Below are positions 1 to 64,000 of a stretch of 64,000 nucleotides of DNA, in pieces. The notes under the pieces were generated by a model. The model searched no databases. It had not been told where the DNA came from and worked only from the letters and a program-made list of their open reading frames with translations. Every line of letters starts with the position of its first letter. Positions within the stretch are counted from its first letter, which is position 1. A program made the translations under genes and the position numbers. The DNA lies in IMG/VR virus record IMGVR_UViG_3300042484_002457, positions 62,001 to 126,000 of that record. One strand, given 5' to 3'.

Positions 1-1
1 A

Positions 2-964
2 AGCATATCCAGTGCTGTGAATACTGCGGTGGAAATGAATGACACCATTGTCACGGCTCGATCCCGAGCTGAACTGACTTTTGAAGATGCCACCAAAGTA
101 AAAATTACCGAGCAGTCAAAGCTGATAATTGATGACTTCGTATACGACCCCAAGCAAGGAACAGGCAAGTTGGCCATGAAAGTGGCCTTGGGCACAGCTA
201 GATATGCATCGGGCCAAATAGCCAAAAATAATCCTCAACAGGTATCAGTCAAAACCCCTACAGCGTCAATTACTGTCAGGGGCACAGACTTTTCAATGAC
301 AGTGGACGAGTTAGGTCGTAGCCTTGTTATGCTACTGCCCAGCTGCGATGACAAAACGTGTGTGACTGGGGCTATTGAAGTCAGTAACGAGGCTGGCAGC
401 ATTTTGATGACCCAGGCCTATCAAGCCACCTTGGTTTCATCAGCAGACACTCTGCCTACAAGACCAGTTGTGTTAACCATTGATCAAGCCAACATCAACA
501 ACATGTTGATCATTAGCCGACCTCGGGAAATCAGCGAAGACAACCGAGACAACAAACGCGATGTTCGAACAGCCTTGGACGTGAATTTTCTTGATCAAGA
601 CTTTTTAAAACCTGCAGACTTGGACAATCAGCTGGATGCGTTTAATCAACTGGATCGCAATGAACTAGAAGATGACCTGTTGCCCAACGCATTGGATGCT
701 GTAAATGCTGCTTTGTCAGCCACGCAAGAAGCCATGTCAACTACACTCAGCATGCTACCGGGCTATGACGCAGGCTCAGGGTTGAAATGGCGCACAACCG
801 ATTCAGAACAGCTGGTTTTGACTAGATACAGCACTCATATTTTTGAACTAACTGTGCCCCGAGAACAAGGGGCAATCTTGGATCTACAACAGGACGGTAT
901 TCCTGTGTATCAAAAAATCAACACAGGTGGAACCACCACCATCACAGTTATCCAGAGTCAATAA
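2..964 (+). CDS. FecR-domain protein, 5'-truncated by the window edge
   Basis: Frame is open from base 2. FecR-like motifs D.I.T...RAEL.F.D.T.VKI.EQS.L and VKTPTASITVRGTDF. Confidence 0.8.
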   Translation, partial: SISSAVNTAVEMNDTIVTARSRAELTFEDATKVKITEQSKLIIDDFVYDPKQGTGKLAMKVALGTARYASGQIAKNNPQQVSVKTPTASITVRGTDFSMTVDELGRSLVMLLPSCDDKTCVTGAIEVSNEAGSILMTQAYQATLVSSADTLPTRPVVLTIDQANINNMLIISRPREISEDNRDNKRDVRTALDVNFLDQDFLKPADLDNQLDAFNQLDRNELEDDLLPNALDAVNAALSATQEAMSTTLSMLPGYDAGSGLKWRTTDSEQLVLTRYSTHIFELTVPREQGAILDLQQDGIPVYQKINTGGTTTITVIQSQ

Positions 965-991
965 ATACTATTATAAAAACAAGGAGCCATT

Positions 992-1273
992 GTGGGTGAA
1001 TTTTTTAAATTGGTAGCCGAAGTAGGCTTCCCGATAGCAGCAGCTATAGGTGCAGGATATTTTGTATTCTTGACATTGAAATTTATTTTGGCTGGCGTAA
1101 CCAGCAGCGTAAATGGTATCAAAGGCATCATTGGAGCACTGGACAATCGAGTCAAAACCATGAATCACGACGTGATACGCATTGACACTATTGTGAGCAA
1201 TGCTCTTGGACTTAGGCCTGATGTGGACCGTATTGCACGAGCAGATGGCAAGAACGATGCTCGGAGAGACTGA
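992..1273 (+). CDS. Small membrane protein, YvrJ/holin-like
   Basis: GFPI motif, one TM helix, then coiled coil. AAGGAG RBS. Paralogous to 1455..1778. Confidence 0.5.
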   Translation: MGEFFKLVAEVGFPIAAAIGAGYFVFLTLKFILAGVTSSVNGIKGIIGALDNRVKTMNHDVIRIDTIVSNALGLRPDVDRIARADGKNDARRD

Positions 1274-1455
1274 TGTTGTACTTTGATTATCATTGGGACC
1301 TAGACAAAGATGTTATGATTCCGGATCCTGAGTTGAATACTGACCAATTAGATTGGAAACCCGGGGACTTGTTTCAGGTTCAAGAATTCAATGGGAAGAA
1401 ATTTCTTTGCAGAGTTGACCCTTTGGTTAAATTTATACGAGATGGGGTAAAATAA
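1273..1455 (+). CDS. Hypothetical protein
   Basis: Stop/start-coupled to both neighbours. Confidence 0.6.
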   Translation: MLYFDYHWDLDKDVMIPDPELNTDQLDWKPGDLFQVQEFNGKKFLCRVDPLVKFIRDGVK

Positions 1456-1778
1456 TGGACATAGCTGAACTCATAAACAAATATGGTTTCCCAATCGTGG
1501 CAGCTGGTGGCACCGGGTATATGATATACTATGTGTGGGAGTGGGCCACAAAAGAAATCAAGCCTGTGCTGAGCGAAGCCAACACTACTCTGATTGCCTT
1601 GATTGATCGCATTCGTATGCTGGACAATGACTTGATACGTTTGAATCAAAAAGTCAACACTGTGCTTCATTTGCGTGGCAAAATCATTGAAAGCGAACGT
1701 GTACTAGAAGCTCAAAAAGTAGACAATGAAGCTGAAAAGAAGTTTGAAGCTGCGGTCAAGACTGACACACAGAAATAA
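1455..1778 (+). CDS. Small membrane protein, YvrJ/holin-like
   Basis: INKYGFPIVAA plus TM helix and coiled coil; paralog of 992..1273. Confidence 0.5.
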   Translation: MDIAELINKYGFPIVAAGGTGYMIYYVWEWATKEIKPVLSEANTTLIALIDRIRMLDNDLIRLNQKVNTVLHLRGKIIESERVLEAQKVDNEAEKKFEAAVKTDTQK

Positions 1779-1781
1779 TCA

Positions 1782-2495
1782 ATGCTAGAAATCATCCTAA
1801 CTTTGGTAATGACCCACATTACCATTATATGTGTTACTCTGTATCTACATCGCGGACAAGCACATCGTGGCATTGAATTTGATCCTGTACTAGAGCATTT
1901 TATGCGTGCTTGGCTGTGGCTCACAACAGGCATGGTAACCAAACAGTGGGTGGCCATACATCGCAAACATCATAGATACTGTGAGCAATCCAACGATCCG
2001 CACAGTCCTCATGTGTACGGAATCTGGCGTGTGCTGTTTGGCGGTGCTGGGCTGTATCACACAGCTTCTCAAGATCAACTATTAGTTGACAGCTACGGTG
2101 TAGGCACTCCCAATGACTGGATTGAACAACACATTTATACACCACACAGCCGGTTGGGAATAATACTGTTACTGGTTGTGGAAGTTCTGTTGTTCAATGG
2201 TTGGGGAATTGTGATGTGGTTGGTGCAAATGGCCTGGATTCCGTTCTGGGCAGCAGGAGTCATCAACGGTGTTGGTCATTGGTGGGGTTATCGTAATGGC
2301 GAAACTAAAGATAACAGCAGGAACATTAGTCCTTGGGGTATTATTATTGGTGGCGAATGCCTTCATAATAACCATCATCTGGATCCTGCTAACCCTAAAC
2401 TAAGCCGTCGCTGGTTTGAATTTGATATTGGATGGGCGTATCTGCAAATATTGCGCGGTGCCAATTTGGCACGCCTTAGAACGAACGAGAAATAA
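1782..2495 (+). CDS. Membrane fatty-acid (delta-9 type) desaturase
   Basis: Three His boxes HRGQAH, HRKHH, HNNHH; C-terminal WFEFDIGW. Confidence 0.92.
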   Translation: MLEIILTLVMTHITIICVTLYLHRGQAHRGIEFDPVLEHFMRAWLWLTTGMVTKQWVAIHRKHHRYCEQSNDPHSPHVYGIWRVLFGGAGLYHTASQDQLLVDSYGVGTPNDWIEQHIYTPHSRLGIILLLVVEVLLFNGWGIVMWLVQMAWIPFWAAGVINGVGHWWGYRNGETKDNSRNISPWGIIIGGECLHNNHHLDPANPKLSRRWFEFDIGWAYLQILRGANLARLRTNEK

Positions 2496-3174
2496 ATTCA
2501 GCTTCGGGCACACGAGTATGTGTGTTTTTGCTTCCCAACAAAATAACAATTCGTTGTCCGACCACAGTGTCTAACATCATTACAATACATCCGCCAGCAG
2601 CTCGTATGTAACCAGTTTTGCTTATTGTATAAGTTTGATTCACTAGACGATTGGTGTTATAAATCATTGTTTTTCCAATGCGTAGCACTGCGGACTGACT
2701 GGATTCTACAATTTCTTTATAGTTTTTGGCGGCCAGTACCATGGCCACTAAGTCTCTACCAGTGCTTATATTCATTACGCCAAGCCCGGTAGAATCTACA
2801 AATTTTGTATGACGCATGTTTAATGTCCGTGCCTTGGCATTCATTGCCAGCAAGCAACTGTCTCGACCGCCAGGATAATTGCGACATAGTGTAGCTGCTG
2901 CATTATTATCACTTTTAATCAGTGCCAATTGCAGCAGCTGACGGCGTGTGTGCAGACCTATTTTTTTATCAAGATCTTGCTGTGCATCAAGAACCACCAT
3001 GGCAGTCATTAATTTAGTGATACTGGCAATGCTGCGTAGTTCGTGTGAATTTGATTCTTGTAGTATAGCCCCTGCTTGATCAGCAACCACCCAAGAATGT
3101 GCAGTGACTGTGACGGCTGATGCAGTAACTGCAAAAAACGACACCACTAACGCAAACACATAGTTCATGATCAC
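2476..3174 (-). CDS. D-alanyl-D-alanine endo/carboxypeptidase, peptidase S11 (PBP7-like)
   Basis: Signal peptide; SxxK (ASITK), SxN (SDN) and KTG motifs. Confidence 0.9.
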   Translation of the reverse strand: MIMNYVFALVVSFFAVTASAVTVTAHSWVVADQAGAILQESNSHELRSIASITKLMTAMVVLDAQQDLDKKIGLHTRRQLLQLALIKSDNNAAATLCRNYPGGRDSCLLAMNAKARTLNMRHTKFVDSTGLGVMNISTGRDLVAMVLAAKNYKEIVESSQSAVLRIGKTMIYNTNRLVNQTYTISKTGYIRAAGGCIVMMLDTVVGQRIVILLGSKNTHTRVPEAEFISRSF

Positions 3175-5222
3175 TTGCTGGTAGCTCGGTATATTCCGTC
3201 CCAGTCACTGGGCAAGCGTGCTGAACGTAGGTCTTGTATGCGTTCAATCATGGCATCATAATAGGCTTCGAACTCATGATCAAATTCTGTTTTAAGATGT
3301 TGAGCCAATTCTGCCGCCGCTGCCCACTTTTGTGCACGGTACAGTTGTAAGAATCGTGTATGATCTTGCTTGGCCTCAGCATGCGAGCCGCTGGGTGCGG
3401 CCAAAACTGTGTAGATGCGCACACCTTGTATTTTGCCTTTGACAGCAATTTCATCCAGTTCTAAAGTAAAGAAATTGGTCTGTACATGGCGTGCTGTTTG
3501 CTCACCTAGAACAATTTTGACACCATACGGCTTAGACTGGCCCTCGAGTCTTGACGCCAAATTAACACCGTCGCCAAGACAAGTGTAATCAAACCGCTGA
3601 CTGCTACCCATGTTACCCACAACAACGGTGGCACTATTAATGCCAAGACCCATACCAAAAGGTGGTACGCCTTCTCTTGTAATTTCTGCGTTGAATGCAT
3701 CTAAACTTCCTATCATTTCCAGTGCTGTTTCCACGGCGTGTCGTGCATGATCAGCATCGTCCAAGGGTGCGTTCCAAAATGCCATTTGTGCGTCACCAAT
3801 GTATTTGTCCAGGGTACCATTGTTTTCAATTATTTTGGCAGTCATAGCAGTCATGTAACGATTCATGATCCGAGTCAAGCCCTGAACGTCTTTACCGTAG
3901 TGTTCGCTTATTGTAGTAAATCCGCGAACGTCTGTAAACATAATTGACAACTCGCGTTCTTCTCCGCCTAATTGCAGCAGTTCAGGATTCTGTTGCAATT
4001 TCTCCACCATGGCCGGACTCAAGTATGTGCCAAACTGTTTCTTTATTTGTTGCTTTTGTAAGAACTCTGAAACGAACTTGACCCCGTAGGCATGCAGAGC
4101 GACCAGGATTGTGCCACTTGCAAAGGCAGTTGCGTCGAATAGCCATAAATGATTGCCAAATGCGTACCTACTACCAGCAATGCCAGCAGCACATAAAATA
4201 ATAACTGTCGCCAATCCAACATAAGTCCACCTTGTTAAAATTAATAATACAATACCTGCCACAGCAATGGCCAAGATTTCCGCACCATCTGCGTAGTCGG
4301 GACGCACAATGTTTGTGCCTGAGGCCAAGGTATCTAGTACAGCGGCCTGCAAGTGGTGCGGATATACTTCTCCTCTTGCAGTGCTGACTGGGTTGTTGAG
4401 CCCAGCTGCGGTGAGCCCAACAATGACGATTCCACCTTGGAAATCCTTTGGCAGATCAGCCAAGGAGTGCTCCTGTGGTCGGGATGCCCAATCCACCCAG
4501 ATTCTACCGTAGTTGTCTGTTGCAATTTTTCCAAATTGTGGAATTCTAACTGCTTCAATAACTCCTGCATTGACTCGAACCTGGAAGCTGGGGTCACCAG
4601 CGGCAACTCTAAGGGTTTCGAGACTGATTGAGGGGTAGAGCTGCCCGTTGACTGCAACAACCTGGGGGACTCGGCGTACGACGCCGTCCACTTCAGGCAA
4701 AGTGTTAACAATACCAATACCGCTTGCTGCTTCATTTAGGGACCTCACATTGGGTTGAATGTTTCTGTAGGGAATTCCAGGGTTGCCATCGCCTATTACA
4801 GAAACTCCTGGGCGATATGGTGGGTGCTGTGCCTTGACGGTGTTATTGGTGGCCACATGCGGAAGCACCACTGTGCTCTTTTGCAGCTGGCGAGACAAGG
4901 CAACATCTTGACCAAATCTATCAGCATCAGGCATAAAAATGTTAAACACAATTACACCAGCGTTGCGATTTTCTAGATCACGTATGATGTCGGCGTATTG
5001 ATTTCTGGGAAAAGGAAATTGACCACGTTGTTCAATTGCAGCATCGTCAATGTTGACCACGTGCACCAGTTTGCTGGTGTCTACTGGTTTGCTGGTGATT
5101 AGCGTGTCAAAATAACGCAGTCTCACGCTTTCCACAAATGCAGTGTCTGCAATACGTATGCCCAACACCAAGATCAAGGTGAAGATAGCAGTCCAAGGAG
5201 TTAGTAGTATTTTTTTCCACAT
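3171..5222 (-). CDS. CHASE2-domain class III adenylate cyclase
   Basis: Periplasmic CHASE2 (DGVVRRVP), three TM helices, FTDVRGFT, DKYIGDA, GDGVNLASRLE. Lys/Asp residues indicate ATP specificity. Confidence 0.93.
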   Translation of the reverse strand: MWKKILLTPWTAIFTLILVLGIRIADTAFVESVRLRYFDTLITSKPVDTSKLVHVVNIDDAAIEQRGQFPFPRNQYADIIRDLENRNAGVIVFNIFMPDADRFGQDVALSRQLQKSTVVLPHVATNNTVKAQHPPYRPGVSVIGDGNPGIPYRNIQPNVRSLNEAASGIGIVNTLPEVDGVVRRVPQVVAVNGQLYPSISLETLRVAAGDPSFQVRVNAGVIEAVRIPQFGKIATDNYGRIWVDWASRPQEHSLADLPKDFQGGIVIVGLTAAGLNNPVSTARGEVYPHHLQAAVLDTLASGTNIVRPDYADGAEILAIAVAGIVLLILTRWTYVGLATVIILCAAGIAGSRYAFGNHLWLFDATAFASGTILVALHAYGVKFVSEFLQKQQIKKQFGTYLSPAMVEKLQQNPELLQLGGEERELSIMFTDVRGFTTISEHYGKDVQGLTRIMNRYMTAMTAKIIENNGTLDKYIGDAQMAFWNAPLDDADHARHAVETALEMIGSLDAFNAEITREGVPPFGMGLGINSATVVVGNMGSSQRFDYTCLGDGVNLASRLEGQSKPYGVKIVLGEQTARHVQTNFFTLELDEIAVKGKIQGVRIYTVLAAPSGSHAEAKQDHTRFLQLYRAQKWAAAAELAQHLKTEFDHEFEAYYDAMIERIQDLRSARLPSDWDGIYRATSK

Positions 5223-5229
5223 CTAATAT

Positions 5230-5304
5230 TTATTGGGGCTGTGTTGGCACAGGCTCAGGCGGATGTGGTGGATGTCGTGGAGGGCGATGGCTAAACCAAC
5301 TCAT
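5230..5304 (-). CDS. 24-aa Pro/His/Arg-rich peptide MSWFSHRPPRHPPHPPEPVPTQPQ (not in ORF track)
   Basis: Translated by hand; AAGGA RBS upstream; fills the gap between two minus-strand genes. Confidence 0.55.
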   Translation of the reverse strand: MSWFSHRPPRHPPHPPEPVPTQPQ

Positions 5305-5323
5305 AATGATTCCTTTGTGTTAC

Positions 5324-6547
5324 TTAACTGCTGGAGTCAAAAGTTAATAACCCAGTTAAATTTTTTGTGTTATTTTCCACGTGGTGTATGGTCTTGACAT
5401 ACTCTTCAGGAGAACACAATGATTTAAAAATAAGTCTATTACTGTTAAAATATCTAGCAGAGTTGTGTTCAGCAGCTTGAGTTAGAGCCACTGATAGATT
5501 GGTTTTGTATTCTTGTAGAATTTGTTGAAAGAATTCTTGACTAAAAAACCTTTGTTTATTAAAATCGGCTATGTGATTGAGTTGTGCAAGTAACTTTAGT
5601 TGCAGTGTTGGAGGTAAATTAGATATTCTTTTCATTTCTGCTACCACAGCTTGCAGACGCTCAAGTGGGTCCTTGATGATGTTGTATGTTTCGTCAATAT
5701 ACGGGGAAAAAGTTTTAAACCCATAACTTTGCAAGTAGTCAAGACTGCCAGCACTTGCTGCCAACATAAAAGGTTGACCACACGCAATTGGTCTCAAGGA
5801 TTTTTCAGTAAGATGCCAGCGTTGGTCATCAAACAGTGTTTCAAGCACAACCTCAATATGTGTCCGGTTGTAATCTCTAGAATCATAATCGGCACTGGCT
5901 GCACTGCTGATTTGATTGATATAAAAATGATCTTCAAGATTGTGTTTTTCTATACAAAAATCAGCATTGCTGAATTTGTGTTCTCTGTAGTCCAGGTCCT
6001 GGTCCTGAGGATTAAACCCCATGTGGCATTGATTTGCAAGTTCTGCGTTGACCACTAATTCAGCAAATTTTAATCGATATTCTCTAGTGCCTGCCCAGGC
6101 TCGATTATAAATCAAGAATAGTCGGTCAACGTTCTTTTGACCCAACGCAGGATCATGCCCGGCAAATCGATACCAATCCTGTGCAATCAAGGCATGACTC
6201 CAGTAGTAGACTGGTATAGCTCCGGAACTTGTAAATTTTTCTAGTTCTGGACTCTGCTGCTCACTGTGCAGCAACAAAGCTCGATCATAAAAGTTAAACA
6301 TGTTGTAGACGTAGTATCTGAACACACCAATTTTGGATGCAATTGGTGGCCAATCTGAAAAATTCAAAGGTTCTTGGTCATGACAAATCAGCGGCAGCCT
6401 TGACATTTCTTCAAATCTTGTGCAGTGAAACAACGGTTTGCAATCTTCTGTTTTTTTTGAGCCATGTGGAAACCAGCGATAAATTATTACGTCCTGGTCG
6501 CAATGATCATGTAAAAAATTGTATAATCTATCTAAAGGAATGCTAAT
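5324..6547 (-). CDS. Hypothetical protein, possibly glycosyltransferase-like; probable ATT start
   Basis: C-terminal VLET...LTEKSLRPI...PFML motif shared with 11957..13063. GGAG lies 6 nt before ATT at 6547. Confidence 0.55.
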   Translation of the reverse strand: MSIPLDRLYNFLHDHCDQDVIIYRWFPHGSKKTEDCKPLFHCTRFEEMSRLPLICHDQEPLNFSDWPPIASKIGVFRYYVYNMFNFYDRALLLHSEQQSPELEKFTSSGAIPVYYWSHALIAQDWYRFAGHDPALGQKNVDRLFLIYNRAWAGTREYRLKFAELVVNAELANQCHMGFNPQDQDLDYREHKFSNADFCIEKHNLEDHFYINQISSAASADYDSRDYNRTHIEVVLETLFDDQRWHLTEKSLRPIACGQPFMLAASAGSLDYLQSYGFKTFSPYIDETYNIIKDPLERLQAVVAEMKRISNLPPTLQLKLLAQLNHIADFNKQRFFSQEFFQQILQEYKTNLSVALTQAAEHNSARYFNSNRLIFKSLCSPEEYVKTIHHVENNTKNLTGLLTFDSSS

Positions 6548-6595
6548 TTTCTTCTCCGTATAAATTGGTTTTATTGGTATTGGTATAAATATTGC

Positions 6596-7264
6596 ATGAC
6601 TAATTCCTACCAACCTTATACATACTTAATTGGCTGGGCCACCCAACATAAATTTTACTATGGTGTGCGATATGCAAAAAATTGTAGCCCAACAGATTTG
6701 TGGAGTAAGTATTTTACTTCATCAAAAGAAGTAGCAGCAATGAAAACAGTTTATGGAGATCCTGACATTATACAAGTTAGAAAAGTATTCTTAACTAAAG
6801 AGCATGCTAGACTCTGGGAAAACAAAGTGTTGCGAAGATTAAAAGTTGTGTCTCGAGAAGATTTCCTTAATAAAAACGATGCTCCTGCTCCTCCAATTAA
6901 TAATCGAGTAATGTCAGAAATTACTAAGACTAAAATTGGCACAGTGCATAAGGGAAAACCAAAATCTGAAGAGCACAAGCAAAAAATTAGAGAAGCACGG
7001 GCAAAGCAGGTCAATACCAGAAAAGGACAACGTGCAACAGAAGAAACAAAGCAAAAACTTAGAGAAGCAAATTTAGGAAAAACATATTCAGAAGATGTTA
7101 ATTCTAAAAAAGGTCAAAAAAAGGATTTGCATTGGACTTATGGAAAACCTCGAACAGAAGAAACAAAGCAAAAACTTAGAGAAGCAAATTTAGGAAAAGT
7201 TTTGTCAGAAGAAACAAAACAAAAAATGCGTGGACCAAGATTGAAATTAAAGGAAATTAAATGA
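6596..7264 (+). mobile_element. Free-standing GIY-YIG-like homing endonuclease with NUMOD3 repeats
   Basis: YTYLIGW...YYGVR N-terminus; repeated (S/T)EETKQK(L/I)REA motifs; more A-rich than flanks. Confidence 0.8.
7036..7198 (+). repeat. 46-bp perfect direct repeat (7036-7081 and 7153-7198)
   Basis: aacagaagaaacaaagcaaaaacttagagaagcaaatttaggaaaa occurs twice; encodes a duplicated NUMOD3 motif. Confidence 0.9.
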
Positions 7265-8505
7265 AAAAATGCAAGGTGGGATTCATCGGAATTGGGAAAT
7301 TAGGTTTAGATTGTGCTGAAGTCATGGCTGAGAAGCATGAAGTCAGAGGTTACGATATTTACCCACGCACCAGTGACTCAGTAAAAGTATGTGACATTGA
7401 TGAACTTGTGAACGAAAGCGAATGGATTTTTATTGCTGTGCCCACACCACATGCTGAAGGCTATGATGGCAGTGTGCCTAGCTCGCACATGGAGCCTCGA
7501 GACTTTGGACACGATGCTGTGATTGATGCTATCAAGAACATCAACCAGCATGCTCGCGGTCCCAAAAAGGTTGTGTTGATCAGCACAGTGTTGCCGGGCA
7601 CCACACGCCGCAAGTTTTATCCATTGTTAGACCAGCAACATCAGTTCTTGTACAACCCTTACCTGATTGCCATGGGTAGTGTGAAATGGGACATGGTCAA
7701 CCCTGAAATGGTCATGATTGGCACCGAAGATGGCAACCCCAATGCCTTGGCCGGTGAGCTGATTGACCTGTACAAAACAATCATGGAAAATGATCCACGC
7801 TACGAAATTGGCACCTGGGACGAATGTGAAGCCATCAAGATCTTCTACAACACTTTCATATCAGCCAAGGTGGGACTGGTGAACATGATTCAAGATTTTG
7901 CCATGCGAATCGGCAACATCAACGTGGACGTTGTAACAGATGCTCTGGCCCGATCAACCATGCGTATCATGGGGCCCAAGTACATGACTGCTGGCATGGG
8001 CGATGCAGGTGCATGCCACCCACGTGACAACATTGCGTTGCGTTGGTTGGCCAAAGAATACAACATTGGCTACGACTTGTTTGATACAGTGATGCATGCC
8101 CGGGAAATTCAAGCTCAGAATCTTGCACTGTTCCTTGTGGATATTTCAGTAACCAACAACATGCCCATTGTTATTCACGGCAAAGCCTACAAGCCCAATG
8201 TGCCTTACTGTATTGGCAGTTATAGTACTCTGGTGGGTCACTACATTGAGCAAGCAGGAAAAACCGTGGTGTATGTAGACCCATTAGCCGATGATCGCGC
8301 CAACTGTGTGGACAATGTTACAGAGCCTGCTGTTATTTTAATGGCACACAACCGTAACATCACGTTTGGCTACACTGGCGAACAAGCAGCCGACCCTGAC
8401 TATTTTGAATTCCGGCCAGGATCAATCGTGGTAGATCCTTTCCGCAAAGAAGCTGATCGTGCAGGCATCAAGGTTGTTCACTATGGCAACACACGGAGTT
8501 CTTAA
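7261..8505 (+). CDS. UDP-glucose/GDP-mannose dehydrogenase family
   Basis: GxGxxG (GIGKLG), FIAVPTP, catalytic Lys in KIFYNTF, GACHPRD. Confidence 0.9.
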   Translation: MKKCKVGFIGIGKLGLDCAEVMAEKHEVRGYDIYPRTSDSVKVCDIDELVNESEWIFIAVPTPHAEGYDGSVPSSHMEPRDFGHDAVIDAIKNINQHARGPKKVVLISTVLPGTTRRKFYPLLDQQHQFLYNPYLIAMGSVKWDMVNPEMVMIGTEDGNPNALAGELIDLYKTIMENDPRYEIGTWDECEAIKIFYNTFISAKVGLVNMIQDFAMRIGNINVDVVTDALARSTMRIMGPKYMTAGMGDAGACHPRDNIALRWLAKEYNIGYDLFDTVMHAREIQAQNLALFLVDISVTNNMPIVIHGKAYKPNVPYCIGSYSTLVGHYIEQAGKTVVYVDPLADDRANCVDNVTEPAVILMAHNRNITFGYTGEQAADPDYFEFRPGSIVVDPFRKEADRAGIKVVHYGNTRSS

Positions 8506-9001
8506 ATATCATATTCCAAAGTTTTGGGATGATGAGTTCAAGCAGCTCAACTACATCAACGAAACCTTTAATGATACAGAAAGTCTAAAGCGGTGGACAG
8601 CTCTAGGCTATGCCAACAAGTTCACCGGAGACATGTGCAACATGCGCAGTCCCCAACCCACTTGGAATCACCGGTTTATTAAAATCTATCAAGAAATGGG
8701 CTGGAAAGATATTGGTACCAGCTACTATAGAATGGCCACTGGAACCATACTGCCCACACACAGTGACTTGTATCTTCGTTATATTGAATTGTTCAAACTA
8801 CAAGGGCAAGAACAACGTATACGCAGAGCCATTGTGTTCTTGGAAGACTGGTGTCCAGGCCACTATTTTGAAAGTTGTGATGTGCCCAAGACACAGTGGC
8901 AGGCCGGCGATGTTGTAGAGTGGCAGTATGATGCATCGCACTTGGCAGCTAATCTCGGACTAGAACCAAGATACACACTTCAGATAACGGGATGGGTATG
9001 A
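8483..9001 (+). CDS. 2OG-Fe(II)/cupin-like oxygenase
   Basis: HxD (PTHSD) and distal His (SHLAAN) followed by RYTLQITG. Confidence 0.6.
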   Translation: MATHGVLKYHIPKFWDDEFKQLNYINETFNDTESLKRWTALGYANKFTGDMCNMRSPQPTWNHRFIKIYQEMGWKDIGTSYYRMATGTILPTHSDLYLRYIELFKLQGQEQRIRRAIVFLEDWCPGHYFESCDVPKTQWQAGDVVEWQYDASHLAANLGLEPRYTLQITGWV

Positions 9002-9909
9002 TCAAAAGTTATGATGAGTGGAGTCCACTCAAACGCATAGTGGTCGGAGATGCCACTCACGCCAATTGGCCAGTGCATGATCCTGTTTTCAAACTGGAAA
9101 GCAACAAAACAACCTGGAAAGAATCAGCAGTACCCCGGGGACCTGTGCCTCAAAACATAATTGACGAAGCCAACGAAGACTTGGATGGTCTTGCAACGAC
9201 CCTGATGAGCCTAGGTGTAGATGTAGTACGCCCGGATCCACTCAACTTTCAAGTTCACGACGGCATGTATAATTATTGTCCCCGGGACCGACTGCTGGTG
9301 TATGGTGATACCATTGTGAATCCCGCCATGATGTATCCTTGCAGAGACATGGAATTTCAATGTTATCACGACATTGTAGACGAGGCTGCTCATTATCATC
9401 TTATGCCCAGAAACAAAGGCATAATCCTAGACGCAGCCAATGTATGCAGACTTGGGGACAAAATGCTATTCTTGGAATCTGCGTCAGGCAATCGAGCAGC
9501 TTATGATTGGTTGTGCAGTGTGTTTCCCAATGTCAAAATTGAACTGTGCAACTTCTATACTGGGGTGCACATAGACTCAACCATTGTGCCCTTGAGAGAA
9601 GGCTTGGTCATGCTCAATGCCAGCCGAGTCAATAGTGAAAATGTGCCTGGAGTTTTTGAAAAATGGGAAAAGATCTGGGTTGAAGATGTTGTTGCCCAGG
9701 GCTTTTACCAATATCCCTATGCATCAAAATGGATTGCCATGAACATGTTGGTTGTGAATCCTACCACAGTGATCTGTGACCGACACCAAACTGACCTAAT
9801 AACCACCTTGCAAAAACATGGTTTTGAAGTGATTGTACATGAGCTGCGACACAGCCGAACTCTAGGTGGTGGATTTCACTGTGTGACCCTGGATCTTGAG
9901 CGCGGTTGA
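8998..9909 (+). CDS. Amidinotransferase (glycine/inosamine-phosphate type)
   Basis: SYDEWSPL, CPRD, DAAN, HIDST, GGGFHC catalytic motifs. Confidence 0.88.
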   Translation: MIKSYDEWSPLKRIVVGDATHANWPVHDPVFKLESNKTTWKESAVPRGPVPQNIIDEANEDLDGLATTLMSLGVDVVRPDPLNFQVHDGMYNYCPRDRLLVYGDTIVNPAMMYPCRDMEFQCYHDIVDEAAHYHLMPRNKGIILDAANVCRLGDKMLFLESASGNRAAYDWLCSVFPNVKIELCNFYTGVHIDSTIVPLREGLVMLNASRVNSENVPGVFEKWEKIWVEDVVAQGFYQYPYASKWIAMNMLVVNPTTVICDRHQTDLITTLQKHGFEVIVHELRHSRTLGGGFHCVTLDLERG

Positions 9910-9940
9910 CCATTATTGTGATTTGTCATATAATACATGT

Positions 9941-10969
9941 ATGACTACACCTCGAATTGGCTTTTGTTGCAAGTGGCTCAATGACCCCAGTGAATGTGGG
10001 GGCATGAAGGTCAATGCAAAAGATCGGGACCTTAACGGGCGTTCAACTACCATGCGCTGGCTTCGTGAGCACAAGAGCGAAGCCGAACAGCGCCAATGGG
10101 ATATCATGAACCACAATGCTCGTGCAGCAGTGCTCATGATTGAACGTGTGGCCACCTTGCTCCCAGGTCGCAGAATGGTACGACTGGGCAGTGAAATGCT
10201 GCAAGGTTATACTCATGAGGATTGGATTCCTTTTTGGAAACAAGCTGATGTACAAGATCACTGTGCAAAGATTTTTGCACCTGTAGGCGAAACTGCTCGT
10301 AGACTAGGTGTGCGACTCAGCTTTCACCCCGGGCAGTTCTGTGTGCTTGCTAGTGAAAGTGACGAGATTGTTGAACGAAGCATCCTGGAATTTGAGTACC
10401 ATGCCGACATGGCTCGTTGGATGGGCTATGGCGCCACTTGGCACGATCATGGCTTTAAAATTAACGTGCATTTGAGTGGCAAGGGTGGTGTCACAAAATT
10501 CCTGCGATCATTGGGTCGCCTCACTCCCGAGGCCAGGAACTTAATTACCATCGAAAATGACGAGATGACTAATGGGATCGATTCTACTTTACTTGTGGCT
10601 GAGCATGTGGCTCTCGTACTGGATGTACACCATCATTGGATCAACTCGGGCGAATATATCAAGCCTGATGATGTTCGCGTTGCAAGGGTTGTTAACTCTT
10701 GGCGTGGCGTTCGCCCTGCTCTTCACTATTCAGTTAGCCGTGAAGATATTCTGGTTGGGCATGATGGAGGAGTTCGCCCAGACCTTGCTGCCCTTCTTGA
10801 TGCAGGTTTTAAAAAGCAAAAGCTACGGGCTCACAGTGATATGATGTGGAACACTGCATGCAATGACTGGATCTTGGGATTCTCTCCGCAGTTTGATATA
10901 CAATGCGAAGCCAAGGGCAAAAACTTAGCCAGTGAAATGCTGTACAACCAATGGCAGGCCAATGTATAG
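9941..10969 (+). CDS. uvsE: UV-damage endonuclease
   Basis: RLSFHPGQF, IENDE, LDVHHH, RAHSD, EAKGKN. Promoter TTGACC...TATAAT near 9906-9934. Confidence 0.9.
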   Translation: MTTPRIGFCCKWLNDPSECGGMKVNAKDRDLNGRSTTMRWLREHKSEAEQRQWDIMNHNARAAVLMIERVATLLPGRRMVRLGSEMLQGYTHEDWIPFWKQADVQDHCAKIFAPVGETARRLGVRLSFHPGQFCVLASESDEIVERSILEFEYHADMARWMGYGATWHDHGFKINVHLSGKGGVTKFLRSLGRLTPEARNLITIENDEMTNGIDSTLLVAEHVALVLDVHHHWINSGEYIKPDDVRVARVVNSWRGVRPALHYSVSREDILVGHDGGVRPDLAALLDAGFKKQKLRAHSDMMWNTACNDWILGFSPQFDIQCEAKGKNLASEMLYNQWQANV

Positions 10970-11252
10970 CATACTAACAGGAATTTTTGATTGGATACAC
11001 AGCGATTACAAAACTAACCGAATTAGATTTTGTGTGGAGGTGCTGGCTTGGGGTATTAGTATTGGGTGCTCTATCACCATGGCTGCTACTGTTCCAACTC
11101 CACCTTTATTGGCTCTTTATCCTATTTGGATTATAGGATGTGCTATGTATGCTTGGGCTAGTTATACTCGTAGATCGTTTGGTATGCTAGCCAACTACAT
11201 CTTGCTTACCACAATAGATAGTGTTGGCCTAGCTCGGATGCTATTGAACTAA
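10962..11252 (+). CDS. Small 3-TM membrane protein
   Basis: Three hydrophobic segments; overlaps the uvsE stop. Confidence 0.6.
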   Translation: MYSILTGIFDWIHSDYKTNRIRFCVEVLAWGISIGCSITMAATVPTPPLLALYPIWIIGCAMYAWASYTRRSFGMLANYILLTTIDSVGLARMLLN

Positions 11253-11960
11253 TTTTTCTAATACAACATCATTTATCCAGAAACTGTGGGCGTCAGTGAC
11301 TGGATGATTGCTTACAATGTTGAATTTTCGATCCTTTGCAAAGCTCAAAAATCCACGGTCATTTTGATAAAACACAAATCTGTTCCAGTCAATACAATCA
11401 AAAATCCAACTAAAATTGCCACTGTTTTGTGTTTGATTGTATGACTGTTCTACCAGATTATCTCTATCATAGGCTGTGGTAAAATAATATGGTATGTTTT
11501 TAATTTTAAAAAAATTCTCTAGATTATAAACAGTGGTCCAGTAGTTCAACAACGCAGATGTTGTACTGTAATAATATTTGAACCAATGTCGTTTGTGTCC
11601 ACGTATTTCCCCTCCAGACAACGAATATCCTTCAACATGATTTGACTGACCATCCAGTGTTACCAATGAAGGACTATGTCCATTTTGCCAACTAGCAATA
11701 GATATGCCACTGGCTCTCAATGGATGGTGTTGATCTAAGTACCAATCAAATCTGTCCACACTGGGCAACATCACAACAATTAAATCAGTGTCATTGCGAC
11801 TACAGTGGTACATTATTCGTTTGCTAACAAAATCAATGCCAGCACCGCGAGCTCCAAGATTTGTTAGTTTGTAATCAAGATGTTGTGCCAAATAATCAGC
11901 CCAAGTTTTTTGATAGTTGTCCAAGGTAAAACTGCACCCAGCTGTGACTAAGTTTTTCAT
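11241..11960 (-). CDS. SGNH/GDSL-hydrolase-like protein
   Basis: AGCSFT, NLGARGAG and C-terminal NHP...H blocks. Confidence 0.6.
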   Translation of the reverse strand: MKNLVTAGCSFTLDNYQKTWADYLAQHLDYKLTNLGARGAGIDFVSKRIMYHCSRNDTDLIVVMLPSVDRFDWYLDQHHPLRASGISIASWQNGHSPSLVTLDGQSNHVEGYSLSGGEIRGHKRHWFKYYYSTTSALLNYWTTVYNLENFFKIKNIPYYFTTAYDRDNLVEQSYNQTQNSGNFSWIFDCIDWNRFVFYQNDRGFLSFAKDRKFNIVSNHPVTDAHSFWINDVVLEKLVQ

Positions 11961-13063
11961 GGAACCAACTCCAACTGAGAAACAAAAAATTTGTACAGAT
12001 TTTTACCCAGGGTCCATCGGGCTGACTCCAATTCAGGGTGTAGTTGTGCTTGTATATCTTTGGCATTTTTGATCAATTCATGATTGGTGTCAATCATGGT
12101 TGTTAATCTTTTTTTATCAAAGTCAAAACCAGAGTCAAAACTAGAGATGGAATCATAAGTTGTGTTGGCAAATTTTGTTATATCAATATCATAAAATCTT
12201 TGTATCCAGGCCATGGAACCTGGTCTGCCATAGATCAAAAACAATTTGCCCAACAACGCAGGCCAGATACTTTTTTCTGTACTTTTAAAATTTCCAGTAA
12301 CGGTTTCAGGATTTATGGCCAAGGGTATGTTGTGATATTTTTGATCTATGTACAAGTAATTTTCAACATTTTTAGACACCCATACACCATTGATGTTGAC
12401 CTGCCTTGCTATCATTGGGTAATCAGGATTTGTAGTAGGATCGTAAACAATTTCTTGGTTGACCTGACAAAATTCTAATAGATCTTCGGGAAAACTACAA
12501 TTTCTATTCACTGTGATCAACCCATAACTGCTCAACTGTTTTTTGTGTAACTCTCGAGCCAGATCAGCTTTGTGGCTAGCTGAAGTATTGCCAATCAAAC
12601 AAAAAAAGTTGTGATTGTTGTCATTTGGCACAAAGTCTGTGGCTGTGTCAGCCACACGATAATAAGTCAAACAGTCGTTTAACAACACCCATGGTAGCTC
12701 TAGTATTTTGATACGGAACTGATGTTTTTTTCTATAAGACTCTTGAGCCGCATAATCCAACATGGTGATATAATAAACTGGACTGTTTACATAATTGTTG
12801 AGGATCCTGGTTAATTGTGCATTTACTGTAAATATCACATGCTCATCTTCGGCAATGATCACAACAGATCTGCCTTGAGCAAGTCCTTGTTGTATTTTGA
12901 TATCTAACCAATTGTAATTGTCCGGACTGTCCCACGAACGATTTTTTAACTTTATATCAATGATAAAAAGGTCTGGTCGATGGTGTTGTATAAAGCCCAA
13001 TGTATAATACCCAAAAAGAGTTTCGTACTCATTTAGATTTATATTTTCATACACCGGGTACAT
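11957..13063 (-). CDS. Hypothetical protein, possibly glycosyltransferase-like
   Basis: Start moved to ATG 13063 because the longer ORF overlaps 13077..13430. ET...TEKSIWP motif resembles 5324..6547. Confidence 0.55.
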   Translation of the reverse strand: MYPVYENINLNEYETLFGYYTLGFIQHHRPDLFIIDIKLKNRSWDSPDNYNWLDIKIQQGLAQGRSVVIIAEDEHVIFTVNAQLTRILNNYVNSPVYYITMLDYAAQESYRKKHQFRIKILELPWVLLNDCLTYYRVADTATDFVPNDNNHNFFCLIGNTSASHKADLARELHKKQLSSYGLITVNRNCSFPEDLLEFCQVNQEIVYDPTTNPDYPMIARQVNINGVWVSKNVENYLYIDQKYHNIPLAINPETVTGNFKSTEKSIWPALLGKLFLIYGRPGSMAWIQRFYDIDITKFANTTYDSISSFDSGFDFDKKRLTTMIDTNHELIKNAKDIQAQLHPELESARWTLGKNLYKFFVSQLELVP

Positions 13064-13076
13064 TAAACAAATACTG

Positions 13077-13430
13077 TTAAACTGATTTCTTTTTAGCGGG
13101 CGCTTTTTTAGCAACCGGCTGTTTGACAGCAGGTTGTTTGGTAGCAACGGGCTTTTTGACAGCAGGCCTCTTGGGGGCTGTTGGCTTGGATTTGTTGTCA
13201 GGATGTGCGACCCACTCTTCAGCAGTGAGCTTGTGCAGACCCACACAGAATCCAGTTGTGCTGCGACCGCAGCCGCAGCGGGCTGGCTCGGGCTTGCTGG
13301 GTGCCACTTGGGTAATAATTGGTGCAACGTCTACAGACACTGTTGCCGGTGCAGGCAGTTCTACTTTGTAGGGCGCCTGGGGTTCCTGGGTGGTGTGCTT
13401 ACCAAAAAAACTTTTTAAAAATCGTAACAT
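13077..13430 (-). CDS. CDGSH-like Fe-S motif protein with Lys/Ala/Pro-rich tail
   Basis: CGCGRSTTGFCVGLH vs C-x-C-x2-S-x3-P-x-C-D-G-S-H; KKPVA repeats; GGAGA RBS; TAAATA at 13448-13453. Confidence 0.6.
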   Translation of the reverse strand: MLRFLKSFFGKHTTQEPQAPYKVELPAPATVSVDVAPIITQVAPSKPEPARCGCGRSTTGFCVGLHKLTAEEWVAHPDNKSKPTAPKRPAVKKPVATKQPAVKQPVAKKAPAKKKSV

Positions 13431-13509
13431 AGTGTTCTCCTATCAAGTATTTACTACCGTTTGCAAAATTTGAAAATAAAATTAGTGAGCGATCACTAAA
13501 GTGCTGAAA

Positions 13510-13530
13510 AAATGCTGCGACCGCACATTT
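13510..13530. promoter_or_regulatory. PhaR-like box AAATG-CTGCGACCGCA-CATTT
   Basis: TGC-N4-GCA core with inverted flanks, directly upstream of TAAATA and the phasin-like gene. Confidence 0.4.
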
Positions 13531-13615
13531 CCTCCATAAATATATGTTACAATAACACATAGGACGCTGGATAGGCCGGGTCCTATATAAACCTCGCTTA
13601 AATTAGGAGAAACAC

Positions 13616-13891
13616 ATGTTTACAGCAGACGCAATCATCGACACCGTTCAAACCAGTAAAAAGACTTTTGTCAAGACTTTTGTACAAAACGAAACAGCAG
13701 CCAAGGCCATGAATGAGTTCATTGACGCTCAAGCTGACTACACCAAGAAGGCAGCTCGAGTTGGAATGGACACATTTACTACACTCAGCACCGAAATGGT
13801 CAAAGCTGGTCAGAACGCTATGAAATTTGACTACACCAAATTTGGTGAAGGCATCATGAAAGCTTACACAGCTACCGCAGCCAAAAAGTAA
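13616..13891 (+). CDS. Phasin-like protein
   Basis: Small Ala/Thr/Lys-rich amphipathic helical protein; AGGAGA RBS; 5' hairpin ataggac...gtcctat at 13559-13586. Confidence 0.5.
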   Translation: MFTADAIIDTVQTSKKTFVKTFVQNETAAKAMNEFIDAQADYTKKAARVGMDTFTTLSTEMVKAGQNAMKFDYTKFGEGIMKAYTATAAKK

Positions 13892-13909
13892 TACTCAAGT
13901 GTTACATTT

Positions 13910-13937
13910 AGAGCCCCGCAAGGGGCTTTTCTTTTGG
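13910..13937 (+). terminator. Intrinsic terminator, copy 1 of a 28-bp direct repeat
   Basis: AGCCCC-GCAA-GGGGCT followed by a T-tract; identical to 15051-15078. Confidence 0.9.
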
Positions 13938-13953
13938 CAAAATTGTTGTGTGT

Positions 13954-13971
13954 TTGTAACAAAATTGTAAC
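13954..13971 (+). promoter_or_regulatory. Pho box
   Basis: TTGTAAC-AAAA-TTGTAAC, an 11-bp-period direct repeat resembling CTGTCAT-AAAA-CTGTCAT, upstream of pstS. Confidence 0.7.
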
Positions 13972-14017
13972 ACATTTTGACCTAAATACATGTGTCACTA
14001 ACACAAGGAGACTCACA

Positions 14018-15022
14018 GTGAAAAAACTATTTGCTATTCTCGTAGCCGCAGTAACAATTTCTGCACAGGCTGCAGACATCACAGGGGCAGGTGCCACCTT
14101 CCCTTATCCAATCTATGCCAAGTGGGCTGAAGGCTACAAAAAAGCCACAGGCACTGGTATGAACTATCAAAGTATCGGATCATCGGGCGGCATTCGTCAA
14201 ATCAACGCAAAGACTGTGGACTTTGGTGCCACAGATGCTCCAGTAAGCGGTGAAAATTTGGACAAGCAAGGGCAAGTACAGTTTCCTGCAATCATTGGCG
14301 GAACAGTTCCTGTTGTTAATCTAGATGGTTTTAAACCAGGTGAACTACGCATCACAGGACCAGTCATGGCCGAAGTGTTCTTGGGCACGATCAATCGGTG
14401 GAATGATCCCAAACTTGTAGCATTGAATCCAGGTAAGACATTGCCCAACACAGAAATCACCATTGTACATCGTGCTGATGGTTCAGGTACAACATTCAAC
14501 TGGACAGACTATCTTGCCACAGTAAGCCCAGAGTGGCTACAACGTGTGGGTCGTGGTGCCGCAGTCAAGTGGCCAGCAGCCACGTCAGTAGGTGGCAAAG
14601 GCAACGAAGGTGTGGCTGCCAACGTGAACCGCATCAAAGGTTCAATTGGTTATGTAGAGTATGCTTATGTCAAGAAAAACAACATGACATTCCTGCAACT
14701 ACAAAATCGATCAGGACGGTATGTTAGTCCAGATGATTCAACATTTGCCGCAGCCGCAGATGGTGCTGATTGGTTCTCAGTTCCTGGTATGGGATTGAGC
14801 ATTGTGGATCAACGTAATCCTGCGGCTTGGCCAGTGAGTTCAGCAAGTTTTATCATCATGTACAAGACCCCTGCCAACAAGGCCAACAGTGACGAAGTGT
14901 TAAAATTCTTTGACTGGGCATTTAAGAATGGCAAGAAAGATGCTGCTGACTTGGACTATGTGGCATTACCTGACACGTTGACACGTCAGATCCGTGAGCG
15001 TGTTTGGACACAGATCAAGTAA
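14018..15022 (+). CDS. pstS: Phosphate ABC transporter substrate-binding protein
   Basis: GTG start after AAGGAG; signal peptide; GAGATFP, YQSIGSSGG, RADGSGTT, IGYVE. Confidence 0.97.
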   Translation: MKKLFAILVAAVTISAQAADITGAGATFPYPIYAKWAEGYKKATGTGMNYQSIGSSGGIRQINAKTVDFGATDAPVSGENLDKQGQVQFPAIIGGTVPVVNLDGFKPGELRITGPVMAEVFLGTINRWNDPKLVALNPGKTLPNTEITIVHRADGSGTTFNWTDYLATVSPEWLQRVGRGAAVKWPAATSVGGKGNEGVAANVNRIKGSIGYVEYAYVKKNNMTFLQLQNRSGRYVSPDDSTFAAAADGADWFSVPGMGLSIVDQRNPAAWPVSSASFIIMYKTPANKANSDEVLKFFDWAFKNGKKDAADLDYVALPDTLTRQIRERVWTQIK

Positions 15023-15050
15023 CCAGCAAGTATACAAAAGTACTACAACA

Positions 15051-15078
15051 AGAGCCCCGCAAGGGGCTTTTCTTTTGG
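15051..15078 (+). terminator. Intrinsic terminator, copy 2
   Basis: Identical to 13910-13937. Confidence 0.9.
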
Positions 15079-15107
15079 TTGACTCAAAATGCCCAATTTG
15101 CTACAAT
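15079..15107 (+). promoter_or_regulatory. Sigma70 early promoter (cassette family)
   Basis: TTGACT-17-TACAAT with the conserved cccaatttg spacer. Confidence 0.8.
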
Positions 15108-15135
15108 AGTGGCTTAACAACACACAGGAGTCACT

Positions 15136-15336
15136 ATGTTTGAACCCGGACTTGTTGCACGATGCGCAGTACTAAAACGCAAACTTCAGCGCGAGTTTGA
15201 GGCTCGTCCGGCTGTGACACTGGAGCGTGAATGCCGCTGGCAAAAAATTGGTGTGTCACAAGTGTGCCGCCGGTTGGCCCAAAGGTATCGCTTGCCTGTG
15301 TACAAAGTTGTTCAATTGTGCCACCCTTGTTTGTGA
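15136..15336 (+). CDS. Hypothetical protein
   Basis: AGGAG RBS after the promoter. Confidence 0.6.
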   Translation: MFEPGLVARCAVLKRKLQREFEARPAVTLERECRWQKIGVSQVCRRLAQRYRLPVYKVVQLCHPCL

Positions 15337-15343
15337 AATGTTT

Positions 15344-15428
15344 GTAGTACTTGAGTACTACAAACATTTTGGTTGACTCGAAATGCCCAATTTGCTATAA
15401 TACATACATACACAGCAATAAACAGGAG
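15344..15428 (+). promoter_or_regulatory. Palindrome + sigma70 promoter + RBS cassette
   Basis: GTAGTACTTGAGTACTAC; TTGACT 15373; TATAAT 15396; AGGAG. Confidence 0.88.
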
Positions 15429-15431
15429 TAG

Positions 15432-15617
15432 ATGATGCGTAGAACAGCAGCAGATCGACAGGCAGAAGCCGCCCGTGCCCAGCAAATGACTGAACAGGCC
15501 CAACCGCGTGTCCAGGACCGCAAGACTGGTGAATACTACAACCCACAAGAAGCCTTTGACGCTATGATGAACAAGCCCGAGATCCTGGCAGTGTTCAAGC
15601 GTTTGGCCATTCGTTAA
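15432..15617 (+). CDS. Hypothetical protein
   Basis: Follows the cassette RBS. Confidence 0.65.
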   Translation: MMRRTAADRQAEAARAQQMTEQAQPRVQDRKTGEYYNPQEAFDAMMNKPEILAVFKRLAIR

Positions 15618-15626
15618 GGAGTTGAT

Positions 15627-15836
15627 ATGAACGAACGAATTAAGGAACTAGCCGATAAGGCAGGTGTACGAAGCATCTATTTCGAAGGCGAAAGTATTCA
15701 AAAACTTGCCGAGTTGATTGTGAAAGAATTTTCAAAGCAGGTTCAAATTGAAGGTCGCTTTGGGCTCGAACGAGACCAGACTTTGATTCGGCTTTGCTGT
15801 GAAAATGCCAAGAAACATTTCGGAGTTGAGGAATGA
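15627..15836 (+). CDS. MNERI/KFAELIV/HFGVEE microprotein 1
   Basis: Three conserved blocks shared with five other ORFs. Confidence 0.8.
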   Translation: MNERIKELADKAGVRSIYFEGESIQKLAELIVKEFSKQVQIEGRFGLERDQTLIRLCCENAKKHFGVEE

Positions 15837-16072
15837 ACGAACGAATTCGAGAACTTGCTGAACAGGCTGGATTTTATTTTTACGATATGCACGATATTGA
15901 CGGCCAAGACTTAGGTGAATCTATTGAAGCGGATAAGTGGTCTGTTGCCGAAAAGTTCGCCGAGTTGATTGTGAAAGAATGTCAAACGGTTGTTGAATGG
16001 GCAATCAGTGTAGATTCTACAATCGACCGAGTGCCTATGTTGATCCAAGAACATTTCGGAGTTGAAGAATGA
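15833..16072 (+). CDS. HFGVEE-family microprotein 2
   Basis: MNERIRELA...EKFAELIVKEC...HFGVEE. Confidence 0.8.
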   Translation: MNERIRELAEQAGFYFYDMHDIDGQDLGESIEADKWSVAEKFAELIVKECQTVVEWAISVDSTIDRVPMLIQEHFGVEE

Positions 16073-16224
16073 ACCTACGTGAAATGATGACTGAGCGAGT
16101 CCTGTTTGCAGTTGATGAGGATGCCCTGGCCACAGAGTTCAGCATCAGCCCGGACGAGATTGCCACACTCAGCGATCTGGACTTCCTGGAACTGTTTGAA
16201 CAGGTCACTGGATTTAATGGTTAA
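16069..16224 (+). CDS. 51-aa acidic hypothetical protein (not in ORF track)
   Basis: Starts in the junction ATGA; MNLREMMTERVLFAVDEDAL... Confidence 0.65.
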   Translation: MNLREMMTERVLFAVDEDALATEFSISPDEIATLSDLDFLELFEQVTGFNG

Positions 16225-16250
16225 CAGAGCGTCCAAAAAGGAGTATTGAC

Positions 16251-16496
16251 ATGGGATGGGTAGTTTACGAGGTTGAGTCTGGTCGCATGATCAAGTATTA
16301 CAAAACGCCCAGCCCAGCCAAGTCTGAAGTAACACGACAGAAAAATTTTACCCGTGAAATGCAGGCTCAGTACCGTAACCATCGTGTTCGTGAGTACGCA
16401 GCCTGCTCATATCGTGACTATGAAGGTCAGTTGATGGGCCTGCGTGGTGCAGACTTTAAATTTTGGCAATTTTGCAACGCACAACCCAACACTTGA
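16251..16496 (+). CDS. Hypothetical protein
   Basis: AAGGAG RBS. Confidence 0.65.
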   Translation: MGWVVYEVESGRMIKYYKTPSPAKSEVTRQKNFTREMQAQYRNHRVREYAACSYRDYEGQLMGLRGADFKFWQFCNAQPNT

Positions 16497-16521
16497 CCAA
16501 TAATGCTTGTTTTGCTATAAT
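16493..16521 (+). promoter_or_regulatory. Sigma70 promoter
   Basis: TTGACC-17-TATAAT with extended TG; ATG 9 nt downstream. Confidence 0.8.
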
Positions 16522-16530
16522 TACACTGTT

Positions 16531-16680
16531 ATGAAGCCCATATCTTTTGTACTGCAACCACCACGTCAGCGTCGACATCAAGCACTGTTTGATTCGGACT
16601 TGCCGTTTCGTGGCCGTGCGGAACAGCCCAAAACAGTGTACAAACGCCAACCCAAACACCGAAAGACTGAACAGGAATAA
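16531..16680 (+). CDS. 49-aa ArfA-like protein (not in ORF track)
   Basis: ALFDSDLPFRGRAEQPKTVYKRQPKH resembles the ArfA core ALLHDPLFRQRVE...YMRKGKH. Confidence 0.55.
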   Translation: MKPISFVLQPPRQRRHQALFDSDLPFRGRAEQPKTVYKRQPKHRKTEQE

Positions 16681-16681
16681 C

Positions 16682-16909
16682 ATGACTGTACCAAACGAAC
16701 GCACCCGAGCAGTGATACATACCGAGCGGTTCTTGAGTGATCTCCTGGACCCAAAAAAGACGCCGCGAGTACCTCGTGCCATTCGACAACGTGCCAGTTC
16801 ATTGTTGAGACATTACCCCGGTGAGTTCCACATGAACACAATTGCGGATCGCGAAGATGCTGCTGATCACAGTTTGTCAATCAAGGTTTTTGGAAAGAGC
16901 TGGTCATGA
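16682..16909 (+). CDS. BPSL0761-like hypothetical protein
   Basis: MT.P.ERTRAV...FL..L...VP..IR..A..LLRHYP. Confidence 0.6.
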   Translation: MTVPNERTRAVIHTERFLSDLLDPKKTPRVPRAIRQRASSLLRHYPGEFHMNTIADREDAADHSLSIKVFGKSWS

Positions 16910-17145
16910 ACAAACGAATTCGAGAACTTCATATACAGGCGCAACAAGAGGCATGGAATGAACCAATCGATATTGAAAATTGTGCAGTAGAAGATATAAA
17001 AGGATTCAGTCAACAAGTTTACGAAAAGTTCGCTGAGTTGATTGTTCTCGATACAATTAAAAATTGTCGTGATATGTTTATGGTGAATAGTGTTAGTTGG
17101 AATCTCTTAAATGAGAAACTAGAACATTTCGGAGTTGAAGAATGA
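16906..17145 (+). CDS. HFGVEE-family microprotein 3
   Basis: MNKRIREL...EKFAELIV...HFGVEE. Confidence 0.8.
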   Translation: MNKRIRELHIQAQQEAWNEPIDIENCAVEDIKGFSQQVYEKFAELIVLDTIKNCRDMFMVNSVSWNLLNEKLEHFGVEE

Positions 17146-17372
17146 ACCAAGTTTTAGTAAACCTGCTGTCTAATCGAGCAGTAAGATTGGGTGAGCACTC
17201 TTGGCAATGGGCCGAGAAAAAGACTGGCAATCCTTCCTTGAAAAATTCTGTGACTTCTCGTATGTTTCGGTCCGATCTTGTAGAAGTGGTCGGTGCAGAA
17301 ATGAAACTTACTGCTATGGGTCGTATACAAGCAGAACAACATTTCGGAGTTGAGGAATGTTTAAGAAGCTAA
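17142..17372 (+). CDS. Unrelated ORF carrying the HFGVEE tail
   Basis: Bounded by two junction repeats; reads through HFGVEE into CLRS. Confidence 0.65.
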   Translation: MNQVLVNLLSNRAVRLGEHSWQWAEKKTGNPSLKNSVTSRMFRSDLVEVVGAEMKLTAMGRIQAEQHFGVEECLRS

Positions 17373-17587
17373 TTGACATATTCAAAGAGCCCGAGCATGG
17401 CATAGTGAAGTTGAGTTTTATTGCCCTGGACGAGAATGGAGAACCCTATGAGGATATTGCAACAATGCCATATCATACACAATACATTCAAAGTGATGTG
17501 GAAGCAAAGTTTGTGGCATTCATGAGTTTACGGAATCACCGAGTTGTTGAAATCACAATACTAGAAGTAATTAAAACAAGTGGATAA
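17357..17587 (+). CDS. Hypothetical protein, paralog of 25856..26119
   Basis: G.VKL.FIA.D...EPYED.AT.PY shared. Confidence 0.7.
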   Translation: MFKKLIDIFKEPEHGIVKLSFIALDENGEPYEDIATMPYHTQYIQSDVEAKFVAFMSLRNHRVVEITILEVIKTSG

Positions 17588-17591
17588 TATA

Positions 17592-17801
17592 ATGAACGAA
17601 CGAATTCAAAAACTTGCTAGAGAGGCTGCTTTGGCCGAAAGCTGGGGACCCGGAGTTTGGCAAACCACATTTACTGAAAAGTTCGCCGAGTTGATTGTGA
17701 AGGAAACCATGCAGGTTGTTGCTAACCAATTGCCTAGCAATCAGTATCTTGATGTAGCCCATGCAGTAATTGAGCATTATAAGGATGACGATGTTACTTG
17801 A
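17592..17801 (+). CDS. HFGVEE-family microprotein 4, tail replaced
   Basis: MNERIQKLA...EKFAELIVKE; ends EHYKDDDVT. Confidence 0.75.
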   Translation: MNERIQKLAREAALAESWGPGVWQTTFTEKFAELIVKETMQVVANQLPSNQYLDVAHAVIEHYKDDDVT

Positions 17802-17901
17802 AATTTTACTGTTTGTTATTGGAGTAATTGGTTTGATTTTGCTCTTTCGTTGGGTAGACAAGGTTAGAACCGATCCTTTAGACTACCCTCAGGATTATTA
17901 A
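17791..17901 (+). CDS. 36-aa single-TM protein (not in ORF track)
   Basis: MLLEILLFVIGVIGLILLFRWVDK...; AAGGA RBS. Confidence 0.5.
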   Translation: MLLEILLFVIGVIGLILLFRWVDKVRTDPLDYPQDY

Positions 17902-17922
17902 GAAACATTTCGGAGTTGAAGA

Positions 17923-18090
17923 ATGAAAATAACCATGACAGGTGAGCACGAAGGTAAATCTGTAACGATTGCCGTTTGGGAATATTCTCCCGAGATTGTT
18001 AAAGGCAATCCTATCGAAGTAGAAGAAAAATTATGGCTTGCTATCAAACAGCAAATGACCCACTACATTAAGAAGGTGATTGAAGAATGA
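17923..18090 (+). CDS. 55-aa hypothetical protein (not in ORF track)
   Basis: Starts in the junction repeat at 17904; ends ...IEE with ATGA overlap. Confidence 0.6.
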   Translation: MKITMTGEHEGKSVTIAVWEYSPEIVKGNPIEVEEKLWLAIKQQMTHYIKKVIEE

Positions 18091-18365
18091 ACAAACAACT
18101 GATTAGAGATTTAGCCATCACAGGTGGCATTTATGATTGTATTTGTGATCCTTACGACAAGTTAAAGAACGGTGATTACTACAGTAGTGTAATGGTTGAT
18201 TTGGAGCGTTTCGCTGAGAAGATTGTGAAAGAATGTACTGAACAAATCAAGACACAGGGTATCAGCGCCTCTAGTGAAGATTATGGCGATTATGAAATAG
18301 GATTTAACGCAGGGTTATTTCATGCTCTCTACACAATCAAACAACATTTCGGAGTTGAAGAATGA
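18087..18365 (+). CDS. HFGVEE-family microprotein 5
   Basis: ERFAEKIVKEC...HFGVEE. Confidence 0.8.
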   Translation: MNKQLIRDLAITGGIYDCICDPYDKLKNGDYYSSVMVDLERFAEKIVKECTEQIKTQGISASSEDYGDYEIGFNAGLFHALYTIKQHFGVEE

Positions 18366-18592
18366 ACGAACGAATTAAACAAATCACAGGACAGGTACTA
18401 GATGAAATAGTGCCCGAGACTTGGGTAGCGTTGGGCTACGACAAAATCAAAGAGATTCAAAACCGCACAGCCGAGTTGATTGTTCGGGAATGTGCCAAGT
18501 TTCTAGATGAGAATTCTGGCTATGATGAATGCAACAATTCTTGGCATCCTGAACCAGAAGATTTATTACAACATTTCGGAGTTGAACTATGA
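18362..18592 (+). CDS. HFGVEE-family microprotein 6
   Basis: MNERIK...AELIVREC...HFGVEL. Confidence 0.8.
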   Translation: MNERIKQITGQVLDEIVPETWVALGYDKIKEIQNRTAELIVRECAKFLDENSGYDECNNSWHPEPEDLLQHFGVEL

Positions 18593-18804
18593 ACCATCAT
18601 GTGACAAACACAGACAATCCCGTGGACTTTCCACCAGCACCTGGCCGTGCCACAGTGGAGGTTGAACTTGATGACCACGAGTGGTACGAACTCATGAAAC
18701 TGGCACATGAACATGACATCACCTTGAACCAGTTGGTGGAACAGATCTTGCGTGACTTTGTCCAGGAGCATCATGATGGCACGTTGCCTGAATGGACCCT
18801 ATAA
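18589..18804 (+). CDS. Ribbon-helix-helix-like protein
   Basis: Strand VEVEL, helix, then LAHEHDITLNQLVEQILRDF (Arc/CopG-like pattern). Confidence 0.5.
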   Translation: MNHHVTNTDNPVDFPPAPGRATVEVELDDHEWYELMKLAHEHDITLNQLVEQILRDFVQEHHDGTLPEWTL

Positions 18805-18867
18805 GCCTAGCAATCCACGTTCGGTACGTGGCGTAGTAATATTTGAGTTAAAGTGGGGCTAAATATC

Positions 18868-19458
18868 ATGCAGGAATCAAAAATGACCACAGAAACAGAT
18901 GTTACCACAAGCCATGGGCAAGAGCTTGCAGATGCAGGTCTCATGGTACTCATGGGTGAGGTTGAAAACGATTCTATTAAACCTGTGATTGAATGGATCC
19001 TGTATGAAAATCATGTGAGCAAGAAAAAGCGACAAGAGCTATTGCTCATGATCTGTAGTGAAGGCGGAGATTTAAGTGCCGCCTTTGCCTTGATTGACGT
19101 GATGCGTAGCAGTCGTTTGCCTGTCAAAACAGTGGGACTGGGCCAAATTGGATCTGCTGGCTTGTTGATTTTTCTTGCTGGCACACCTGGTCGACGTGTG
19201 CTAACTCCCAACACCAGTATTCTAAGTCATCAGTTCAGCTGGGGCAGTGATGGCAAAGTACATGAACTGTTTGCTACCATGAAAGAGTTTGAGCTTACAC
19301 AAAAGCGCATGGTACAGCACTACAAAGAATGTACCGGGCTTGGTGAAGAAGAAATTCGCACAGCCTTGTTGCCACCCCATGATGTGTGGCTCACAGCAGA
19401 AGAAGCTCTTGCACTAAATGTGTGCGATGTAATCAGTCCAGCAATGCGTCAGGCTTGA
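18868..19458 (+). CDS. Divergent ClpP-like protease (peptidase S14)
   Basis: CSEGG, GQIGSAG (Ser), SHQ (His), HDVWLTAEEA (Asp). Alternative start at 18883. Confidence 0.85.
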   Translation: MQESKMTTETDVTTSHGQELADAGLMVLMGEVENDSIKPVIEWILYENHVSKKKRQELLLMICSEGGDLSAAFALIDVMRSSRLPVKTVGLGQIGSAGLLIFLAGTPGRRVLTPNTSILSHQFSWGSDGKVHELFATMKEFELTQKRMVQHYKECTGLGEEEIRTALLPPHDVWLTAEEALALNVCDVISPAMRQA

Positions 19459-20093
19459 CTTACAGGTTTCCCACCAATGGTTACCTGGATCACATCATTT
19501 GGATAACGCTGAGAAACTTGCTGTTTCACCTTGTCAATTGATTGTTTAATTTTTGATTGAAGTTCGCCAGGAGCAATATGTCGTTGGTCAAACTCTATTG
19601 ACCCATGCACGCCATATTGATTGTTTGGATCAACTGATTTTATCACCACAATGTTGTTTTTATAATCCTGCATCCCAGCGTCTTCTTGAGATTGTGCTGC
19701 TTGGCTTGCTGCTTGCCCGGCAGCAGAGTTATTGTAACGCTCAACATCTTTTTTGTATTCGTCACGGATATCGTTATCAACGTTGAAACCTTGATCAGCA
19801 AGGAATGAATCCATTTCTTCTTGAACTGCATCATCAATCATCATGTACGCTTCTCTACCAGCTTCCATGCCTTTTGTTAGAAAAGCCTCGGCACACTCAT
19901 CAATTTCATAAGCATCACTTTCGTTTTGACTTGCGGAGGTTGATCCTGAAATATCAAAATTAAAATGACCTTCGGCATACAACTTTGCCATTTCTTTCAG
20001 AGCCATGCCATATGCAAACGGGCCGTTATCTTCGCTGCCACCAGGTGCGAACTCAGACAAGTAACTCTCTGTGATAATATCCTGTATTTTCAT
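19449..20093 (-). CDS. Acidic hypothetical protein, probably late/virion
   Basis: TAAATA 6 nt upstream; MKIQDIITE leader. Confidence 0.65.
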   Translation of the reverse strand: MKIQDIITESYLSEFAPGGSEDNGPFAYGMALKEMAKLYAEGHFNFDISGSTSASQNESDAYEIDECAEAFLTKGMEAGREAYMMIDDAVQEEMDSFLADQGFNVDNDIRDEYKKDVERYNNSAAGQAASQAAQSQEDAGMQDYKNNIVVIKSVDPNNQYGVHGSIEFDQRHIAPGELQSKIKQSIDKVKQQVSQRYPNDVIQVTIGGKPVSQA

Positions 20094-20098
20094 AAAAC

Positions 20099-21691
20099 TT
20101 ATTTACCTCTAAGTTCGCGACCCAATGTGGCCACATCGGTCTTGGGCGCACTAGTATTACGGGCTGCTTGAACTCCGGGTCCCTTGAGGCGGGGTTCTTG
20201 CGTCACAGCGTTTAGATCAGCGGTGCTGAGTTTTGCTTTTTCGTTGCCGCCTCCGCTTTGGCTACCAATTTCAACATTGGCTTTTTCTTTGCCAGGGCTG
20301 ATTTCTACACTGAGCTTGCCTTTCTTGGGATCAGATGCCGATCCTTTTGTTTTGAGTTTTACCTCACCTTTGAGTTTGGCGGGCCAGAATGCTTCAGTTA
20401 CTAACTTGCCATTTTTTACATTGGTATAAAGTTGCACAAAGTTATAACCAAGACTTTCGATCAATGCTTCGCGCAGGTTGGGCACAGCCGAACCTTTGTT
20501 CACAGCGTTGATAATATCAGTGGTCACAGCATACCAAGCCTTGCCACCATCACTGTTGTCTGAGTTCTCAACTTTGTCACTTAGGCGTTTGTTAAACACT
20601 TGCATGATGTTTTTTGGCACAGGTTTGTTGGTCTTAACTGTGGACTCTAAGCCGGCAATCAATTCGTTACTAAATGGCATGAGGGGTACATATTCTGCAG
20701 GAACATTGTTGGGATTGATCTCATACATAGAGTTCAGCATTTCAAATGGTTGCGCAAACGTGCTCACACTGGGGTTTTGGGCACTGTCAAGAAATTCAGC
20801 AGCTTCGGGATATTTTTTTCGCACATCTGCGGGCAGCTTGATTGATGTCAAGCTTGGTGGTGCACCTTTGCCAGCAGCCTTGCTAGAAATCTTGATACTG
20901 TGACCAGTTGCATCGTTGGTAACGCTAAAACTATCAGCTAGTGGGTTGCTAACGCTTTTAGGGAAATACATAATCATTGAACCAAGATCTGTTCCAATGA
21001 AGTTGTCAAAATCTTCTCTGTTACCTTGCTTGAATGGCACAGTTCCCGCAACCAGGCCCAACACACCCAGGTATTCAGAAGCATATAACTCAATTGCTTT
21101 GACTTCTTGTGCTGATAAGCCTGCGGGAATTTCAGGAATTTGACCTTGTGTGATTTGCTTGGCCATGGCAACAACTGCTTGACCAACTTTGCCTAATTGA
21201 GCAATTTGCGGACTATTTGCAATTGCATCATACATGTCGATTGCTGGGAAACCGCCAGCTGACAAAATATTTTCAATTGGGTTGTTCATATCAGCAATGT
21301 CGGTATCCTCTGAACCAAACACATCTGATCCTTTGATCTTGATTCCTTCTGCTTCTTTGCTGCCAAATTCTACTGTTTTTAATAATTCATTATTTTTTAT
21401 GGTGTCCCCATCAGTGGTGGTCAGCACGATAGGTTTTGTCATGCCCTGCGATAACCAAGTTTTAACATTAGGTGCTTCGGCAGGATTAATAGTCACTTCG
21501 CCACCACCGGCTTTTTCAGTTGCAGTGAACGGGCTTGAATTAATGACCTTCCAAAGAAAAAGTTCTTGTCTAGTCATTAATTGCCCTGTTGTGGGATTTT
21601 TGACCGCAGACATTTTTTTTGCAGGTATTTCGGCAGCGCCTAATGCAGCTTCTGCTAGTACGTTATCGAGTAAATTGAGTAGGTCTCTCAT
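20099..21691 (-). CDS. Hypothetical late protein with possible PD-(D/E)xK-like core
   Basis: MRDLLNLLDNVLAE leader; E...NPLAD...IKISSK. Confidence 0.55.
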   Translation of the reverse strand: MRDLLNLLDNVLAEAALGAAEIPAKKMSAVKNPTTGQLMTRQELFLWKVINSSPFTATEKAGGGEVTINPAEAPNVKTWLSQGMTKPIVLTTTDGDTIKNNELLKTVEFGSKEAEGIKIKGSDVFGSEDTDIADMNNPIENILSAGGFPAIDMYDAIANSPQIAQLGKVGQAVVAMAKQITQGQIPEIPAGLSAQEVKAIELYASEYLGVLGLVAGTVPFKQGNREDFDNFIGTDLGSMIMYFPKSVSNPLADSFSVTNDATGHSIKISSKAAGKGAPPSLTSIKLPADVRKKYPEAAEFLDSAQNPSVSTFAQPFEMLNSMYEINPNNVPAEYVPLMPFSNELIAGLESTVKTNKPVPKNIMQVFNKRLSDKVENSDNSDGGKAWYAVTTDIINAVNKGSAVPNLREALIESLGYNFVQLYTNVKNGKLVTEAFWPAKLKGEVKLKTKGSASDPKKGKLSVEISPGKEKANVEIGSQSGGGNEKAKLSTADLNAVTQEPRLKGPGVQAARNTSAPKTDVATLGRELRGK

Positions 21692-21752
21692 TGTGTTTCC
21701 ATGAAAATTATAGTATACTTATCCTAGTGCATTACTTAATACAGGAGAATTT

Positions 21753-22346
21753 ATGCCCAGTTTGATCCCCATGGTTGTTGAACAAACCTCAAAAGGCGAG
21801 CGCAGTTACGATATCTACAGTCGCTTGCTGAAAGATCGTGTGATCATGCTAGACACAGACGTTAACGAGCACACAGCCAGTTTGTTGGTTGCTCAGTTGT
21901 TGTTTCTTGAAAGCGAAAATCCTGACAAGGACATCAGTTTGTATATCAACAGCCCGGGTGGCAGTGTAACAGCAGGTATGGCCATTTATGATACCATGCA
22001 GTTTATCAAATGCGATGTGCAAACCATTGTGATGGGGCAAGCTGCCAGCATGGGTAGTCTGCTAAGTACAGCAGGAGCCCCAGGCAAACGCATGATGCTG
22101 CCCAATGCACGTCACATGATTCATCAACCATCAGGTGGCGCACGTGGCATGCAAAGTGACATTGAAATCAGCTACAACGAAATCACTTACTTGAAACGTC
22201 GACTAACTGAAATTTACGTCCGGCACAACACTGCTGGCAAAACCTATGATGACTTTGTGCGGGACATGGACCGTGACAAATTCATGAGCGCAGAACAAGC
22301 ACTTGAATACGGCTTGATTGATAAAATTATTGACCAACGTGGCTAA
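21753..22346 (+). CDS. clpP: ATP-dependent Clp protease proteolytic subunit
   Basis: [46 protein letters not shown]. Confidence 0.96.
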
Positions 22347-23628
22347 TTCTGAGATCTTCTGTAACACACCGTGGTACGAGCTACACATCTATTGGGATGG
22401 CAGCTTGGGTATCTGCTGCCAGGAAGATCACAAACTCTACGCTGGCACAGACTACAACATTGCCACCATGACCATTGCTGAGTGGTTCAACTCTGCTCCA
22501 GTGCAGCAATTTAGGCAAGCAATATTGGGCAATACTCCAGTGAGTGCATGCAGAAGATGTTATGTTGAAGAATCTCATGCCGGAAAAAGTCGCCGCTTGA
22601 AAAGCAATCAAAAAAGTGTGATTTTCATCCAGGCATTTCAAGAAAGCTTTGAACAAAGCCCATGGCGAAAGCACTTTGATTCGTCGGGACTGACTGCCAC
22701 ACAGCCTATTGACATACACGTGGACCTGGGCAACTACTGCAACTTGGCCTGCAAAATGTGCAACGCTCGGGCCAGTTCGCAAATTGCTGCCCAGGAAGTC
22801 AAGTGGGGTATTGAATCTAGTAGACCTTACCTGGGGCAAGACTGGACCAAAAATGCTGATACTTGGGCCAGCTTCAAGCAGCAATTGTTAAATATACCGG
22901 GCCTGAACAATATTCACTTCATGGGCGGTGAAACATTGTTGACTGATCGGTTTGAAGACTTGGTAGACTGCATGATTGAACATGGTCGGTTTGATCTGTG
23001 TTTTAGTTTTGTCACCAACGGCACAATTTTTCAACCTAAACTGATGGCCAAGCTGTCAAAGTTTCGTCGTGTGGGCATTGAAGTTAGCATAGAGACTGTG
23101 AGCGAACACAATGCCTATCAGCGACAGGGCACAGACACTGCCCAGGTGCTGGCCAACATTGAAAAATATCAAGAGTGGGACAACGGCTCCAACATCACCA
23201 TTACTCTTCGTCCAGCAATCAGTGCACTAACAATTGGTCACTATCACACTCTACTGGCGTATGCATTGGCCAATAAATTCATAATCAAAAGTTTGTTGGT
23301 AAACCGACCTGAATATCTAGATGTAAAGATTCTACCTGAATCAGCAAAAAGCACATATATTCAATACTATGAAAATATTTTGCAAGAACTTGAATATGTG
23401 TCAGTTAAACTAGACTATAACGAAAGTGATCCAAATAACTTTCGAGAAATAATAAAGCAACAAGCTCGGATGTGTATAAACATGCTGGGTCAAAACCAAC
23501 CAGGCAACATTGACCAGTTACAGAAACAGTTTGTTGAACATTGCAAAAAGTGGGATCAGGTCTACGGATACAATGCTGTAAAGCTTTATCCTGAACTTGC
23601 TGAGGTATTTGATCGATATGGCTACTAA
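22339..23628 (+). CDS. Radical SAM protein with N-terminal SPASM/twitch-like domain
   Basis: CNLACKMC and GGE; N-terminal C.PW...CC...CRRC. Confidence 0.88.
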
Positions 23629-24034
23629 AGTAAGTCTTTCAGTTACTTTGACACCGGTTGATCGGCCCTGGGTTCGAATATCTGTTGGTGACTACAAAAA
23701 ACACATCAACCTAACTGATACAACCCGGTTTGATATTGACTTTGAAACTGAATCCTTGGCTCAAGTACTGTTGATTGAACATGTTGAAAAACACCATAAT
23801 GATCCCACAACCGCAGTGATTGTGGACAGTATTGGATTTTTTGCAATAACAGATCCCAAGTTTGTTTGGGCTGGGGTATACTATCCTGAGTATCCTGGCC
23901 ATTATCCTGATAAAACGTCGCCGCTGCTGGGACACAATTATCTCAGTTGGAACGGCACTTACCGGTTAGACTTTGATGTTCCAGTGTTTACTTGGATGCA
24001 CAAAATACTAGATTTTGGTCGGATTTATCAGTAG
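23618..24034 (+). CDS. Hypothetical protein
   Basis: Overlaps the radical SAM stop. Confidence 0.65.
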   Translation: MATKVSLSVTLTPVDRPWVRISVGDYKKHINLTDTTRFDIDFETESLAQVLLIEHVEKHHNDPTTAVIVDSIGFFAITDPKFVWAGVYYPEYPGHYPDKTSPLLGHNYLSWNGTYRLDFDVPVFTWMHKILDFGRIYQ

Positions 24035-24117
24035 TGGTTTCGGGTAAACCTGGTGCTCTTGCGATACTGATACAGTATCTCAGCCCAGCTCACCAAAAAG
24101 TCATACATAGTTTTCAT
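24028..24117 (-). CDS. 29-aa peptide MKTMYDFLVSWAEILYQYRK... (not in ORF track)
   Basis: ATGA-coupled to 24114..24284. Confidence 0.4.
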   Translation of the reverse strand: MKTMYDFLVSWAEILYQYRKSTRFTRNHY

Positions 24118-24284
24118 AAAAAACCTTGTGTTTGTTTGCGATAAAACTCGCGTTCGTAGTGCTCAACATCACCCACGTTGGATGGTTTACGACTTGTGAT
24201 ATACTGTTCCAAACAACGTTGATAGTCTTGTTTTGGGAACATTTCGGCTAGCTTTTCAAGCATTCTTTCAATTTTTGCTGTCAT
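24114..24284 (-). CDS. 56-aa DUF3563-like protein (not in ORF track)
   Basis: AAGGA RBS; TAAATA at 24301-24306; LEQYITSRKPSNVGDVEHYEREF. Confidence 0.5.
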   Translation of the reverse strand: MTAKIERMLEKLAEMFPKQDYQRCLEQYITSRKPSNVGDVEHYEREFYRKQTQGFL

Positions 24285-24316
24285 GATATTTCCTTCTCAG
24301 TATTTACCATGAGTCG

Positions 24317-24333
24317 TTATTGCAGTGCAGCAA
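24317..24333 (-). promoter_or_regulatory. PhaR-like box TTGCTGCACTGCAATAA
   Basis: TGC-N3-GCA palindrome directly upstream of the late promoter. Confidence 0.45.
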
Positions 24334-24382
24334 ATACTTGATTTTCTTGACAATCCCAGTTGTTTGCGTGTATAATATCAGT

Positions 24383-24829
24383 ATGCGTTTATTTTTAGAT
24401 ACCGAATTCAACGGCTTCGGCGGCCGACTTATATCCATGGCCCTGGTGCCCGAAAACTCCAAAACTCGGGAGTTTTATAAAGAAATTGAAATTCGAGACC
24501 AGTTAGAACCCTGGGTGCGAGATAATGTGGTTCCGCATTTGATTTTGATTCCCTGTTCGCATTGGGATTTTCAACAGGCTCTAGCACAGTACTTGTGGGA
24601 AGTAGGTGAATGTACCATTGTAGCAGACTGGCCTGATGATATCCGGTACTTTTGCGAGTCGTTAATTACTGGCCCAGGCATGATGATCAATATGTTACAC
24701 AATATTAAATTTGAACTGGATTGCAGTATCGAATACCAATCAGTAGTACCGCATAATGCTTTGCATGACGCCAGGGCCATACGCGACTGGTACCTACAGC
24801 GTGAACAGCGCCTGGCTCAACAAAAGTAG
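24383..24829 (+). CDS. DEDDh 3'-5' exoribonuclease (Rv2179c-like)
   Basis: FLDTEF...HNALHDA; promoter TTGACA...TATAAT upstream. Confidence 0.8.
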   Translation: MRLFLDTEFNGFGGRLISMALVPENSKTREFYKEIEIRDQLEPWVRDNVVPHLILIPCSHWDFQQALAQYLWEVGECTIVADWPDDIRYFCESLITGPGMMINMLHNIKFELDCSIEYQSVVPHNALHDARAIRDWYLQREQRLAQQK

Positions 24830-24908
24830 TACTCAAGTACTACAAAATTTCTGGTTGACCAAAATTGCCCAATTTGCTATAATATACACATAGCAAAGCA
24901 AAAAGGAG
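24826..24908 (+). promoter_or_regulatory. Palindrome + promoter + RBS cassette
   Basis: GTAGTACTCAAGTACTAC (contains the upstream TAG); TTGACC 24855; TATAAT 24878. Confidence 0.88.
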
Positions 24909-24914
24909 CCTGAA

Positions 24915-25202
24915 ATGACCAAGCAAGATCACACAGTGTACATCTACAAAACAGATCGTCGCACCAAGAGTGGTGAGCGTCTTGTCAGCACCACTGTTTG
25001 GCGCAACCGTGATGCAGCAGAAATGAAACGTGAAGTGCGTGAACTGCAATACGAACTTTGGCCTGTGAGCCGAGGCTTCCGTATTGAGTTCTTTCCCACA
25101 ATGGTCACTGTCAAAAACTTGATAACTGGCCAGGACATTGAAATTGACCGTGACACTCCCTGGTCGTGCAACCCTGCGTCAGAATCTTATTGGTCGAGGT
25201 AA
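24915..25202 (+). CDS. Hypothetical protein
   Basis: Bracketed by two cassettes; VKNL.TG..IEI..DTPW.C.PASE.YW. Confidence 0.75.
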   Translation: MTKQDHTVYIYKTDRRTKSGERLVSTTVWRNRDAAEMKREVRELQYELWPVSRGFRIEFFPTMVTVKNLITGQDIEIDRDTPWSCNPASESYWSR

Positions 25203-25280
25203 CACTTGAGTATTACAAATTTTGGTTGACCAGAATTTCCCAATTTGCTATAATATAGACATACAGTAACAAAACAGGAG
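25199..25280 (+). promoter_or_regulatory. Palindrome + promoter + RBS cassette
   Basis: GTAACACTTGAGTATTAC (contains the upstream TAA); TTGACC 25226; TATAAT 25249. Confidence 0.88.
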
Positions 25281-25286
25281 TCAACT

Positions 25287-25538
25287 ATGAAAGTTCAGCG
25301 TTTCAAACAAGCCCAGCGTTTTCGTGTTATTGTTGGTCCCGCATGTTTTTATGCCACCGCAAAGCAAATTCGCAATGGGGTTGGTGACTTTGTAAACTGC
25401 AATGCCGCAACCCAAAAGGCCCTGGAGACACTGGAATTTCAACGTAGCGGCGGCTATAAGAATGCTGGGGTGCTGGAGTTTTCAACCGGGCTTGCAGGTA
25501 CCTGGGAAGGTTTGCAAGTTCAACTCAACGTGGCTTAA
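25287..25538 (+). CDS. Hypothetical protein
   Basis: Cassette RBS. Confidence 0.7.
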   Translation: MKVQRFKQAQRFRVIVGPACFYATAKQIRNGVGDFVNCNAATQKALETLEFQRSGGYKNAGVLEFSTGLAGTWEGLQVQLNVA

Positions 25539-25548
25539 GGAGTAAATT

Positions 25549-25863
25549 ATGCCCTGCATGAGTTATGATGATCGTCCTGACTACAGTGAACGAGATTGGA
25601 AAAACAAAACAGACCGCCTGGCCCGTATTGCCTGCAAGGCACTGCAAGCCCTTGAAGACGCAGGCAAGGAAGATTTTCTTTTGCTCCAAGACGATGAAGT
25701 GCGTGAATGGTGGGCCGCACATAAAGAAGCAGATCGCAAAGCTCAAGCGGCCAAGGCAGAAAAAGCCCGTGTGGCACAAATTCGCCGAGCTGCCTTGGCC
25801 AAACTCAGTGATGAAGAGCGCCGAGCGCTGGGCATCAAACAAATAAAGAGCACAAATGTTTGA
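25549..25863 (+). CDS. Hypothetical protein
   Basis: TAAGGAG RBS; WW..HK.AD...ALAKLS.EER.ALG. Confidence 0.75.
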   Translation: MPCMSYDDRPDYSERDWKNKTDRLARIACKALQALEDAGKEDFLLLQDDEVREWWAAHKEADRKAQAAKAEKARVAQIRRAALAKLSDEERRALGIKQIKSTNV

Positions 25864-26119
25864 GTGGGTCAAAGAAATATACACCAAAGGCACAGTAAAG
25901 CTGAAGTTCATTGCCTACGATGACGCCAAACAGGGCGATGAAATTGAGCCTTACGAAGACGTGGCCACAATCCCATACGAAGGCAAATACCAAGAGTTTG
26001 TGATCAAAAGCAAGCTCAGGAATTTTATTCGTGCTACTCGGGATCACTTGGTTGTGGAAATGACCGTGATTGAACACGTTGAGAATGGCAAGGTGATTTA
26101 TGAAGCTGATCAAAACTGA
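25856..26119 (+). CDS. Hypothetical protein, paralog of 17357..17587
   Basis: Shared motif. Confidence 0.7.
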   Translation: MFEWVKEIYTKGTVKLKFIAYDDAKQGDEIEPYEDVATIPYEGKYQEFVIKSKLRNFIRATRDHLVVEMTVIEHVENGKVIYEADQN

Positions 26120-26128
26120 TAGCCAAAA

Positions 26129-26212
26129 GTAATACTTTATAGTACTACTTTTTCTGGTTGACCAAAATTTCCCAATTTGCTATAATATACACATAGCAAA
26201 GCAAAACAGGAG
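26129..26212 (+). promoter_or_regulatory. Palindrome + promoter + RBS cassette
   Basis: GTAATACTTTATAGTACTAC; TTGACC 26158; TATAAT 26181. Confidence 0.88.
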
Positions 26213-26218
26213 TCGAAG

Positions 26219-26629
26219 ATGGCATATGTGAGTCAAGAAATGAAAGCAAAGTTGGCCCCTACTATCCGGGCAATTTGCAAAAAGTACGGCGTCAAAGGCA
26301 GCATTGCAGTGCGCCACCACTCAACTCTGGTCTTGAACATCCGCCAAGGCAACATTGACTTCATTGGCAACTTTAACCGAACTGTGTCTGAACGCCCAGG
26401 TGGCTTCCGCAATGGTAATCCTGCCAAGGACCACATTGACGTGAACACTTCTTGGTACCAAGAACACTTTGATGGTCGTGCTCGAGCATTCCTGGCTGAA
26501 GTGATCCCTGCAATGGAAGGTCCGGACTACTTTGACCACAGCGATATCCAAAGCGACTACTTCCATCGCTCACACTACATCGACATCAACATTGGCTCAT
26601 GGAACAAGCCCTACGCCCTGGAGAAATAA
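26219..26629 (+). CDS. Hypothetical protein, possibly LPD29-like
   Basis: C-terminal D.SDIQSDYF motif. Confidence 0.55.
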   Translation: MAYVSQEMKAKLAPTIRAICKKYGVKGSIAVRHHSTLVLNIRQGNIDFIGNFNRTVSERPGGFRNGNPAKDHIDVNTSWYQEHFDGRARAFLAEVIPAMEGPDYFDHSDIQSDYFHRSHYIDINIGSWNKPYALEK

Positions 26630-26630
26630 A

Positions 26631-26738
26631 ATGAAATTGTACTCTGTGCGCTGGACTCAAACTTATACTGGTTGGGCTGAGCCCGAACTGGATCTAGCTC
26701 AGGCTCAAGAACTGTTAGCAAGGATCATGGCAAAATGA
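26631..26738 (+). CDS. 35-aa hypothetical protein
   Basis: GGAGA RBS; ATGA-coupled downstream. Confidence 0.5.
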   Translation: MKLYSVRWTQTYTGWAEPELDLAQAQELLARIMAK

Positions 26739-27022
26739 ACAGCAACCTAGTTCACTGTTATATTACCGGATTCAAGTTTAAAAACATATTCGGCGGAGAG
26801 ACCGACGACTTTTCCCGCAGTATTACACATATGACTTATCTGGATCCGGTAACTGCACGAAAGTTTCCAATGATTAGAAATATGTGGAGCCTGCGCGACC
26901 ACGCACACTCATATGGATACTTTGATACTCTTGAAGAAGCGCAAGCAGAAGCACAGCGTATTTGGCCCGGCTGCGGATTTAAGACTCCGGCAGAGTTTAG
27001 AGCAGAGGAGTGTGAATCGTGA
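26735..27022 (+). CDS. Hypothetical protein
   Basis: Coupled ORF. Confidence 0.6.
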   Translation: MNSNLVHCYITGFKFKNIFGGETDDFSRSITHMTYLDPVTARKFPMIRNMWSLRDHAHSYGYFDTLEEAQAEAQRIWPGCGFKTPAEFRAEECES

Positions 27023-27375
27023 AATGGTTTGCCGAAACAACTGACTACAAGGACAAGGTTCCCAACGGCATCTACTTGCTGGATGACAGCAAGACCAAAA
27101 TGTATGCGTTCAAGCCCCGTGGCACAGACGACATCAAAACGTTCAAAAACTTTATCCGCATTGACACCCGTGGTCGCAAGTTTGTTGTGAACCCTGTGCA
27201 GTTCGAAACCAAGGTCAAAGAGCCAGAGCCCGAAGGTCGCTCATGGACAGTGAAAGGTAGCAAAGGCGATGAATACACAATCACAGAACTCAACGGTAAT
27301 CTCTCTTGCACCTGTTCAGGATTTAAGTTTAGAGGAAAATGCAAGCACGCCGAAAGTGTATCAGTGGCAGTATAA
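27019..27375 (+). CDS. SWIM zinc-finger protein
   Basis: CTC-x7-CKH. Confidence 0.8.
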   Translation: MKWFAETTDYKDKVPNGIYLLDDSKTKMYAFKPRGTDDIKTFKNFIRIDTRGRKFVVNPVQFETKVKEPEPEGRSWTVKGSKGDEYTITELNGNLSCTCSGFKFRGKCKHAESVSVAV

Positions 27376-27529
27376 CGGCCGAGCACCTTGGTCAGAGATT
27401 GTGCATTGGTGCTACAAGAATCTTTACCACGGCGGACACTATGAACCCAACTGGCGCACCAACGGTTATGAAACCATTTGGTTCACAGACCCCAAAGAGT
27501 ATACTGCATTCCTGTTGAGGTGGTCATGA
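27356..27529 (+). CDS. F.D...F.L.W family microprotein
   Basis: Ends WFTDPKEYTAFLLRWS; GTG start inferred. Confidence 0.6.
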   Translation: MYQWQYNGRAPWSEIVHWCYKNLYHGGHYEPNWRTNGYETIWFTDPKEYTAFLLRWS

Positions 27530-27702
27530 CGGAAACTGAATTGATTGAAATAACAGTGGGTGCCTGGGGCAACAATCTCAAAGAAATAGTGGATTGGGCA
27601 CTAGAGAGATTCAGCGATCGCGTTGAGCCACACGATACTTTGCCAATTTTGTATTTCCGTGACCAAGCAGATGCTACATTTTTCGTGATGCGATGGTCGT
27701 GA
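27526..27702 (+). CDS. F.D...F.L.W family microprotein
   Basis: Ends YFRDQADATFFVMRWS. Confidence 0.6.
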   Translation: MTETELIEITVGAWGNNLKEIVDWALERFSDRVEPHDTLPILYFRDQADATFFVMRWS

Positions 27703-27727
27703 AAAAGCCCCTTGCGGGGCCTTTTTT
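27702..27727. terminator. Bidirectional terminator, inverted copy of the GCCCC-GCAA-GGGGC hairpin
   Basis: aaaaagccccttgcggggccttttt between convergent genes. Confidence 0.88.
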
Positions 27728-28026
27728 CAAATGTCTTCAATTTCTACACTTATGATATTCAAATCGTACAATTCGGATGAGCTAAAAAGGAAATCGCGCC
27801 ATTCTTCAGCAGCGGCCTGATCTACCCAATGCCGGGTGGCAGTAAAAAGCACGTACTCGTTGCTAACTCCGCCCCACTCAAAGTTATAAAGCACTTTACC
27901 TTTTCCGTCAGTTTTTCCAGCCGCAAATAGATCGCTTATTTCTCCATCCGCTGCAATCCGATATGGGGTCATGCTCATCGCCATAGTGGGGTATGTTGCA
28001 ACAGTCTTCTTGGTCATTGTGGTCAT
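27727..28026 (-). CDS. Hypothetical late protein
   Basis: AAGGA RBS; TATAAATA at 28045-28052. Confidence 0.65.
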   Translation of the reverse strand: MTTMTKKTVATYPTMAMSMTPYRIAADGEISDLFAAGKTDGKGKVLYNFEWGGVSNEYVLFTATRHWVDQAAAEEWRDFLFSSSELYDLNIISVEIEDI

Positions 28027-28054
28027 GATAAAATTCCTTTGTTGTATTTATATC

Positions 28055-28486
28055 TTACTTGTAGATATAGTTAATGGTGTCGTTGTTTTCTCGATAAACA
28101 CCGGCACCATTCTTGAGATGGAAGCGTCGAGCCATGTCAGTCTTGGGACTCAAGGTCACATAGGTCTGAATACCAGGAAACTCAGCCTCAATTGACTTTT
28201 GGGCTTCTTGAATCAGTTCGCGTCCTGCCCCTGCTGTATAACTCCAAATAGTATAAAATACCGCAGTTGTGGCACTCTCAACCAGGTCCACCAAGTCATC
28301 CACAGCAGCAGGAATTGAGCTCAAAAACTTAACACAGGTCACTGCCTGTGTTTTGTCCCCGTCCTTGAGCATGTAAATTCGGCTGTTAGAGTTGACTCGT
28401 TGAGCTACAGGAATTTCGGGACGAACAGGGTCGTCCCGAATAATAGTTTCTAATTCGTCAGTGATGGTAGTGATGGTCTGCAACAT
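28055..28486 (-). CDS. GNAT-fold-like protein
   Basis: AVFYTIWSY...GAGRELI...ARRFHLKNGA; GGAGAG RBS; TATAAATA at 28510-28517. Confidence 0.5.
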   Translation of the reverse strand: MLQTITTITDELETIIRDDPVRPEIPVAQRVNSNSRIYMLKDGDKTQAVTCVKFLSSIPAAVDDLVDLVESATTAVFYTIWSYTAGAGRELIQEAQKSIEAEFPGIQTYVTLSPKTDMARRFHLKNGAGVYRENNDTINYIYK

Positions 28487-28656
28487 GTTACGCTCTCCAA
28501 TTGCAACCTTATTTATATCTGTGTATATTAAAATTTTGTGACAATAGGCAAACTTTGTCAAAATACTTGACCAATAAGTGTTGCAACAACAATCAATAAC
28601 CAGTACAATAGTCACATGCTGTAGACAACAGCATCTTTTTAACTTAGGAGATTATT

Positions 28657-28923
28657 ATGCGTTTCAATGAAGATACCAAAACTTTCAAACTGTTCACAGC
28701 CTTGCGCACTGGCGAAGCTATCACTCCCGCTACTGCTGCCAAGCGGTTTGGCATCAAGAACATGAGTGCTGAAGTTAGCCGTGTTCGTGCTGGCGGTTTT
28801 GCAGTTTATAGTAACACCCGTGTGGCTGGCAACGGCGTGCGTGTGACCGAGTACCAAATGGGCAAGCCATCGCGAAAAATTATCGCTGCTGGTTATCGCG
28901 CTATGGCACTTGGTCTTGCTTGA
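28657..28923 (+). CDS. Winged-HTH-like protein
   Basis: L.TG..IT...A.KRFGI.N.SA.VS.VR..GF; AGGAGA RBS. Confidence 0.6.
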   Translation: MRFNEDTKTFKLFTALRTGEAITPATAAKRFGIKNMSAEVSRVRAGGFAVYSNTRVAGNGVRVTEYQMGKPSRKIIAAGYRAMALGLA

Positions 28924-28941
28924 TAAGTAGTTAGTACTACA

Positions 28942-28968
28942 AAGAAGCCCGCCATTGGCGGGCTTCTT
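28942..28968 (+). terminator. Stem-loop terminator followed by a sigma70 promoter
   Basis: aagaagcccgcc-att-ggcgggcttctt, then TTGACC...TATAAT. Confidence 0.8.
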
Positions 28969-29017
28969 CTTGACCATTTATACAAGACACTGTATAATAC
29001 ACATGTAAAGGAAAACC

Positions 29018-29470
29018 ATGTTGTTAAAACTGCTGGAAAAAATGGGTCGAAAACGCATTGTTTATGATCGCGTGGACAACGAGCCCTACCTGGAACGCTA
29101 TTACTTGTTTCTCAAGGAGCGAGAGCGTTTCCCATTCAACGTGTTCTTGCACAAGTTTTTGAAATCTGACCCTGATGATGTGCATGACCATCCTTGGCCT
29201 TTTGCTACCTTGATTCTACGAGGTGGCTACTGGGAGTGGCGTCCTCAGTTCAATTCACAAGGTGAAAAAATTGGTGAAGTTGCCAAATGGTGCGGCCCCG
29301 GTAGCTTTAGAACTGCTCGAGCCACCACATACCACCGCATTGAACTGGACCCTGCTGTGACTTGCTGGACCTTGTTTATGCCTGGGCCCAAACAACGAGA
29401 CTGGGGCTTCTTGGTTCGCAACGTGTGGATACAGTGGGAACAGTATTTGAAACAAAGGAAAGCAACATGA
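29018..29470 (+). CDS. Cupin-like protein
   Basis: LHKF...HDHPW...GGY.E...HRIEL. Confidence 0.7.
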   Translation: MLLKLLEKMGRKRIVYDRVDNEPYLERYYLFLKERERFPFNVFLHKFLKSDPDDVHDHPWPFATLILRGGYWEWRPQFNSQGEKIGEVAKWCGPGSFRTARATTYHRIELDPAVTCWTLFMPGPKQRDWGFLVRNVWIQWEQYLKQRKAT

Positions 29471-29763
29471 ATTGGCTAAAACTAAAACTTCGAGACTGGA
29501 TCAACAGTGCTCATGATATTGATGCGCCCGAGCAGGTCTATGCCACTAGCCCAAGCAATCGATTGATAGCTCGCAGTGACATAGACAGCGAAGACGGGCT
29601 AAGTATCACTGTGCGATCAGCTGTGGGTGGGCGCATTGTGACATTCCGACATTATGACCGTAAAACAGACCGCACCAATCATCGCCTGTACATTGTGCCT
29701 GAAGACCAGGACTTTGAACGCGAACTGGGCAAAATGATCACATTGGAAAGCATGCGAGGTTGA
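29467..29763 (+). CDS. Hypothetical protein
   Basis: ATGA-coupled. Confidence 0.7.
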   Translation: MNWLKLKLRDWINSAHDIDAPEQVYATSPSNRLIARSDIDSEDGLSITVRSAVGGRIVTFRHYDRKTDRTNHRLYIVPEDQDFERELGKMITLESMRG

Positions 29764-29765
29764 AC

Positions 29766-30152
29766 ATGGAACTTGTTGTTGAGTTTGTGCTTTGGATAAT
29801 GCAGATTGCATTTTGGTACATGATATTCACGGCGGTGTTCAACTTGATCAGGCTCAAATTCTATCAGCCCCGTGATCAAGAGCTTGTTCGCATCATCAAC
29901 GATTTGGAATCTGAACAGCTGATTCCCTTGCTGGTTGAGCTTGACCAAAATACCTATTTCTGTTATAATTGCTTGACTGAAGAGTTTGTTTGCCAGGGAC
30001 AAGACGCCAAAGAAATTCTTACCAGATTCAAACAGCGGTTTCCCGGAAGATATTGCTCATTGAGTCAGGGCCCGGCCGAAGTACTGGACGTACTCAAACA
30101 GCAACTAAAGGAATTTAATGAAAGTAGCAGTAGCATCAGATCTCCATCTTGA
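29766..30152 (+). CDS. Membrane-anchored hypothetical protein
   Basis: N-terminal TM helix. Confidence 0.6.
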   Translation: MELVVEFVLWIMQIAFWYMIFTAVFNLIRLKFYQPRDQELVRIINDLESEQLIPLLVELDQNTYFCYNCLTEEFVCQGQDAKEILTRFKQRFPGRYCSLSQGPAEVLDVLKQQLKEFNESSSSIRSPS

Positions 30153-31041
30153 ATTTGGAGACTTGGATTTTGACAACACTGACCACGCTGACGTTTTAAT
30201 ACTCAGCGGTGATATCTTTGTGGCTCGTGATCTTGCACAGCGAGATCCGTACGGTGTCATGGGCCTTGAATATCGCAGCAATCGATATCATGATTTCATG
30301 CAGCGATGTTCCGAACGTTTCCCACATGTGATCTTGATTGCCGGCAACCACGAACACTACAATGGCGACTTTGCCAAAACAGTGGCACACATCAAAGACG
30401 TGCTGGGGTATTTGAAGAATGTGCATGTGCTGGAGAAAGAAAGTGTTGAGATTAACGGTGTGACCTTTGTGGGCGCTACACTGTGGACCGACATGAACCG
30501 TGAGGATCCTGAAACCCTGGGTCGAATCAAACAGTACATGAACGACTACCGTATCATTGAAAACAGTGCTGACCCTGTGAGCTTTCGCAAAACTCTGCCA
30601 CGTGACAAGCCAGTGGGCATGACCGATGATGAGTGGTTGAGCTTGCCTGCAGAGGATCGCACACGAGTTGAGTTTGGTACTCGTACTGGAAAGTTTAGCC
30701 CTTTGGCCAGTGTGGCCGATCACAAGGCCGCACTGGCATTTATTCAACAAACTGTGGACGCAGATCCTGCCAAGCCGTTTGTTGTTGTAGGGCATCACTC
30801 GCCTAGCCGCCGCAGTACCAAGCCACAGTATGCCAAAGATGTGCATGTGAACGGTGCCTACAGTTCAGACCTTGAGGACTTTATTCAAGCAAGACCTCAA
30901 ATTCGACTGTGGACACACGGGCACACACACCATGGTTTTGATTACCTGGTAGGAGAGACTCGCGTGGTTTGTAACCCACGCGGATATATTGGACACGAAC
31001 CTGAGGCAAGTGAATGGCAACTACAAACAGTAACAGTTTAA
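30118..31041 (+). CDS. Calcineurin-like metallophosphoesterase
   Basis: DLH, GD, GNHE, HH, HGHTH, NPRGY. Confidence 0.92.
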   Translation: MKVAVASDLHLEFGDLDFDNTDHADVLILSGDIFVARDLAQRDPYGVMGLEYRSNRYHDFMQRCSERFPHVILIAGNHEHYNGDFAKTVAHIKDVLGYLKNVHVLEKESVEINGVTFVGATLWTDMNREDPETLGRIKQYMNDYRIIENSADPVSFRKTLPRDKPVGMTDDEWLSLPAEDRTRVEFGTRTGKFSPLASVADHKAALAFIQQTVDADPAKPFVVVGHHSPSRRSTKPQYAKDVHVNGAYSSDLEDFIQARPQIRLWTHGHTHHGFDYLVGETRVVCNPRGYIGHEPEASEWQLQTVTV

Positions 31042-31265
31042 CGCATTCTGAAAACCCAGCAATCGGTGTCCGCGGATTCCTAATTCGCGGACTTGGAGAT
31101 ACATTTTGGTTTAGAGTTTATCACCCTGACAAAGAATTCACTGACTATGATATCACACATCATGATTGTGAGATTGTGATCATTGACCCTAGTGCAGCAT
31201 TGATCAGTAATGATGCTGGGGACTTTTTGGATTACACTACAGAGAGCATGCAAATTGTCAAGTGA
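31014..31265 (+). CDS. Hypothetical protein
   Basis: FRVY...FTDYDI.H.D. Confidence 0.6.
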   Translation: MATTNSNSLTHSENPAIGVRGFLIRGLGDTFWFRVYHPDKEFTDYDITHHDCEIVIIDPSAALISNDAGDFLDYTTESMQIVK

Positions 31266-31458
31266 TCGCAATTACCAAAAGATCACACTGAGCCGCCATC
31301 AGATTGAGCGTCTTGCAGTGTTTCTGGCCTTGCAACAAAATGTAAAAAGTGTTACAATAGAAGAAACAAACGAATCAGGCATTGGTGCAAGCCACGCCGC
31401 GATTTATCATGGGCATGATGACCTTGTGGATGACATAACAGACGTAGGAAATTGGTAA
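31255..31458 (+). CDS. Hypothetical protein, start uncertain
   Basis: SGIG...DITDV..W; fills the operon gap. Confidence 0.55.
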   Translation: MSSDRNYQKITLSRHQIERLAVFLALQQNVKSVTIEETNESGIGASHAAIYHGHDDLVDDITDVGNW

Positions 31459-32204
31459 TGAAAATATATCTCAGCAAACCTCGTGATCATTGGATCTCAC
31501 CATACACCATGTTGGACTACATGTTCTGGTGGACCGACTGGAGCAAATGCAGTCGAGACAAGAGCCTGCAACGCACTCTAGACGACATTGAAGCAGTCAA
31601 AGCCGGTGGCAAAAGTTCCTATGTAGAGCGCCCCGAGTGGGTAGAAAAAGCCAGCGACTATCTTGTGCCCGTTAGCCAAGCTATTGCCTGGGTATGGGAT
31701 CGAGTGCATCCTGAAATCAAGATCGTCAAGATTGATCGTTGGGATACCTGGAGCATGGACCATACCTTGGCGCACATTATTTTGCCCATGCTGAAACAAC
31801 TGAAAGAAAAACAACACGGCGCTGGCTTTGTGGATGATAAAGATGTGCCCGAAGGCCTTGGTCTACGCAGCACCGAAGCAGCCCCCAAAGAAAACGAGTG
31901 GGACACTGACAGCAACCATTTTGCTCGTTGGGAGTGGGTCATAAATGAAATGATCTTTGCATTTGAATGCAAGGTAGATGACTCATGGCAAGATGTTTTC
32001 CGTGAAGGCGAACATGACATTGTTTGGATTCCTGTAGACAAAAACGGTAATGAAGTGCCCAAGGGCGAGCACAAGTACTACCAAATGGACCGTGGTCCCA
32101 AAGACACTTACAAGTGCGATTATGATGGTATGAAAATGGTAGAAGAGCGTATTCAAAACGGCTTCCGACTATTTGGCCGATATTATCAAAATCTCTGGGA
32201 TTGA
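31458..32204 (+). CDS. Phage hypothetical protein
   Basis: DRWDTWSMDHTLA.II.PMLKQL...GFRLFGRYY.NLWD. Confidence 0.75.
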   Translation: MKIYLSKPRDHWISPYTMLDYMFWWTDWSKCSRDKSLQRTLDDIEAVKAGGKSSYVERPEWVEKASDYLVPVSQAIAWVWDRVHPEIKIVKIDRWDTWSMDHTLAHIILPMLKQLKEKQHGAGFVDDKDVPEGLGLRSTEAAPKENEWDTDSNHFARWEWVINEMIFAFECKVDDSWQDVFREGEHDIVWIPVDKNGNEVPKGEHKYYQMDRGPKDTYKCDYDGMKMVEERIQNGFRLFGRYYQNLWD

Positions 32205-32234
32205 CCATTAACTCAACTGGTGTTACAATAGCCT

Positions 32235-32927
32235 ATGACTACTCAAGACTTGACAATAGACTGGGACGACTTCAAAGCTGTGTTCAAATCCACAGACCCT
32301 GAACCGGACATGACGTTTGCTGATGACCCGGTGGCCCTGGCCTGGGCTGCTTATCGTGTGTACTTGACAACCCCAGCACTGCGATGGATTGACTTTGCGG
32401 ATGTCGAAGTTACTGAGCAAGATCGTGTGCAGGCCCAGGAGATTCGCAGTTACTACACTGGTCGCATCTTGATGGATGCTATGAAGTCCAAAAACCCCAT
32501 GAGTGAGTTTAGAAAAAAACTGTATGGCTTGTTGATCGGTGGGACTGGACTCAAGAAAAAAGACATTGGCTTGCTGTATCGACTGCCGTATTTTTATGTG
32601 GAAGACACTGACCTGGACCAAGTGATTGCACAAACCCAGTCAGCATCTGTAATGTTTGGTACTGCGATAGCAGGCACATTTACCTTGATCAAGCGAATCT
32701 TGGTGAGTCGACGCTCTGGGGACTATGTGCATTTTTGGCTACGACACCACAAGCGATCTGAGCCGTTCTTGATCGTGGTCAAGACAGACAATCCCTTGTT
32801 GAGTTTGCTGACCGGCATCTTGGAAAAACCAGTACAGTTGAGCGCAACAGCGCACCTCAAACGTCACCGCGGATATCACCGCAACAGATATTTTCACCAG
32901 CTGGGCAACGTTGAGCTGGTAAATTAA
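32235..32927 (+). CDS. Hypothetical protein
   Basis: Promoter TTGACC...TACAAT just upstream; near-leaderless. Confidence 0.7.
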   Translation: MTTQDLTIDWDDFKAVFKSTDPEPDMTFADDPVALAWAAYRVYLTTPALRWIDFADVEVTEQDRVQAQEIRSYYTGRILMDAMKSKNPMSEFRKKLYGLLIGGTGLKKKDIGLLYRLPYFYVEDTDLDQVIAQTQSASVMFGTAIAGTFTLIKRILVSRRSGDYVHFWLRHHKRSEPFLIVVKTDNPLLSLLTGILEKPVQLSATAHLKRHRGYHRNRYFHQLGNVELVN

Positions 32928-32943
32928 TTTAAAGAAGGAAACC

Positions 32944-34050
32944 ATGAGCTATCTATTTACGTCAGAATCTGTGAGTGAAGGACATCCGGACAAAGTGGCT
33001 GATGCCATTAGCGATGCCATTCTTGACATTGTGATGAGCAAGCAAGATACTGCATTGCGATGCGCATGCGAGACATTGGTCACAACCAATCGAGTGGTTG
33101 TAGCAGGAGAATACAAGGGTATCTTGCACCAAGCCGAAGTAGACAGTGCTGTGCGCCGAGTTGTACGAGATATTGGTTATGAACAGGCTGGGTTTGATTG
33201 GCGCACACTAGAAATCACAAACTTGCTACACGGTCAAAGCGCAGACATTGCCATGGGCACTGACACGTTTGGCGCAGGTGACCAAGGTTTGATGTTTGGG
33301 TATGCCTGCAACGAGACTGACAACTACATGCCCAGCGCAATTTATTGGAGTCATCGCATTGTTGAACATCTTACGCAACTGAGAAAAGCAGGCCAAGGTG
33401 CACATATTGGTCTGGGACCTGACGCCAAGAGTCAAGTAACTTTTGAATACAACAATGACGGCACACCCCAGCGCATTGCCAAAGTTGTTTGCAGTACCCA
33501 GCATGGTGACACCGCAGATATTGCAACTGTACGTCAAGAAGTTGAGCAATTTATTCGAGACATTTTGCCCAAAGAATATGTGGATAATACTACTGAGTTT
33601 TTCATCAATCCTACTGGTCGCTTTGTTATTGGTGGACCTGATGGCGACACTGGACTCACCGGAAGAAAGATTATCGTTGATACTTACGGTGGTTATAGCC
33701 CTCATGGTGGCGGCGCTTTTAGTGGTAAAGATCCTACCAAAGTAGATCGTAGTGCCGCTTACATGATGCGCTACATTGCCAAGAACATTGTGGCATCTGG
33801 TCGAGCGCCCTGGGCAACCTGTCAGATCAGTTACGCAATTGGCATGAAAGACCCCATGAGTTTCTATGTTGAATGTGAGGACCGAGAACTGGCAAGGGCA
33901 TTGACTGCAACCATACCCACCATGGTTGATCTAACGCCAATGGGAATTATCAAACATTTTGATTTGTTCCGTCCAATCTACAGTACCACCACCAACTACG
34001 GACACTTTGGTAAATCCAACCTGCCTTGGGAAAAAATTGATTTATTTTAA
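32944..34050 (+). CDS. metK: S-adenosylmethionine synthetase
   Basis: FTSESVSEGHPDK, GAGDQG, GGGAFSGKDPTKVDRS. Confidence 0.98.
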   Translation: MSYLFTSESVSEGHPDKVADAISDAILDIVMSKQDTALRCACETLVTTNRVVVAGEYKGILHQAEVDSAVRRVVRDIGYEQAGFDWRTLEITNLLHGQSADIAMGTDTFGAGDQGLMFGYACNETDNYMPSAIYWSHRIVEHLTQLRKAGQGAHIGLGPDAKSQVTFEYNNDGTPQRIAKVVCSTQHGDTADIATVRQEVEQFIRDILPKEYVDNTTEFFINPTGRFVIGGPDGDTGLTGRKIIVDTYGGYSPHGGGAFSGKDPTKVDRSAAYMMRYIAKNIVASGRAPWATCQISYAIGMKDPMSFYVECEDRELARALTATIPTMVDLTPMGIIKHFDLFRPIYSTTTNYGHFGKSNLPWEKIDLF

Positions 34051-34066
34051 TACCGGCGGCGGCATT

Positions 34067-34300
34067 GTGAGTGTGTTGACTGCACTTGGTTCCACCAAGT
34101 TGCATCGCCTAAGTCGCATTACACAATCCGAGTATCAGCAGTGGCGCCGAGAGTTCTGTTTTGACGCATTAAAAAATATGCGTTATGGGCAGAGCTTTTG
34201 CAATCACTTCAACATCACCGATCATAGAATTTTTTATGACAGCGATGTTGAACGTTGCGATCAGTTGATTGTGCGTGACTGGGTCAATGCGGCAAATTAA
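34067..34300 (+). CDS. Hypothetical protein
   Basis: RYGQSFCNHF; GTG start inferred. Confidence 0.55.
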   Translation: MSVLTALGSTKLHRLSRITQSEYQQWRREFCFDALKNMRYGQSFCNHFNITDHRIFYDSDVERCDQLIVRDWVNAAN

Positions 34301-34523
34301 TTTGCCGCACCTGACTCCTGATGATGGCATCAGACTCAAGAATCAACTGATTGCTGCAGGGCTCAAACAGGGTGAAGATTTTGTTTGGGCATATCGACAG
34401 GCCAACTACAACAACGATGGTTATGAAGCGGTAACGCCAAGAACAGTGACATTTGAATTTGCAGATCACAAACTGGCAACCTTTTACAAACTCAAATGGT
34501 CCAACAGCACAGCATCAAATTGA
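34287..34523 (+). CDS. F.D...F.L.W family microprotein
   Basis: FEFADHKLATFYKLKWS. Confidence 0.65.
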   Translation: MRQINLPHLTPDDGIRLKNQLIAAGLKQGEDFVWAYRQANYNNDGYEAVTPRTVTFEFADHKLATFYKLKWSNSTASN

Positions 34524-34558
34524 TTTGGTGCACACGAGAAAACTGATAATTACAGTTG

Positions 34559-34798
34559 ATGAACCTAGCCACCATACCAGACTACCTGATTCGTAGCAAG
34601 GAAAGCTTTTCCTATGCCAAGGAAATTTCTAGACCTTTTGGCGGCATTGATGCAGTAATTGCCTGGTGCAAATCTGAACTGCTGTCTGAGTGGCGCTGGC
34701 AAATGGTTGAAATGAGCTCAGACATACGCCCTGGTCGTTATATATTTTATTTTGATTCTGAGCGAGATTGTGTTGCTTTTTTGCTACACTGGCAATAA
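34559..34798 (+). CDS. F.D...F.L.W family microprotein
   Basis: AWC...FYFDSERDCVAFLLHWQ. Confidence 0.65.
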   Translation: MNLATIPDYLIRSKESFSYAKEISRPFGGIDAVIAWCKSELLSEWRWQMVEMSSDIRPGRYIFYFDSERDCVAFLLHWQ

Positions 34799-34856
34799 GA
34801 CTTGACAAAAAATCACAGTTGTTATAAAATTACTCTATAAATTTACTGGAGTTGTA

Positions 34857-35081
34857 ATGTCCTTGCAGATTACCAATCTTACGCAGCATCAGGTCGACCT
34901 ACTCAATGCCATGTGGGATATCAAAGAAGAATCTGAATATTTTGACTGGTACAAGAGTCTTGATCACGATACCCAACTTGAAGTAGAAAGTTTGCAAGCA
35001 CTAATAATCTTGGAATCGGTAGATCAGATGTTGAGTGACTTGAGCGTGGCTCGCAAAGTACTGAAAAAATTCATGCTATGA
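34857..35081 (+). CDS. Hypothetical protein
   Basis: GGAG RBS; promoter upstream. Confidence 0.7.
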   Translation: MSLQITNLTQHQVDLLNAMWDIKEESEYFDWYKSLDHDTQLEVESLQALIILESVDQMLSDLSVARKVLKKFML

Positions 35082-35428
35082 ACGAAATGGACCAAGAAGA
35101 TAGCCGCTTGGGCATATTTGCCATCATGTGGGACTACTACGGACTTGAAGCTGTGGCACGGATTCCTGATCCCGCAGACACCACCTTTGCACTGCTAAAA
35201 GGCGTTGAGCCACCAAAAGGGCCTAATATCAACCACTGGTCGCTGAGGGCACGATTCAACCCCCAGCGCAACTACGAAATCTACATCATCACTGCCACAC
35301 CAGGTATTAGCGAACATGACATTCGCGAGATGTTTGAAAACAACCCACAAAGTGCTGCCGACACAATTCGACGCATTGGGCAAAAGTACCACAGTGATCG
35401 AGACACGAAAGAAAGAGCAATTCGGTAA
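35078..35428 (+). CDS. Hypothetical protein
   Basis: MWD.YGLEA...LRARFNPQR.YEIY. Confidence 0.7.
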   Translation: MNEMDQEDSRLGIFAIMWDYYGLEAVARIPDPADTTFALLKGVEPPKGPNINHWSLRARFNPQRNYEIYIITATPGISEHDIREMFENNPQSAADTIRRIGQKYHSDRDTKERAIR

Positions 35429-35532
35429 AATAGAGGTTGATCAATAAATCTCTATTTGCTATACTTTGTTCTGTGTTAGCAATTAACACATTTTTAACTT
35501 AACAGAGACGCTAGACGTCGAAAGGAAAAATT

Positions 35533-35787
35533 ATGCATTCAATTGCACTTGCTGTCAACCACGACACAAAAGAGTTCGCGATCACTATCCGTCATTTGGA
35601 GGCTTCTCACTTCAAAAAAGTTGGACCAAACTCCTGGGTTGATTCAGCATACCCAAACAAGGAGTTTTTTGTGGTTCTACAAGCCGAGCGTTCACGTGCC
35701 GAATTTGTTGCACACTCTCAAAGTTTCCTGCTACAATCAAATGGTTACACATCTGTAACTGTGAAAGGAAACTTCAATGATGAATAA
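35533..35787 (+). CDS. Hypothetical protein
   Basis: AAGGA RBS; promoter near 35438-35466. Confidence 0.6.
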   Translation: MHSIALAVNHDTKEFAITIRHLEASHFKKVGPNSWVDSAYPNKEFFVVLQAERSRAEFVAHSQSFLLQSNGYTSVTVKGNFNDE

Positions 35788-36547
35788 TCATCAACACCGC
35801 GCTCTTGACGTAGAGCTACAACGACAACGCTATGGCGAGAACTCTGAGCTACTGAAAGGCTTGGGGTACAACACCGACGTCATGAACATCCGTCGCATGT
35901 CCAAGGACATTGCTACAGGTGATACTTGGCGTTACATGGAATCCAAAGATCTAGAAGACCTTAAGGATTGTGTAACTGACTACGACTTGTATGAGTGGAC
36001 AGTCAACTCACAACTTGACTCTGCCTTGCTTGAAATAGGACAGATACTTGAGTTTGGTACCGCAACTGGCCGTACACTGAACCAATTTGCATACTGGTTA
36101 CCAAACAAAACTATCTATGGCTTTGACAGTTGGCAAGGATTGCCTGAGAAGTTCAACGACTTGCCTGCAGGACATTTTGCACAACCACTGCCTGAGATAG
36201 CAACAAACTGCCGACTGGTACAAGGCTGGTTTGGTTCAAGACCTGCACAAGACCAATCAGGTATTGCAGAATTCACAACGCAGACATTTGCAGCCGCACA
36301 CCCGGAACCCATTGCACTTTTGCACTTGGATGCTGACCTGTACTCCAGCACAAAAACAGTGTTGAATGCGTTTGCCAAACACATTGTCTCTGGCACAGTG
36401 ATCTTGTTCAACGAGTATTGGAACCATCCAACTTGGAAGAAACACGAGTTCAAGGCCTGGCAAGAGCATTGTGCTACACACAATATCAGGTATGAATACA
36501 TTGGTTATGCTAGCGACCATCAAGAAGTCGCTGTAAGAGTGTTGTAA
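35777..36547 (+). CDS. Class I SAM-dependent methyltransferase, TylF/MycF-like
   Basis: LEFGTATG, GFDSWQGLP, LHLDADLYSST. Confidence 0.85.
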   Translation: MMNNHQHRALDVELQRQRYGENSELLKGLGYNTDVMNIRRMSKDIATGDTWRYMESKDLEDLKDCVTDYDLYEWTVNSQLDSALLEIGQILEFGTATGRTLNQFAYWLPNKTIYGFDSWQGLPEKFNDLPAGHFAQPLPEIATNCRLVQGWFGSRPAQDQSGIAEFTTQTFAAAHPEPIALLHLDADLYSSTKTVLNAFAKHIVSGTVILFNEYWNHPTWKKHEFKAWQEHCATHNIRYEYIGYASDHQEVAVRVL

Positions 36548-36681
36548 AAATACAACAACAAAAGACTTGACCAATAAACCAATCTCTAGTATACTAGAGA
36601 CTGTTTAGCAATAATGCTAGACAAAACCCAGTATGCCACAAATTTGAAATTGTGGCAACTTACAATTTAAGGAAAAATCTT

Positions 36682-37896
36682 ATGTCAACATCGGTACAAA
36701 GTTACGCAACTCGCGTCAACGCAAAATACTCAAATACAGCCAGTCATTACCAGGACCTAAAAACTCGATGGAATGCTACGCTTTCTCTTTACAATCCAAA
36801 TACTGTCAATACCATTAACTCTTCGTTGAAGCGGCAGATTGCAGGCTGGATCAAACTTCATCCCAAAGTTAAAACATTCAAGGACATGCCCTTGTGCCGA
36901 GCACAGACATGCCGCCTAAGTGACATTTTGATTGACGAAACAATGCAACGTCAACTCAACATCTCCTGGGTGCTCGAAATCATTGAGGACTGGCGTGCCT
37001 GGCAAGCAATGCCTGTGCAAGTGTACACTGTTGGTGCCAATGCAAGTCCGGAGTTGGCATATCTTGGTGAAGATAAACTGTATGCAAGCTGGGATGGTCA
37101 ACATACTGCCATGGCATTTTACATAATCGCTGTGTTTATTCTAGGTCTTGATCCCAAAGACGTTGAAATTCCTGTGGTGATCTATGACGTAAGCACCAAA
37201 GCAGAAATCCGCAACAACTTTATTGAAAGCAACAGCGAAAGCGGCAAAAAGCTACTGGACAAGATTGACATTTTCCAGCAAATGGTTTATGGCGTTCGTG
37301 TTGACGGTGCAACATATCCTGATTGGTTAGAGGTGGAGAAAAAACAACAGTACCTTGAAGCCGCTGACTTGTTCCTTACTGACGAAAAGTTTGGCGATGC
37401 AACACAAGTTGGTGCGATCAGTCGAGTTGAAGACATTGTGACTCGCAAGGTGAGTCCAGAAATTGTGCGCCAATTCTGTGTGTATGCAAAAACTGTGTTG
37501 GGCTTTACACCACGTGCTATTAACACCAAGGAAGCACCTATCATTCTGGGTTTCTTGAAGATGGCCAGTGTTGATGACGTGCAATATAGCGATGCAGAAA
37601 TTGAGAGCTTGGCTATGCTGTGCAATCAATTGTTTAGCGCAGACTTTGATGCTAGAGGTCCTTACTGGGCTCAGGTTGAAACTGCATACTTAAACTGGTG
37701 GGAGTCATTCTATGACGGCGTCGACGAAAGCGTTCGACCTGAACGCCCACGTATGAACAAGGACTGGACGCAAGGTGGTACGTTTTTCTGGCACCTGCTG
37801 AAAAAGAACTGGAAGGACGAGGCTGGTATGCCAATGGCAATGCCCCGTTTAAACATTCAAACACCATTCATCCCTAACCGTAAGGACTTGTTCTAA
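36682..37896 (+). CDS. ParB/Srx-fold DGQH-motif protein
   Basis: ID..MQR.L...WDGQHT; AAGGA RBS; promoter near 36568-36595. Confidence 0.6.
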   Translation: MSTSVQSYATRVNAKYSNTASHYQDLKTRWNATLSLYNPNTVNTINSSLKRQIAGWIKLHPKVKTFKDMPLCRAQTCRLSDILIDETMQRQLNISWVLEIIEDWRAWQAMPVQVYTVGANASPELAYLGEDKLYASWDGQHTAMAFYIIAVFILGLDPKDVEIPVVIYDVSTKAEIRNNFIESNSESGKKLLDKIDIFQQMVYGVRVDGATYPDWLEVEKKQQYLEAADLFLTDEKFGDATQVGAISRVEDIVTRKVSPEIVRQFCVYAKTVLGFTPRAINTKEAPIILGFLKMASVDDVQYSDAEIESLAMLCNQLFSADFDARGPYWAQVETAYLNWWESFYDGVDESVRPERPRMNKDWTQGGTFFWHLLKKNWKDEAGMPMAMPRLNIQTPFIPNRKDLF

Positions 37897-37897
37897 A

Positions 37898-38455
37898 ATG
37901 GACTTGAATCTACTTGAATCAAATGTCAAGGGATTCGTACACCCCGACTACGGTCGGGTTGTGCGAGATGGTCAAGCCTACGTGGCAACTGAAAAGTTTG
38001 TACGCCGTGGTTTGAAAATTTGCTTGGCACTGTATCGTAAACTTGAACGTCTGGATCAAACAGCTCGTTTGCTACGTGATGCAATTGACTTCTTGCTACG
38101 CCGATATCATGGTTATGCAATCAAAGAACGCATCAAAGCACACTATCGTGATGCTGGTCTCAAGCCTACAGACAAGACTGACTTTGAACATGTGATCCCG
38201 GCTGCACTGTTGGCAGCATTGTTGATCCAAGGCAAAATCTCAGTAGAGCTGGCAATGAATCCACCAACATGCTTGCTGAAGAAAAAGCATCATGCTTTGC
38301 TCAAGAAGCAAGGGCTTGGTAACAAGACCCCGGATGTGTGGAATTTTTGGAAACGATATGAGATGCTGGGTATCAAGTTGGAAACACACACTGGCGACGA
38401 AGTGGACGTGACTACTTGGAATCTGGGCACACACGTAACTTACTTCAAGGTCTAA
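37898..38455 (+). CDS. Hypothetical protein with EHxxP (HNH-like) motif
   Basis: DFEHVIP...CLLKKKHH; starts 1 nt after the previous stop. Confidence 0.5.
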   Translation: MDLNLLESNVKGFVHPDYGRVVRDGQAYVATEKFVRRGLKICLALYRKLERLDQTARLLRDAIDFLLRRYHGYAIKERIKAHYRDAGLKPTDKTDFEHVIPAALLAALLIQGKISVELAMNPPTCLLKKKHHALLKKQGLGNKTPDVWNFWKRYEMLGIKLETHTGDEVDVTTWNLGTHVTYFKV

Positions 38456-38456
38456 T

Positions 38457-38678
38457 ATGAGCCAACTTGAACTGCATGGACGTCCCTGGACAGTGTTTGA
38501 TCCTGCCAATCAACAACACAGGGCTTGGTATCACGATTTTGTAAAAACTGGCACCTGGGGGCGGTGCCCAGTGCGGTTCGTAGTACCCGAAGATCATGGC
38601 AACTTGGTTACCATGATCCAACGCAACCTAGTGGCATACTATGTCACACAAGAATTTAAACGAACACGGAGAAAATAA
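38457..38678 (+). CDS. Hypothetical protein
   Basis: FDP.N.QHR.W...F.KT..WG.CP.RF. Confidence 0.7.
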   Translation: MSQLELHGRPWTVFDPANQQHRAWYHDFVKTGTWGRCPVRFVVPEDHGNLVTMIQRNLVAYYVTQEFKRTRRK

Positions 38679-39100
38679 TGTTAATGTTTGCATACGGTAT
38701 GAACACCAATCCCAAAGAGATGGCTCGACGTTGTCCGCAGGCTCGGAGCCTGGGTCATGCTCGACTTGTAAACCACAGCTTCCGGTTTGCGCAATATGCA
38801 GATGTGGAACCACAGTCGGGCAGTTTTGTAGAAGGGGTGTTGTGGGAGATCACTGAAGAATGCCTTCGTGCTCTGGACCAGTTAGAAGGTTACCCTGTTT
38901 ATTACAATCGTGTGGTGAGTTCTGTGGTGCATGAATCTAGAACCTATCATGCTCTAGTGTACCGCATGCAGCCAGGGCGCCGGGACTATGGGCCTACTCG
39001 TGACTACTATCGTTTGGTCACAGAAGGCTATCAAGCACATCGTGTGCCCACTGACCAGCTGGAAAATAGTGTAAACTATAGTACTACAAATTTTGGTTGA
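38678..39100 (+). CDS. Gamma-glutamylcyclotransferase (AIG2-like)
   Basis: FAYG.N, V.GVLWEI, LD.LEG.P..Y.R. Confidence 0.85.
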   Translation: MLMFAYGMNTNPKEMARRCPQARSLGHARLVNHSFRFAQYADVEPQSGSFVEGVLWEITEECLRALDQLEGYPVYYNRVVSSVVHESRTYHALVYRMQPGRRDYGPTRDYYRLVTEGYQAHRVPTDQLENSVNYSTTNFG

Positions 39101-39152
39101 CCAAAAACTCCCAATTTGCTATAATATACACATATACAGCAACAAACAGGAG
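39071..39152 (+). promoter_or_regulatory. Cassette with degenerate palindrome + promoter + RBS
   Basis: Right arm AGTACTAC; TTGACC 39097; TATAAT 39120. Confidence 0.85.
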
Positions 39153-39158
39153 TAAATT

Positions 39159-39608
39159 ATGGGAACCAGAAGTCGAGTGGGAATCATGCATGGTGACAAG
39201 TGCAAATCAATTTACATTCAGTGGGATGGTTATCTTGACGGCGTTGGCAAGATACTGCTTGAACACTATGACAGTGCCAAGGCCAATCACTTGGTGGCCC
39301 TAGGCGATGTGTCGAGCCTGCGTCAAAACGTTGAGATTCCCGAAGGTGTTGAGCACACATTTGATCAGGCTGCTGACGGCATCACTATTTTCTACGGTCG
39401 CGATCATAAGGAAAATGGTTGCGAGTTTTCAGTGGATCACACATTCAAAGACTTCATGACACGTGTGGGCGACAGCGGTGCCGAATACTACTACATCATG
39501 CGAGATGGTGTGTGGTATGTGGGCTCTGTATATGACGTTAATGGTTTGGTAGCCGGTGATCTTGTGTGTTTGAGCAAAGCACTGGTCTGGGAGGCAATTG
39601 CGCAATGA
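39159..39608 (+). CDS. Phage hypothetical protein
   Basis: MGTRSR.GI...SIY..WDGY..GVG..LL.HY. Confidence 0.75.
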   Translation: MGTRSRVGIMHGDKCKSIYIQWDGYLDGVGKILLEHYDSAKANHLVALGDVSSLRQNVEIPEGVEHTFDQAADGITIFYGRDHKENGCEFSVDHTFKDFMTRVGDSGAEYYYIMRDGVWYVGSVYDVNGLVAGDLVCLSKALVWEAIAQ

Positions 39609-39997
39609 GCGGATATCAAACAATTTTGCGTATTCGACGCATTGAAGAAACTGTCGCCAAACTTGGATTCATGTTGGCCAATTCCCGGCATGGATGGGAC
39701 AACAGCAACCCTGACATGGTGGCCCTCAAGCCCCGTGACGATGATGCAGTGCCGGGCTACAGCCGAGATGCTGAAGTGTTTCGTGGTACCTTGGAAGAAC
39801 TGGAAGTTTGGTTGCGTGGTGTGGAGTGGGCACGAAGCTACGACCGTGTGCTTCGAATCAGCGACGACAAAAAGAGAGCCAAGTACGAGGATCGAGAGCG
39901 CCTGAGAATTGCAGAAATGCGCAAACGAGAAGAACAGAAAATGCTACTGGCTGTGCTAAAGGCGCCCGATCACGAAAACAGCCGGGTAAAAAAGTAA
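39605..39997 (+). CDS. Hypothetical protein
   Basis: ATGA-coupled; stop lies inside the palindrome. Confidence 0.7.
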   Translation: MSGYQTILRIRRIEETVAKLGFMLANSRHGWDNSNPDMVALKPRDDDAVPGYSRDAEVFRGTLEELEVWLRGVEWARSYDRVLRISDDKKRAKYEDRERLRIAEMRKREEQKMLLAVLKAPDHENSRVKK

Positions 39998-40076
39998 TAC
40001 TTTATAGTACTACTTTTCTGGTTGACTCAAAATGCCCAATTTGTTATAATATACACATAGCAAAGCAAAACAGGAG
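39994..40076 (+). promoter_or_regulatory. Palindrome + promoter + RBS cassette
   Basis: GTAATACTTTATAGTACTAC; TTGACT 40022; TATAAT 40045; near-identical to the 26129 copy. Confidence 0.9.
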
Positions 40077-40082
40077 CCAGAG

Positions 40083-40307
40083 ATGACCAAGCAATTCGTA
40101 CAAGTTAGTGCCAGCAAAGACAGTAACAATTTCATGCACTGTAGCAACCTGAGCCTGATGGCATATGATGGCATGACTGCCGATCAAGCCCTGTGTGAAT
40201 TGCTGGACATGGCTGATGAGTACACCTTGAAAGGTTACACCATCCAGTGGACTTTTCAAGATTTTGACGCAATCGATGAAGAAATGTACGGCGAATTATT
40301 TGCCTAA
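40083..40307 (+). CDS. Hypothetical protein
   Basis: Cassette RBS. Confidence 0.7.
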   Translation: MTKQFVQVSASKDSNNFMHCSNLSLMAYDGMTADQALCELLDMADEYTLKGYTIQWTFQDFDAIDEEMYGELFA

Positions 40308-40313
40308 GTTTAG

Positions 40314-40368
40314 TTGACCAAAATTTCCCAATTTGTTATAATATACACATAGCAAAGCAAAACAGGAG
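40314..40368 (+). promoter_or_regulatory. Cassette promoter + RBS without palindrome
   Basis: TTGACC-17-TATAAT-atacacatagcaaagcaaaacaggag. Confidence 0.88.
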
Positions 40369-40373
40369 TTGAT

Positions 40374-40580
40374 ATGGGTTTCGAAACAGTGGTGTTGGAC
40401 AAGGTTGCAACAGTTCTTAAATCGGACAACCTTGCTGGATTTTATTGTGGTACGCTGAGTGTGGTCTGCACGGCTGCAGAAGCCAACCGAATTGCAAAAA
40501 AGCTCTCCAAAGAATTAGACACAAAAATCCAGATCAGCCCCGACGGCTCTTATGGTTACTTGTTTGATTTTGTGGCCTAA
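40374..40580 (+). CDS. Hypothetical protein
   Basis: Cassette RBS. Confidence 0.7.
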   Translation: MGFETVVLDKVATVLKSDNLAGFYCGTLSVVCTAAEANRIAKKLSKELDTKIQISPDGSYGYLFDFVA

Positions 40581-40586
40581 GGAACT

Positions 40587-40844
40587 GTGATGAACATCGA
40601 AATTGAATACGACCTGTCCGGCAACGCGGCACCCGACTATGGCATGTACTCTGACATTGGCAATGCCGCGGTGCATGCCATTGTATTGGCTGCCCAATCT
40701 AACAAGATGACATGGGTCCAAACATTGCGAGCTCTGCGAGCTCTGGCAGAACAAGAACAGTTTGGCGAAGCCATGGACACCATGGTGCGTGAAATGGTGT
40801 ACAGTGCCCTGGGCATCAAAGACGAGTCGTTTTACGTGTTGTAA
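40587..40844 (+). CDS. Hypothetical protein
   Basis: YGMYSD.GN.AV...EA.DT.VRE; stop lies inside the palindrome. Confidence 0.7.
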   Translation: MMNIEIEYDLSGNAAPDYGMYSDIGNAAVHAIVLAAQSNKMTWVQTLRALRALAEQEQFGEAMDTMVREMVYSALGIKDESFYVL

Positions 40845-40921
40845 TACTTGAGTATTACTTTTTTTTGGTTGACCAGAATTTCCCAATTTGCTATAATAGA
40901 AGTATAGTAAGAAACAAGGAG
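40841..40921 (+). promoter_or_regulatory. Palindrome + promoter + RBS cassette
   Basis: GTAATACTTGAGTATTAC; TTGACC 40869; TATAAT 40892. Confidence 0.9.
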
Positions 40922-40927
40922 TTAAAG

Positions 40928-41710
40928 ATGTCAGGTTTTGTTGATGTGTCGGGTATGAGTTATCAAGATGTCAAGCGCATGAGTCAGCAAGATGATGTAG
41001 ATTATCAACCTCGTCATCCCATTGGATCTGCTCCTGCTCGTCGCAACACTGTGCTTCAAACTGGCCATAGCGTCAGCGATGTGTGGGCCGCAGCCTGTGC
41101 CGCTCAACGTGTGAATGGTGGTTACTACAAAGAATCCACCTACCTGTGGGACGAAAGTACTCATGTCAACAAACTTGACAAGCGCCGCAACCGCGACATC
41201 ATGATGGAGTTCCTGTACAACCCCGACCGACTCTTGGTTGAGGACGTTGAAGCAGGTGAACAGGCACATGACTTTCTGCAAAACGATCTTACCTTCCGTG
41301 CGCTCAAAGGCAAGCTCACTGAGTTTGACAGTGCCACCAGCAAGTGCCTGGCAGTGACAGATCAGTTTTACACTGTGCAACACCGCTACGAACTGGCTGT
41401 GGTTGCGGCTCTGCCTGCCAGCGCGGCTCGTAGTCAAGCACAACAAAATCAAGTTGAACGAGTGCGGTTTTCCAAAGGCGGCCTTATTGCTCAGCCCGGC
41501 GACAAAGTGTCGGCTCAAGTAGAAGTGCTGACTTCAGTTTACAGCAAGAATTACGGTGTGTACTGGATCAAGGGCATCACTGATCAAGACCAGCCAGTGT
41601 TCTTTAGTGCCAAAAAAGCACACAACACTGGCACTTGGCTCAGTGTAACAGGCACCGTTAAAGCACATCGCGATGATGTCACTCAACTCACTCGCGTCAA
41701 GGTGTTGTGA
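40928..41710 (+). CDS. Hypothetical protein with C-terminal OB-fold-like domain
   Basis: ...VTGTVKAH...TQLTRVK. Confidence 0.65.
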   Translation: MSGFVDVSGMSYQDVKRMSQQDDVDYQPRHPIGSAPARRNTVLQTGHSVSDVWAAACAAQRVNGGYYKESTYLWDESTHVNKLDKRRNRDIMMEFLYNPDRLLVEDVEAGEQAHDFLQNDLTFRALKGKLTEFDSATSKCLAVTDQFYTVQHRYELAVVAALPASAARSQAQQNQVERVRFSKGGLIAQPGDKVSAQVEVLTSVYSKNYGVYWIKGITDQDQPVFFSAKKAHNTGTWLSVTGTVKAHRDDVTQLTRVKVL

Positions 41711-41838
41711 TGTTCAAACTTTTGATTGGTATTGTTATTGGTGTGGTGGTGGCAACTATTGGTTTTAGCGGCATTGCTCAACTGCTGGACCGAGGAGTCC
41801 AAACCATCCAGGAACAAAGCAAAGAATTGGCCCGCTAA
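41710..41838 (+). CDS. 42-aa single-TM protein (not in ORF track)
   Basis: MFKLLIGIVIGVVVATIGFSGIAQLLD...; TGATG overlap. Confidence 0.55.
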   Translation: MFKLLIGIVIGVVVATIGFSGIAQLLDRGVQTIQEQSKELAR

Positions 41839-41965
41839 ATTGGGCAAACTGAGTCCAAATTGTATCAAGAAACGGTTGACCAATCAGCTGTTTTTTGCTA
41901 TAATTAGACATGCTGCAAACACAGCATATTTTTAAATCTGTAAGGCAACTTTGAAAGGCAACTTT

Positions 41966-42325
41966 ATGACAAACGAAAAGACTTTTACCGTGGCTGGTAC
42001 TGCCAAGAACCCCAACGGTACTGTCAAGGCCCGTTTTGCTAACGACTTGGTGGCTCGCATCAAGATTCTCAACAAAGCAGGATGCACTGACATCAACTTG
42101 GCTGAACTGCCCCGCGCAATGACCAAACTGGAATGTCTCCAGTATCTCACCGAGCAAGGTATTACTGAAGGCGATGCTGGATTTGTTGTGGCAAACAAGC
42201 TGGCAGAAAAAGCCAAGGTGGCCAAGAAAGGCGAAGTCAAGGTGCAAGCCAGTACTGGCGCCAAGGCCAAGAGCACCAAAAAGGACGTTACTGCTGAACA
42301 ACTGATTGCCGAAGCCAAGGCCTAA
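41966..42325 (+). CDS. Hypothetical Lys/Ala-rich protein
   Basis: Own promoter (41876-41904) and terminator. Confidence 0.75.
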   Translation: MTNEKTFTVAGTAKNPNGTVKARFANDLVARIKILNKAGCTDINLAELPRAMTKLECLQYLTEQGITEGDAGFVVANKLAEKAKVAKKGEVKVQASTGAKAKSTKKDVTAEQLIAEAKA

Positions 42326-42343
42326 GCAACTGTTTGACAGCAC

Positions 42344-42370
42344 AATGCGGCCTTTGGGCCGCATTTCTTT
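42344..42370 (+). terminator. Intrinsic terminator
   Basis: aatgcggcc-tttg-ggccgcatt followed by tcttt. Confidence 0.75.
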
Positions 42371-42426
42371 GTGTTTTGGAAACAAAGAGATAATTACTGG
42401 ATGCGGGCCAAACACAACAACCAATA

Positions 42427-42675
42427 ATGACTATAGCATCTTACCGTGCGGTAGAACCACTGTACATTGTAACCTTACGCAACTCCACTCAAGCCGAAGC
42501 ACTGTTAAAAAACTGGATACGAGAACATCGTGTCGAGCATGCATCGGTGTCAGGCAATCGAATGATGTTGCATGACCAAAGAGGTTTTGAACAATTTAGG
42601 TTGACTTGGTCTCACAGCATCACCGGTATCACTATCTGGGATACCTGGGTCAAACGGCACATATATCTAGATTAA
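42427..42675 (+). CDS. Hypothetical protein, F.L.W family-like
   Basis: LHDQRGFEQFRLTWS. Confidence 0.6.
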   Translation: MTIASYRAVEPLYIVTLRNSTQAEALLKNWIREHRVEHASVSGNRMMLHDQRGFEQFRLTWSHSITGITIWDTWVKRHIYLD

Positions 42676-42755
42676 CTAGAGTGCCAAAAAAACAAAAAAA
42701 TCGTTGACAATGCTATCACAGCATTGTATAATTGTTCTACATACAAGGAGTTACT

Positions 42756-42941
42756 ATGACACAACACGAACAACTGGTTTCCGCTTACGAAACTTACATT
42801 GCCGAAAACGAAAAATTCACCACCAAGGGCGTCAAGGCTTCAGCAGCCCGGGCTCGCAAGGCGCTACAAGAGATGAGCAAATGCATCAAAGAACGCCGCA
42901 AAGAAATCACTGCTGAGAAAGAAGCCTTGGCAGCAAAATGA
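42756..42941 (+). CDS. Hc1-like histone-like protein
   Basis: EKF..KG.KASA.RARKAL.E...IKE.RK; TTGACA-17-TATAAT and AAGGAG upstream. Confidence 0.7.
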   Translation: MTQHEQLVSAYETYIAENEKFTTKGVKASAARARKALQEMSKCIKERRKEITAEKEALAAK

Positions 42942-43132
42942 ATGTAGAAACTATGCATCTAAAGCAAGGATATTGGCCGGAAACGCTAACGCCCGAACTT
43001 AGACAACAACTTTTGCTGGACAAAATAGCTCGAGTTCAGCAGGCGGCCGAACAGCGCAAAAAGTATCCGAATTCAATTCGTGACGAGCTAAACATTGTCT
43101 GTTGCAATGAGCAAGAATGCGAACACCATTAA
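42938..43132 (+). CDS. Hypothetical protein
   Basis: ATGA-coupled. Confidence 0.45.
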   Translation: MNVETMHLKQGYWPETLTPELRQQLLLDKIARVQQAAEQRKKYPNSIRDELNIVCCNEQECEHH

Positions 43133-43565
43133 CATCTATTCTGACAACGATGTGATATCTGACACTGGTGAAAGCCTTTACATCAGTACTGGTGCTACTG
43201 GTGCTATTGGCGCTGCCGACTCAAATGCTTATTCATGGAATGCCAACAGTTCTATAGATTGGAACAATATCACTATTGGATCTTCCAATATTGCTGGCAC
43301 CAATGGTACCATGATTCGTCCGTCTGGACGTTTGGAACTTCAAGGTGAAGATGCTGACATAAAAATCAATGGTCGAAGTTTGATGGATGCTATTGATGCC
43401 CTTGAGCAGCGCCTTAACATTCTAGTACCTAATCCTGAGCTGGAAGCAGAATGGGATGAATTACGAGAGCTGGGCGAACGTTATAGAGCGTTGGAAAAAC
43501 AATGTACCGAGAAAGGCAACATGTGGAAAAAACTAAAGTCAATGCCACCACCAACCAAACCATGA
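43107..43565 (+). CDS. Hypothetical protein
   Basis: Low-complexity N-terminus, coiled-coil C-terminus. Confidence 0.7.
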   Translation: MSKNANTINIYSDNDVISDTGESLYISTGATGAIGAADSNAYSWNANSSIDWNNITIGSSNIAGTNGTMIRPSGRLELQGEDADIKINGRSLMDAIDALEQRLNILVPNPELEAEWDELRELGERYRALEKQCTEKGNMWKKLKSMPPPTKP

Positions 43566-44386
43566 AACCAAAACAACGTATCAATCACATTGTAAAGTGG
43601 TTGAAGCAGTATGCCAAGAGTGCCAAAATTGACACTTTTGTAGTGGGCATTTCTGGTGGGATCGACAGCTCAGTTGTGAGTGCCTTGTGTGCTCAAACTG
43701 GCTTAAAAACCATTGTGGTGCAGATGCCTATTCGTCAAAACAAACAGTTGGATAATCGCAGTAGCTTGCATGCAGGCTGGTTGTTGGAACGTTTCCCCCA
43801 AACAGTTACTCACATGAGCATGGATCTAACTCCAGTGTTCTCTGCGTTTGAAAAGAAGGTTGATCCTTTTTGCAGGATTGACGATGACACCTATGACACG
43901 TACAAATTGGCCAGTGCCAACTCTCGCAGTCGCCTGCGCATGATGACGCTGTATCAAATTGCACAATGTCATGGTGCCTTGGTTGTAGGAACCGGCAACC
44001 GGGTAGAAGACTTTGGTGTGGGCTTTTTTACCAAGTACGGCGATGGCGGAGTTGACCTCAGCCCCATTGGCGACTGTCTCAAAACACAAGTATGGGACAT
44101 GGGTCGCGAACTTGGTGTAGCACCAGAGATCATTGATGCTGCTCCTACTGATGGACTTTGGGCAGATGGTCGTACAGATGAAGATCAGATTGGCATGACT
44201 TACCCTGATCTAGAACGCATGATGGCCTTGGACTTCTTAAAACGTGCCAAGGCAGTGGACTCTGACATGCCCGGTAGCTCCAAGTTGTCAGCAGACGATC
44301 GCAAAAAGCTAACACGTTATCAAGAGCTTCGTGCTAGAAACATGCACAAAATGCAACCAATCCCGGTTTGCAAGTTTGACCAATAA
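43562..44386 (+). CDS. nadE: NH3-dependent NAD+ synthetase
   Basis: GISGGIDS, N.RSR.RM, GTGN, FFTKYGDGG, PT.GLW...DE. Confidence 0.93.
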   Translation: MKPKQRINHIVKWLKQYAKSAKIDTFVVGISGGIDSSVVSALCAQTGLKTIVVQMPIRQNKQLDNRSSLHAGWLLERFPQTVTHMSMDLTPVFSAFEKKVDPFCRIDDDTYDTYKLASANSRSRLRMMTLYQIAQCHGALVVGTGNRVEDFGVGFFTKYGDGGVDLSPIGDCLKTQVWDMGRELGVAPEIIDAAPTDGLWADGRTDEDQIGMTYPDLERMMALDFLKRAKAVDSDMPGSSKLSADDRKKLTRYQELRARNMHKMQPIPVCKFDQ

Positions 44387-44498
44387 GTCAAACTGTGCTA
44401 TAATGATATTGTGGGATAACTACCCACTTATTGGCCAAAACGTACCATTTTGTGGGGCTATGCTTCACAATATGGTACCACTTACTAAGTAACAGCCT

Positions 44499-45068
44499 AT
44501 GAACGCAAATGTAACCTCAACAACTTTGCAAGTTGCAACCTGGAGCTCACGCCTACTAAAAGTCTTTGGACTATGGGTAGTGTTGGCTGCTGTGTTTGTG
44601 ACCAGTACTGCAAAACTCGACTACCTACGACAAGCAAACAACAACATGTCTGACAATTATGTGTCAGCAGCTCAAAGAACCAAAGAGCTAGAATGTTTGA
44701 CACGCAACATTTACTGGGAGGCGGCCAGTGAGCCGTTTGAAGGCAAAGTTGGTGTGGCGCAGGTTACCCTGAATCGAATGGAGTCTGGAAAATTTCCCAA
44801 TTCTGTTTGCGGGGTAGTGTACCAGAAAAACGTATTCTACGAAAAAGTAGTTTGTCAGTTTAGCTGGTACTGCGAAGGCAACCATACCACTCGTGCAATC
44901 CACAAACCCTTGTGGAATGAGTCAGAGATTGTGGCCAAAAAAGTGTTGTTGGAAGGATTTAGATTGCCTGGTCTAGAAGATGCACTTTTTTACCACGCAA
45001 CATACATATCGCCGGGCTGGAAGCGAGAAAAGATCCAAACTATTGGACAACACATTTTTTACAGATAG
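44499..45068 (+). CDS. Cell-wall hydrolase, SleB/Hydrolase_2 family
   Basis: CL..NIYWEA..E...G...VAQVT.NR, CQFSW, IGQHIFY; N-terminal TM helix. Confidence 0.9.
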   Translation: MNANVTSTTLQVATWSSRLLKVFGLWVVLAAVFVTSTAKLDYLRQANNNMSDNYVSAAQRTKELECLTRNIYWEAASEPFEGKVGVAQVTLNRMESGKFPNSVCGVVYQKNVFYEKVVCQFSWYCEGNHTTRAIHKPLWNESEIVAKKVLLEGFRLPGLEDALFYHATYISPGWKREKIQTIGQHIFYR

Positions 45069-45078
45069 TCCTACTTAC

Positions 45079-45099
45079 GGAAATCAGATTCTGATTTCC
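45079..45099. repeat. 21-bp perfect palindrome GGAAATCAGA-T-TCTGATTTCC
   Basis: Read directly; intergenic. Confidence 0.85.
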
Positions 45100-45169
45100 T
45101 CCGTTTTACATCTTCAGAATCTTTGCGTCGATACCCTGCTTCAGATAACTTTTTTTACGGAGACCGCTC

Positions 45170-45478
45170 ATGAACATCAACAACATTGTACCCACAGTTC
45201 GAAACTTTTTTGCTGAACACTTTGGAAAAATCTCAGCAGAGACCCTGGGCTGGTTGGCAGTGATTGTGATCCACGCTGCCACCATTCCCACCTTGTTGGC
45301 CTTGATGTCTGGACTCAGCGACCGTGCCCCACAGCTGGACATGGTATTGTTTATGTGGGCAGGCCTGGTCTTGATGTTTTTACGTGCCGTGGTGCTGAAA
45401 GACATGCTGAACATCATCACAATTGGTCTGGGCTTTATTGTGCAAGCCGTGCTCATGGCCTTGCTACTGTTTCGGTAA
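45170..45478 (+). CDS. 3-TM membrane protein, SemiSWEET/PQ-loop-like
   Basis: LGWLA...IP; three hydrophobic helices. Confidence 0.45.
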   Translation: MNINNIVPTVRNFFAEHFGKISAETLGWLAVIVIHAATIPTLLALMSGLSDRAPQLDMVLFMWAGLVLMFLRAVVLKDMLNIITIGLGFIVQAVLMALLLFR

Positions 45479-45521
45479 TACTCTAGTAGTACTTGACCAA
45501 TAATCCTGGATATGCTATAAT
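45475..45521 (+). promoter_or_regulatory. Degenerate palindrome + sigma70 promoter
   Basis: GTAATACTCTAGTAGTAC (contains the upstream TAA); TTGACC 45493; TATAAT 45516. Confidence 0.8.
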
Positions 45522-45527
45522 ATACAC

Positions 45528-45752
45528 ATGTTTAAAGCAAACAGATCACATGTGACATTGCGTCCGGGGCATGAGGACTTTGTGTTCAGCCCCGACGGTG
45601 TCACTGTTGTGCCTCGTGCCAGCATTGAAATCAGTCAACGATGCCCAGAAAATTATCGAAGTCTGATTGCAGAATGTTTTAATCAAGGTTGGATCAAGCC
45701 TATAGCAAACATGCGCAAAACTGAATACACCATGGAGTTACTGAAAAAATGA
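45528..45752 (+). CDS. Hypothetical protein, leaderless
   Basis: ATG lies 6 nt after the -10 element. Confidence 0.7.
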   Translation: MFKANRSHVTLRPGHEDFVFSPDGVTVVPRASIEISQRCPENYRSLIAECFNQGWIKPIANMRKTEYTMELLKK

Positions 45753-46144
45753 CAATGCATCTGTGTGGTCCTGCCCTGAGTCTTATTGGTAAGAAAAAAG
45801 GCAAAGTCAAGTTTCGCAACGCTGCTGAAGCTGCTCGTGCACGTGAGCTTGATACCTCGTGGAAAGAACTGCTGAAGTCGCAGGGCATAGCAGCTGAAGA
45901 AAAGCGGCGTGTTCGAGCCATGAAGGCTGAGCCTTTGACTTATAACTTGAGCGCTCCTGTGGGCCGAAGCACCAGCAATCATATCCCCAGTCGTTCCACT
46001 TCAGGTGGTTCTACTGCGCCTGTAGCTCACAAAGAATACACCGGTACCAAGATGCTGGGTATTGGTCAGTTGCACAAGAGCAATGCAGTGCCTGTTTTTT
46101 GCAATCAGGACGCTGTAGATATCTCTAAAATGCGCCGCGGATGA
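45749..46144 (+). CDS. Phage hypothetical protein
   Basis: YTGTK.LGIG.LHKSNAVPVF...A.DIS.MRR. Confidence 0.75.
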   Translation: MTMHLCGPALSLIGKKKGKVKFRNAAEAARARELDTSWKELLKSQGIAAEEKRRVRAMKAEPLTYNLSAPVGRSTSNHIPSRSTSGGSTAPVAHKEYTGTKMLGIGQLHKSNAVPVFCNQDAVDISKMRRG

Positions 46145-46323
46145 CCAACTCTGTGTTTGTTCCTGTTGCCCGGCTACTTGAGGCACTGACGTGGGCCAAA
46201 TGTCATTGTACCACATACATCACCAATGATTATTTGCAGGACACAGATTCAATTGAGTTTTTCTTTTGCCCAACTGAACAAGGGCAAAGAGAAATGTTGA
46301 TGTTTACTTTGAAATTTTTATAA
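46141..46323 (+). CDS. F.L.W family-like microprotein
   Basis: ALTWAK.HC...FFF...MLMFTLKFL. Confidence 0.55.
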   Translation: MTNSVFVPVARLLEALTWAKCHCTTYITNDYLQDTDSIEFFFCPTEQGQREMLMFTLKFL

Positions 46324-46337
46324 CACTTGGAGACAAA

Positions 46338-46733
46338 ATGATAGACGCAGATATGTGGCAAAAACAAGAAGTGGTACGACTGCTCAAGGGCGCACCGGGC
46401 ACGGCCTATCAAGAGGCCGATGACGCCAACCGCACAATCATGCGTGATTGGGTGCGTAGCCTGCTACAAAAGGGTCCTATCACAGTAACGTTTACCAAAG
46501 CAGACGGAACTGTGCGTGACATGAAATGCACATTGGATTGGACATTTATCCCCACATACAAACAGCCCAAAGGTCCTGACACAACCTCAGTGGACGGAAT
46601 GGTGAAAGAATCCCGACAACGCAAAGATCCTGATGTGCATAGCCTCCGGGTGTTTGACGTGGACAAACTAGAATGGCGTAGTTTCCGCTTTGACCGACTT
46701 CAAAAGATCACAGCTGAGCTGAATTTTGAATAA
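46338..46733 (+). CDS. WYL-like SH3 beta-barrel protein
   Basis: [14 protein letters not shown]...VFDVDK.EWRSFR.D. Confidence 0.75.
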
Positions 46734-46744
46734 GTAATAGCCAA

Positions 46745-46966
46745 ATGGCTAAAAAAGAAGATACTATTACAGTGGAAGGTGTTGTTGAGGAAATCATGCC
46801 CGCAGCAATGTTCAGAATCCGACTTCACAATATTGAAAAAACAGTACTTGGTTACTTGTCGGGTCGCATGAGAAAAAACAATATCAAAGTTTTGTTGGGT
46901 GATCGAATCGAAATGGAGTTTAGTCCATATGATCTGACTCGCGGTCGTATTACCCGACGCAAATAA
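46745..46966 (+). CDS. infA: Translation initiation factor IF-1
   Basis: MAK.ED.I.VEG.V.E...SG.MRKN.I..L.GD....[12 protein letters not shown]. Confidence 0.95.
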
Positions 46967-46976
46967 ATACTGTACT

Positions 46977-47525
46977 ATGAAACTTCGTGATACAATTAGC
47001 CTAGTAGAAGCTAGCACTCGACCAGCCAAGCTGGAAACCACTCCCTTGCCCTATGGTGAGAAAGACCTTGAGCCAGTATTGAGTAAAGAAAGTTTAGAAT
47101 ACCATTATGGACATTTGGCCCGGGGCTATGCCAAGCGTTACAATGCAGGAGAAGGCAATGCGGATTTTAATCGTGCTGGCAGTTTTCTGCACAATAAATT
47201 TTTCCCTCAGCTCAGGGCTCCCAAGGGCGCCAATCGACCACGTGGGGCAGTACTTGCGCTGATTGAAGAAAAGTTCAAGACCTATGAAGACTTCAAGGAG
47301 GAAATGAAAAAAGTTTTTATGTCTATCCAGGGAAGTGGTTGGTGTTATCTCTCAACATCCGGCGACATAAAAACTATTGCAAACCATGCTGTTAGAACTG
47401 ATATTGCTCTTCTGATAGACGCATGGGAACACGCATGGAGCTTGGACCACCAGTGGGACAAAGAGGCTTACTTTGATAACATCTGGAAAATCATCAACTG
47501 GGACGTTGTTAACGAACGTCTATGA
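46977..47525 (+). CDS. Fe/Mn superoxide dismutase, compact
   Basis: LPY...LEP, EYH, FLH, GSGW, DAWEHA; all four metal ligands present. Confidence 0.88.
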   Translation: MKLRDTISLVEASTRPAKLETTPLPYGEKDLEPVLSKESLEYHYGHLARGYAKRYNAGEGNADFNRAGSFLHNKFFPQLRAPKGANRPRGAVLALIEEKFKTYEDFKEEMKKVFMSIQGSGWCYLSTSGDIKTIANHAVRTDIALLIDAWEHAWSLDHQWDKEAYFDNIWKIINWDVVNERL

Positions 47526-48178
47526 GTATATATCTTCTAGTTAAAACACATGCTAAAACAGGGTTAAAATACCTTTGTAAAACTAATAGAAAAGACTATC
47601 AAAAATACCTAGGCTCTGGTCTATACTGGAAAGATCATTTGCGGGTTCACGGCAAAGAGCACACTACAGAGTTAATAAAAGAATGTTCATGCAATGCCGA
47701 AATCAAAAAATGGGGGTTATATTATAGTAACCTCTGGGATGTAGTAAATGCTAAAAATACCGAAGGTAAAAAACTCTGGGCAAATCTAGTGCCAGAAGAA
47801 GGCCAAGGTATTTCTAGTGAGGTCGGAAAAGTAATACAAAATCGTCCTGAAGTAAAAGCAAAGAACGTTGCAGGAGTTAAAGCATTTTATGCTAACAACC
47901 CAGATATACGAGAAGAGCACCGAAAAACTGCGTTAGATAATAACCCTATGCATAAGCCTGGGATTAAAGAAAAACACAAACTAGCAGTAGAAATCTCTAA
48001 TACTGGTGAAAAAAATAATAGTTGTGATTTAAGATTGCATAAGTTTCAACATGAAACTGGGCCACAGGAATATTGTACTCAAAATTTCCTAAAGAAAAAA
48101 TATAATCTTAAAAAAACTGGTATTAGCCAGTTAGTAAATGGGCATAAGCAAATTGCGTACGGATGGAAAATATTATGA
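47522..48178 (+). mobile_element. Free-standing GIY-YIG/Seg-like homing endonuclease
   Basis: IYLLVKTH..TGLKYL.KT...Y.GSG..W..H; A-rich relative to flanks. Confidence 0.7.
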
Positions 48179-48495
48179 TTACACTAACTGAATCTGCTGT
48201 GACAAAACTCCGAGACCTGTTTGCCGAAGAAAACAATCCGGCGCTGGTGCTACGAGTATTTGTGCAAGGTGGAGGCTGCTCGGGATTTCAATACGGGTTT
48301 ACATTTGACGAAAATCGTAACGAGGATGATTTTGAAGTTCCAGCTGAAGTGCCTGTTGTGGTGGATGCCATGAGCATGCAGTACCTACAGGGTTCTGCTG
48401 TGGATTATCACGAGGACGTTATGGGTGCCAGCTTTGTGATCAACAATCCGCAAGCAGTGTCCACTTGCGGCTGCGGATCAAGCTTTGGTATCTGA
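48175..48495 (+). CDS. erpA: A-type Fe-S carrier (ErpA/IscA, HesB family)
   Basis: [29 protein letters not shown]. Confidence 0.88.
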
Positions 48496-49833
48496 TTAAA
48501 CAAACGGTCTTGGGTTAGCGCCAAATTGATTGGCTGCGTTTGAGAATGTTGGTGACACCGAACCATACACTGGATTCCAGGTTCCCCCATCCTTGACATA
48601 AACTGAGTTAACACTCTGCCAAACATTATTGACTTTTACCCATGTATTTCTAACTGGTGCAAAAGATCCAAGATAGTGCACTGATACACCGCTGACATTG
48701 AAGTCAAACATTGCATATCCACTAGAGCCTTGAATGGCAGTATTTCCGCCCAGTGCAATTCCACTGCCAGGGTAATACGTAGAATTGGTACCACCAGGTG
48801 TTTTACCACTTGGATTTTGATATGTTCCTGAACTTAACCCAAACGCCCCAGCATAGGCACCTACGTCGCCGCCAGGAGTGATGCCACCATTACCGCCGCC
48901 CCAGCCACCACCTCCACCTCCACCACCACCACCGTCACCACTGTTGGCCTGTCCATTTTGACCAGCATTGATTCCCACGGCTGCCTGTCCGCTATCACCT
49001 GGAGCATTTTGTCCGTTTTTTGCACCAACGTTACCTGCACCGCCACCCCCACCGCCACCCCCAGCAGCTCCAAGTGGAGTTCCGTTAAGAATGACAACCG
49101 TGGCGCCACCACCACCGCCACCAGCACCTGAACTTCCAGCTGGTCCAGCTGCACCACCAACACCACCGCTGAAAGATGTTCCTGAATTTATAATTAGTGC
49201 AACTGCGCCCGGACCACCAGTATTGACACCAACAATACGTACTGTATGAGTTCCTGCAGATAAAAATATTCTAGATTCAAAAGTGGTTGTGTAATCTGGG
49301 GCACTCAACACTATTGATCCGTCAACATATACATCTGCATAGTTGTCAGCCGATCCAATAAATTGGTATTCTGTGCTAGAAGGAAAAGTTACAGTGTATG
49401 TTTTATCAAAATTGGTAGTAGAGCTAGGATTGACCCATACTCCGTTGGAATTTAGAAATGTGCAGTACCTAGTATTGAATTGCGAAAATACAGGACCGCC
49501 AAGACCACTTGATGGCACGGCTGTGATGGTATTAAAAATTTGACTTTGTGTGTAACTAAAACCAGGAGATCCACCAGCTGCACTACTTTGCCCGCTCTGT
49601 CCACCGCCGCCTGGTCCACCAACGGCTACTTGCAAGACATCTCCAGCACTGATGTTAAAGTTAACAACTGAGTATGCACCGCCACCACCTGCACCGCCTG
49701 TGCCTGAATCGTTGCCTCCACCGCCACCTCCACCACCCCAAAGGTATGCAGCCACAGGCACGTTGTTTCCAAATTGCCAAGTTAATTGCTGTAGGCTACC
49801 GGTGTATCCTACTGGACGTAATACTGTTGCCAT
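48496..49833 (-). CDS. Glycine-rich tail/receptor-binding-like protein
   Basis: Poly-Gly tracts; ADN...YVDG beta-sandwich segment; C-terminal VKV..VWQ...YVK.GGTW. Confidence 0.7.
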   Translation of the reverse strand: MATVLRPVGYTGSLQQLTWQFGNNVPVAAYLWGGGGGGGGNDSGTGGAGGGGAYSVVNFNISAGDVLQVAVGGPGGGGQSGQSSAAGGSPGFSYTQSQIFNTITAVPSSGLGGPVFSQFNTRYCTFLNSNGVWVNPSSTTNFDKTYTVTFPSSTEYQFIGSADNYADVYVDGSIVLSAPDYTTTFESRIFLSAGTHTVRIVGVNTGGPGAVALIINSGTSFSGGVGGAAGPAGSSGAGGGGGGATVVILNGTPLGAAGGGGGGGGAGNVGAKNGQNAPGDSGQAAVGINAGQNGQANSGDGGGGGGGGGGWGGGNGGITPGGDVGAYAGAFGLSSGTYQNPSGKTPGGTNSTYYPGSGIALGGNTAIQGSSGYAMFDFNVSGVSVHYLGSFAPVRNTWVKVNNVWQSVNSVYVKDGGTWNPVYGSVSPTFSNAANQFGANPRPFV

Positions 49834-49836
49834 GTG

Positions 49837-51507
49837 TTAAATTTGATACCAAATATCACCGTTGTTGCCACCGGTGGGCGCACTGGTACTTACATATCTT
49901 GTGCCAAAGCCGTTTGAATTTGTTGCAATGGACAACGTAATATCGGCAATTAATGACCCGCCACCGGTTAGTCCTGTGCCGGCAATGATGTTTGTGCTGC
50001 TGTGTGCTGCACCTAGATTGGTTCTAGCATCTGTGGGATTACTTGCACCAGTGCCTCCATCAGCAACGGTTAAATCTGTTATTCCAGAGATTGTACCACT
50101 TGAAATTGCAACATTACTAGCTGAAAACAATGTTAGGCCAGATATTGTGCCACCTGTAATTCCAACCGAGTTTGCTGCCTGTGTAGCAATAGATCCAAGT
50201 CCAAGATTGGTTCTTGCAGCAGATGCTGTGGTTGCATTTGTGCCACCACTACTAATTTCCAAAGGCGAAGTCAATCCAGATATTGTACCACCTGTGATAG
50301 ACACTGATGATGCATTTTGTGTAGCAAGATTGCCAAGGCCAAGGTTGGTTCTTGCTGCACCAGCAGTATTTGCTCCAGTTCCGCCACTTAGCACAGCCAA
50401 CGGTGCATTTAGTCCAGAAATATTACCGCCAGTGATAACAATGTTGTCTATGGTACCAGCAGTGAATGCAATGTTGCTGGTATTCATGGTGGCAATGTTG
50501 CCAAGTTGCAGTCCGCTTCTTGCTTGCGCAGCGGTGCTACCTCCAGTGCCACCGTCGGCCACAGCAAGCGGTGTGATACCTGTAATAGTACCGCCACTGA
50601 TAGCAACAGCATTGGAATTTTGCTGACTCATGGTAGGCAGGGCATTGGTCCAGTCTGTGACAAATCGAGTTGTTGCAATCTGAGTGTTACTTGTGCCCAG
50701 TGATGCAGTAGGCGACGTAGGCACACCAGTAAATGCAGGGCTTGCTTTTTCTCCCTGAACAAATGCTGTGGTAGCAATTTGTGTTGAATTTGTTCCTGCT
50801 GGGGCAGTGGGCGCAACCGGAGTTCCAGTGAATACAGGACTAGCTTTTTGTGCTTGTACAAAAGCAGTTGTGGCCAATTTGTTGCTGCTGTCAACAGTAC
50901 TGGCTGTGGGCGCAGTTGGTATGTTAGCAAACTCAGGACCTGATGTAACAAACGCTGTGGTAGCAAGTTGAGTGGTATTTGTGCCAGTACTAGCAGTAGC
51001 AGCAGTTGGAGTTCCAGTGAAAATTGGACTATTAGTGACAAATGCTGTGGTAGCAATTTGTGTGGTTGCAGTACCTGCTGTGGCAGTAGGAGCTGTGGGC
51101 ACACCAGCCAGTGCTGGACTGTTTGTTACAAATGCTGTGGTAGCAATTTGCGTATTTGCTGTTGCTGAGGGTGCAGTGGGTGCAGTAGGTACCCCAGTAA
51201 ATGCCGGGCTAATTTTTTGAGCTTGCACATAATCTTGACTGGCCAGCACTGCCCAGGTGTTAGCACTAGAATAGGCCGAAATTGCGTCAGTGGCACTGTT
51301 GTACCACAACTGCCCCAAGATTGGTTGCAAGGGTGCTGTGGAATTTGCAAAATTCTCCAGCAAATATACATAGTTTTCGTTTTCGTAAGTACCGTAGTCT
51401 GTTAGTCCTCGTCCCACCAAGGACAAGTCTGTAGCCGTGGTGTTTACTGTGCCGTCTGCAATAACGGCAATAACGTTTCCGCGAGAATTGTTGATAATAT
51501 AGCTCAT
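49837..51507 (-). CDS. Repeat-rich tail fibre protein
   Basis: About six PTAPT...TQIATTAFV and four GGTGA..A..AR.NLG repeats. Confidence 0.8.
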   Translation of the reverse strand: MSYIINNSRGNVIAVIADGTVNTTATDLSLVGRGLTDYGTYENENYVYLLENFANSTAPLQPILGQLWYNSATDAISAYSSANTWAVLASQDYVQAQKISPAFTGVPTAPTAPSATANTQIATTAFVTNSPALAGVPTAPTATAGTATTQIATTAFVTNSPIFTGTPTAATASTGTNTTQLATTAFVTSGPEFANIPTAPTASTVDSSNKLATTAFVQAQKASPVFTGTPVAPTAPAGTNSTQIATTAFVQGEKASPAFTGVPTSPTASLGTSNTQIATTRFVTDWTNALPTMSQQNSNAVAISGGTITGITPLAVADGGTGGSTAAQARSGLQLGNIATMNTSNIAFTAGTIDNIVITGGNISGLNAPLAVLSGGTGANTAGAARTNLGLGNLATQNASSVSITGGTISGLTSPLEISSGGTNATTASAARTNLGLGSIATQAANSVGITGGTISGLTLFSASNVAISSGTISGITDLTVADGGTGASNPTDARTNLGAAHSSTNIIAGTGLTGGGSLIADITLSIATNSNGFGTRYVSTSAPTGGNNGDIWYQI

Positions 51508-51596
51508 TGACCACTCCGAATCAGTGTATTTAGCGGCAACTCATAGTGTGTGCTACCTACAAAATCTTTGGTAAATAACACAATAGGACTGCAAAC

Positions 51597-53921
51597 ATGA
51601 CACAACAAATCATTGACGTTGGCAACGTAGCAAATGACGGGCAAGGCGATCCCTTACGAACTGCTTTTATAAAGATCAACGAAAATTTTACTGAAGTTTA
51701 CAATACCGGGGGGTTAACTGGTATTACAAACGGCAGCTCAAACATCAAAATCGTACAAGATTCCAACATCAATTTCAGCTCAGCCAACGTAGCTAACGTT
51801 TTTGCTGTGTCTGGAACTGGTACCAGTACCACGGGAACCAGTGCAGTGACTGGGAATGTTAGTGCCACTGGTAATGTATCTGCTGGGGGATTTTTTGTAG
51901 GTAACGGAAGTTTACTTACAGGGGTTGTTTCCAGCGCACCTGCTGCACTACTCACTGGCACCACATTGAGTGCAAACGTGGTTAATTCAAGCCTGACCAG
52001 TGTGGGCACGCTCAGTAGCTTGGCAGTAACTGCTAATATTACAGGCGGCAATCTAACAACTGCAGGAAGAGTCAGTGCTACTGGAAATGTGCTAGCGCAA
52101 AACTTCACCACAGGCGGTACAATCAGTGCCACTGGTAATATTAATGGTGCCAACATTTTTGCCACAGGCGCTTTAAGTGCTGGTGGAACAATCAACGCTG
52201 TGGGAAATATCACTGGCAATTACTTCATTGGTAACGGAAGTTTGCTCACTGGATTTTCAGTAAGCTCAAATGCAGCACTTTTAACAGGTTCTACCCTCAG
52301 CGCAAACGTAACTGTAAGTAGTCTACAAACTGTTGGAACACTAAACAGCTTGACCGTGAGTAATGCTCTGGGCGGCAACGGCAACGTGCAATCCAACAAT
52401 GTCAGTGCAGGATCCACAGTTTCTGCTGTGGGCAATATCACTGGCGGAAATCTAATCAGTATTGGGGCAGTCAGTGCAGTTACTGGTGTATTCGCTGGAG
52501 ACATTACTGGTGCAAACATCACTGGAAATCTTGTGGGCGGAAACATTGCAGCTGGTAACCTCAACGCCACAAACACTGTGACAGGAACTACTATATCAGC
52601 TAGCGGAAACGTAACTGGGGGCAACATCAATTTTGGCTCAGGCGTTGTGAGTGGATCTGGCAACATTGTTGGTGGCAACATCTCTGGTACACTTACTACT
52701 GCGGCTCAAACAAATATCACAAGTGTGGGTACCTTGACCACGCTGGTAGTTTCTGGCAACGTCAGCGGTGGAAATATCTCAACAGGAGCAATGACTGCAA
52801 CTGGAAACGTATCTGGTAGCAATGTGATTACATCTGGATATGTTACAGCGGCAGGCAATATCACTGGTGGCAATATATCTTCAGGCAATATCACTGGTGG
52901 TAATCTTATAACAGCTGGCCAGTTAACTGCTACTGGAAACGTAACTGGTGGTAACTTAAACACTGGCGGATCTCTAAGTGTTGCTGGCAGTACTATTATT
53001 GCTGGCAATCTAACAGTCAACGGAACAACAGAGTATACCAATGTCAGTACTCTAGCAATTGCTGATCCAATAATTGGAATTGGTCGTGGTGCAAACAATG
53101 CCACACTCAGCAGCAATGATGGTAAAGATCGCGGCGAACAACTGTTTTATTACACCACTCAAGAACGTTCTGCTTTTATCGGCTATCAAAACAGCACTGG
53201 TAAACTAGTAGCAGCTACTCAAGCAACTGTCACAAACGAACTTGTGACCATTGACACAGCTGGAAGTTTTGTTGTTGGACAGTTGGAAGGTGTCACAATC
53301 AGTGTTAGCGGAACAGTAACTGTTGGCAATGTGTCTACAGGGGGAACTATCAGTGCTGCTGGCACTATCACTGGCGGCAACTTGACCACTATTGGTTCTG
53401 TGGGTGCAACTGGAGGCATAACTGGTGGAAATTTATTAACTGGTGGACTAGTAAGCGCCGCTGGCACTGTAACAGGTAGTGCTGTTAACACTGCTGGAGC
53501 TGTTAGTGCAGCTGGAAACGTCACTGGTGGCAATCTAATAACTGCAGGCGCAGTGTCAGGATCAGGCCTTGTGATCTCAGGCAACACTGCTACGGTGACC
53601 AGTGCTGGTTACACTATTGGTTACAGAGACATTCCGCAGTTGACATCATTTGGTACCCTGGCCATCACTGACGGTGGCAAACACTACTACGGGTCAGGGA
53701 CTCTTACCATTCCCACCAACGGCAGTGTAGCACTACCAATTGGTACCAGCATTCTTGTCATAGCAAGTAGTAGCACTACTATAGCCAATGCTACTGGGGT
53801 TACACTGACCTGGGCTGGTCCCGGTACTGGTGGCTCAAGGACTCTTGCACAGTATGGCATGGCCACAGTGATCAAGGTTGCATCTGACACCTGGTATGTG
53901 AATGGAACAGGACTAAGTTAA
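51597..53921 (+). CDS. Tail fibre/baseplate-attached protein
   Basis: N-terminal ANDG.GDPLRTAF.KIN.NF.E.Y; many GNITGGN repeats; TAAATA at 51572. Confidence 0.8.
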   Translation: MTQQIIDVGNVANDGQGDPLRTAFIKINENFTEVYNTGGLTGITNGSSNIKIVQDSNINFSSANVANVFAVSGTGTSTTGTSAVTGNVSATGNVSAGGFFVGNGSLLTGVVSSAPAALLTGTTLSANVVNSSLTSVGTLSSLAVTANITGGNLTTAGRVSATGNVLAQNFTTGGTISATGNINGANIFATGALSAGGTINAVGNITGNYFIGNGSLLTGFSVSSNAALLTGSTLSANVTVSSLQTVGTLNSLTVSNALGGNGNVQSNNVSAGSTVSAVGNITGGNLISIGAVSAVTGVFAGDITGANITGNLVGGNIAAGNLNATNTVTGTTISASGNVTGGNINFGSGVVSGSGNIVGGNISGTLTTAAQTNITSVGTLTTLVVSGNVSGGNISTGAMTATGNVSGSNVITSGYVTAAGNITGGNISSGNITGGNLITAGQLTATGNVTGGNLNTGGSLSVAGSTIIAGNLTVNGTTEYTNVSTLAIADPIIGIGRGANNATLSSNDGKDRGEQLFYYTTQERSAFIGYQNSTGKLVAATQATVTNELVTIDTAGSFVVGQLEGVTISVSGTVTVGNVSTGGTISAAGTITGGNLTTIGSVGATGGITGGNLLTGGLVSAAGTVTGSAVNTAGAVSAAGNVTGGNLITAGAVSGSGLVISGNTATVTSAGYTIGYRDIPQLTSFGTLAITDGGKHYYGSGTLTIPTNGSVALPIGTSILVIASSSTTIANATGVTLTWAGPGTGGSRTLAQYGMATVIKVASDTWYVNGTGLS

Positions 53922-54406
53922 TGACAGGTATAATGTCTGCCATTGCTGGCAACGCACAAAACATTGTGTATGCATCTGGCTTGTATGGGCCAACTGGTGT
54001 TGACCAAGCTCCTATTAATGGCAGCGACTTAAACAACTCAGTGGTTCAGTCCAAGACCTGGATTGGGTATTTTAGGCCAACTGCTGGTGGTTCAAATTCG
54101 TTTGGTATATCTGCTGCCTGGACCAGTGATGACACAGGCGAAGGCCAGTATTCAAGAGCTTATGTCTGGGTAGGTGCCTTGGCACTCTCTGGTTACACCA
54201 CAGGCAATGCTTTGGCCGCAGCTGACAACAGCTCGGGCTCAGGTTCTGCTACTTTGGTGGCCGGACAATACTATCCCATAAGAGTGCAATGGAATTATTA
54301 TTTCCCGTTTGACGGTGGTTTCTTTGGATTTGACACATCTGGAAGTTTTTCATTGACGCCGCCCAGCGGCACCTATTGGTACAACACCAAGAGCAATGGA
54401 TTCTAA
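53921..54406 (+). CDS. PA14-like small fibre-associated protein
   Basis: W.GYFRP...L.AGQYYPIR.Q. Confidence 0.55.
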   Translation: MTGIMSAIAGNAQNIVYASGLYGPTGVDQAPINGSDLNNSVVQSKTWIGYFRPTAGGSNSFGISAAWTSDDTGEGQYSRAYVWVGALALSGYTTGNALAAADNSSGSGSATLVAGQYYPIRVQWNYYFPFDGGFFGFDTSGSFSLTPPSGTYWYNTKSNGF

Positions 54407-54438
54407 GCCACGGTAAATATGAAAAAGGGCAAAGAATA

Positions 54439-57400
54439 ATGGCACAACCTGTATGGATCACACCAGCTGGTAGTTTGGGAGTTATACCCGAAGGAGTTTT
54501 CTACCAACTATCAATGTTGGCAGAAGATCCTGATGGCGGCGAAATTTATTATGCTGTAATAGCAGGATCATTGCCCCCTGGTATTCAATGTTTAGCCAAT
54601 GGCTTAATAGTAGGTGTACCCAGGGCCATTGCCAGTCTTCAAGGTGTCCCATTTGACGTCAGTAGAGATGTTACCAGTAAGTTTACCATAAGAATTTACA
54701 CAGAAGAAAATCCACTACTTATAAGAGACAGAACATTCACCCTTACAGTGACCGGCAATGATGTACCAGAATTTACAACTCCTGCAGGTCCCTTGGCTAC
54801 TTATAATTCAATAACCGGCCAATGGGAAGTTAATGATACCTATTATGATGGTGGTGAAATCAATTATCAAATACAATACACTAATCAAGATCCTGATGAC
54901 ACTGTGATTGTGAAATTAGTAGGCGGCGAATTGCCTGGCGGTGTTACTATCACCCCAGGGGGTTTGATCACTGGTTATATACAGCCAGCGGCAAACGTCA
55001 ACGAAACACCTGGTTATGATTTCACGCCAATTTATACCGAGCCTTACGATTTTATAATCAGCTCAGTCAGTAGAAATTACCAATTCACACTGGAAGTCAC
55101 TGACGGCAAGAGTTCAAATTTGAGAACATTTGAGTTCTTTGTATACGATCGGTCAAGTCTAACCGCAGACAACACCACAATAACTGCTGACACCACCGCA
55201 GTTACTGCTGACGAAGGACTTGAACGTGCACCGTTCTTGCTGAATGCTGTGCCAAGCGACCTTGGTATCGTTCGCAGTGACAACTATTATGCCTATCAGT
55301 TTATTGGTAGAGATTATGATACTCCAGATATAAGATATGCTATTGGAGTCAACCAAGGCGCTGGCTTGCCGCCTGGACTAGAACTAGATACAGTCACAGG
55401 ATGGTACTATGGTTACTTGCCTGATCAAGGTGTAACTTCAGTAGAATACAGTTTTAATATTGTTACCTATCAAACAGACTTTGTTGGCTCGCCTATCACT
55501 TGTACAGCAACCACATTTGGTACCAATAGAATAACCTGTAACAGCACTGAACAACTGGGAACAGGCCAGCCTATTATATTCACCGGCACTGCATTTGGCG
55601 GTGTGTCTGCTTCTGCAATACAAGTTTACTATGTGTTGAGTGTAGTAAATGCCACACAGTTTACCATTACAAATAATTTAAGCTCTACCACTCCAGTATC
55701 GCTTAGTACATCAGCAGGATCAATGATTGCAAATCTGGTTGTGGCCAGCAAGCCATATCCGTTTACTATTACGTTGTCTGGTGCAGTTGACGCTGAAGTT
55801 ACATGGTTGACTGACAGCAATCTTGGTTCCATTGTCAATGGCGAAGTCAGCTTGTTTCAGGTTGAAGCTGTTAATCGCGGCGGAAGAAATTTGTTTTATC
55901 GACTCAAAGACGGTGCATTTAATGAATTGCCGCAGGGCCTACAACTGTTGCCAACAGGAGAAATATCAGGTCGCGCCAGCTTTAACACTTTTGCAATTGA
56001 TCTTGGTTCTACCACAATTGACAATAATTCTACTACGTGGGATAGCTCATTTACATTCACAGTAAATGCCTATGCTGAAGACACACAACAAATTGTTTAT
56101 GATGTAGAAAGCATTACAGTTGTAGATGGCGGATCTGGATACAGTGCAGTTACTACACCAGTAATAGAGTTCTCTACGCCAGTTGGTGCCACCGCGGTAC
56201 AGGCCCTGGCAGGCAACGTCACGGTAAGTGGTGGCGCAATTACATTTGTTAGTGTTGCAGATCCTGGCGCTGGATATACTGGTGCAACCGGACAGTCAGG
56301 TTCGGCCACAGTTGAAGTAATTGCCGGTTTTGGCGGTTCGGGCGCCGAATTGCAAGCTGTGATGCGACCAACTGGGGTTAGAGATGTTGTTTCAGTTTTT
56401 AAAACTTTTACAATCAGACTGATTCGTGAATACAATGCACCATATCAAAATCTAGTAGTGCAAGCAATGCCACCGCTAAACGACAGATTGTTAATTGACA
56501 GTTTGTTGACCAACAACAATATTTTTGTACCTGACTACATTTTTAGACCAACAGATCCTTATTTTGGAAAATCTACACGAGTCAATTATGATCATGCATA
56601 CGGTCTAGCGCCAGACATTCTGGATCGCTATGTTGAGAGCCTGTACGAAAATCACTATTGGAAGAATTTGGTGCTAGGTGAAATTGCCACTGCACAAGCT
56701 ACTGATGCCAACGGAAATGTAATATATGAAGTTGTTTATAGCAAAGTGATTGACAACTTGGTAAACAGTGCCGGGGAAAGTGTAAGCAAAATTGTAAATC
56801 TTGCGTATCCCATAATTGATCCCAACGACGGATCAACAGTTCTTACACAGGTCTATCCCAATAGCTTGATCGATATGCGAAATCAAGTTATTGATGTTGT
56901 GGGACAAATATCGTCAAGCTTGCCACTGTGGATGACTTCAAAGCAGTCAGACGGACGTGTTTTGGGCTTTACTCCTGCCTGGGTACTTTGCTACGCCAAG
57001 CCTGGCCGCAGCAGACAAATTGCTTATTACATTCAAAGTCAATTTGGCGAACAACTCAACAAGGTTGATTTCAAAGTTGATCGATATATTCTAGATCGAG
57101 AACTCAGCAGAAACTGGGACACAGTTACTCAAGACTGGACCCCAGAAGCAAACCTTACAACATTTGATAGATTTGATACTGCGGGCTACAATTTTATTGG
57201 TACTGTGAGTATTGGAACTGATCTAGCGTTTGCTGACGTCAACAATCGTACACTGGAATACATCAATGCTCTTGGCGGCCTAGACGGCGTGATCTCCAAT
57301 ATCAACAACAATACCTTGATATTTGTCAAACAGGAAGACTACAGTGGGCCGCCAGGCAGCAACTATGCAACCATAAATGATGCCTGGTCTGATTATTTGA

Positions 57401-57798
57401 TCTTATACGATTCTGCGCCATATGATCAGACTGGTACAGAATTTGATGAATCTGTGGTGATCCCAACTACCCCGGTAAACGAGCGCATGGCTGTTTGGCG
57501 TATTGCAGTGGACCCTATTACCACAATAGTCACATTGTCCATTGAAGAAAATACCGCAGCAAATGATTATGTACAAGTTGAGCGCGGAAACTTCTACAGA
57601 AGTGCTCAACTGTATCGCCCAAGCACTCCAGGAACCGGACTTACACAAGTAAGTTGGTTGCCATTGACCACAGTTGTGACCGAAGAAACAATATTTGACA
57701 TGGGAAGTGTGGCGTTTGAAGAGCCAGTAGATATGTACGATCCAACGGATCAGTATGATAAATATCTGGTATTCCCCAAAGCAAATATTTTGGTGTAA
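54439..57798 (+). CDS. Large baseplate-associated protein with Ig-like repeats
   Basis: Repeated G.LPPG..L...G.I.G modules; TAAATA at 54414. Confidence 0.75.
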   Translation: MAQPVWITPAGSLGVIPEGVFYQLSMLAEDPDGGEIYYAVIAGSLPPGIQCLANGLIVGVPRAIASLQGVPFDVSRDVTSKFTIRIYTEENPLLIRDRTFTLTVTGNDVPEFTTPAGPLATYNSITGQWEVNDTYYDGGEINYQIQYTNQDPDDTVIVKLVGGELPGGVTITPGGLITGYIQPAANVNETPGYDFTPIYTEPYDFIISSVSRNYQFTLEVTDGKSSNLRTFEFFVYDRSSLTADNTTITADTTAVTADEGLERAPFLLNAVPSDLGIVRSDNYYAYQFIGRDYDTPDIRYAIGVNQGAGLPPGLELDTVTGWYYGYLPDQGVTSVEYSFNIVTYQTDFVGSPITCTATTFGTNRITCNSTEQLGTGQPIIFTGTAFGGVSASAIQVYYVLSVVNATQFTITNNLSSTTPVSLSTSAGSMIANLVVASKPYPFTITLSGAVDAEVTWLTDSNLGSIVNGEVSLFQVEAVNRGGRNLFYRLKDGAFNELPQGLQLLPTGEISGRASFNTFAIDLGSTTIDNNSTTWDSSFTFTVNAYAEDTQQIVYDVESITVVDGGSGYSAVTTPVIEFSTPVGATAVQALAGNVTVSGGAITFVSVADPGAGYTGATGQSGSATVEVIAGFGGSGAELQAVMRPTGVRDVVSVFKTFTIRLIREYNAPYQNLVVQAMPPLNDRLLIDSLLTNNNIFVPDYIFRPTDPYFGKSTRVNYDHAYGLAPDILDRYVESLYENHYWKNLVLGEIATAQATDANGNVIYEVVYSKVIDNLVNSAGESVSKIVNLAYPIIDPNDGSTVLTQVYPNSLIDMRNQVIDVVGQISSSLPLWMTSKQSDGRVLGFTPAWVLCYAKPGRSRQIAYYIQSQFGEQLNKVDFKVDRYILDRELSRNWDTVTQDWTPEANLTTFDRFDTAGYNFIGTVSIGTDLAFADVNNRTLEYINALGGLDGVISNINNNTLIFVKQEDYSGPPGSNYATINDAWSDYLILYDSAPYDQTGTEFDESVVIPTTPVNERMAVWRIAVDPITTIVTLSIEENTAANDYVQVERGNFYRSAQLYRPSTPGTGLTQVSWLPLTTVVTEETIFDMGSVAFEEPVDMYDPTDQYDKYLVFPKANILV

Positions 57799-57810
57799 CC
57801 AGGACACACA

Positions 57811-58710
57811 ATGACCAGTCAAATCAACCCTAACAACATAAACACAGCATACCCTGTAGCTGGCCAGGACAACAGTACTCAAGGATTTCGTGACAACTTT
57901 ACGAATATCAAATTGAATTTTCAGTTCGCAGCCGGAGAAATCTCTGCACTACAAGCCAATGCTGTGGTTGGAGGGGCTAATACAATCAACGATTTGCAAG
58001 GTGCAGTACTTTACAATTCCACCTTGCAAAATGTACGATACGCTCAAATAAACATTGGCGATGCTGCACCAAGCACTACAATCAACTATGCTGCGGCCAG
58101 TTATCAAACTGTAACAGCCAATGCAAATACTGTACTGAATTTTTCAAATCTTCCAGCAGCAGGAAATACTGCTGTAATCACCTTGGCCATAAACGCCGAA
58201 GCTGCAAACGTCACTGCTGCACCTTACACTGTGACCATTGCCAATGCTCAAATAAGCAATAACAACGTTACCTTGACTGGCTTGAACGGCAATGTGCTGA
58301 GTTTTCCAAATGCTTATAATACCGATGCCGGACTGCACACCTATCAATTGATAACAGATGATCAAGGGGCATCTTGGACCATTACTTCTTTAAACAGTTC
58401 AGCCCAGCCACTCAACGCCAGCGCAGAAGATGTAGCAGCCGGTGCCGCAGTAAAATTAAGCATAAGCGACAGCTACTTCAGCACCGCAGCGCCTGAGACA
58501 GCAACACTGGGCGCTGGAGTAAACGGACAAGTAAAAGTTTTGGCCATGTATGCTGATTTGGGAGACATGGTAATCACAGTGACAAATGCTGGTTGGAAAA
58601 CTTCAGGCACAGGTACTATTACATTTGACACCATTGGTGATGCATGCACACTCAAATACATCAATTCAAAATGGTTTGTAATTGGCAACAACGGATGCAC
58701 TTTTGCCTAA
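57811..58710 (+). CDS. Virion structural protein, paralog A
   Basis: MTSQINPNNI...YPVAGQDN..QGFRDNF. Confidence 0.75.
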   Translation: MTSQINPNNINTAYPVAGQDNSTQGFRDNFTNIKLNFQFAAGEISALQANAVVGGANTINDLQGAVLYNSTLQNVRYAQINIGDAAPSTTINYAAASYQTVTANANTVLNFSNLPAAGNTAVITLAINAEAANVTAAPYTVTIANAQISNNNVTLTGLNGNVLSFPNAYNTDAGLHTYQLITDDQGASWTITSLNSSAQPLNASAEDVAAGAAVKLSISDSYFSTAAPETATLGAGVNGQVKVLAMYADLGDMVITVTNAGWKTSGTGTITFDTIGDACTLKYINSKWFVIGNNGCTFA

Positions 58711-58723
58711 TCAAGGATAAACA

Positions 58724-60223
58724 ATGACCAGTCAAATCAACCCAAACAACATCGATGGATCATATCCAGTAGCTGGACAAGACAACAACAGCCAAGGATT
58801 TCGCGACAACTTTACCAACATCAAAGTCAACTTTCAAGACGCTGCTGCTGAAATAACTGATTTACAAAACAAGGTAGTTCTCAAGGCTGCACTAACTGGC
58901 ATCCCACTGGACAACAACATGAATGATGCACTGTTGTTGGCAGCAAAGATTCAAGATTTTAGTGCCACCAAGGTCACAGTAGAAAACACCAGCGGCGCCA
59001 TTGCTATCAATTACACCAGTGGACACTATCAAAGCATTGCCACTTCTGGACCTATTTCGTTGAGCTTTATCAACTGGCCCGGCACTGGCAGCTACGGTTA
59101 TATCAAACTGCAAATAAACATTCAAAACGTCAGTAACACTGTGACATTGCCTGGTGCAGTCAGTTTGGGTACAACAGGTCTACAAGGCTACAGTGCTGGA
59201 ACAATAACATTTAGTGCAACTGGCATTTATGAATTTGGATTTGGCACATACGATGGCGGCACAACAATAACCATTTTTGACTTGAACCGTGGCCTAACAA
59301 ACTTTGCTGGCGCTGACATTCAATTTGACGATATCACTGCCACTGGCAATATCAGTGCAGGCAACATTGCCAATCCAAGATTTATATCAGCATCTGGAAA
59401 CGTGTTGGCTGCACAAAACATTGTGGCAGTGGGCAACGTAACTGGTGGCAACATCAATGCCAGCGGCGCAGTCTCGGCAACTGGTAATGTGTCTGGTGCT
59501 AACATTGTCACAGCAGGAACTGTCAGTGCAGTTGGCAACATAGCTGGTACCAACTTGGTAGGCCTTGTGAGGCCGCCAGCTGGGTCAGCAAGTCAAGCAC
59601 CCTTGGTGCTCACTTCAGGTTCAAATTTAAGTGTACCAGCAGCTGGTGCATTTGAGTATGACGGGGTAGTATTTTATTCAACTCCGCAGGCCACAGCACA
59701 ACGTGGTGTTGTGCCCACAGTGTATGTGCTGGCGCTGAGTACAGATTACCTGGCAAACGATTCTAGCTCTGCACAAAAGGTGTTTGATGTAGGCACCAGT
59801 TCAGCTGGAACAGTTACCTTGGCTGGCTCAACCACATACATGTTTGAAGGCACCTACTACATTACTCGTGCTCTGGGCACAACCAGTCACACCACTAGTT
59901 TGTTGTTTGCATTAAGTAATGCCTTGACCAGCATCACTTATCATATTGACAGTACCACGTCAACTGGTGCTGCGCTCACAGCCGTGAACAGAATTTATGC
60001 TACGTCAGTCAACGCCACAACAGCAACCGGTGCATCAACATCGGCTACTGAAAATCTAGTGTTTACAGTAAAAGGTATACTGCGCACCAATTCAAGCACC
60101 ACATTGCAACCACAATTCCAGTACAGTACTGCACCCGGTGGCTCGCCTACTGTGTTAAAGAACAGTTACATTAAATTTGTACCAATTGGCACAAGTTCGG
60201 TTACCACAGTGGGCAATTGGTAA
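58724..60223 (+). CDS. Virion structural/fibre protein, paralog B
   Basis: Same N-terminus as paralog A; GNV.GGN repeats. Confidence 0.75.
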   Translation: MTSQINPNNIDGSYPVAGQDNNSQGFRDNFTNIKVNFQDAAAEITDLQNKVVLKAALTGIPLDNNMNDALLLAAKIQDFSATKVTVENTSGAIAINYTSGHYQSIATSGPISLSFINWPGTGSYGYIKLQINIQNVSNTVTLPGAVSLGTTGLQGYSAGTITFSATGIYEFGFGTYDGGTTITIFDLNRGLTNFAGADIQFDDITATGNISAGNIANPRFISASGNVLAAQNIVAVGNVTGGNINASGAVSATGNVSGANIVTAGTVSAVGNIAGTNLVGLVRPPAGSASQAPLVLTSGSNLSVPAAGAFEYDGVVFYSTPQATAQRGVVPTVYVLALSTDYLANDSSSAQKVFDVGTSSAGTVTLAGSTTYMFEGTYYITRALGTTSHTTSLLFALSNALTSITYHIDSTTSTGAALTAVNRIYATSVNATTATGASTSATENLVFTVKGILRTNSSTTLQPQFQYSTAPGGSPTVLKNSYIKFVPIGTSSVTTVGNW

Positions 60224-60265
60224 CAAACCGTTTGACTTTACAAACAGTTCCAACTATAATAAGGT

Positions 60266-60505
60266 ATGGAACATCCACTACTTGGCGATCTAGATGAGTA
60301 CTCAATTGATGAGCTCAACTCTAAGATATCCGAACTCAACAAAAAACTAAACATTGCCATGTCAACTGGCAATGCACATCTCTGTAATCAACTGCGCATG
60401 GCCATTGAAAGCTTTAGAAACAAGTATCATGAAAAAGTGCGCAATGACTATGAGAAGAAATTAGCCGACGCAAAAATTGATTCTAGCAAGATTGATATCC
60501 AATGA
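60266..60505 (+). CDS. Coiled-coil hypothetical protein
   Basis: Sigma70 promoter near 60232-60260. Confidence 0.7.
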   Translation: MEHPLLGDLDEYSIDELNSKISELNKKLNIAMSTGNAHLCNQLRMAIESFRNKYHEKVRNDYEKKLADAKIDSSKIDIQ

Positions 60506-61107
60506 ACATAAGATTACAATACGATTTAGAATTCCTGGGCGGGATTTACTACGACAATGCTCTGAGACTCAACAGTTATTCAATCAATCTGCAGATTCTA
60601 ACAAGAACTGCTGACCCTGTTGAACTCAACATTGCCTGGGAAAGACTAAAAGCATTTGTGTATGGCGAACTAGACAACACTGTGTTCATCAATCAAAAGC
60701 TTGAGGATCAAGCGGAACTGTTGGCCATGATGGGTGTTAATATTACAACATTGCCAGAAGATCCAGTTGATCAAGTGATTGGGTTGATGTTGATGTGCAA
60801 GCTCAATGCTATCTTCGAGGGTCGACTACATATTGTACAATTGGATATATCCAGCTCAATTGGAGACAATGTTTGGTATCTCATTGACGAAGAAGAAGGT
60901 GTAGGTGTGTTTGCTCAAGATGGTTGGTGGAACGAGCCCACAGTAAAACATTCAACAGTGAACATTGACAAAGACAACAGCAAAGTAGTCAAGGTGTCTC
61001 CCAGTGCCTGGATTGAGTACGGACTTACTTGGCCTGACTTGGTTGACAAACAGTCAAAAAAGCCGCATACTGTGTTATACGCAAAATTTCCCAAGAATGA
61101 AAATTGA
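60502..61107 (+). CDS. Hypothetical protein
   Basis: ATGA-coupled. Confidence 0.7.
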   Translation: MNIRLQYDLEFLGGIYYDNALRLNSYSINLQILTRTADPVELNIAWERLKAFVYGELDNTVFINQKLEDQAELLAMMGVNITTLPEDPVDQVIGLMLMCKLNAIFEGRLHIVQLDISSSIGDNVWYLIDEEEGVGVFAQDGWWNEPTVKHSTVNIDKDNSKVVKVSPSAWIEYGLTWPDLVDKQSKKPHTVLYAKFPKNEN

Positions 61108-61615
61108 CAAATTTGGACAGATGATTTTCAGTCAAGACGATGTTGTAAACTTGTATTTGCAAGGACACAACATCAATGTACTAGAACATCTCTTGGTTGA
61201 CAACACCATTGATCTAGAAACTGCTGCACACATACTGGAAAATGTGCCGGCATTTGTGCGCTATGATGAACTGGCACAACAACAAACACTAGAAGAATGG
61301 GATCATCGATGTCAAGCCAACTGGTACATGCCTGAAAAATACAAGCAATTGGACATCGCTGAACATGTATTGAGCCTGTGCACAACAGATGTTGAACTTC
61401 AACGCTGCGGCCAAGAACTCATGTTGTTTCAAGAACGAAATCTTTTTGACCTACTGCGCTATCTAGTTTATCTAGTGGATGTCATGCGTGAAAATCGTTT
61501 GATCTGGGGAGTGGGACGAGGAAGCAGTGTGGCCAGTTATGTGCTGTACAAATTGGGTGTACACAAAATCAACAGCCTGTACTATGAATTAGATCCTGCT
61601 GAATTCTTGCGTTAA
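61097..61615 (+). CDS. DNA polymerase III alpha (DnaE) fragment as a stand-alone gene
   Basis: R...EL...YL..LVD.MR...WGVGRGSSVASYVLY.LGVH.I. Confidence 0.82.
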   Translation: MKIDKFGQMIFSQDDVVNLYLQGHNINVLEHLLVDNTIDLETAAHILENVPAFVRYDELAQQQTLEEWDHRCQANWYMPEKYKQLDIAEHVLSLCTTDVELQRCGQELMLFQERNLFDLLRYLVYLVDVMRENRLIWGVGRGSSVASYVLYKLGVHKINSLYYELDPAEFLR

Positions 61616-61636
61616 ATATAATTTTAGGAGATAGCT

Positions 61637-61858
61637 ATGACCAAACAAATACATAGATCAGCCAATGGCAAGCCCGTTGACATGGGCGCACTGCGTTTGA
61701 AAAACGAAAAAGTTCGAGCAGTTGGCAACATGAAAGTCAACGCTCGGGGAGATCAAGTAGACGACATGAATCGTGTGATTGCCACCAAGCCTGAACAAGT
61801 AAACAAACAGTATCGAAAACAAGTAGTTACTGGAAAAAACAATATAGGACCAGTATGA
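61637..61858 (+). CDS. Hypothetical late protein
   Basis: TAAATA plus AGGAG. Confidence 0.7.
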   Translation: MTKQIHRSANGKPVDMGALRLKNEKVRAVGNMKVNARGDQVDDMNRVIATKPEQVNKQYRKQVVTGKNNIGPV

Positions 61859-62256
61859 CCAAAGCAGCGTATTCTGCACACAAAATCAACCGACATCAGT
61901 TGCAACCCATCAAGGATGCAGTGATTGTGAGCGACATGGTTTTTGATGAACGACTCAGCACTGGTGGTATTGTGCTGTTAAACGACAATGGTAAAAGCAG
62001 TGGTATTCGGCCCCGCTGGGGCCGTGTGTATGCAGTGGGCCCTGACCAGTCTGGAGTGCGTGTAGGCGAATGGGTTTGTATAGAACATGGTCGTTGGACT
62101 CGAGGTCTTGAAGTTGAAGACGAAGCTGGCAAACATACACTGCGCAGAGTTGATCCCAAGGATATCTTGATGAGTGCAGATGAGCGGCCAGATGATGTGA
62201 CTTTCTCATCAGCCATTCACGTAGAAGCCAAACCCAGCCACATGCAGCACAACTGA
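61855..62256 (+). CDS. GroES-like co-chaperonin
   Basis: LQPI.D.VIV...STGGIVL...G.V.AVGP...V.VGE.V. Confidence 0.8.
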   Translation: MTKAAYSAHKINRHQLQPIKDAVIVSDMVFDERLSTGGIVLLNDNGKSSGIRPRWGRVYAVGPDQSGVRVGEWVCIEHGRWTRGLEVEDEAGKHTLRRVDPKDILMSADERPDDVTFSSAIHVEAKPSHMQHN

Positions 62257-62257
62257 T

Positions 62258-62518
62258 ATGATAATCAACTGGGACGTAAACAAAGTTATTAGCGACTGCC
62301 AGAAGATGTATTATGGGGCAAATGACCCATATGTGACCGGTTGGAACAACTGGCCTTGCAAACAAGACTTATATCGTGTAAAATTTGCTGTAGACGAAAT
62401 GCTCAAGAACACTAGCAAATTTGCTGGTGAACAAGAGTGGTTGGAAGAACATGATAAAGAACAAGTTTGGAAAAAACTCAATGAAGTGCAACACTTGTCG
62501 AAAAGACATAGATTCTAA
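62258..62518 (+). CDS. Hypothetical protein
   Basis: Operonic position. Confidence 0.65.
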   Translation: MIINWDVNKVISDCQKMYYGANDPYVTGWNNWPCKQDLYRVKFAVDEMLKNTSKFAGEQEWLEEHDKEQVWKKLNEVQHLSKRHRF

Positions 62519-62612
62519 TTGCGACTGGCACCAAGGCCGATGTCCGCATCGTCCCAGCACCTGGGACGTTTTTATTACATGGTGGAGAAATAGAAATGAG
62601 CAAAGGAAGTAG
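62481..62612 (+). CDS. Small Cys-rich protein
   Basis: CxxC...C...CPH. Confidence 0.45.
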   Translation: MKCNTCRKDIDSNCDWHQGRCPHRPSTWDVFITWWRNRNEQRK

Positions 62613-62790
62613 ACCTCGTCCTTTAAGTATTCCAATTGTGGAATTGAACAATAGACTAGATACAATCTTTGGTGAAAAGCCAAAGAAACAGCGTTGGATA
62701 CCACCAGCATTGCCCGAAGACATGCAAGGTATCAAAAGCTCGTTTGAGCAGCAACTGGGTGTGAATAAACTTCCACCTGGGCGCACATGA
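62596..62790 (+). CDS. Hypothetical protein
   Basis: MSKGSRPRP...D.IFG; GGAGA RBS. Confidence 0.6.
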   Translation: MSKGSRPRPLSIPIVELNNRLDTIFGEKPKKQRWIPPALPEDMQGIKSSFEQQLGVNKLPPGRT

Positions 62791-63005
62791 AATTATTCAA
62801 CCAGGTATATCTAGGAATGAATCCCACAATACAACAACTGATGCAACAGGCAGGCACTGACACCAGCGGCAAATGGATGAGTATAGACAATGCCGAAAAG
62901 TTTGCTCAGTTGGTAATTGCAGCGTATAATAAAGAACTTGACGAGTCTTGTCAGGAAAGCAAAAGCAAACTTGGCTACAGCCGAATTGGATTGGAAAACG
63001 TATGA
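62787..63005 (+). CDS. Distant member of the MNERI/KFAELIV family
   Basis: MNPTIQQL.QQAG...EKFAQLVI. Confidence 0.55.
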   Translation: MKLFNQVYLGMNPTIQQLMQQAGTDTSGKWMSIDNAEKFAQLVIAAYNKELDESCQESKSKLGYSRIGLENV

Positions 63006-63925
63006 AAGAATTATGGGTAGAAAAATATCGTCCCAACACTGTGGATGGTTATGTGTTTGTTGACACTGCGCAACGTGAGCAGGTAACACAGTGGATCCGA
63101 GACGGAAGTATTCCTCACTTGATGTTGAGTGGTAGTGCTGGTACAGGTAAAACAACCCTGGCCAAACTGTTGATCAATGAACTAGGCGTAGACGAATATG
63201 ACGTGATGTACGCCAACGGTTCAAAGGAAGCTCGCAAGGTTGAGTGGGTGGACAAGCTGATCAGCTTTTGTCAAACCATGCCATTTGGTGCATTCAAAGT
63301 GGTGTTGATTGACGAAGCAGACTACATGAATCCCAACTCGGTACAGCCCGCACTACGCAACTTGATGGAAGACTACAGCCAAACTGTGCGGTTTATTCTT
63401 ACTTGTAACTATCCCAACAAGATTATCCCGGCCTTGCACTCACGTTGCCAAGGCTTTCACATCACCAAAACAGATCATACAGAGTTCACTGCTAGAGTGG
63501 CCACTGTGCTGGTGTCAGAAAATGTAGAATTTGATCTGGACACCTTGGATACTTATGTCAAGGCCACTTATCCAGATCTACGCAAGTGTTTGAACTTGGT
63601 ACAACCCAATTCAGTAACTGGAAAACTTGCACCCCCGGGCGAAAGCGATCGTGCTGTTCGAGACTGGAAGCTGGACTGTGTGGATCTGTTCAAACAAGGC
63701 AAGATTCGTGCAGCTCGTACTTTGCTGTGTCAAAGTGCCAGTGCCGAAGAATCAGATGAGATTTTTCGCTGGATGTACGACAACCTTGAACTGTTTGGTA
63801 AAACAGCTGAGCAGCAGGATCAAGCCATTGTGATTATTCGCAACGGCATTGCCAACATTCCCTTGGTCACAGATCAAGAAATCAACCTGAGTGCTACTTT
63901 AATTGAACTTGGCAACATCGCTTGA
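63002..63925 (+). CDS. Clamp loader AAA+ subunit (RFC small subunit/T4 gp44-like)
   Basis: LWVEKYRP, GSAGTGKTT, IDEAD, SRC, DLR. Confidence 0.93.
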   Translation: MKELWVEKYRPNTVDGYVFVDTAQREQVTQWIRDGSIPHLMLSGSAGTGKTTLAKLLINELGVDEYDVMYANGSKEARKVEWVDKLISFCQTMPFGAFKVVLIDEADYMNPNSVQPALRNLMEDYSQTVRFILTCNYPNKIIPALHSRCQGFHITKTDHTEFTARVATVLVSENVEFDLDTLDTYVKATYPDLRKCLNLVQPNSVTGKLAPPGESDRAVRDWKLDCVDLFKQGKIRAARTLLCQSASAEESDEIFRWMYDNLELFGKTAEQQDQAIVIIRNGIANIPLVTDQEINLSATLIELGNIA

Positions 63926-64000
63926 GCCTGTGATTGATCCCAACAACAGGATCACATTCCTGTTGGATTGGGAACTCACAATGAAATGCAATCTGGATTG
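63909..64000 (+). CDS. Radical SAM protein, truncated by the window edge
   Basis: ...DWELTMKCNLD followed by an incomplete TG codon, consistent with the start of CxxxCxxC. Confidence 0.6.
   Translation, partial: MATSLEPVIDPNNRITFLLDWELTMKCNLD

What the first reader, a model, noticed from the sequence alone, without database searches (positions are those of the whole stretch)
13888..25216. The 18-bp palindrome occurs in both orientations, including its mismatch
Seen: 15344 GTAGTACTTGAGTACTAC and 24826 GTAGTACTCAAGTACTAC are exact reverse complements. The imperfect copies 13888 GTAATACTCAAGTGTTAC and 25199 GTAACACTTGAGTATTAC are also exact reverse complements, although the flanking transcription is on + in all four. 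Inference: the site acts as double-stranded DNA (dimer operator or recombination core) and can be flipped relative to its promoter, by micro-inversion or insertion in either orientation.
Basis: seen in the sequence. Interest (0 to 1): 0.6.

Follow-up and report, generated by a model that had tools for sequence, protein, structure and literature searches.

The report
Palindromic box in phage promoter cassettes
The 18-bp palindrome is one module of a short regulatory cassette repeated between the small early genes of an uncultured freshwater jumbo phage; its "two orientations" are a 2-bp centre that toggles between TG and CA during evolution, not a programmed switch.

Summary
13888/25199 and 15344/24826 are exact reverse complements, and the motif family is far above chance (8 hits against 0.04 expected).

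The window lies in a 209.5-kb viral contig from lake water, with a T4-superfamily terminase. The 18-mer is two 7-bp boxes, GTANTAC, separated by 4 nt. It sits at the stop codon of the upstream ORF and at the upstream edge of a conserved sigma-70 promoter cassette. This resembles the PeSL cassettes of T4-like phages.

Across several hundred related viral contigs:
- The boxes are nearly invariant, while N4, N15 and the centre vary.
- TG and CA centres are about equally common. The single-step intermediates CG and TA are almost absent.
- 5 of 14 orthologous loci with several members carry both TG and CA, so the centre does flip in one step. Template-switch loop inversion or conversion from a sister cassette would both do this.

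Asymmetric copies are strongly orientation-biased (about 77:5 and 8:1). All four combinations of mismatch arm and centre exist (8:1:1:1), so the "flipped mismatch" is coincidence. Contigs from four lake runs show no mixed centre.

Reading as double-stranded DNA by a symmetric protein is my favoured view, but it is unproven. A hairpin role remains a live rival.

The parts
13888..13905 (+). 18-mer copy with CA centre; its second box is the variant GTGTTAC. The stop codon TAA of ORF 13616-13891 is at positions 2-4.
13910..13937 (+). GC-rich intrinsic terminator hairpin plus T-run directly after the 13888 copy. The Pho-box-type pstS promoter region follows.
   Evidence: fold -26.8 kcal/mol, z -5.4
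15030..15046 (+). Bulged 17-nt variant (GTATAC-AAAA-GTACTAC) after the pstS stop. A GC-rich terminator and promoter 15079-15107 follow.
15336..15369 (+). 34-bp palindrome that contains the 18-mer 15344-15361 (TG centre, G/C type).
   Evidence: 17-bp stem, -20.5 kcal/mol
15373..15401 (+). Family promoter (TTGACT...GCTATAAT), 11 nt after the 18-mer.
24826..24843 (+). 18-mer copy with CA centre, G/C type. The stop codon TAG of ORF 24320-24829 is at positions 2-4.
24855..24883 (+). Family promoter.
25199..25216 (+). 18-mer copy with TG centre; its first box is the variant GTAACAC. The stop codon TAA of ORF 24915-25202 is at positions 2-4. It does not fold as + strand RNA.
25226..25254 (+). Family promoter.
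26129..26148 (+). 20-nt variant with a 4-nt centre (TTAT). Promoter 26158-26186 follows.
28927..28940 (+). Shortened 14-nt variant. A GC-rich terminator and promoter 28970-28998 follow.
39068..39087 (+). Degenerate copy with an intact right box. Promoter 39097-39125 follows.
39994..40013 (+). 20-nt variant identical to the one at 26129. The stop of ORF 39566-39997 lies inside it. Promoter 40022-40050 follows.
40841..40858 (+). Perfect A/T-type 18-mer with TG centre, followed by T8. The stop of ORF 40587-40844 lies inside it. Promoter 40869-40897 follows. Likely orthologues L117 and L507 (judged by eye on flanks) carry CA.
45475..45492 (+). Copy abutting the -35 of promoter 45493-45521, with CT centre and second box GTAGTAC (direct, not inverted). 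Orthologue L294 has CA and GTACTAC.

Best explanation
The 18-mer is the upstream module of a repeated intergenic regulatory cassette in a clade of uncultured freshwater jumbo myoviruses. The cassette order is: last codons and stop codon of the upstream ORF; two GTANTAC boxes 11 bp apart centre to centre; an optional GC-rich intrinsic terminator; an A/T tract; a strong sigma-70-type promoter with a conserved spacer; a leader; and a Shine-Dalgarno sequence. Architecturally it is a PeSL-like cassette.

Every constrained position of the 18-mer is symmetric. Only the central dinucleotide, and the middle base of each box, can define an 'orientation'. Because TG and CA are the same base-pair step in duplex DNA, I take the module to be read most likely as double-stranded DNA by a symmetric protein that has not been identified. 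This step is inferred; I put it at about 0.4, against about 0.3 for a hairpin role.

During evolution the centre switches between TG and CA in one step at a given locus. Either hairpin-mediated template switching (loop inversion) or conversion from one of the dozens of sister cassettes would do this. It is an evolutionary toggle, not a programmed inversion.

The exact reverse-complement relation of 13888 and 25199 is a coincidence of two binary states: which box carries the T>C variant, and TG versus CA.

Shown: the cassette anatomy, family-wide conservation, TG/CA polymorphism at orthologous loci, and orientation bias of the asymmetric copies. Inferred: the molecular reader and the mutational mechanism. 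The stated confidence applies to the overall classification.
For: Anatomy:
- All copies lie at gene ends upstream of family promoters, which are on + only (42:0).
- In 106 of 214 distinct elements the stop codon of an upstream ORF of at least 60 codons sits at positions 2-4 of the 18-mer.

Family:
- More than 120 loci in IMG/VR share the promoter.
- 132 of 425 distinct promoter contexts carry at least one box within 80 nt upstream, against 3-6 for permuted control boxes.

Conservation and pairing:
- Over 93 non-orthologous loci the box positions carry 1.7-2.0 bits. N4 carries 0.7, the centre 0.2-0.4, and N15 0.3.
- N4:N15 are Watson-Crick in 40/93, against 35.9 expected (p = 0.17). Purine-purine pairs are common.
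- The most abundant single variant has an A.C mismatch in mid-stem on the transcribed strand, and 25199 does not fold as + strand RNA.
- Adjacent GC-rich terminators vary in sequence while keeping their pairing, whereas the box sequence stays the same.

Centre:
- Counts are TG 16, CA 14, CG 0, TA 0 of 34 in the unbiased set, and CG 1, TA 1 of 186 overall.
- Orthologous loci: of 43 A/T-arm loci, 19 are TG only, 20 CA only and 4 carry both. Of 17 G/C-arm loci, 7 are TG, 9 CA and 1 carries both. Overall, 5 of the 14 loci with more than one member are polymorphic.

Context and precedent:
- ORFs flanking the window's copies have no significant Pfam family (9 of 10 no hit; one weak sub-threshold hits), as expected for ORFan cassettes.
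- pstS sits in many different contexts among relatives.
- PeSL precedent: PMC2839356, PMC4122927.
- Loop inversion at perfect hairpins by template switching: PMC8794818; PMC8604942, abstract only.
Against: - No binding protein has been identified. The 209.5-kb contig has no HTH_3 and no tyrosine recombinase hit, but it is only 58% complete by CheckV.
- About 9% of copies with full 8-bp arms have a 4- or 5-nt centre instead of 2 (18 against 186). A bulged copy also exists. A hairpin would tolerate these better than a rigid dimer.
- A-rich 5' and T-rich 3' flanks and the 34-bp palindrome at 15336-15369 look like terminator features.
- PeSL stem-loops also have lineage-specific consensus sequences, so sequence conservation alone does not prove protein recognition.
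- Inversion and gene conversion cannot be told apart with these data.
- The TG/CA polymorphism count comes from scans that could only retrieve TG or CA copies.
Confidence: 0.7

Rival explanations
1. The 18-mer works as a nucleic-acid hairpin, as the stem-loop part of a PeSL. It forms in the transcript of the upstream gene (or in single-stranded DNA) and acts as a weak terminator/attenuator or a 3'-end protector. The loop is free to vary, and TG/CA are two loop states.
For: - It sits exactly at the stop codon or gene end.
- The 5' flank is A-rich. The 3' flank is T-rich in 35 of 93 loci; the 40841 copy is followed by T8.
- Pairing is kept in variants with longer centres and in the 17-bp stem at 15344.
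- (A,T) and (G,C) combinations dominate where no separate terminator is present.
- At one orthologous locus the loop is hypervariable while the arms stay.
- In PeSLs of T4/PST and KVP40/nt-1 the stem-loop lies just upstream of the promoter.
Against: - There is no significant covariation at any variable pair over 93 loci.
- 53 of 93 elements are not Watson-Crick at N4:N15, which splits a 7-bp AU-rich stem.
- The hairpin alone gives only about -5 to -6 kcal/mol, and 25199 does not form it on the + strand.
- Many copies are followed directly by a proper GC-rich terminator, which would make a second terminator redundant.
- Equal use of UUGA and UCAA loops, with CG and TA absent, has no RNA-level reason.
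Confidence: 0.3
2. The 18-mer has no reader of its own. It is part of a homology patch kept uniform by frequent recombination and conversion between cassettes, within and between co-infecting phages. It persists because the cassettes spread with their ORFans.
For: - Non-functional-looking parts of the cassette are also conserved across many contigs. Examples are the promoter spacer CCCAATTTGC and the leader.
- The same promoter and leader occur with different upstream genes (L114 against the window).
- pstS is found in many different contexts.
- PeSL crossovers have been mapped inside the stem-loop.
Against: - The GC-rich terminators that lie between the 18-mer and the promoter in the same cassettes are not homogenised.
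- The box pair keeps its sequence across phages whose radical-SAM proteins are only 47-69% identical.
- The pattern of conservation is position-specific, at about 2 bits for box positions and 0.2-0.7 for N4, N15 and the centre. It is not uniform.
Confidence: 0.12
3. This is a programmed invertible element or recombination core. A recombinase or nuclease flips or inserts the 18-mer in either orientation relative to the promoter.
For: - Both centre states occur at 5 orthologous loci without intermediates.
- A tandem pair of mutually reverse-complementary copies lies in one spacer in L193 and L157.
- HNH endonuclease genes are present in the contig.
Against: - Asymmetric copies are about 77:5 and 8:1 in one orientation.
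- The mismatch arm and the centre are not linked.
- The contig has no tyrosine recombinase hit.
- Contigs from four lake runs show the window's centre at 24826 and 25199, with no alternative.
- Inverting 2 bp between 8-bp arms changes nothing that a promoter could sense.
Confidence: 0.03

Closest known systems
PeSL (promoter-early stem-loop) cassettes of T4-like phages (Arbiol et al. 2010, PMC2839356; Comeau et al. 2014, PMC4122927)
   Same: Both are short conserved intergenic cassettes repeated many times in regions of small ORFans. Each has a strong sigma-70-like promoter, an AT-rich upstream tract, a palindromic stem-loop just upstream of the promoter and a Shine-Dalgarno sequence at the 3' end. 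The stem sequence has a lineage-specific consensus. The flanking genes differ between relatives.
   Different: - The phage is a roughly 350-kb freshwater jumbo myovirus. Its terminase is only about 50% identical to those of Atu_ph07, Phosso and PA5oct, and it is not a described T4-like genus.
- The palindrome is AT-rich and weak, built of two boxes that are each palindromic. Often a separate GC-rich terminator follows it.
- The palindrome overlaps the upstream stop codon.
- Terminator activity, recombination at the element and mini-circles were not tested here.
Dyad-symmetric operators of dimeric helix-turn-helix regulators (e.g. lambda Cro/cI, CRP-type class I sites)
   Same: The site is 18 bp with two half-sites about one helical turn apart. 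Conservation is symmetric, the centre is not contacted, and a TG/CA step lies at the dyad. It sits upstream of the -35 in discrete distance classes (0, about 10, about 21, about 33 bp).
   Different: No cognate protein is known. About 9% of full-arm copies have a longer centre. Copies that abut the -35 often have the second box in the direct rather than the inverted reading.
Loop or spacer inversion by template switching at short inverted repeats (Monttinen and Loytynoja 2022, PMC8794818; PMC8604942)
   Same: There is a multi-nucleotide change confined to the spacer of a perfect inverted repeat. It converts the spacer to its reverse complement without intermediates and leaves no footprint in the arms.
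   Different: Here dozens of paralogous copies with either centre exist in each genome. Gene conversion would give the same pattern and cannot be excluded.
Integron attC sites
   Same: Both are imperfect palindromes at the 3' end of each gene cassette in an array of ORFans.
   Different: The phage element is 18 bp, against 57-141 bp for attC. Each cassette has its own promoter. No integrase-type recombinase was found in the contig. The sequence is conserved, rather than only the structure.

Membership tests
PeSL cassette | Strong sigma-70-like early promoter with an AT-rich upstream tract, repeated many times on one strand | tested here: met
   There are 42 promoter matches on + and 0 on - in the 209.5 kb. 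Fifteen lie in the window at up to 2 mismatches to TTGAC-N13-TTTGCTATAAT (19 at up to 3), against 1.0 expected for 3 mismatches. This is sequence-level only; activity was not measured.
PeSL cassette | Stem-loop next to the promoter that acts as a transcription terminator or attenuator | tested here: inconclusive
   A palindrome lies 0-34 nt upstream of the -35. It is weak (about -5 to -6 kcal/mol) and often mismatched. True GC-rich terminators are present in a subset. No functional assay was possible.
PeSL cassette | Located in hyperplastic regions and flanking ORFans | tested here: met
   Ten ORFs flanking the window's copies have no Pfam family above threshold (9 no hit; ORF 13616-13891 only weak sub-cutoff hits). 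The copies cluster in runs of small + strand ORFs.
PeSL cassette | Mediates insertion, deletion or replacement of ORFs between close relatives; mini-circles | tested here: inconclusive
   The pstS cassette sits in many different contexts, and the same promoter and leader occur with different upstream genes. Breakpoints at the 18-mer were not shown. Joints between promoter copies in Logan contigs have sides of only about 31 nt and may be repeat artefacts. Mini-circles cannot be tested here.
PeSL cassette | Host genome is a T4-like myovirus | tested here: inconclusive
   The terminase matches the T4 superfamily, with 2199 phage records hit and the best at about 50% identity. The Gp23 Pfam model found nothing in this partial contig, and its control also failed.
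Dimeric-protein operator | Dyad symmetry, with conserved positions symmetric and variable positions not covarying | tested here: met
   Logo and permutation tests over 93 non-orthologous loci.
Dimeric-protein operator | Fixed half-site spacing | tested here: inconclusive
   Among copies with full 8-bp arms, 186 have a 2-nt centre and 18 have a 4- or 5-nt centre. A bulged copy lies at 15030.
Dimeric-protein operator | A cognate DNA-binding protein | not testable with these tools
   No HTH_3 hit in the contig. The same 18-mer in two Burkholderiales MAGs is a single site per genome and was not found in 300 other genomes of that family.
Intrinsic terminator | GC-rich stem followed by a U-tract | tested here: not met
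   The stem is AU-rich, with 2-3 G/C pairs in 7. Only 35 of 93 copies have a T-rich 3' flank, and many are followed by A-runs.
Site-specific invertible switch | A recombinase, both states in one population, and an invertible segment that changes expression | tested here: not met
   No tyrosine recombinase hit. There is no alternative centre in contigs of four runs, though power is low. Only 2 bp differ between the states.

The most novel reading that the evidence does not exclude
The GTANTAC box pair is the operator of a clade-specific regulator, phage-encoded or host. That regulator marks about a third of the early promoters of a large, uncultured group of freshwater jumbo phages as a separate regulon. 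The distance classes of about 11 bp from the -35 would reflect face-of-helix contacts with RNA polymerase. The recurrent one-step TG/CA switches would be natural template-switch inversions at an operator dyad.
Probability: 0.2. Interest if true: 0.6.

Novelty: new variant of a known kind. Interest (0 to 1): 0.4.

Why it matters
The work extends PeSL-type regulatory cassettes from cultured T4-like phages to a large clade of uncultured lake jumbo phages, seen in hundreds of IMG/VR contigs of up to about 375 kb. These cassettes are thought to drive modular shuffling of accessory genes. The box pair is a sharply defined, testable sequence signal for early-gene regulation in phages that have no cultured host. 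The TG/CA dichotomy at orthologous loci, with intermediates missing, is a clean natural example of a concerted two-base change at a short inverted repeat. It does not point to a new kind of genetic switch.

Tried and rejected
- **Near-identity search against cultured phages:** no match for 8 kb of the window.
- **pstS-anchored orthology (80 loci):** pstS is not syntenic except in an identical contig, so it was useless for the orientation test. It is informative about cassette shuffling.
- **Whole-18-mer flip:** rejected from the orientation counts and the four-combination test.
- **G.U wobble logic for an RNA hairpin:** the 13888 type pairs on +, the most abundant variant pairs only on -, and both keep one orientation. 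There is no consistent strand.
- **Population heterogeneity:** only Logan contigs were on offer. They show the window's centre at 24826 and 25199 in runs X8 and X22 and nothing else. Contigs break at the promoter repeats, so this is a weak test.
- **Rfam:** no family in the window.
- **Host-operator lead:** the exact 18-mer occurs 20 times in 596 Gb of genomes, about what I estimate chance would give (roughly 17). Two related Burkholderiales MAGs carry it in a divergent intergenic region. It is a single site per genome and was absent from 300 other genomes of that family.
- **Integron-like or recombinase idea:** no PF00589 hit in the contig.
- **Literature search for the motif:** only unrelated primer hits.
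- **Coding-region hits:** 19 of the distinct sequence contexts holding GTAACACTTGAGTATTAC lie inside a conserved coding region of other viruses and are unrelated.

Full report
**Observation**

The motif family is far above chance: 8 strand-matches at 6 places with up to 3 mismatches, against 0.04 expected. Two more clean copies lie at 40841 and 45475. Diverged copies lie at 15030 (bulged), 26129 and 39994 (4-nt centre), 28927 (shortened) and 39068. Transcription is indeed on + everywhere. The whole contig has 42 promoters of the TTGAC/TATAAT type on + and none on -.

**Where it is**

The window is bases 62001-126000 of a 209,543-bp IMG/VR virus record rated 58% complete.
- Its terminase belongs to the T4 superfamily. 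The best cultured matches, at about 50% identity, are the jumbo phages Phosso, Atu_ph07 and PA5oct.
- The DNA has no near match among cultured phages.
- Runs that hold it are lake-water metagenomes.
- The window carries accessory genes: pstS, a CHASE2 adenylate cyclase, a radical-SAM/SPASM protein, MetK and tail-fibre genes.

**Anatomy**

Each copy sits at the end of a small + strand ORF. For 13888, 24826, 25199, 39994, 40841 and 45475 the stop codon is the TAA or TAG at positions 2-4 of the 18-mer. Family-wide this holds for 106 of 214 distinct elements, and most others stop within 7 nt upstream.

Downstream come either 9-11 A/T-rich bases and a highly conserved promoter, or a GC-rich intrinsic terminator and then the promoter. 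In some copies the promoter follows directly. The promoter spacer and the leader are conserved too.

The ORFs on either side have no significant Pfam family; nine have no hit at all and ORF 13616-13891 has only weak sub-threshold hits. The 18-mer is therefore the upstream module of a repeated intergenic cassette.

**What the unit is**

The 18-mer is two copies of a 7-bp box, GTANTAC, separated by 4 nt, giving an 11-bp period. Each box is itself palindromic around N.
- In 425 distinct promoter contexts from relatives, 132 have at least one box within 80 nt upstream. Four permuted control boxes give 3-6 hits, against 218 for the real box.
- Pairs with the 11-bp period dominate.
- Over 93 non-orthologous loci the box positions carry 1.7-2.0 bits. 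N4 carries 0.7, the centre 0.2-0.4 and N15 0.3.
- N4 is mostly A or G, as the stop codon requires. N15 is free.

**Family-wide test of 'both orientations'**

Relatives were fetched in three ways: by two proteins, by the promoter pattern, and by five exact 18-mers.

1. *Centre counts.* In the sample not selected on the 18-mer, elements with full 8-bp arms have centres TG 16, CA 14, TT 2, GA 1, AG 1, CG 0 and TA 0. Over all loci, CG and TA occur once each in 186.

2. *Orthologous loci*, defined by at least 80% identity of the 50 nt upstream.
 - For A/T arms there are 43 loci: 19 TG only, 20 CA only and 4 with both.
 - For G/C arms there are 17 loci: 7 TG, 9 CA and 1 with both.
 - Of the 14 loci with more than one distinct member, 5 are polymorphic.
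 - The largest has 23 members, 3 CA and 20 TG, with otherwise near-identical flanks.
 - The window's own 40841 copy (TG) appears to have CA orthologues in L117 and L507, judged by eye on the flanks.

So the centre is not fixed per locus, and the missing CG/TA intermediates argue against two independent point changes. One caveat is that these scans could only retrieve TG or CA copies. At another orthologous locus the centre reads AG, CA, CA, TC, TT and TT, so the centre is also simply variable.

3. *Asymmetric copies keep one orientation.*
 - GTAATACTCAAGTACTAC has a family promoter downstream of that reading in 59 contexts and of the opposite reading in 3. Inspecting the remaining 22 by eye gives about 77 to 5, with 2 unclear.
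 - The 13888 reading is found at 8 loci. The 25199 reading is found only in this phage's own lineage.
 - The two combinations that a whole-site flip cannot produce each occur at one locus: first-box variant with CA, and second-box variant with TG.
 - The four combinations therefore stand at 8:1:1:1, so mismatch and centre are not linked. L178 has the perfect palindrome with both boxes of the variant type, followed by the same terminator as 13888. This suggests the imperfect copies are chimeras or single changes.

4. *Population data.* Only Logan contigs were available. Contigs from X8 and X22 cover 24826-24843 and 25199-25216 with no differences. No alternative centre is listed in four runs. 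Contigs break at the promoter repeats. This is weak evidence against a mixed population.

**How it is most likely read**

*Against a hairpin that must pair:*
- There is no significant covariation at any variable pair. N4:N15 are Watson-Crick in 40/93 against 35.9 expected, p = 0.17.
- 53 of 93 are non-Watson-Crick there, including many purine-purine pairs.
- The most abundant variant has A.C in mid-stem on the transcribed strand.
- The 18-mer alone folds at only about -5 to -6 kcal/mol, and 25199 does not fold on +.
- Many copies are followed at once by a proper GC-rich terminator. Those terminators vary in sequence while keeping their pairing, whereas the boxes keep their sequence.

*For a duplex-DNA reader:*
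- Symmetry is nested, with each box palindromic and the pair palindromic.
- The half-sites are one helical turn apart.
- TG and CA are one and the same base-pair step and are used about equally.
- Distances from the 18-mer to the -35 fall in classes 0-1, 7-12, 20-22 and 26-35, with none at 2-6 or 13-19.

*For a hairpin:*
- The flanks are A-rich on the 5' side and T-rich on the 3' side.
- Pairing is retained in variants with 4- and 5-nt centres, 18 against 186.
- There is a 17-bp stem at 15344.
- PeSL stem-loops lie just upstream of their promoters and have lineage-specific consensus sequences.

I therefore favour a symmetric DNA-binding reader at about 0.4 over a hairpin role at about 0.3, and say so as inference. 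No candidate protein was found. The contig has no HTH_3 or tyrosine recombinase hit, and 3-4 HNH genes lie outside the window.

**How the centre switches**

A concerted two-base change to the reverse complement inside a perfect inverted repeat is the known signature of template switching during replication. Loop inversion can occur at perfectly pairing hairpins without a footprint in the stems, typically with 4-nt loops (PMC8794818; PMC8604942). Each genome also holds dozens of sister cassettes with either centre, so short conversion tracts would give the same result. PeSL crossovers have been mapped inside the loop. The two mechanisms cannot be separated here.

**Comparison with known systems**

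The closest known system is the PeSL cassette of T4-like phages. Architecture and genomic setting match. The differences are the AT-rich box pair, its overlap with the stop codon, the frequent extra terminator, and the phage clade. Terminator activity and cassette-mediated recombination were not shown here, so I file it as PeSL-like, a new variant. It is neither an intrinsic terminator nor an invertible switch (see membership rows).

**Verdict**

'The centre can flip' is supported on an evolutionary scale. 'Flipped including its mismatch, by inversion or insertion in either orientation' is not supported. Interest is moderate.

Noticed in passing
window 13940-14018: Upstream of pstS (13934/14019-15022) lie two direct TTGTAAC repeats 11 bp apart, a Pho-box-like arrangement. 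Relatives keep similar repeats. The pstS gene sits in many different gene contexts among 80 related loci, so it looks like a shuffled, host-PhoB-controlled accessory cassette.
   Followed up: partly
G000 whole contig; window promoters listed: All 42 strong promoter matches are on the + strand. The spacer (CCCAATTTGC) and the leader (ATATACACATAGCAAAGCAAAA) are conserved far beyond what sigma-70 needs.
   Followed up: partly
93 non-orthologous loci: Distances from the 18-mer to the -35 fall in classes 0-1, 7-12, 20-22, 26-35 and 40-46, with none at 2-6 or 13-19. This could reflect helical phasing or modular build.
   Followed up: partly
93 non-orthologous loci; The central dinucleotide avoids self-complementary steps: 4/93 against 29 expected. 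CG and TA are nearly absent, so perfect 18-bp palindromes are avoided.
   Followed up: partly
L193 and L157: Two copies lie in one spacer, GTAATACTTGGGTATTAC and GTAATACCCAAGTATTAC, separated by A7-8. They are reverse complements of each other and together form a 43-bp near-palindrome.
   Followed up: no
L531:2288-2305 and L522:7285-7302: The exact A/T-type 18-mer lies in the divergent intergenic region between an alpha/beta hydrolase and a TolC-like OEP plus ABC exporter. This occurs in two related freshwater Burkholderiales MAGs, one labelled Limnohabitans. It is a single site per genome and was not found in 300 other genomes of that family.
   Followed up: yes
L232-L271, various: GTAACACTTGAGTATTAC also occurs inside a conserved coding region (reading VTLEYYIGLT) of another group of viral contigs. 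This is unrelated to the intergenic element.
   Followed up: partly
window 24850-24895, 25225-25255, 26155-26190: Logan contigs of all four lake runs end at the promoter repeats. Depth there is 5-30 times higher than nearby. Several joints link one promoter copy to another (for example 24883>26155 and 25254>26155) with sides of only about 31 nt. These may be deletion variants or repeat artefacts.
   Followed up: no
window 3171-5222 (-), 7261-8505, 22318-23628, 30118-31041, 32944-34050, 54376-57798: Accessory genes are present: a CHASE2 plus adenylate/guanylate cyclase, a UDP-glucose dehydrogenase-like protein, a radical-SAM/SPASM protein, a metallophosphoesterase and MetK. There is also an 1140-aa protein with a stretch like the S8 peptidases of Phosso and Atu_ph07.
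   Followed up: partly
G000:C1:21039-21119, 150050-150121, 193352-193435, 207839-207970: Three to four HNH endonuclease genes lie in the contig, all outside the window. Some are close to cassette copies at 21131, 194175 and 206515.
   Followed up: no
L513, L516, L517, L520, L524, L529, L530, L532: Eight Heimdallarchaeota MAGs carry the same 18-mer at what looks like one conserved locus. It was not examined further.
   Followed up: no

What the first reader, a model, noticed from the sequence alone, without database searches (positions are those of the whole stretch)
13888..45521. Portable palindrome-promoter-RBS cassette whose palindrome supplies the upstream stop codon
Seen: a ~85-bp unit [GTA(G/A)TACT-N2/4-AGTA(C/T)TAC]-N10-11-TTGAC(C/T)-..cccaatttg.-TATAAT-...AGGAG occurs at 15344, 24826, 25199, 26129, 39071, 39994 and 40841, with partial copies at 13888, 15079, 40314 and 45475. 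In six cases the left arm is the upstream ORF's stop codon (ORFs ending 13891, 24829, 25202, 39997, 40844, 45478), so short gene blocks are exactly bracketed by the element. Known: promoter/stem-loop cassettes (PeSLs) mediate modular shuffling in T4-type phages, and integron cassette stop codons often lie in attC. Inference: a cassette boundary for acquiring or deleting early genes, plus a protein-binding site next to the -35.
Basis: partly seen in the sequence, partly recalled or inferred. Interest (0 to 1): 0.75.

Follow-up and report, generated by a model that had tools for sequence, protein, structure and literature searches.

The report
Stem-loop plus early-promoter cassettes in lake phage
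The repeated 87-90-base unit is real and is best read as the jumbo-phage counterpart of the 'PeSL' stem-loop/early-promoter cassettes known from T4-type phages, which punctuate small early genes and act as homology patches for swapping them; it extends a known idea to a new, uncultured lake-phage lineage and is not a new mechanism.

Summary
Observation confirmed. [quoted passage not shown] Each has an AT-rich palindrome, GG-TTGACC, a 17-nt spacer ending CCCAATTTG(C/T), TATAAT, a conserved leader and AGGAG. Four partial copies sit at the stated coordinates. Chance expectation is about zero. The window belongs to a 209.5-kb, about 58%-complete lake-water jumbo phage record. The promoter core recurs in over 120 IMG/VR contigs. 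The GTARTACT palindrome is lineage-specific: 9 copies here, 5 in the nearest long relative, 0-2 in four others. The stop codon lies in the left arm in 6 of 9 window copies and in 28 of 50 independent upstream-gene families (p about 8e-4). Relatives show gain, loss and relocation of promoter-led genes, including a 292-bp promoter-to-promoter event. Cassettes evolve in concert within genomes. [quoted passage not shown] The 'protein site next to -35' idea is not supported. Palindrome-to-(-35) distance varies from 0 to 45 nt, GC-rich terminators often intervene, and the loop varies from 2 to 6 nt. Breakpoint enrichment at cassettes could not be shown, and near-identical strains show no variation. 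New member of a known kind; moderate interest.

The parts
13888..13936 (+). Palindrome (13888-13905; its TAA is the stop of the 91-aa ORF 13616-13891), then a GC-rich terminator; no promoter
15030..15135 (+). Degenerate palindrome (right arm AGTACTAC 15039-15046), second copy of the same terminator, promoter 15079-15107 (TACAAT), leader, RBS; ATG at 15136
15344..15431 (+). Full cassette, 88 nt; the palindrome extends to a 16-bp stem; promoter 15373-15401
24826..24914 (+). Full cassette, 89 nt; its TAG is the stop of the RNase H-like ORF ending at 24829; promoter 24855-24883
25199..25286 (+). Full cassette, 88 nt; its TAA is the stop of the mobile 95-aa ORF 24915-25202; the palindrome is the exact reverse complement of the one at 13888
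26129..26218 (+). Full cassette, 90 nt, 4-nt loop, flanked by an A run and a T run; the upstream ORF ends 10 nt before it
28925..29017 (+).
39071..39158 (+). Cassette with a degenerate 17-nt palindrome; the upstream ORF stops at the TGA inside the -35 hexamer (39098-39100)
39994..40082 (+). Full cassette, 89 nt; its TAA is the stop of the ORF ending at 39997
40083..40313 (+). 74-aa ORFan unit lying between the promoters at 40022 and 40314; absent in relative G005 and apparently in L099, with the junction inside the shared promoter/leader
40314..40373 (+). Promoter, leader and RBS without a palindrome; 42 nt identical to the 40022 copy
40841..40927 (+). Full cassette, 87 nt; its TAA is the stop of the ORF ending at 40844. 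Together with the 260-aa ORF 40928-41710 it is missing from G005, with the left breakpoint at the palindrome start
45475..45527 (+). Class-2 copy: GTAATACT-CT-AGTAGTAC abuts TTGACC; its TAA is the stop of the ORF ending at 45478; the ATG at 45528 lies 6 nt after -10 (leaderless-looking)

Best explanation
These are PeSL-type composite regulatory cassettes of an uncultured freshwater jumbo myophage. Each unit runs from the stop codon of one small early gene to the ATG of the next. It has three modules. First, a lineage-specific AT-rich stem-loop, GTARTACT-loop-AGTAYTAC, often within A5...T5 runs, that marks the 3' end of the upstream unit. Second, a near-consensus sigma-70 promoter with an extended -10 (TGnTATAAT). 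Third, a conserved A/C-rich leader with AGGAG. The promoter drives host-RNA-polymerase early transcription of the downstream ORFan(s) (inferred). The stem-loop most likely acts as a weak, roughly bidirectional attenuator or insulator, backed up by a real GC-rich terminator where strong termination is needed (inferred). Because copies are kept nearly identical within a genome, the promoter/leader stretch of 40-60 nt serves as a homology patch. General phage recombination uses these patches to delete, insert or move promoter-led gene units (shown by comparison for several events; the mechanism is inferred). The stop codon falls in the left arm because the arm contains TAR and the genome is compacted, so the element begins where the gene ends.
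For: Near-consensus promoters lie only on the + strand: 30 against 0, with about 0.1 expected (expectation from my own base-composition calculation). TG precedes -10. Cassette length is fixed at 87-90 nt. The distance from left-arm start to -35 is 27-29 nt in all 51 class-1 instances, whatever the loop length. The same promoter core occurs in over 120 IMG/VR contigs. At the same position upstream of -35, other lineages carry a different stem-loop (GTGTTG..CAACAC, loops 6-8) or a GC-rich hairpin. Palindrome counts are lineage-specific. Concerted evolution: the cassette upstream of the g26219 homologue is 0.87-0.97 identical to a paralogue in the same locus, against a median of 0.58-0.75 to its orthologues. 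Shuffling: the 95-aa gene 24915-25202 occurs in at least 12 contexts, usually with a promoter upstream and a palindrome plus promoter downstream. The g40083 unit shows promoter-to-promoter loss or gain. G005 has an extra gene between two promoters at the 39097 site. L002 has a two-gene insertion whose left junction is in a promoter. Identity drops from 97% to 62% across cassette 45475 in L142, with the high-identity segment ending at the -10. Cassette genes are ORFans. All of this matches the published PeSL definition and crossover sites (PMC2839356, PMC4122927).
Against: The stem-loops are weak as RNA. Mean core dG is -3.6 (sense) and -4.5 (antisense) kcal/mol, against -10 to -16 for the window's GC-rich terminators. 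Only about half have a T run. A hairpin overlapping a translated stop codon should terminate poorly (general knowledge). So the 'effective terminator' property of PeSLs is doubtful here. Covariation at the variable stem position is weak (odds ratio about 4; p 0.02, or 0.10 after dereplication), and A.C mismatches are common in the sense strand. Gene adjacency in relatives is lost about as often at cassette-free junctions, roughly 18% kept in both classes. In my count for the G000/G005 pair, only about 9 of 24 breakpoint ends touch a cassette element, against about 27% of junctions that carry one. Dozens of contigs carrying the exact proteins, from more than ten lake samples, all keep the same gene order. 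No transcription data could be obtained.
Confidence: 0.6

Rival explanations
1. The palindrome is a sequence-specific binding site for a dimeric phage or host protein, either a regulator of the early promoters or a recombination helper. Its conservation would reflect protein contacts, not structure.
For: The primary sequence of both arms is conserved as GTARTACT across 50 gene families. The central R/Y varies almost independently between the arms. By contrast, the GC-rich terminators in the same phages vary freely in stem sequence. 75% of copies have a 2-nt spacer, placing half-site centres 10 bp apart. Left-arm-to-(-35) distance is fixed at 27-29 nt in class 1. Arbiol et al. speculated the same for PeSL stems.
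Against: Arm spacing varies (2, 4, 5 or 6 nt). Distance to -35 falls in three classes, and in 29 of 89 instances it is 20 nt or more; where listed, these have a GC-rich terminator in between. Relatives with the same promoter have no palindrome. The non-contact spacer and the leader are conserved just as strongly, which concerted evolution explains. The only HTH-like early gene checked (28657-28923) is also present in palindrome-free relatives.
Confidence: 0.15
2. The cassettes are transcription-unit punctuation only. They are alike because a strong promoter, a good leader and a hairpin are each selected. Gene shuffling in this region is ordinary illegitimate or homologous recombination that does not depend on them.
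For: Adjacency is lost equally at cassette-free junctions. Several G000/G005 indels, such as 25538 to about 26600 and 16680 to 18589, have no cassette at either end. No structural variation appears among near-identical strains.
Against: The promoter-to-promoter 292-bp event has a hybrid cassette in G005. High-identity segments end at -35, -10 or the leader. Within-genome homogenisation covers the spacer and leader, which selection for promoter strength alone does not predict.
Confidence: 0.15
3. This is a site-specific gene-cassette system in which the palindrome is the recombination site, like integron attC or REP/RAYT elements.
For: The stop codon lies in the palindrome, as in many attC sites. 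Two homology breaks fall at the palindrome: its start at 40841 and its centre at 25199. Loop orientation (TG or CA) is random with respect to transcription. The element starts with GTAG/GTAA and ends with CTAC/TTAC, which recalls the REP tetranucleotide (from memory; not tested).
Against: No Phage_integrase or Y1_Tnp match in the 209-kb record. Every unit carries its own promoter. The palindrome is only 18-21 nt. Most junctions lie in the promoter/leader.
Confidence: 0.05

Closest known systems
PeSLs (promoter-early stem-loops) of the T4-type phages RB49/phi1, PST/T4 and nt-1/KVP40 (Arbiol 2010, PMC2839356; Comeau 2014, PMC4122927)
   Same: A composite unit running from the upstream stop codon through a stem-loop, an AT-rich tract, a sigma-70-like early promoter and a Shine-Dalgarno site to the ATG. 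Many copies cluster among small ORFans. The stem consensus is lineage-specific. The units associate with indels and replacements. Crossovers fall between -10 and ATG or in the stem-loop.
   Different: The host genome is a jumbo phage of about 350 kb whose polymerase is nearest to Rak2-/Atu_ph07-type phages, not a Tevenvirinae member. The stem is an 18-21-nt AT-rich near-perfect palindrome with a very weak predicted RNA hairpin. It is often followed by a separate GC-rich terminator before the promoter. Module length is fixed (27-29 nt from stop codon to -35). Terminator activity and mini-circles are untested.
AT-rich stem-loop/early-promoter elements at the T-even internal-protein loci (Repoila 1994, as described in PMC2839356)
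   Same: Weak AT-rich stem-loops beside early promoters that flank highly variable small genes.
   Different: Those use T4-type early promoters and stems of variable size. Here the promoters are near-consensus sigma-70 and the stem sequence is conserved.
Lambdoid phage 'morons' (a promoter-gene-terminator unit inserted between genes; from my own knowledge)
   Same: Self-contained transcription units that come and go between neighbouring genes. The PstS-like gene at 14018-15022, lying between duplicated terminators, looks like one.
   Different: Morons do not share a repeated, homogenised linker sequence.
Integron attC sites and REP/BIME elements
   Same: Repeated imperfect palindromes at the 3' ends of genes, sometimes containing the stop codon.
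   Different: No integrase or RAYT was found. These cassettes carry their own promoters, and the palindrome is much shorter than attC.

Membership tests
PeSL | Strong sigma-70-like early promoter | tested here: met
   TTGACY, 17-nt spacer, TGnTATAAT; 11/12 match; all on one strand. Promoter activity itself was not assayed.
PeSL | Stem-loop-forming sequence within or just upstream of the promoter | tested here: met
   An inverted repeat of 7-8 bp (up to 16 bp) lies 0-11 nt upstream of -35 in 60 of 89 instances.
PeSL | [quoted passage not shown] | tested here: met
   87-90 nt from stop codon to ATG in 7 window copies. The stop lies inside the left arm in 28 of 50 families.
PeSL | Many copies clustered in hyperplastic regions of small ORFans | tested here: met
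   Clusters at 24.8-26.2 kb and 39.0-40.9 kb. The flanked genes have no PHROG or Pfam family. Relatives show clustered, strand-pure copies.
PeSL | Indels or replacements between relatives with junctions in or at the element | tested here: inconclusive
   Clear cases exist. Enrichment over cassette-free junctions was not demonstrable, and near-identical strains show no variation.
PeSL | The stem-loop is an effective transcription terminator | not testable with these tools
   Predicted to be weak: core dG about -4 kcal/mol, a T run in about half of copies. RNA runs were uninformative.
PeSL | Mini-circle formation between neighbouring elements | not testable with these tools
   The joints seen in metagenome contigs have short sides (25-31 nt) and are ambiguous because of repeats.
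PeSL | Resides in a T4-like myovirus | tested here: inconclusive
   The family-B polymerase is nearest to Phosso, Atu_ph07 and Rak2-like jumbo phages at 43-52%. Gp23 and Portal_T4 were not found, but the record is only 58% complete and the controls did not respond.
Integron gene cassette / attC | Cognate tyrosine recombinase (IntI) | tested here: not met
   No PF00589 match in the 209.5 kb, while the control genomes all responded. 42% of the genome is unseen.
REP / RAYT | Associated Y1 (HUH) transposase | tested here: not met
   No PF01797 match.
Canonical intrinsic terminator | GC-rich stem followed by a U tract | tested here: not met
   Only one palindrome, on the minus strand, passes the terminator scan. 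Separate GC-rich terminators follow many palindromes.
Dimeric-repressor operator | Fixed half-site spacing and fixed position relative to the promoter | tested here: not met
   Spacers of 2, 4, 5 and 6 nt; three distance classes from 0 to 45 nt.

The most novel reading that the evidence does not exclude
The conserved GTARTACT arms are read by a still-unidentified protein, either a recombination helper/nuclease or an insulator. This protein would define cassette ends exactly at stop codons, giving this jumbo-phage lineage a targeted, integron-like way to capture and shed promoter-led early genes.
Probability: 0.1. Interest if true: 0.8.

Novelty: new member of a known kind. Interest (0 to 1): 0.4.

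Why it matters
The finding extends the PeSL concept, so far described for cultured T4-type phages, to a widespread clade of uncultured freshwater jumbo phages. It provides a very specific promoter signature, TTGAC-N8-CCCAATTTGYTATAAT, that tags early genes in metagenomic contigs of this clade. It also marks which small ORFans behave as movable, self-expressed units, and these are candidates for host-takeover or anti-defence functions. The weak, sequence-conserved palindrome that coexists with true terminators is the one part that the published model does not fully explain.

Tried and rejected
- Isolated-phage database: the 6-kb window stretch found nothing by megablast and the 94-nt cassette found nothing by sensitive blastn.
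- Rfam over the whole window: no family.
- RNA evidence: only two runs hold 6-7% of the words, and the laid contigs show no usable transcript ends. One apparent joint (27720 to 25199) is just the 13888 locus in reverse.
- Host inference from the promoter pattern in 596 Gb of bacterial genomes: 14 scattered hits, of which only one (a contig binned as Haliscomenobacter) is cassette-like, probably a mis-binned phage.
- Binder candidate: the HTH_39-like gene at 28657-28923 is also present in palindrome-free relatives.
- ESM Atlas and Pfam for the mobile 95-aa gene and nine other cassette genes: nothing significant.
- Junction-by-junction adjacency statistics across distant relatives: saturated, about 18% kept everywhere.
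- Strain-level contexts and cassette polymorphisms: invariant apart from a T8/T7 run and one SNP.
- LexA-, TrpR- and Fis-like readings of the palindrome: considered from memory and dropped, because the spacing varies and key bases differ.


Full report
**What the window is.** The window is bases 62001-126000 of a single 209,543-bp IMG/VR virus record (44.6% GC). The record is linear and CheckV rates it 58% complete. It comes from lake-water metagenomes, and many lake samples hold it. Its family-B DNA polymerase is closest to the jumbo myophages Phosso, Atu_ph07 and the Rak2-like group, at 43-52% identity. Related IMG/VR contigs of 317-361 kb exist, some complete. No isolated phage matches at the DNA level.

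**Checking the observation.**
- Seven full copies run from the palindrome start to the base before the ATG and are 87-90 nt long.
- Each full copy contains GTARYACT, a 2- or 4-nt loop, AGTRYTAC, 9-11 nt ending in GG, TTGACY, a 17-nt spacer ending CCCAATTTG(C/T), TATAAT, a leader of about 30 nt and AGGAG.
- Shuffles of the window expect 0.02 palindromes and 0.00 promoter cores, against 6 and 9 found.
- The six ORFs said to end in the left arm do so.
- The copy at 39071 has lost one base. Its upstream ORF reads through the palindrome and stops at the TGA of the -35 hexamer.
- Genome-wide there are 9 palindromes and 30 TTGAC-N18-TATAAT sites. All 30 sites are on the + strand.

**How widespread each part is.** The promoter, spacer and leader are therefore a signature of a large uncultured clade. 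The palindrome is narrower. It occurs 9 times in this record, 5 times in the nearest long relative (G005, 300 kb, collinear at 68-91% identity), twice in G001, and not at all in three complete genomes of 345-361 kb. At the same position upstream of -35, other lineages carry a different conserved stem-loop (GTGTTG..CAACAC, loops of 6-8 nt), a GC-rich hairpin, or nothing. Lineage-specific stem consensus is exactly what Comeau et al. describe for PeSLs.

**Anatomy of the palindrome across 89 instances in 50 upstream-gene families.**
- Loop length, in the 79 instances counted before orienting them by promoter: 2 nt in 59, and 4, 5 or 6 nt in 8, 9 and 3.
- Distance from right arm to -35 falls in three classes: 0-1 nt; 7-11 nt; and 20-45 nt. 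Where listed, the third class has a canonical GC-rich terminator between palindrome and promoter.
- The order is always stop codon/palindrome, then terminator, then promoter. The palindrome therefore belongs to the end of the upstream unit and is not set at a fixed distance from the promoter.
- In the 7-11 class, the distance from left-arm start to -35 is 27-29 nt in all 51 cases, whatever the loop length. The module has a fixed length.
- The variable stem position shows only weak covariation (odds ratio about 4; p 0.02, or 0.10 with one instance per family). A.C mismatches are frequent in the sense strand.
- Predicted RNA hairpins are weak. Mean core dG is -3.6 (sense) and -4.5 (antisense) kcal/mol. 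Window copies range from -1.3 to -8, apart from -15.5 at 15344. The window's GC-rich terminators score -10 to -16.
- About half of instances have an A run before the palindrome and about half have a T run after it.

**The stop codon.** With one instance per family, the longest open frame ends at the TAR of the left arm in 28 of 50, against 1/3 expected (binomial p about 8e-4). In the window the figure is 6 of 9 (p about 0.04, my calculation). Homologues of the 95-aa gene that lack the palindrome still end in ...ATG TAA, and similarity breaks immediately after TAA. The 'G TAA' is therefore the gene's own end, and the exchangeable part starts there. The published PeSL definition also begins at the upstream stop codon. 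The feature is real, but it is the expected edge of such a cassette in a compact genome. TTGAC and TATAAT also contain TGA and TAA, so any incoming frame is closed.

**Evidence for shuffling.**
- The 95-aa gene (24915-25202) appears in at least a dozen different neighbourhoods at 31-94% identity. It usually has a promoter upstream and a palindrome plus promoter downstream.
- In L002 this gene and a second gene are inserted after a promoter that in this genome drives another gene.
- Against G005, the 74-aa unit at 40083-40313 is absent. G005's single cassette is a hybrid of the 39994 and 40314 copies, which share 42 identical nt.
- G005 has an extra small gene between two promoters at the 39097 site.
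- The cassette at 40841 and the following 260-aa gene are missing together from G005, with the left break at the palindrome start.
- Similarity to G005 begins at the centre of the 25199 palindrome.
- High-identity mosaic segments end at -35, at -10 or at the leader.
- The cassette upstream of the g26219 homologue is often 0.87-0.97 identical to a paralogue in the same locus, but only 0.58-0.75 (median) to its orthologues elsewhere. This indicates concerted evolution.

**Limits of the shuffling evidence.**
- Adjacency in distant relatives is lost as often at cassette-free junctions.
- Several G000/G005 indels have no cassette at either end.
- The look-ups for three exact proteins read 13-17 contigs each, from many lake samples, and all keep the same gene order. 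The cassettes differ only by a T8/T7 run and one SNP.
- Metagenome joints were ambiguous, and RNA data were uninformative.

**Interpretation.** The best fit is a PeSL-type cassette. The promoter/leader acts as the recombination patch, and the palindrome is the lineage's stem-loop module.
- A protein operator next to -35 is disfavoured by the variable spacing, the variable distance and the palindrome's absence from relatives that have the same promoter. The conserved arm sequence keeps that idea alive at low probability.
- A site-specific integron- or REP-like system has no enzyme in the available sequence.

Noticed in passing
window 13909-15078: A PstS-like phosphate-binding protein gene (14018-15022; PF12849, E 1e-33) sits between two direct copies of the same 28-nt GC-rich terminator. 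Relatives G005, L082 and L115 have the upstream gene, palindrome, terminator and promoter with no pstS. It therefore looks like an auxiliary metabolic gene inserted at the terminator.
   Followed up: partly
window 13955-13988: Upstream of the pstS-like gene are two 7-nt direct repeats, TGTAACA, spaced 11 nt apart. They lie 10 nt before TAAATA. This architecture resembles a Pho box (comparison from memory; not tested).
   Followed up: no
window 45522-45530; also 16522-16533 and genome position 194231: ATG start codons lie only 6-9 nt after TATAAT, suggesting leaderless or near-leaderless early mRNAs. G005 has another case, a small membrane protein gene between two promoters.
   Followed up: partly
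window 18883-19458 and 21753-22346: There are two ClpP-like protease genes. The same early region also holds a radical SAM gene (22318-23628), an NAD synthase gene (43502-44386), a GGACT-like gene (38678-39100) and an RNase H-like gene (24320-24829).
   Followed up: partly
window 13888-13905 vs 25199-25216: The two palindromes are exact reverse complements of each other. Across relatives the central dinucleotide occurs as TG or CA about equally often with respect to transcription direction, so the loop orientation flips.
   Followed up: partly
window 28657-28923 and 42756-42941: Two small early genes have weak DNA-binding-type hits recorded in precomputed annotations: HTH_39 and the histone-like Hc1. 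The HTH_39-like gene is conserved at 60-95% in relatives with and without palindromes.
   Followed up: partly
L007:6165-7574 vs window 15950-17359: A 1.4-kb stretch of early genes is 97.5% identical to a contig whose flanks match this genome at only 64-79% and lie about 110 kb away here. This indicates a recent exchange of an early-gene block between diverged phages.
   Followed up: no
window 24667-25454 and 26046-26242: Metagenome contig depth rises 5- to 50-fold exactly over the promoter cores, and loose ends pile up at their edges. Many co-occurring genomes therefore share just this 40-70-nt stretch.
   Followed up: partly

Follow-up and report, generated by a model that had tools for sequence, protein, structure and literature searches.

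Between positions 15,627 and 18,804 of the window, as the 64,000-nt stretch of DNA analysed here is called (IMGVR_UViG_3300042484_002457:62001-126000), a series of small genes is joined by a short sequence that recurs from junction to junction. The question raised by this array is whether the repeat, together with two further conserved blocks inside the genes, provides points at which genes and gene halves are exchanged. The array is flanked by the genes for PstS and ClpP and lies behind early-type promoters, among small ORFs with no annotated function (Table 1). The promoter at 15373..15401 is the likely source of transcription for the initial part of the array, and the terminator/promoter composite that precedes it belongs to a promoter cassette family repeated in the window. 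The window also carries T4-like genes, namely for a clamp loader, baseplate wedge and tail-fibre, and by the cyclase gene Melnitz and HTVC008M are the phages closest to it. As part of the explanation preferred below, the locus is quite probably a hyperplastic early-gene region of a T4-like lake myovirus of roughly 210 kb.

Table 1. Features of the array and its surroundings (positions counted from the first letter of the window).
Feature	Position	Strand	Size	Remarks
NUMOD3 homing-endonuclease-like ORF	6596-7264			~8 kb upstream of array
PeSL-like terminator/promoter composite	15050..15107	+		GC hairpin and T-run, then sigma-70-like promoter TTGACT-17-TACAAT; upstream of array
Early-type promoter	15373..15401	+		TTGACT-17-TATAAT, 11/12 matches, TG extension
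ORF preceding array	15432..15617	+	61 aa	followed by GGAGTTGA at 15618-15625
Copies of AACATTTCGGAGTTGA	15814, 16050, 17123, 17338, 17904, 18343, 18570	+	16 nt	exact match
Family gene 1	15627..15836	+	69 aa	S block; M ~15705-15731; J 15814-15836
Family gene 2 (P0001)	15833..16072	+	79 aa	M ~15950-15982; J 16050-16072
Cargo ORF	16069..16224	+	51 aa	start within the junction's ATGA overlap
Non-family stretch within array	16251..16909	+		two ORFs and internal promoter
ORF of non-family stretch	16251-16496	+	81 aa	
Internal early-type promoter	16493-16521	+		in non-family stretch
ORF of non-family stretch	16682-16909	+	75 aa	stop overlaps start of family gene 3
Family gene 3	16906..17145	+	79 aa	C-module 17048-17122, replaced in contigs L085, L094 and L095
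Cargo ORF	17142..17372	+	76 aa	family's HFGVEE tail only; J copy at 17338
Cargo ORF	17357..17587	+	76 aa	start at variant junction GGAATGT
Family gene 4	17592..17801	+	69 aa	M ~17677-17708; non-canonical tail HYKDDDVT
Hydrophobic micro-ORF	17791..17901	+	36 aa	followed by non-coding J copy 17904-17919
Cargo ORF	17923..18090	+	55 aa	start at non-coding junction copy
Family gene 5	18087..18365	+	92 aa	M ~18210-18236; J 18343
Family gene 6	18362..18592	+	76 aa	M ~18467-18493; J 18570, tail HFGVEL
Last cargo ORF	18589..18804	+	71 aa	weak ribbon-helix-helix / Arc / HicB-like similarity; array end
ClpP	18853-19458			after last cargo ORF
Distant family-like gene	62787..63005	+		outside array; N half and AEKFAQLVI block fit family profile; lacks HFGV tail; adjoins clamp-loader gene

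The core of the repeat, a 16-mer, has seven exact copies in the window, all on the + strand and at the positions listed in an earlier note on this DNA, while shuffled sequences gave a mean of 0.07 copies (maximum 1). No extra copy was found in the whole window with two mismatches permitted. The reading frame at the junction, xAA CAT TTC GGA GTT GAr GAA TGA (x-H-F-G-V-E-E-stop), was found to be as that note had proposed, and the J (tail) block, ..CAT TTC GGA GTT GAA GAA TGA, has a triple role in that it codes for HFGVE(E) of one gene, holds the GGAG ribosome site of the next and as a rule closes with an ATGA stop/start overlap. The continuation (A/G)GAATGA, also described there as usual, follows the core in five of the seven copies, the exceptions being 17338 (GGAATGT) and 18570 (ACTATGA). 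With the variant at 17338 the upstream frame therefore runs on as ..EECLRS, an ending also present in P0061. The copy at 17904 follows the TAA stop of a membrane-like micro-ORF and, as had been recognised, encodes no tail.

The six family ORFs share the blocks MN(E/K)RI.. and ..FAELIV.E(C), with HFGVE in five of them, and the segments between are unrelated, unalignable and variable in length, in agreement with their first description. Each gene, coding for 65-95 aa, is built of an S block, a variable N-module, an M block, a variable C-module and the J block, where S (start) is ATG AAC GAA CGA ATT.. and M (middle) is GAA AAG TTC GCC GAG TTG ATT GT. The family is very large: clustering at 50% identity gives 8,307 clusters for E<=1e-3 (1,633 for E<=1e-10) and >7,900 matches in the 90% collection, and arrays were found on ~80 diverse contigs. 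No significant relative of the proteins was found in Pfam, PHROG or PDB, matches in PDB and BFVD being non-significant or uncharacterised only, and none of the family matches has a toxin or immunity annotation.

Conservation of the blocks extends to their nucleotides, with synonymous sites ~90% fixed, in codons that are minor ones elsewhere. In counts from 257 unique genes, where the binomial tests assume an independence of genes and ends that does not fully hold, the fixed M codons are AAG (142/157, background share 0.34), TTC (130/157, 0.26), GCC (143/157, 0.24), GAG (140/157, 0.22) and TTG (148/157, 0.29), and CGA (136/143, 0.27) and GGA (183/186, 0.29) are likewise fixed in blocks. Among HSPs of 90-97% identity the mismatch rate was 1.4% in the blocks, 13.2% in the family modules and 5.0% in other DNA; the comparison of synonymous sites that the earlier note had proposed thus finds frozen blocks around segments that do not align. 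Since the block codon variants show no clustering by genome, the seven identical copies in the window represent a population-wide consensus and not local homogenisation.

The modules themselves are found in many combinations. A set of 317 unique proteins contains 223 clusters of N-modules joined to 190 of C-modules, which gives 17 four-gamete violations (complete 2x2 rectangles), and one C-module, that of family gene 2, is joined to 48 different N clusters. Exact recombinants of modules present in the window were found as proteins on other contigs, namely P0002 (N17592 + C18362), P0003 (N17592 + C18087), P0004 (N16906 + C15833), P0007 (N16906 + C18087), P0037 (N16906 + C17592), P0016 (N18362 + C15833) and P0006 (N15833 + C18362). 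Duplicated M blocks and whole-gene fusions, the footprints of unequal exchange, were also seen.

Comparison with related contigs places the breakpoints in the same blocks. Homology ends no more than 15 nt from a block in 24 of 39 internal cases and in 24 of the 27 that lie in arrays, where 14.9% would be expected from the share of array positions; it is in the three blocks that swaps, gains and losses have their breakpoints, as had been anticipated. One contig (L085) equals the window except for one 75-nt C-module, swapped between M and J, with flanks that are 100% and 99.9% identical. Two others (L094, L095) have a 504-nt deletion between two M blocks, with window positions 17706-18209 missing; the crossover is inside the M block, where the alleles of the window agree over just 9-14 nt (L094). 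An identity of this length is short for classical homologous recombination. Segments that begin within M and finish within J are shared with L001, L006 and L070 at 97.5%, 99.2% and 86.2% identity respectively, that of L006 matching window 17676-17927 with M and J as its borders. Joints seen when assembled contigs were matched to the window have short sides and for the most part stem from other family genes of the community; one that "goes back", from 18382 to 17676 with 31-nt sides, is explained equally well in this way. The order of the array is not generally stable in relatives; stability is confined to near-identical contigs that belong to one strain, so that within a single population exchange is not rapid.

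The junction also leads into genes outside the family. ORFs starting at J comprise 125 non-family and 54 family genes, and homologous cargo pairs have unrelated upstream modules in 22 of 36 cases. In the window, five ORFs have their start at the junction without belonging to the family (16069, 17142, 17357, 17923, 18589), as had been reported, and the family tail occurs on unrelated ORFs, exemplified by ORF 17142, whose match to the family profile is limited to the last 10 residues. The earlier suggestion that the junction admits cargo agrees with the presence of unrelated ORFs behind J in differing contexts. On these sequence comparisons, the interpretation that halves within the array and neighbour genes are shuffled at the three blocks is largely supported.

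The conservation could also be read in terms of expression, recombination at the blocks then being its by-product. J would serve translational coupling through its SD, fixed 11-nt spacing, ATGA overlap and a possible CAUUU–AGAAUG hairpin, S would be an efficient initiation region and M would be bound by some regulator. This is considered rather unlikely, although several features of the junction accord with it. GGAGTTGA makes up half of the core. Outside the family tail it serves as the ribosome site of family gene 1 and also occurs at 40365 and 44048, so that the repeat in part represents the SD and spacer preferred by the genome. The GGAG site lies 11 nt before the next ATG at 171 of 190 junctions, conservation ends exactly at the ATGA in family-to-cargo junctions (junctions between two family genes remaining conserved through S), the full core is kept in the non-coding copy at 17904, and the block variants do not group by genome. 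The RNAs of the seven junctions are less structured than shuffles, as expected of open ribosome sites, and a 6-bp CAUUUC/GGAAUG stem is possible in two copies. However, none of the folding z-scores (-1.3 to +1.7) is significant, there is no match in Rfam, and the F codon alternates between TTC and TTT without co-variation of the pairing base (GAA 151, GAG only 4). The M block lies mid-gene, with no ribosome-site role, and yet is frozen like J in minor codons; neither a promoter match nor a stable fold was found in the J, M and S blocks. Constraints on the ribosome site and its spacing account at least in part for the J block. An expression role accounts for the conservation but not for the mosaicism, and therefore complements exchange at the blocks without replacing it.

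It is very unlikely that the mosaics are artefacts of De Bruijn assemblers joining family genes at shared blocks. The comparators are all assembled contigs from short-read metagenome assemblies, and the blocks, common to many genes per sample, have 10-40x the contig depth of the modules; however, the exact common stretches at the blocks are merely 16-28 nt, less than the final k-mers that assemblers commonly use and far shorter than reads. The same chimera and swapped module recur in independent assemblies (L094 from JGI and L095 from ENA, 99.8% identical over 4 kb, with the module also in L085), recombinant proteins are found on many contigs of several sources (P0021 on 17, P0014 on 10, P0011 on 8 and P0095 on 14), and contigs from several samples show the window's own arrangement unchanged. 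Slightly less probable still is an ordinary tandem paralogue family without unusual exchange, in which the blocks meet a need of the protein and the modules have diverged. The motifs are indeed near-invariant across thousands of relatives and, by sequence position, map to helix 1, to where the long helix begins and to the C-terminal end of the last one in a confident predicted fold (P0001, pLDDT 90.4), but protein constraint leaves unexplained the synonymous sites in minor codons, the four-gamete violations, the C-module with its 48 partners, the in-array homology ends at blocks and the tail on unrelated ORFs and non-coding DNA. A dedicated enzyme, whether an integron-like recombinase, a block-cutting homing endonuclease or a diversity-generating retroelement, is also highly improbable, as exchange takes place at all three different blocks and not at one site, the repeat resembles neither an inverted repeat nor a hairpin, the window ORFs examined include no recognisable integrase or reverse transcriptase, and the length-variable, unalignable modules are unlike the A-directed substitutions of a retroelement. 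The NUMOD3-like ORF upstream and the striking invariance of the core are the features that would suit such an enzyme.

The explanation that fits best, and is considered quite likely as a whole, is that family cassettes are exchanged by homologous recombination at codon-phased blocks. Across the phage gene pool these blocks recur in thousands of genes and, being codon-phased and so widely shared, would always recombine in frame with a ribosome site already present. The partners may be paralogues within one genome or co-infecting phages, only ~10-30 nt of identity would be needed, and the products would be N- or C-module swaps, deletions and fusions, with any ORF between two blocks travelling as a cassette. 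As the analysis turned up neither a dedicated recombinase among the ORFs examined nor a hairpin or RNA family, ordinary phage homologous recombination is the likely mechanism, the joining presumably being carried out by the phage's general recombination machinery. Of the earlier note's proposal, the blocks as recombination handles are upheld by breakpoints, mosaicism and frozen sites; the "system" it named should not be taken for dedicated machinery, as general homologous recombination suffices. The frozen nucleotides may be kept as handles or for another nucleic-acid-level reason, and their conservation would persist as cassettes with intact handles keep spreading. The proteins themselves may act as early binders directed at the host, in which a helical scaffold stays constant and the surfaces vary.

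The closest known parallel is found in the PeSL (promoter-early stem-loop) cassettes of T4-type phages, short, highly conserved repeats that, like the blocks here, are scattered in hyperplastic regions; they are intergenic promoter and terminator composites, and mini-circles have been experimentally shown for them (Arbiol et al., 2010, PMC2839356; Comeau et al., 2014, PMC4122927). In both cases, in a T4-like hyperplastic early region, repeats are points of homologous exchange between otherwise unrelated sequences, small early ORFs are inserted, deleted or replaced, the repeats give expression signals to the inserts, and breakpoints between related genomes coincide with them. The window even has PeSL-like promoter cassettes of its own, such as that at 15050-15107. 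The handles of the array differ in lying within coding sequence or across a stop/start overlap, in being codon-phased, in lacking a stem-loop and in supplying a ribosome site instead of a promoter. With such handles the array therefore shuffles protein halves as well as whole genes, unlike PeSLs, and by analogy it is a coding-sequence counterpart of PeSL shuffling.

Other systems share single features with the array. In gp38 of the T-even adhesins, glycine-rich motifs lie between hypervariable segments that are easily interchanged, the conserved parts forming the structural core (Trojet et al., 2011, PMC3157838). As here, constant coding motifs separate hypervariable segments exchanged between phages, but those are virion adhesins for host range with one gene per genome, whereas the array holds a family of early-region proteins in tandem, and its J block couples translation and admits unrelated ORFs. 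Swapping guided by conserved motifs was reportedly also described by Tetart et al. in 1998 for the His boxes of gp37/38. No similarity of sequence or fold to gp37/gp38-type fibre adhesins was found in Pfam, PHROG, PDB or BFVD. In polymorphic toxins (CdiA-CT), stand-alone cassettes recombine with the gene and take the place of a variable C-terminal module (Zhang et al., 2012, PMC3482391). A conserved coding motif borders the variable C-terminal module in both, but the toxins are large proteins secreted by bacteria, with an immunity gene linked to them, and the phage proteins are <100 aa, variable in both halves and give no indication of toxin or immunity. Integrons need the IntI integrase and folded attC sites, which are imperfect inverted repeats. 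They resemble the array in having small promoterless, mostly unknown ORFs at a repeated junction with expression driven from upstream; the array, however, joins by ordinary short homology, with no IntI among the ORFs scanned and no attC-like fold. Diversity-generating retroelements consist of template and variable repeats of equal length that differ at adenines, with a reverse transcriptase, whereas the array's modules are unalignable and of unequal length, and no reverse transcriptase was found among the ORFs scanned.

It is tentatively proposed, with a good deal of doubt, that the blocks are under selection as handles and that the family is a population-wide, enzyme-free cassette library of lake T4-like phages. 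If so, thousands of N- and C-modules, together with hitch-hiking ORFs, would be continually rebuilt into in-frame, translation-ready early microproteins, whose likely use would lie in tracking host targets or defences as these vary. The array would then be a coding-sequence counterpart of both integrons and PeSLs, in which synonymous sites would be selected for evolvability or for the spread of cassettes.

The family genes of the array (15627-18804), named by their starts, follow a common layout consisting of an S block at the start, a variable N-module, an M block in the middle, a variable C-module and a J block, a repeat which encodes the HFGVE(E) tail together with the GGAG ribosome site and the ATGA stop/start overlap of the next gene. 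The 16-mer core of the J block, AACATTTCGGAGTTGA, occurs in seven identical copies, all on the + strand, and no extra copy was found in the window with up to two mismatches tolerated; its chance expectation from dinucleotide-preserving shuffles is a mean of 0.07 copies. The frame of the junction is xAA CAT TTC GGA GTT GAr GAA TGA, giving x-H-F-G-V-E-E-stop, with the TGA overlapping the next ATG. The continuation (A/G)GAATGA is present in five of the seven copies, while the copy at 17338 runs on as GGAATGT, so that the upstream frame extends to EECLRS, and that at 18570 as ACTATGA. The seven identical copies, their usual continuation and the functions combined in the junction were described in the earlier note and were all recovered here, as were its three blocks, read here as MN(E/K)RI, ..FAELIV.E(C) and HFGVE, in six ORFs, five of which carry the HFGVE tail, and its five junction-started ORFs unrelated to the family (cargo). 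One of these, ORF 17142, resembles the family profile in its last ten residues alone, and the core copy at 17904 is, as claimed, non-coding and sits after the stop of a 36-aa hydrophobic micro-ORF.

The sequence GGAGTTGA on its own serves as the ribosome site of the first family gene and is present at two further places in the window, so half of the core corresponds to the favoured Shine-Dalgarno sequence and spacer of this genome. The micro-ORF overlaps the end of ORF17592 and is followed by the non-coding junction copy. As the C-module of ORF17592 has a normal HFGVEE tail on other contigs (family proteins P0054, P0101 and P0156), the micro-ORF looks to have been inserted between CATT and TCGG of a former tail. 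It is also observed that the M (CGAGTTGATTGTG) and J (GGAGTTGAAGAATG) blocks have the heptamer GAGTTGA in common (e.g., 15959-15973 and 15821-15835), which may be due to chance, to common origin or to its being an M-J exchange site.

Arrays of different contigs are mosaics of one another, with breakpoints at the blocks. Contigs near-identical at P0001, the product of ORF15833, represent the same strain with the same array order and are informative only in the case of contig L085. This matches the window at 100% identity as far as 17047 and at 99.9% from 17123 on, the sole difference being the 75-nt C-module of ORF16906, with change-over points at GAGTTGATTGTTC (left) and ATTTCGGAGTTGAAGAATGA (right). 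Its alternative C-module is also found in contigs L094 (JGI) and L095 (ENA), which track the window from the J block at 15810 to 17705 at 92% and resume at 18210; 504 nt are deleted, with the crossover within the M block (GATTGTGAA.GAA), resulting in protein P0003. Stretches in common with the window also run from block to block in contigs L001 (15950-17359, 97.5%, M to J), L006 (17676-17927, 99.2%, M to the non-coding J copy) and L070 (18470-18592, 86.2%, M to J). Given the span of the L006 stretch, the C-module and the micro-ORF travel together. Non-redundant loci were also compared all against all (identity of 93% or more over 150 nt or more). Of 39 internal homology ends, 24 are at most 15 nt from a block motif, as are 24 of the 27 within arrays, bearing out the enrichment expected by the earlier note. 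Only 14.9% of array positions are that near a block (binomial p about 4e-11 for the 39 ends and 3e-17 for the 27, the ends deriving from 15 distinct locus pairs and not being fully independent). In the Logan contigs of lake runs, blocks are covered 10-40 times as deeply as modules and every joint is located at a block edge, which, for assembled contigs, fits the shuffling picture.

The genes themselves are mosaic, with proteins of other contigs being exact recombinants of window modules: P0002 (N-module of ORF17592 with C-module of ORF18362, or N17592 + C18362), P0003 (N17592 + C18087), P0004 (N16906 + C15833), P0007 (N16906 + C18087), P0037 (N16906 + C17592), P0016 (N18362 + C15833) and P0006 (N15833 + C18362). 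When 317 unique proteins were cut at the M block, their constant ends trimmed and the halves clustered at 60% identity, 223 N and 190 C clusters were obtained. C15833 is paired with 48 different N clusters, and N16906 and N17592 with seven C clusters each. In 17 cases, two N and two C modules occur in every one of their four pairings; the sample is skewed to query-like modules, which inflates the top cluster but cannot create such rectangles. There are also fusions and proteins with duplicated M blocks (P0028, P0045, P0090, P0128, P0137, P0172 and others), apparently generated by unequal exchange.

The blocks are in phase with the codons and fixed at the nucleotide level. In a survey of 257 unique family genes from about 90 loci, with the variable parts of the same genes as background, block codons were nearly fixed, mostly in codons with a minor share of that background, extending to many loci the synonymous identity that had been remarked upon for the window. 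Since the patterns used to retrieve the loci were fully degenerate back-translations, they did not select for codon choice. In the M block the fixed codons are AAG for K (142/157, background 0.34), TTC for F (130/157, 0.26), GCC for A (143/157, 0.24), GAG for E (140/157, 0.22) and TTG for L (148/157, 0.29); in the S block CGA for R (136/143, 0.27) and CTT for L (115/143, 0.20); and in the J block GGA for G (183/186, 0.29) and GTT for V (176/186, 0.41). Mismatch rates in HSPs of 90-97% identity were 1.4% for blocks, 13.2% for family modules and 5.0% for other DNA, a mildly circular comparison as the blocks are defined by likeness to the consensus. Rare block codon variants did not cluster by locus, so the consensus holds across the population, and the seven identical copies of the window are to be expected from it. 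On the same ground, local homogenisation of the copies by concerted evolution within the genome was dropped. An internal start in the M block was also dropped, its V codon being GTT, GTG, GTC or GTA without preference.

Unrelated ORFs begin at the junction well beyond the window. Approximately 80 non-redundant loci contain 207 J motifs when one mismatch is allowed, comprising 184 family tails, 17 at the ends of other open frames (some GTG-started family members and several unrelated proteins) and six non-coding. An ATG lies at GGAG+11 in 171 of 190 junctions, and the junction ATG is the start of a non-family ORF (at least 30 aa) in 125 cases and of a family gene in 54. Information profiles show conservation ending exactly at ATGA in family-to-cargo junctions and running approximately 35 nt further, through the S block, in family-to-family junctions. 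Homologous cargo pairs have unrelated upstream modules in 22 of 36 cases. Many cargo proteins also end in ..GVEE or similar, probably an imprint of the ribosome site of the next gene on the coding sequence. A conserved cargo protein of approximately 300 aa with no Pfam match starts at the junction in three loci (L020 4374, L027 7037, L028 4225), and a 280-aa junction-started ORF (L003 948) has a sub-threshold match to Pfam Fer4_12 (4Fe-4S; E=0.007, below the curated cut-off); cargo is thus not limited to microproteins.

The window comes from a metagenomic contig of 209.5 kb found in lake-water metagenomes. No match was found among 50,697 phage records for the locus by blastn or for P0001 by tblastn, and so there is no isolate comparator. 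Genes for a clamp loader, a baseplate wedge protein and tail fibres are encoded in the window, as is an unusual auxiliary set of cyclase, PstS, radical-SAM/SPASM protein, SAM synthetase (MetK) and NAD synthetase, along with ClpP. The only phage relatives of the CHASE2-cyclase are in the T4-like Methylophilales phage Melnitz and Pelagibacter phage HTVC008M. The array is flanked by PstS on one side and ClpP on the other. T4-like genes in the window, and early-type promoters ahead of the array, identify the locus as a hyperplastic early region in the genome of a T4-like myovirus. Promoter and leader form a 55-81-nt cassette present in ten copies; these resemble the promoter-early stem-loop (PeSL) cassettes known from T4-type phages and may give this genome a second group of recombination sites.

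Features of the array and its surroundings in the window
Feature	Position	Strand	Remark
16-mer core copies	15814, 16050, 17123, 17338, 17904, 18343, 18570	+
Family genes (starts)	15627, 15833, 16906, 17592, 18087, 18362
Junction-started unrelated ORFs (starts)	16069, 17142, 17357, 17923, 18589
GGAGTTGA alone	15618, 40365, 44048		15618: first family gene
Micro-ORF	17791-17901	+
CHASE2-adenylate/guanylate cyclase	3171-5222	-	39.6% identity to Melnitz, 37.9% to HTVC008M
PstS	13934-15022
Radical-SAM/SPASM	22318-23628
SAM synthetase	32944-34050
NAD synthetase	43502-44386
Early-type sigma-70 promoters at array	15079-15107, 15373-15401, 16493-16521
GC hairpin with T-run	15050-15071		Directly abuts promoter 15079-15107
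Early-promoter cassettes	15076, 15370, 24852, 25223, 26155, 39094, 40019, 40311, 40866, 45490		TTGACC/T-N17-TATAAT; conserved leader ending ..AAACAGGAG
NUMOD3 homing-endonuclease-like ORF	6596-7264	+	Repeated NUMOD3 motifs, also visible as DNA direct repeats; PHROG homing-endonuclease family match
ClpP-like proteases	18853-19458, ~21753-22346	+
Two ORFs between ClpP-like genes	19449-21691	-	214 and 530 aa, of unknown function
Tail-fibre-like genes and a neighbouring gene	52035-53572, 59421-59557 (+); 48895-49737 (-)		51-nt periodic repeats in the tail-fibre-like genes
ORF adjoining clamp-loader gene	62787-63005	+	72 aa

Gly/Pro-type triplet repeats were also seen in a gene neighbouring the tail-fibre-like genes. 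The ORF adjoining the clamp-loader gene aligns to the family profile in its N half and in an AEKFAQLVI block (hhalign probability 93%); it is without the HFGV tail, and its end, KLGYSRIGLENV, is almost that of a cargo ORF in contig L031.

A profile of the six genes matched more than 7,900 proteins among the matches listed in a 90% collection, and 8,307 clusters at 50% identity in an exhaustive library, 1,633 of them at E<=1e-10. Among 148 top representatives, the end HFG[VI].. is present in 139, FAELIV in 133 and MNERI in 123, and the sequence between the blocks is different in all. Pfam and PHROGs gave nothing significant for family and cargo ORFs, the only hint being a weak RHH/Arc/HicB similarity of ORF 18589. 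The ESM Atlas returned solely unnamed viral clusters for the family, a PDB fold search no match below E=0.26, a BFVD fold search solely uncharacterised proteins of uncultured Caudovirales, and a literature search on the motifs FAELIV and HFGVE nothing relevant. A confident AlphaFold2 model (40-sequence alignment, pLDDT 90.4) has a helix (3-12), a beta hairpin (15-32), a long helix (36-59) and a further helix (64-75). By their positions in P0001, the blocks are predicted to lie in helix 1, where the long helix begins and where the last helix ends, with the hairpin and the region between helices being variable. This constant scaffold with variable surfaces, and the early position, suggest, speculatively, that the proteins are host-directed binders.

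Final assembly k-mers and reads are longer than the repeats at the blocks, and the same chimeras are present in independent assemblies and sources, so it is unlikely that the mosaics are chimeras of assembly. Conservation of the blocks purely at the protein level is contradicted by the protein mosaics, the DNA breakpoints, the frozen synonymous sites and the junction cargo. A role as expression signal would plausibly account for J and S, though not for M, and would complement exchange at the blocks as the main explanation rather than replace it. The array lacks the defining features of a DGR, an integron or nuclease-driven exchange, and these were rejected or are considered improbable. No recombinase was found among the ORFs scanned, and the NUMOD3 ORF lies 8 kb from the array. 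RNA folds of all seven junctions contained no hairpin or stable structure, and an Rfam scan yielded no family.

Exchange at the blocks would proceed through the general homologous recombination of the phage or through copy-choice during replication, and would take place both between paralogues (the deletion in L094) and between co-infecting genomes (the import in L085). The identity available for it is probably short; exact stretches common to the window's own copies are 16-28 nt, and the L094 crossover only 9-14 nt. As the blocks keep the codon phase, and the Shine-Dalgarno sequence and stop/start overlap lie within J, every product would be in frame and translationally coupled. The consensus could persist by the spread of cassettes with intact handles, that is, by selection at the cassette level, other possible reasons being very fast gene-pool mixing or an added expression function.

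In T4-type phages, shuffling at short conserved sequences is known for intergenic promoter cassettes (PMC2839356, PMC4122927) and tail-fibre adhesins (PMC3157838). PeSL shuffling is the closest known system, with the same logic and genomic setting (PMC2839356, PMC4122927); however, PeSLs are intergenic composites of promoter and terminator, whereas the handles of the array lie inside genes. The gp38 adhesins have intragenic motif-guided swapping like the array, but are an unrelated virion protein (PMC3157838). The array merges features of both types and has, in addition, a dual-coding junction, all within a family that is very large and whose motifs have no literature match.

With handles lying within genes, in phase with the codons and doubling as ribosome site and stop/start overlap, protein halves and whole foreign ORFs are swapped with frame and expression kept intact. 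The fixation of block codons that are minor elsewhere gives a DNA-level signature, open to measurement, of selection or of very fast gene-pool mixing, and the frozen sites make the old question of whether phage mosaicism arises via evolved linkers directly testable. As the family comprises thousands of clusters with no database name, a large share of the small "ORFan" genes of freshwater phages may form one combinatorial pool. The family is a natural library of small variable-surface scaffolds, the targets of which, in host takeover or anti-defence, are worth finding.
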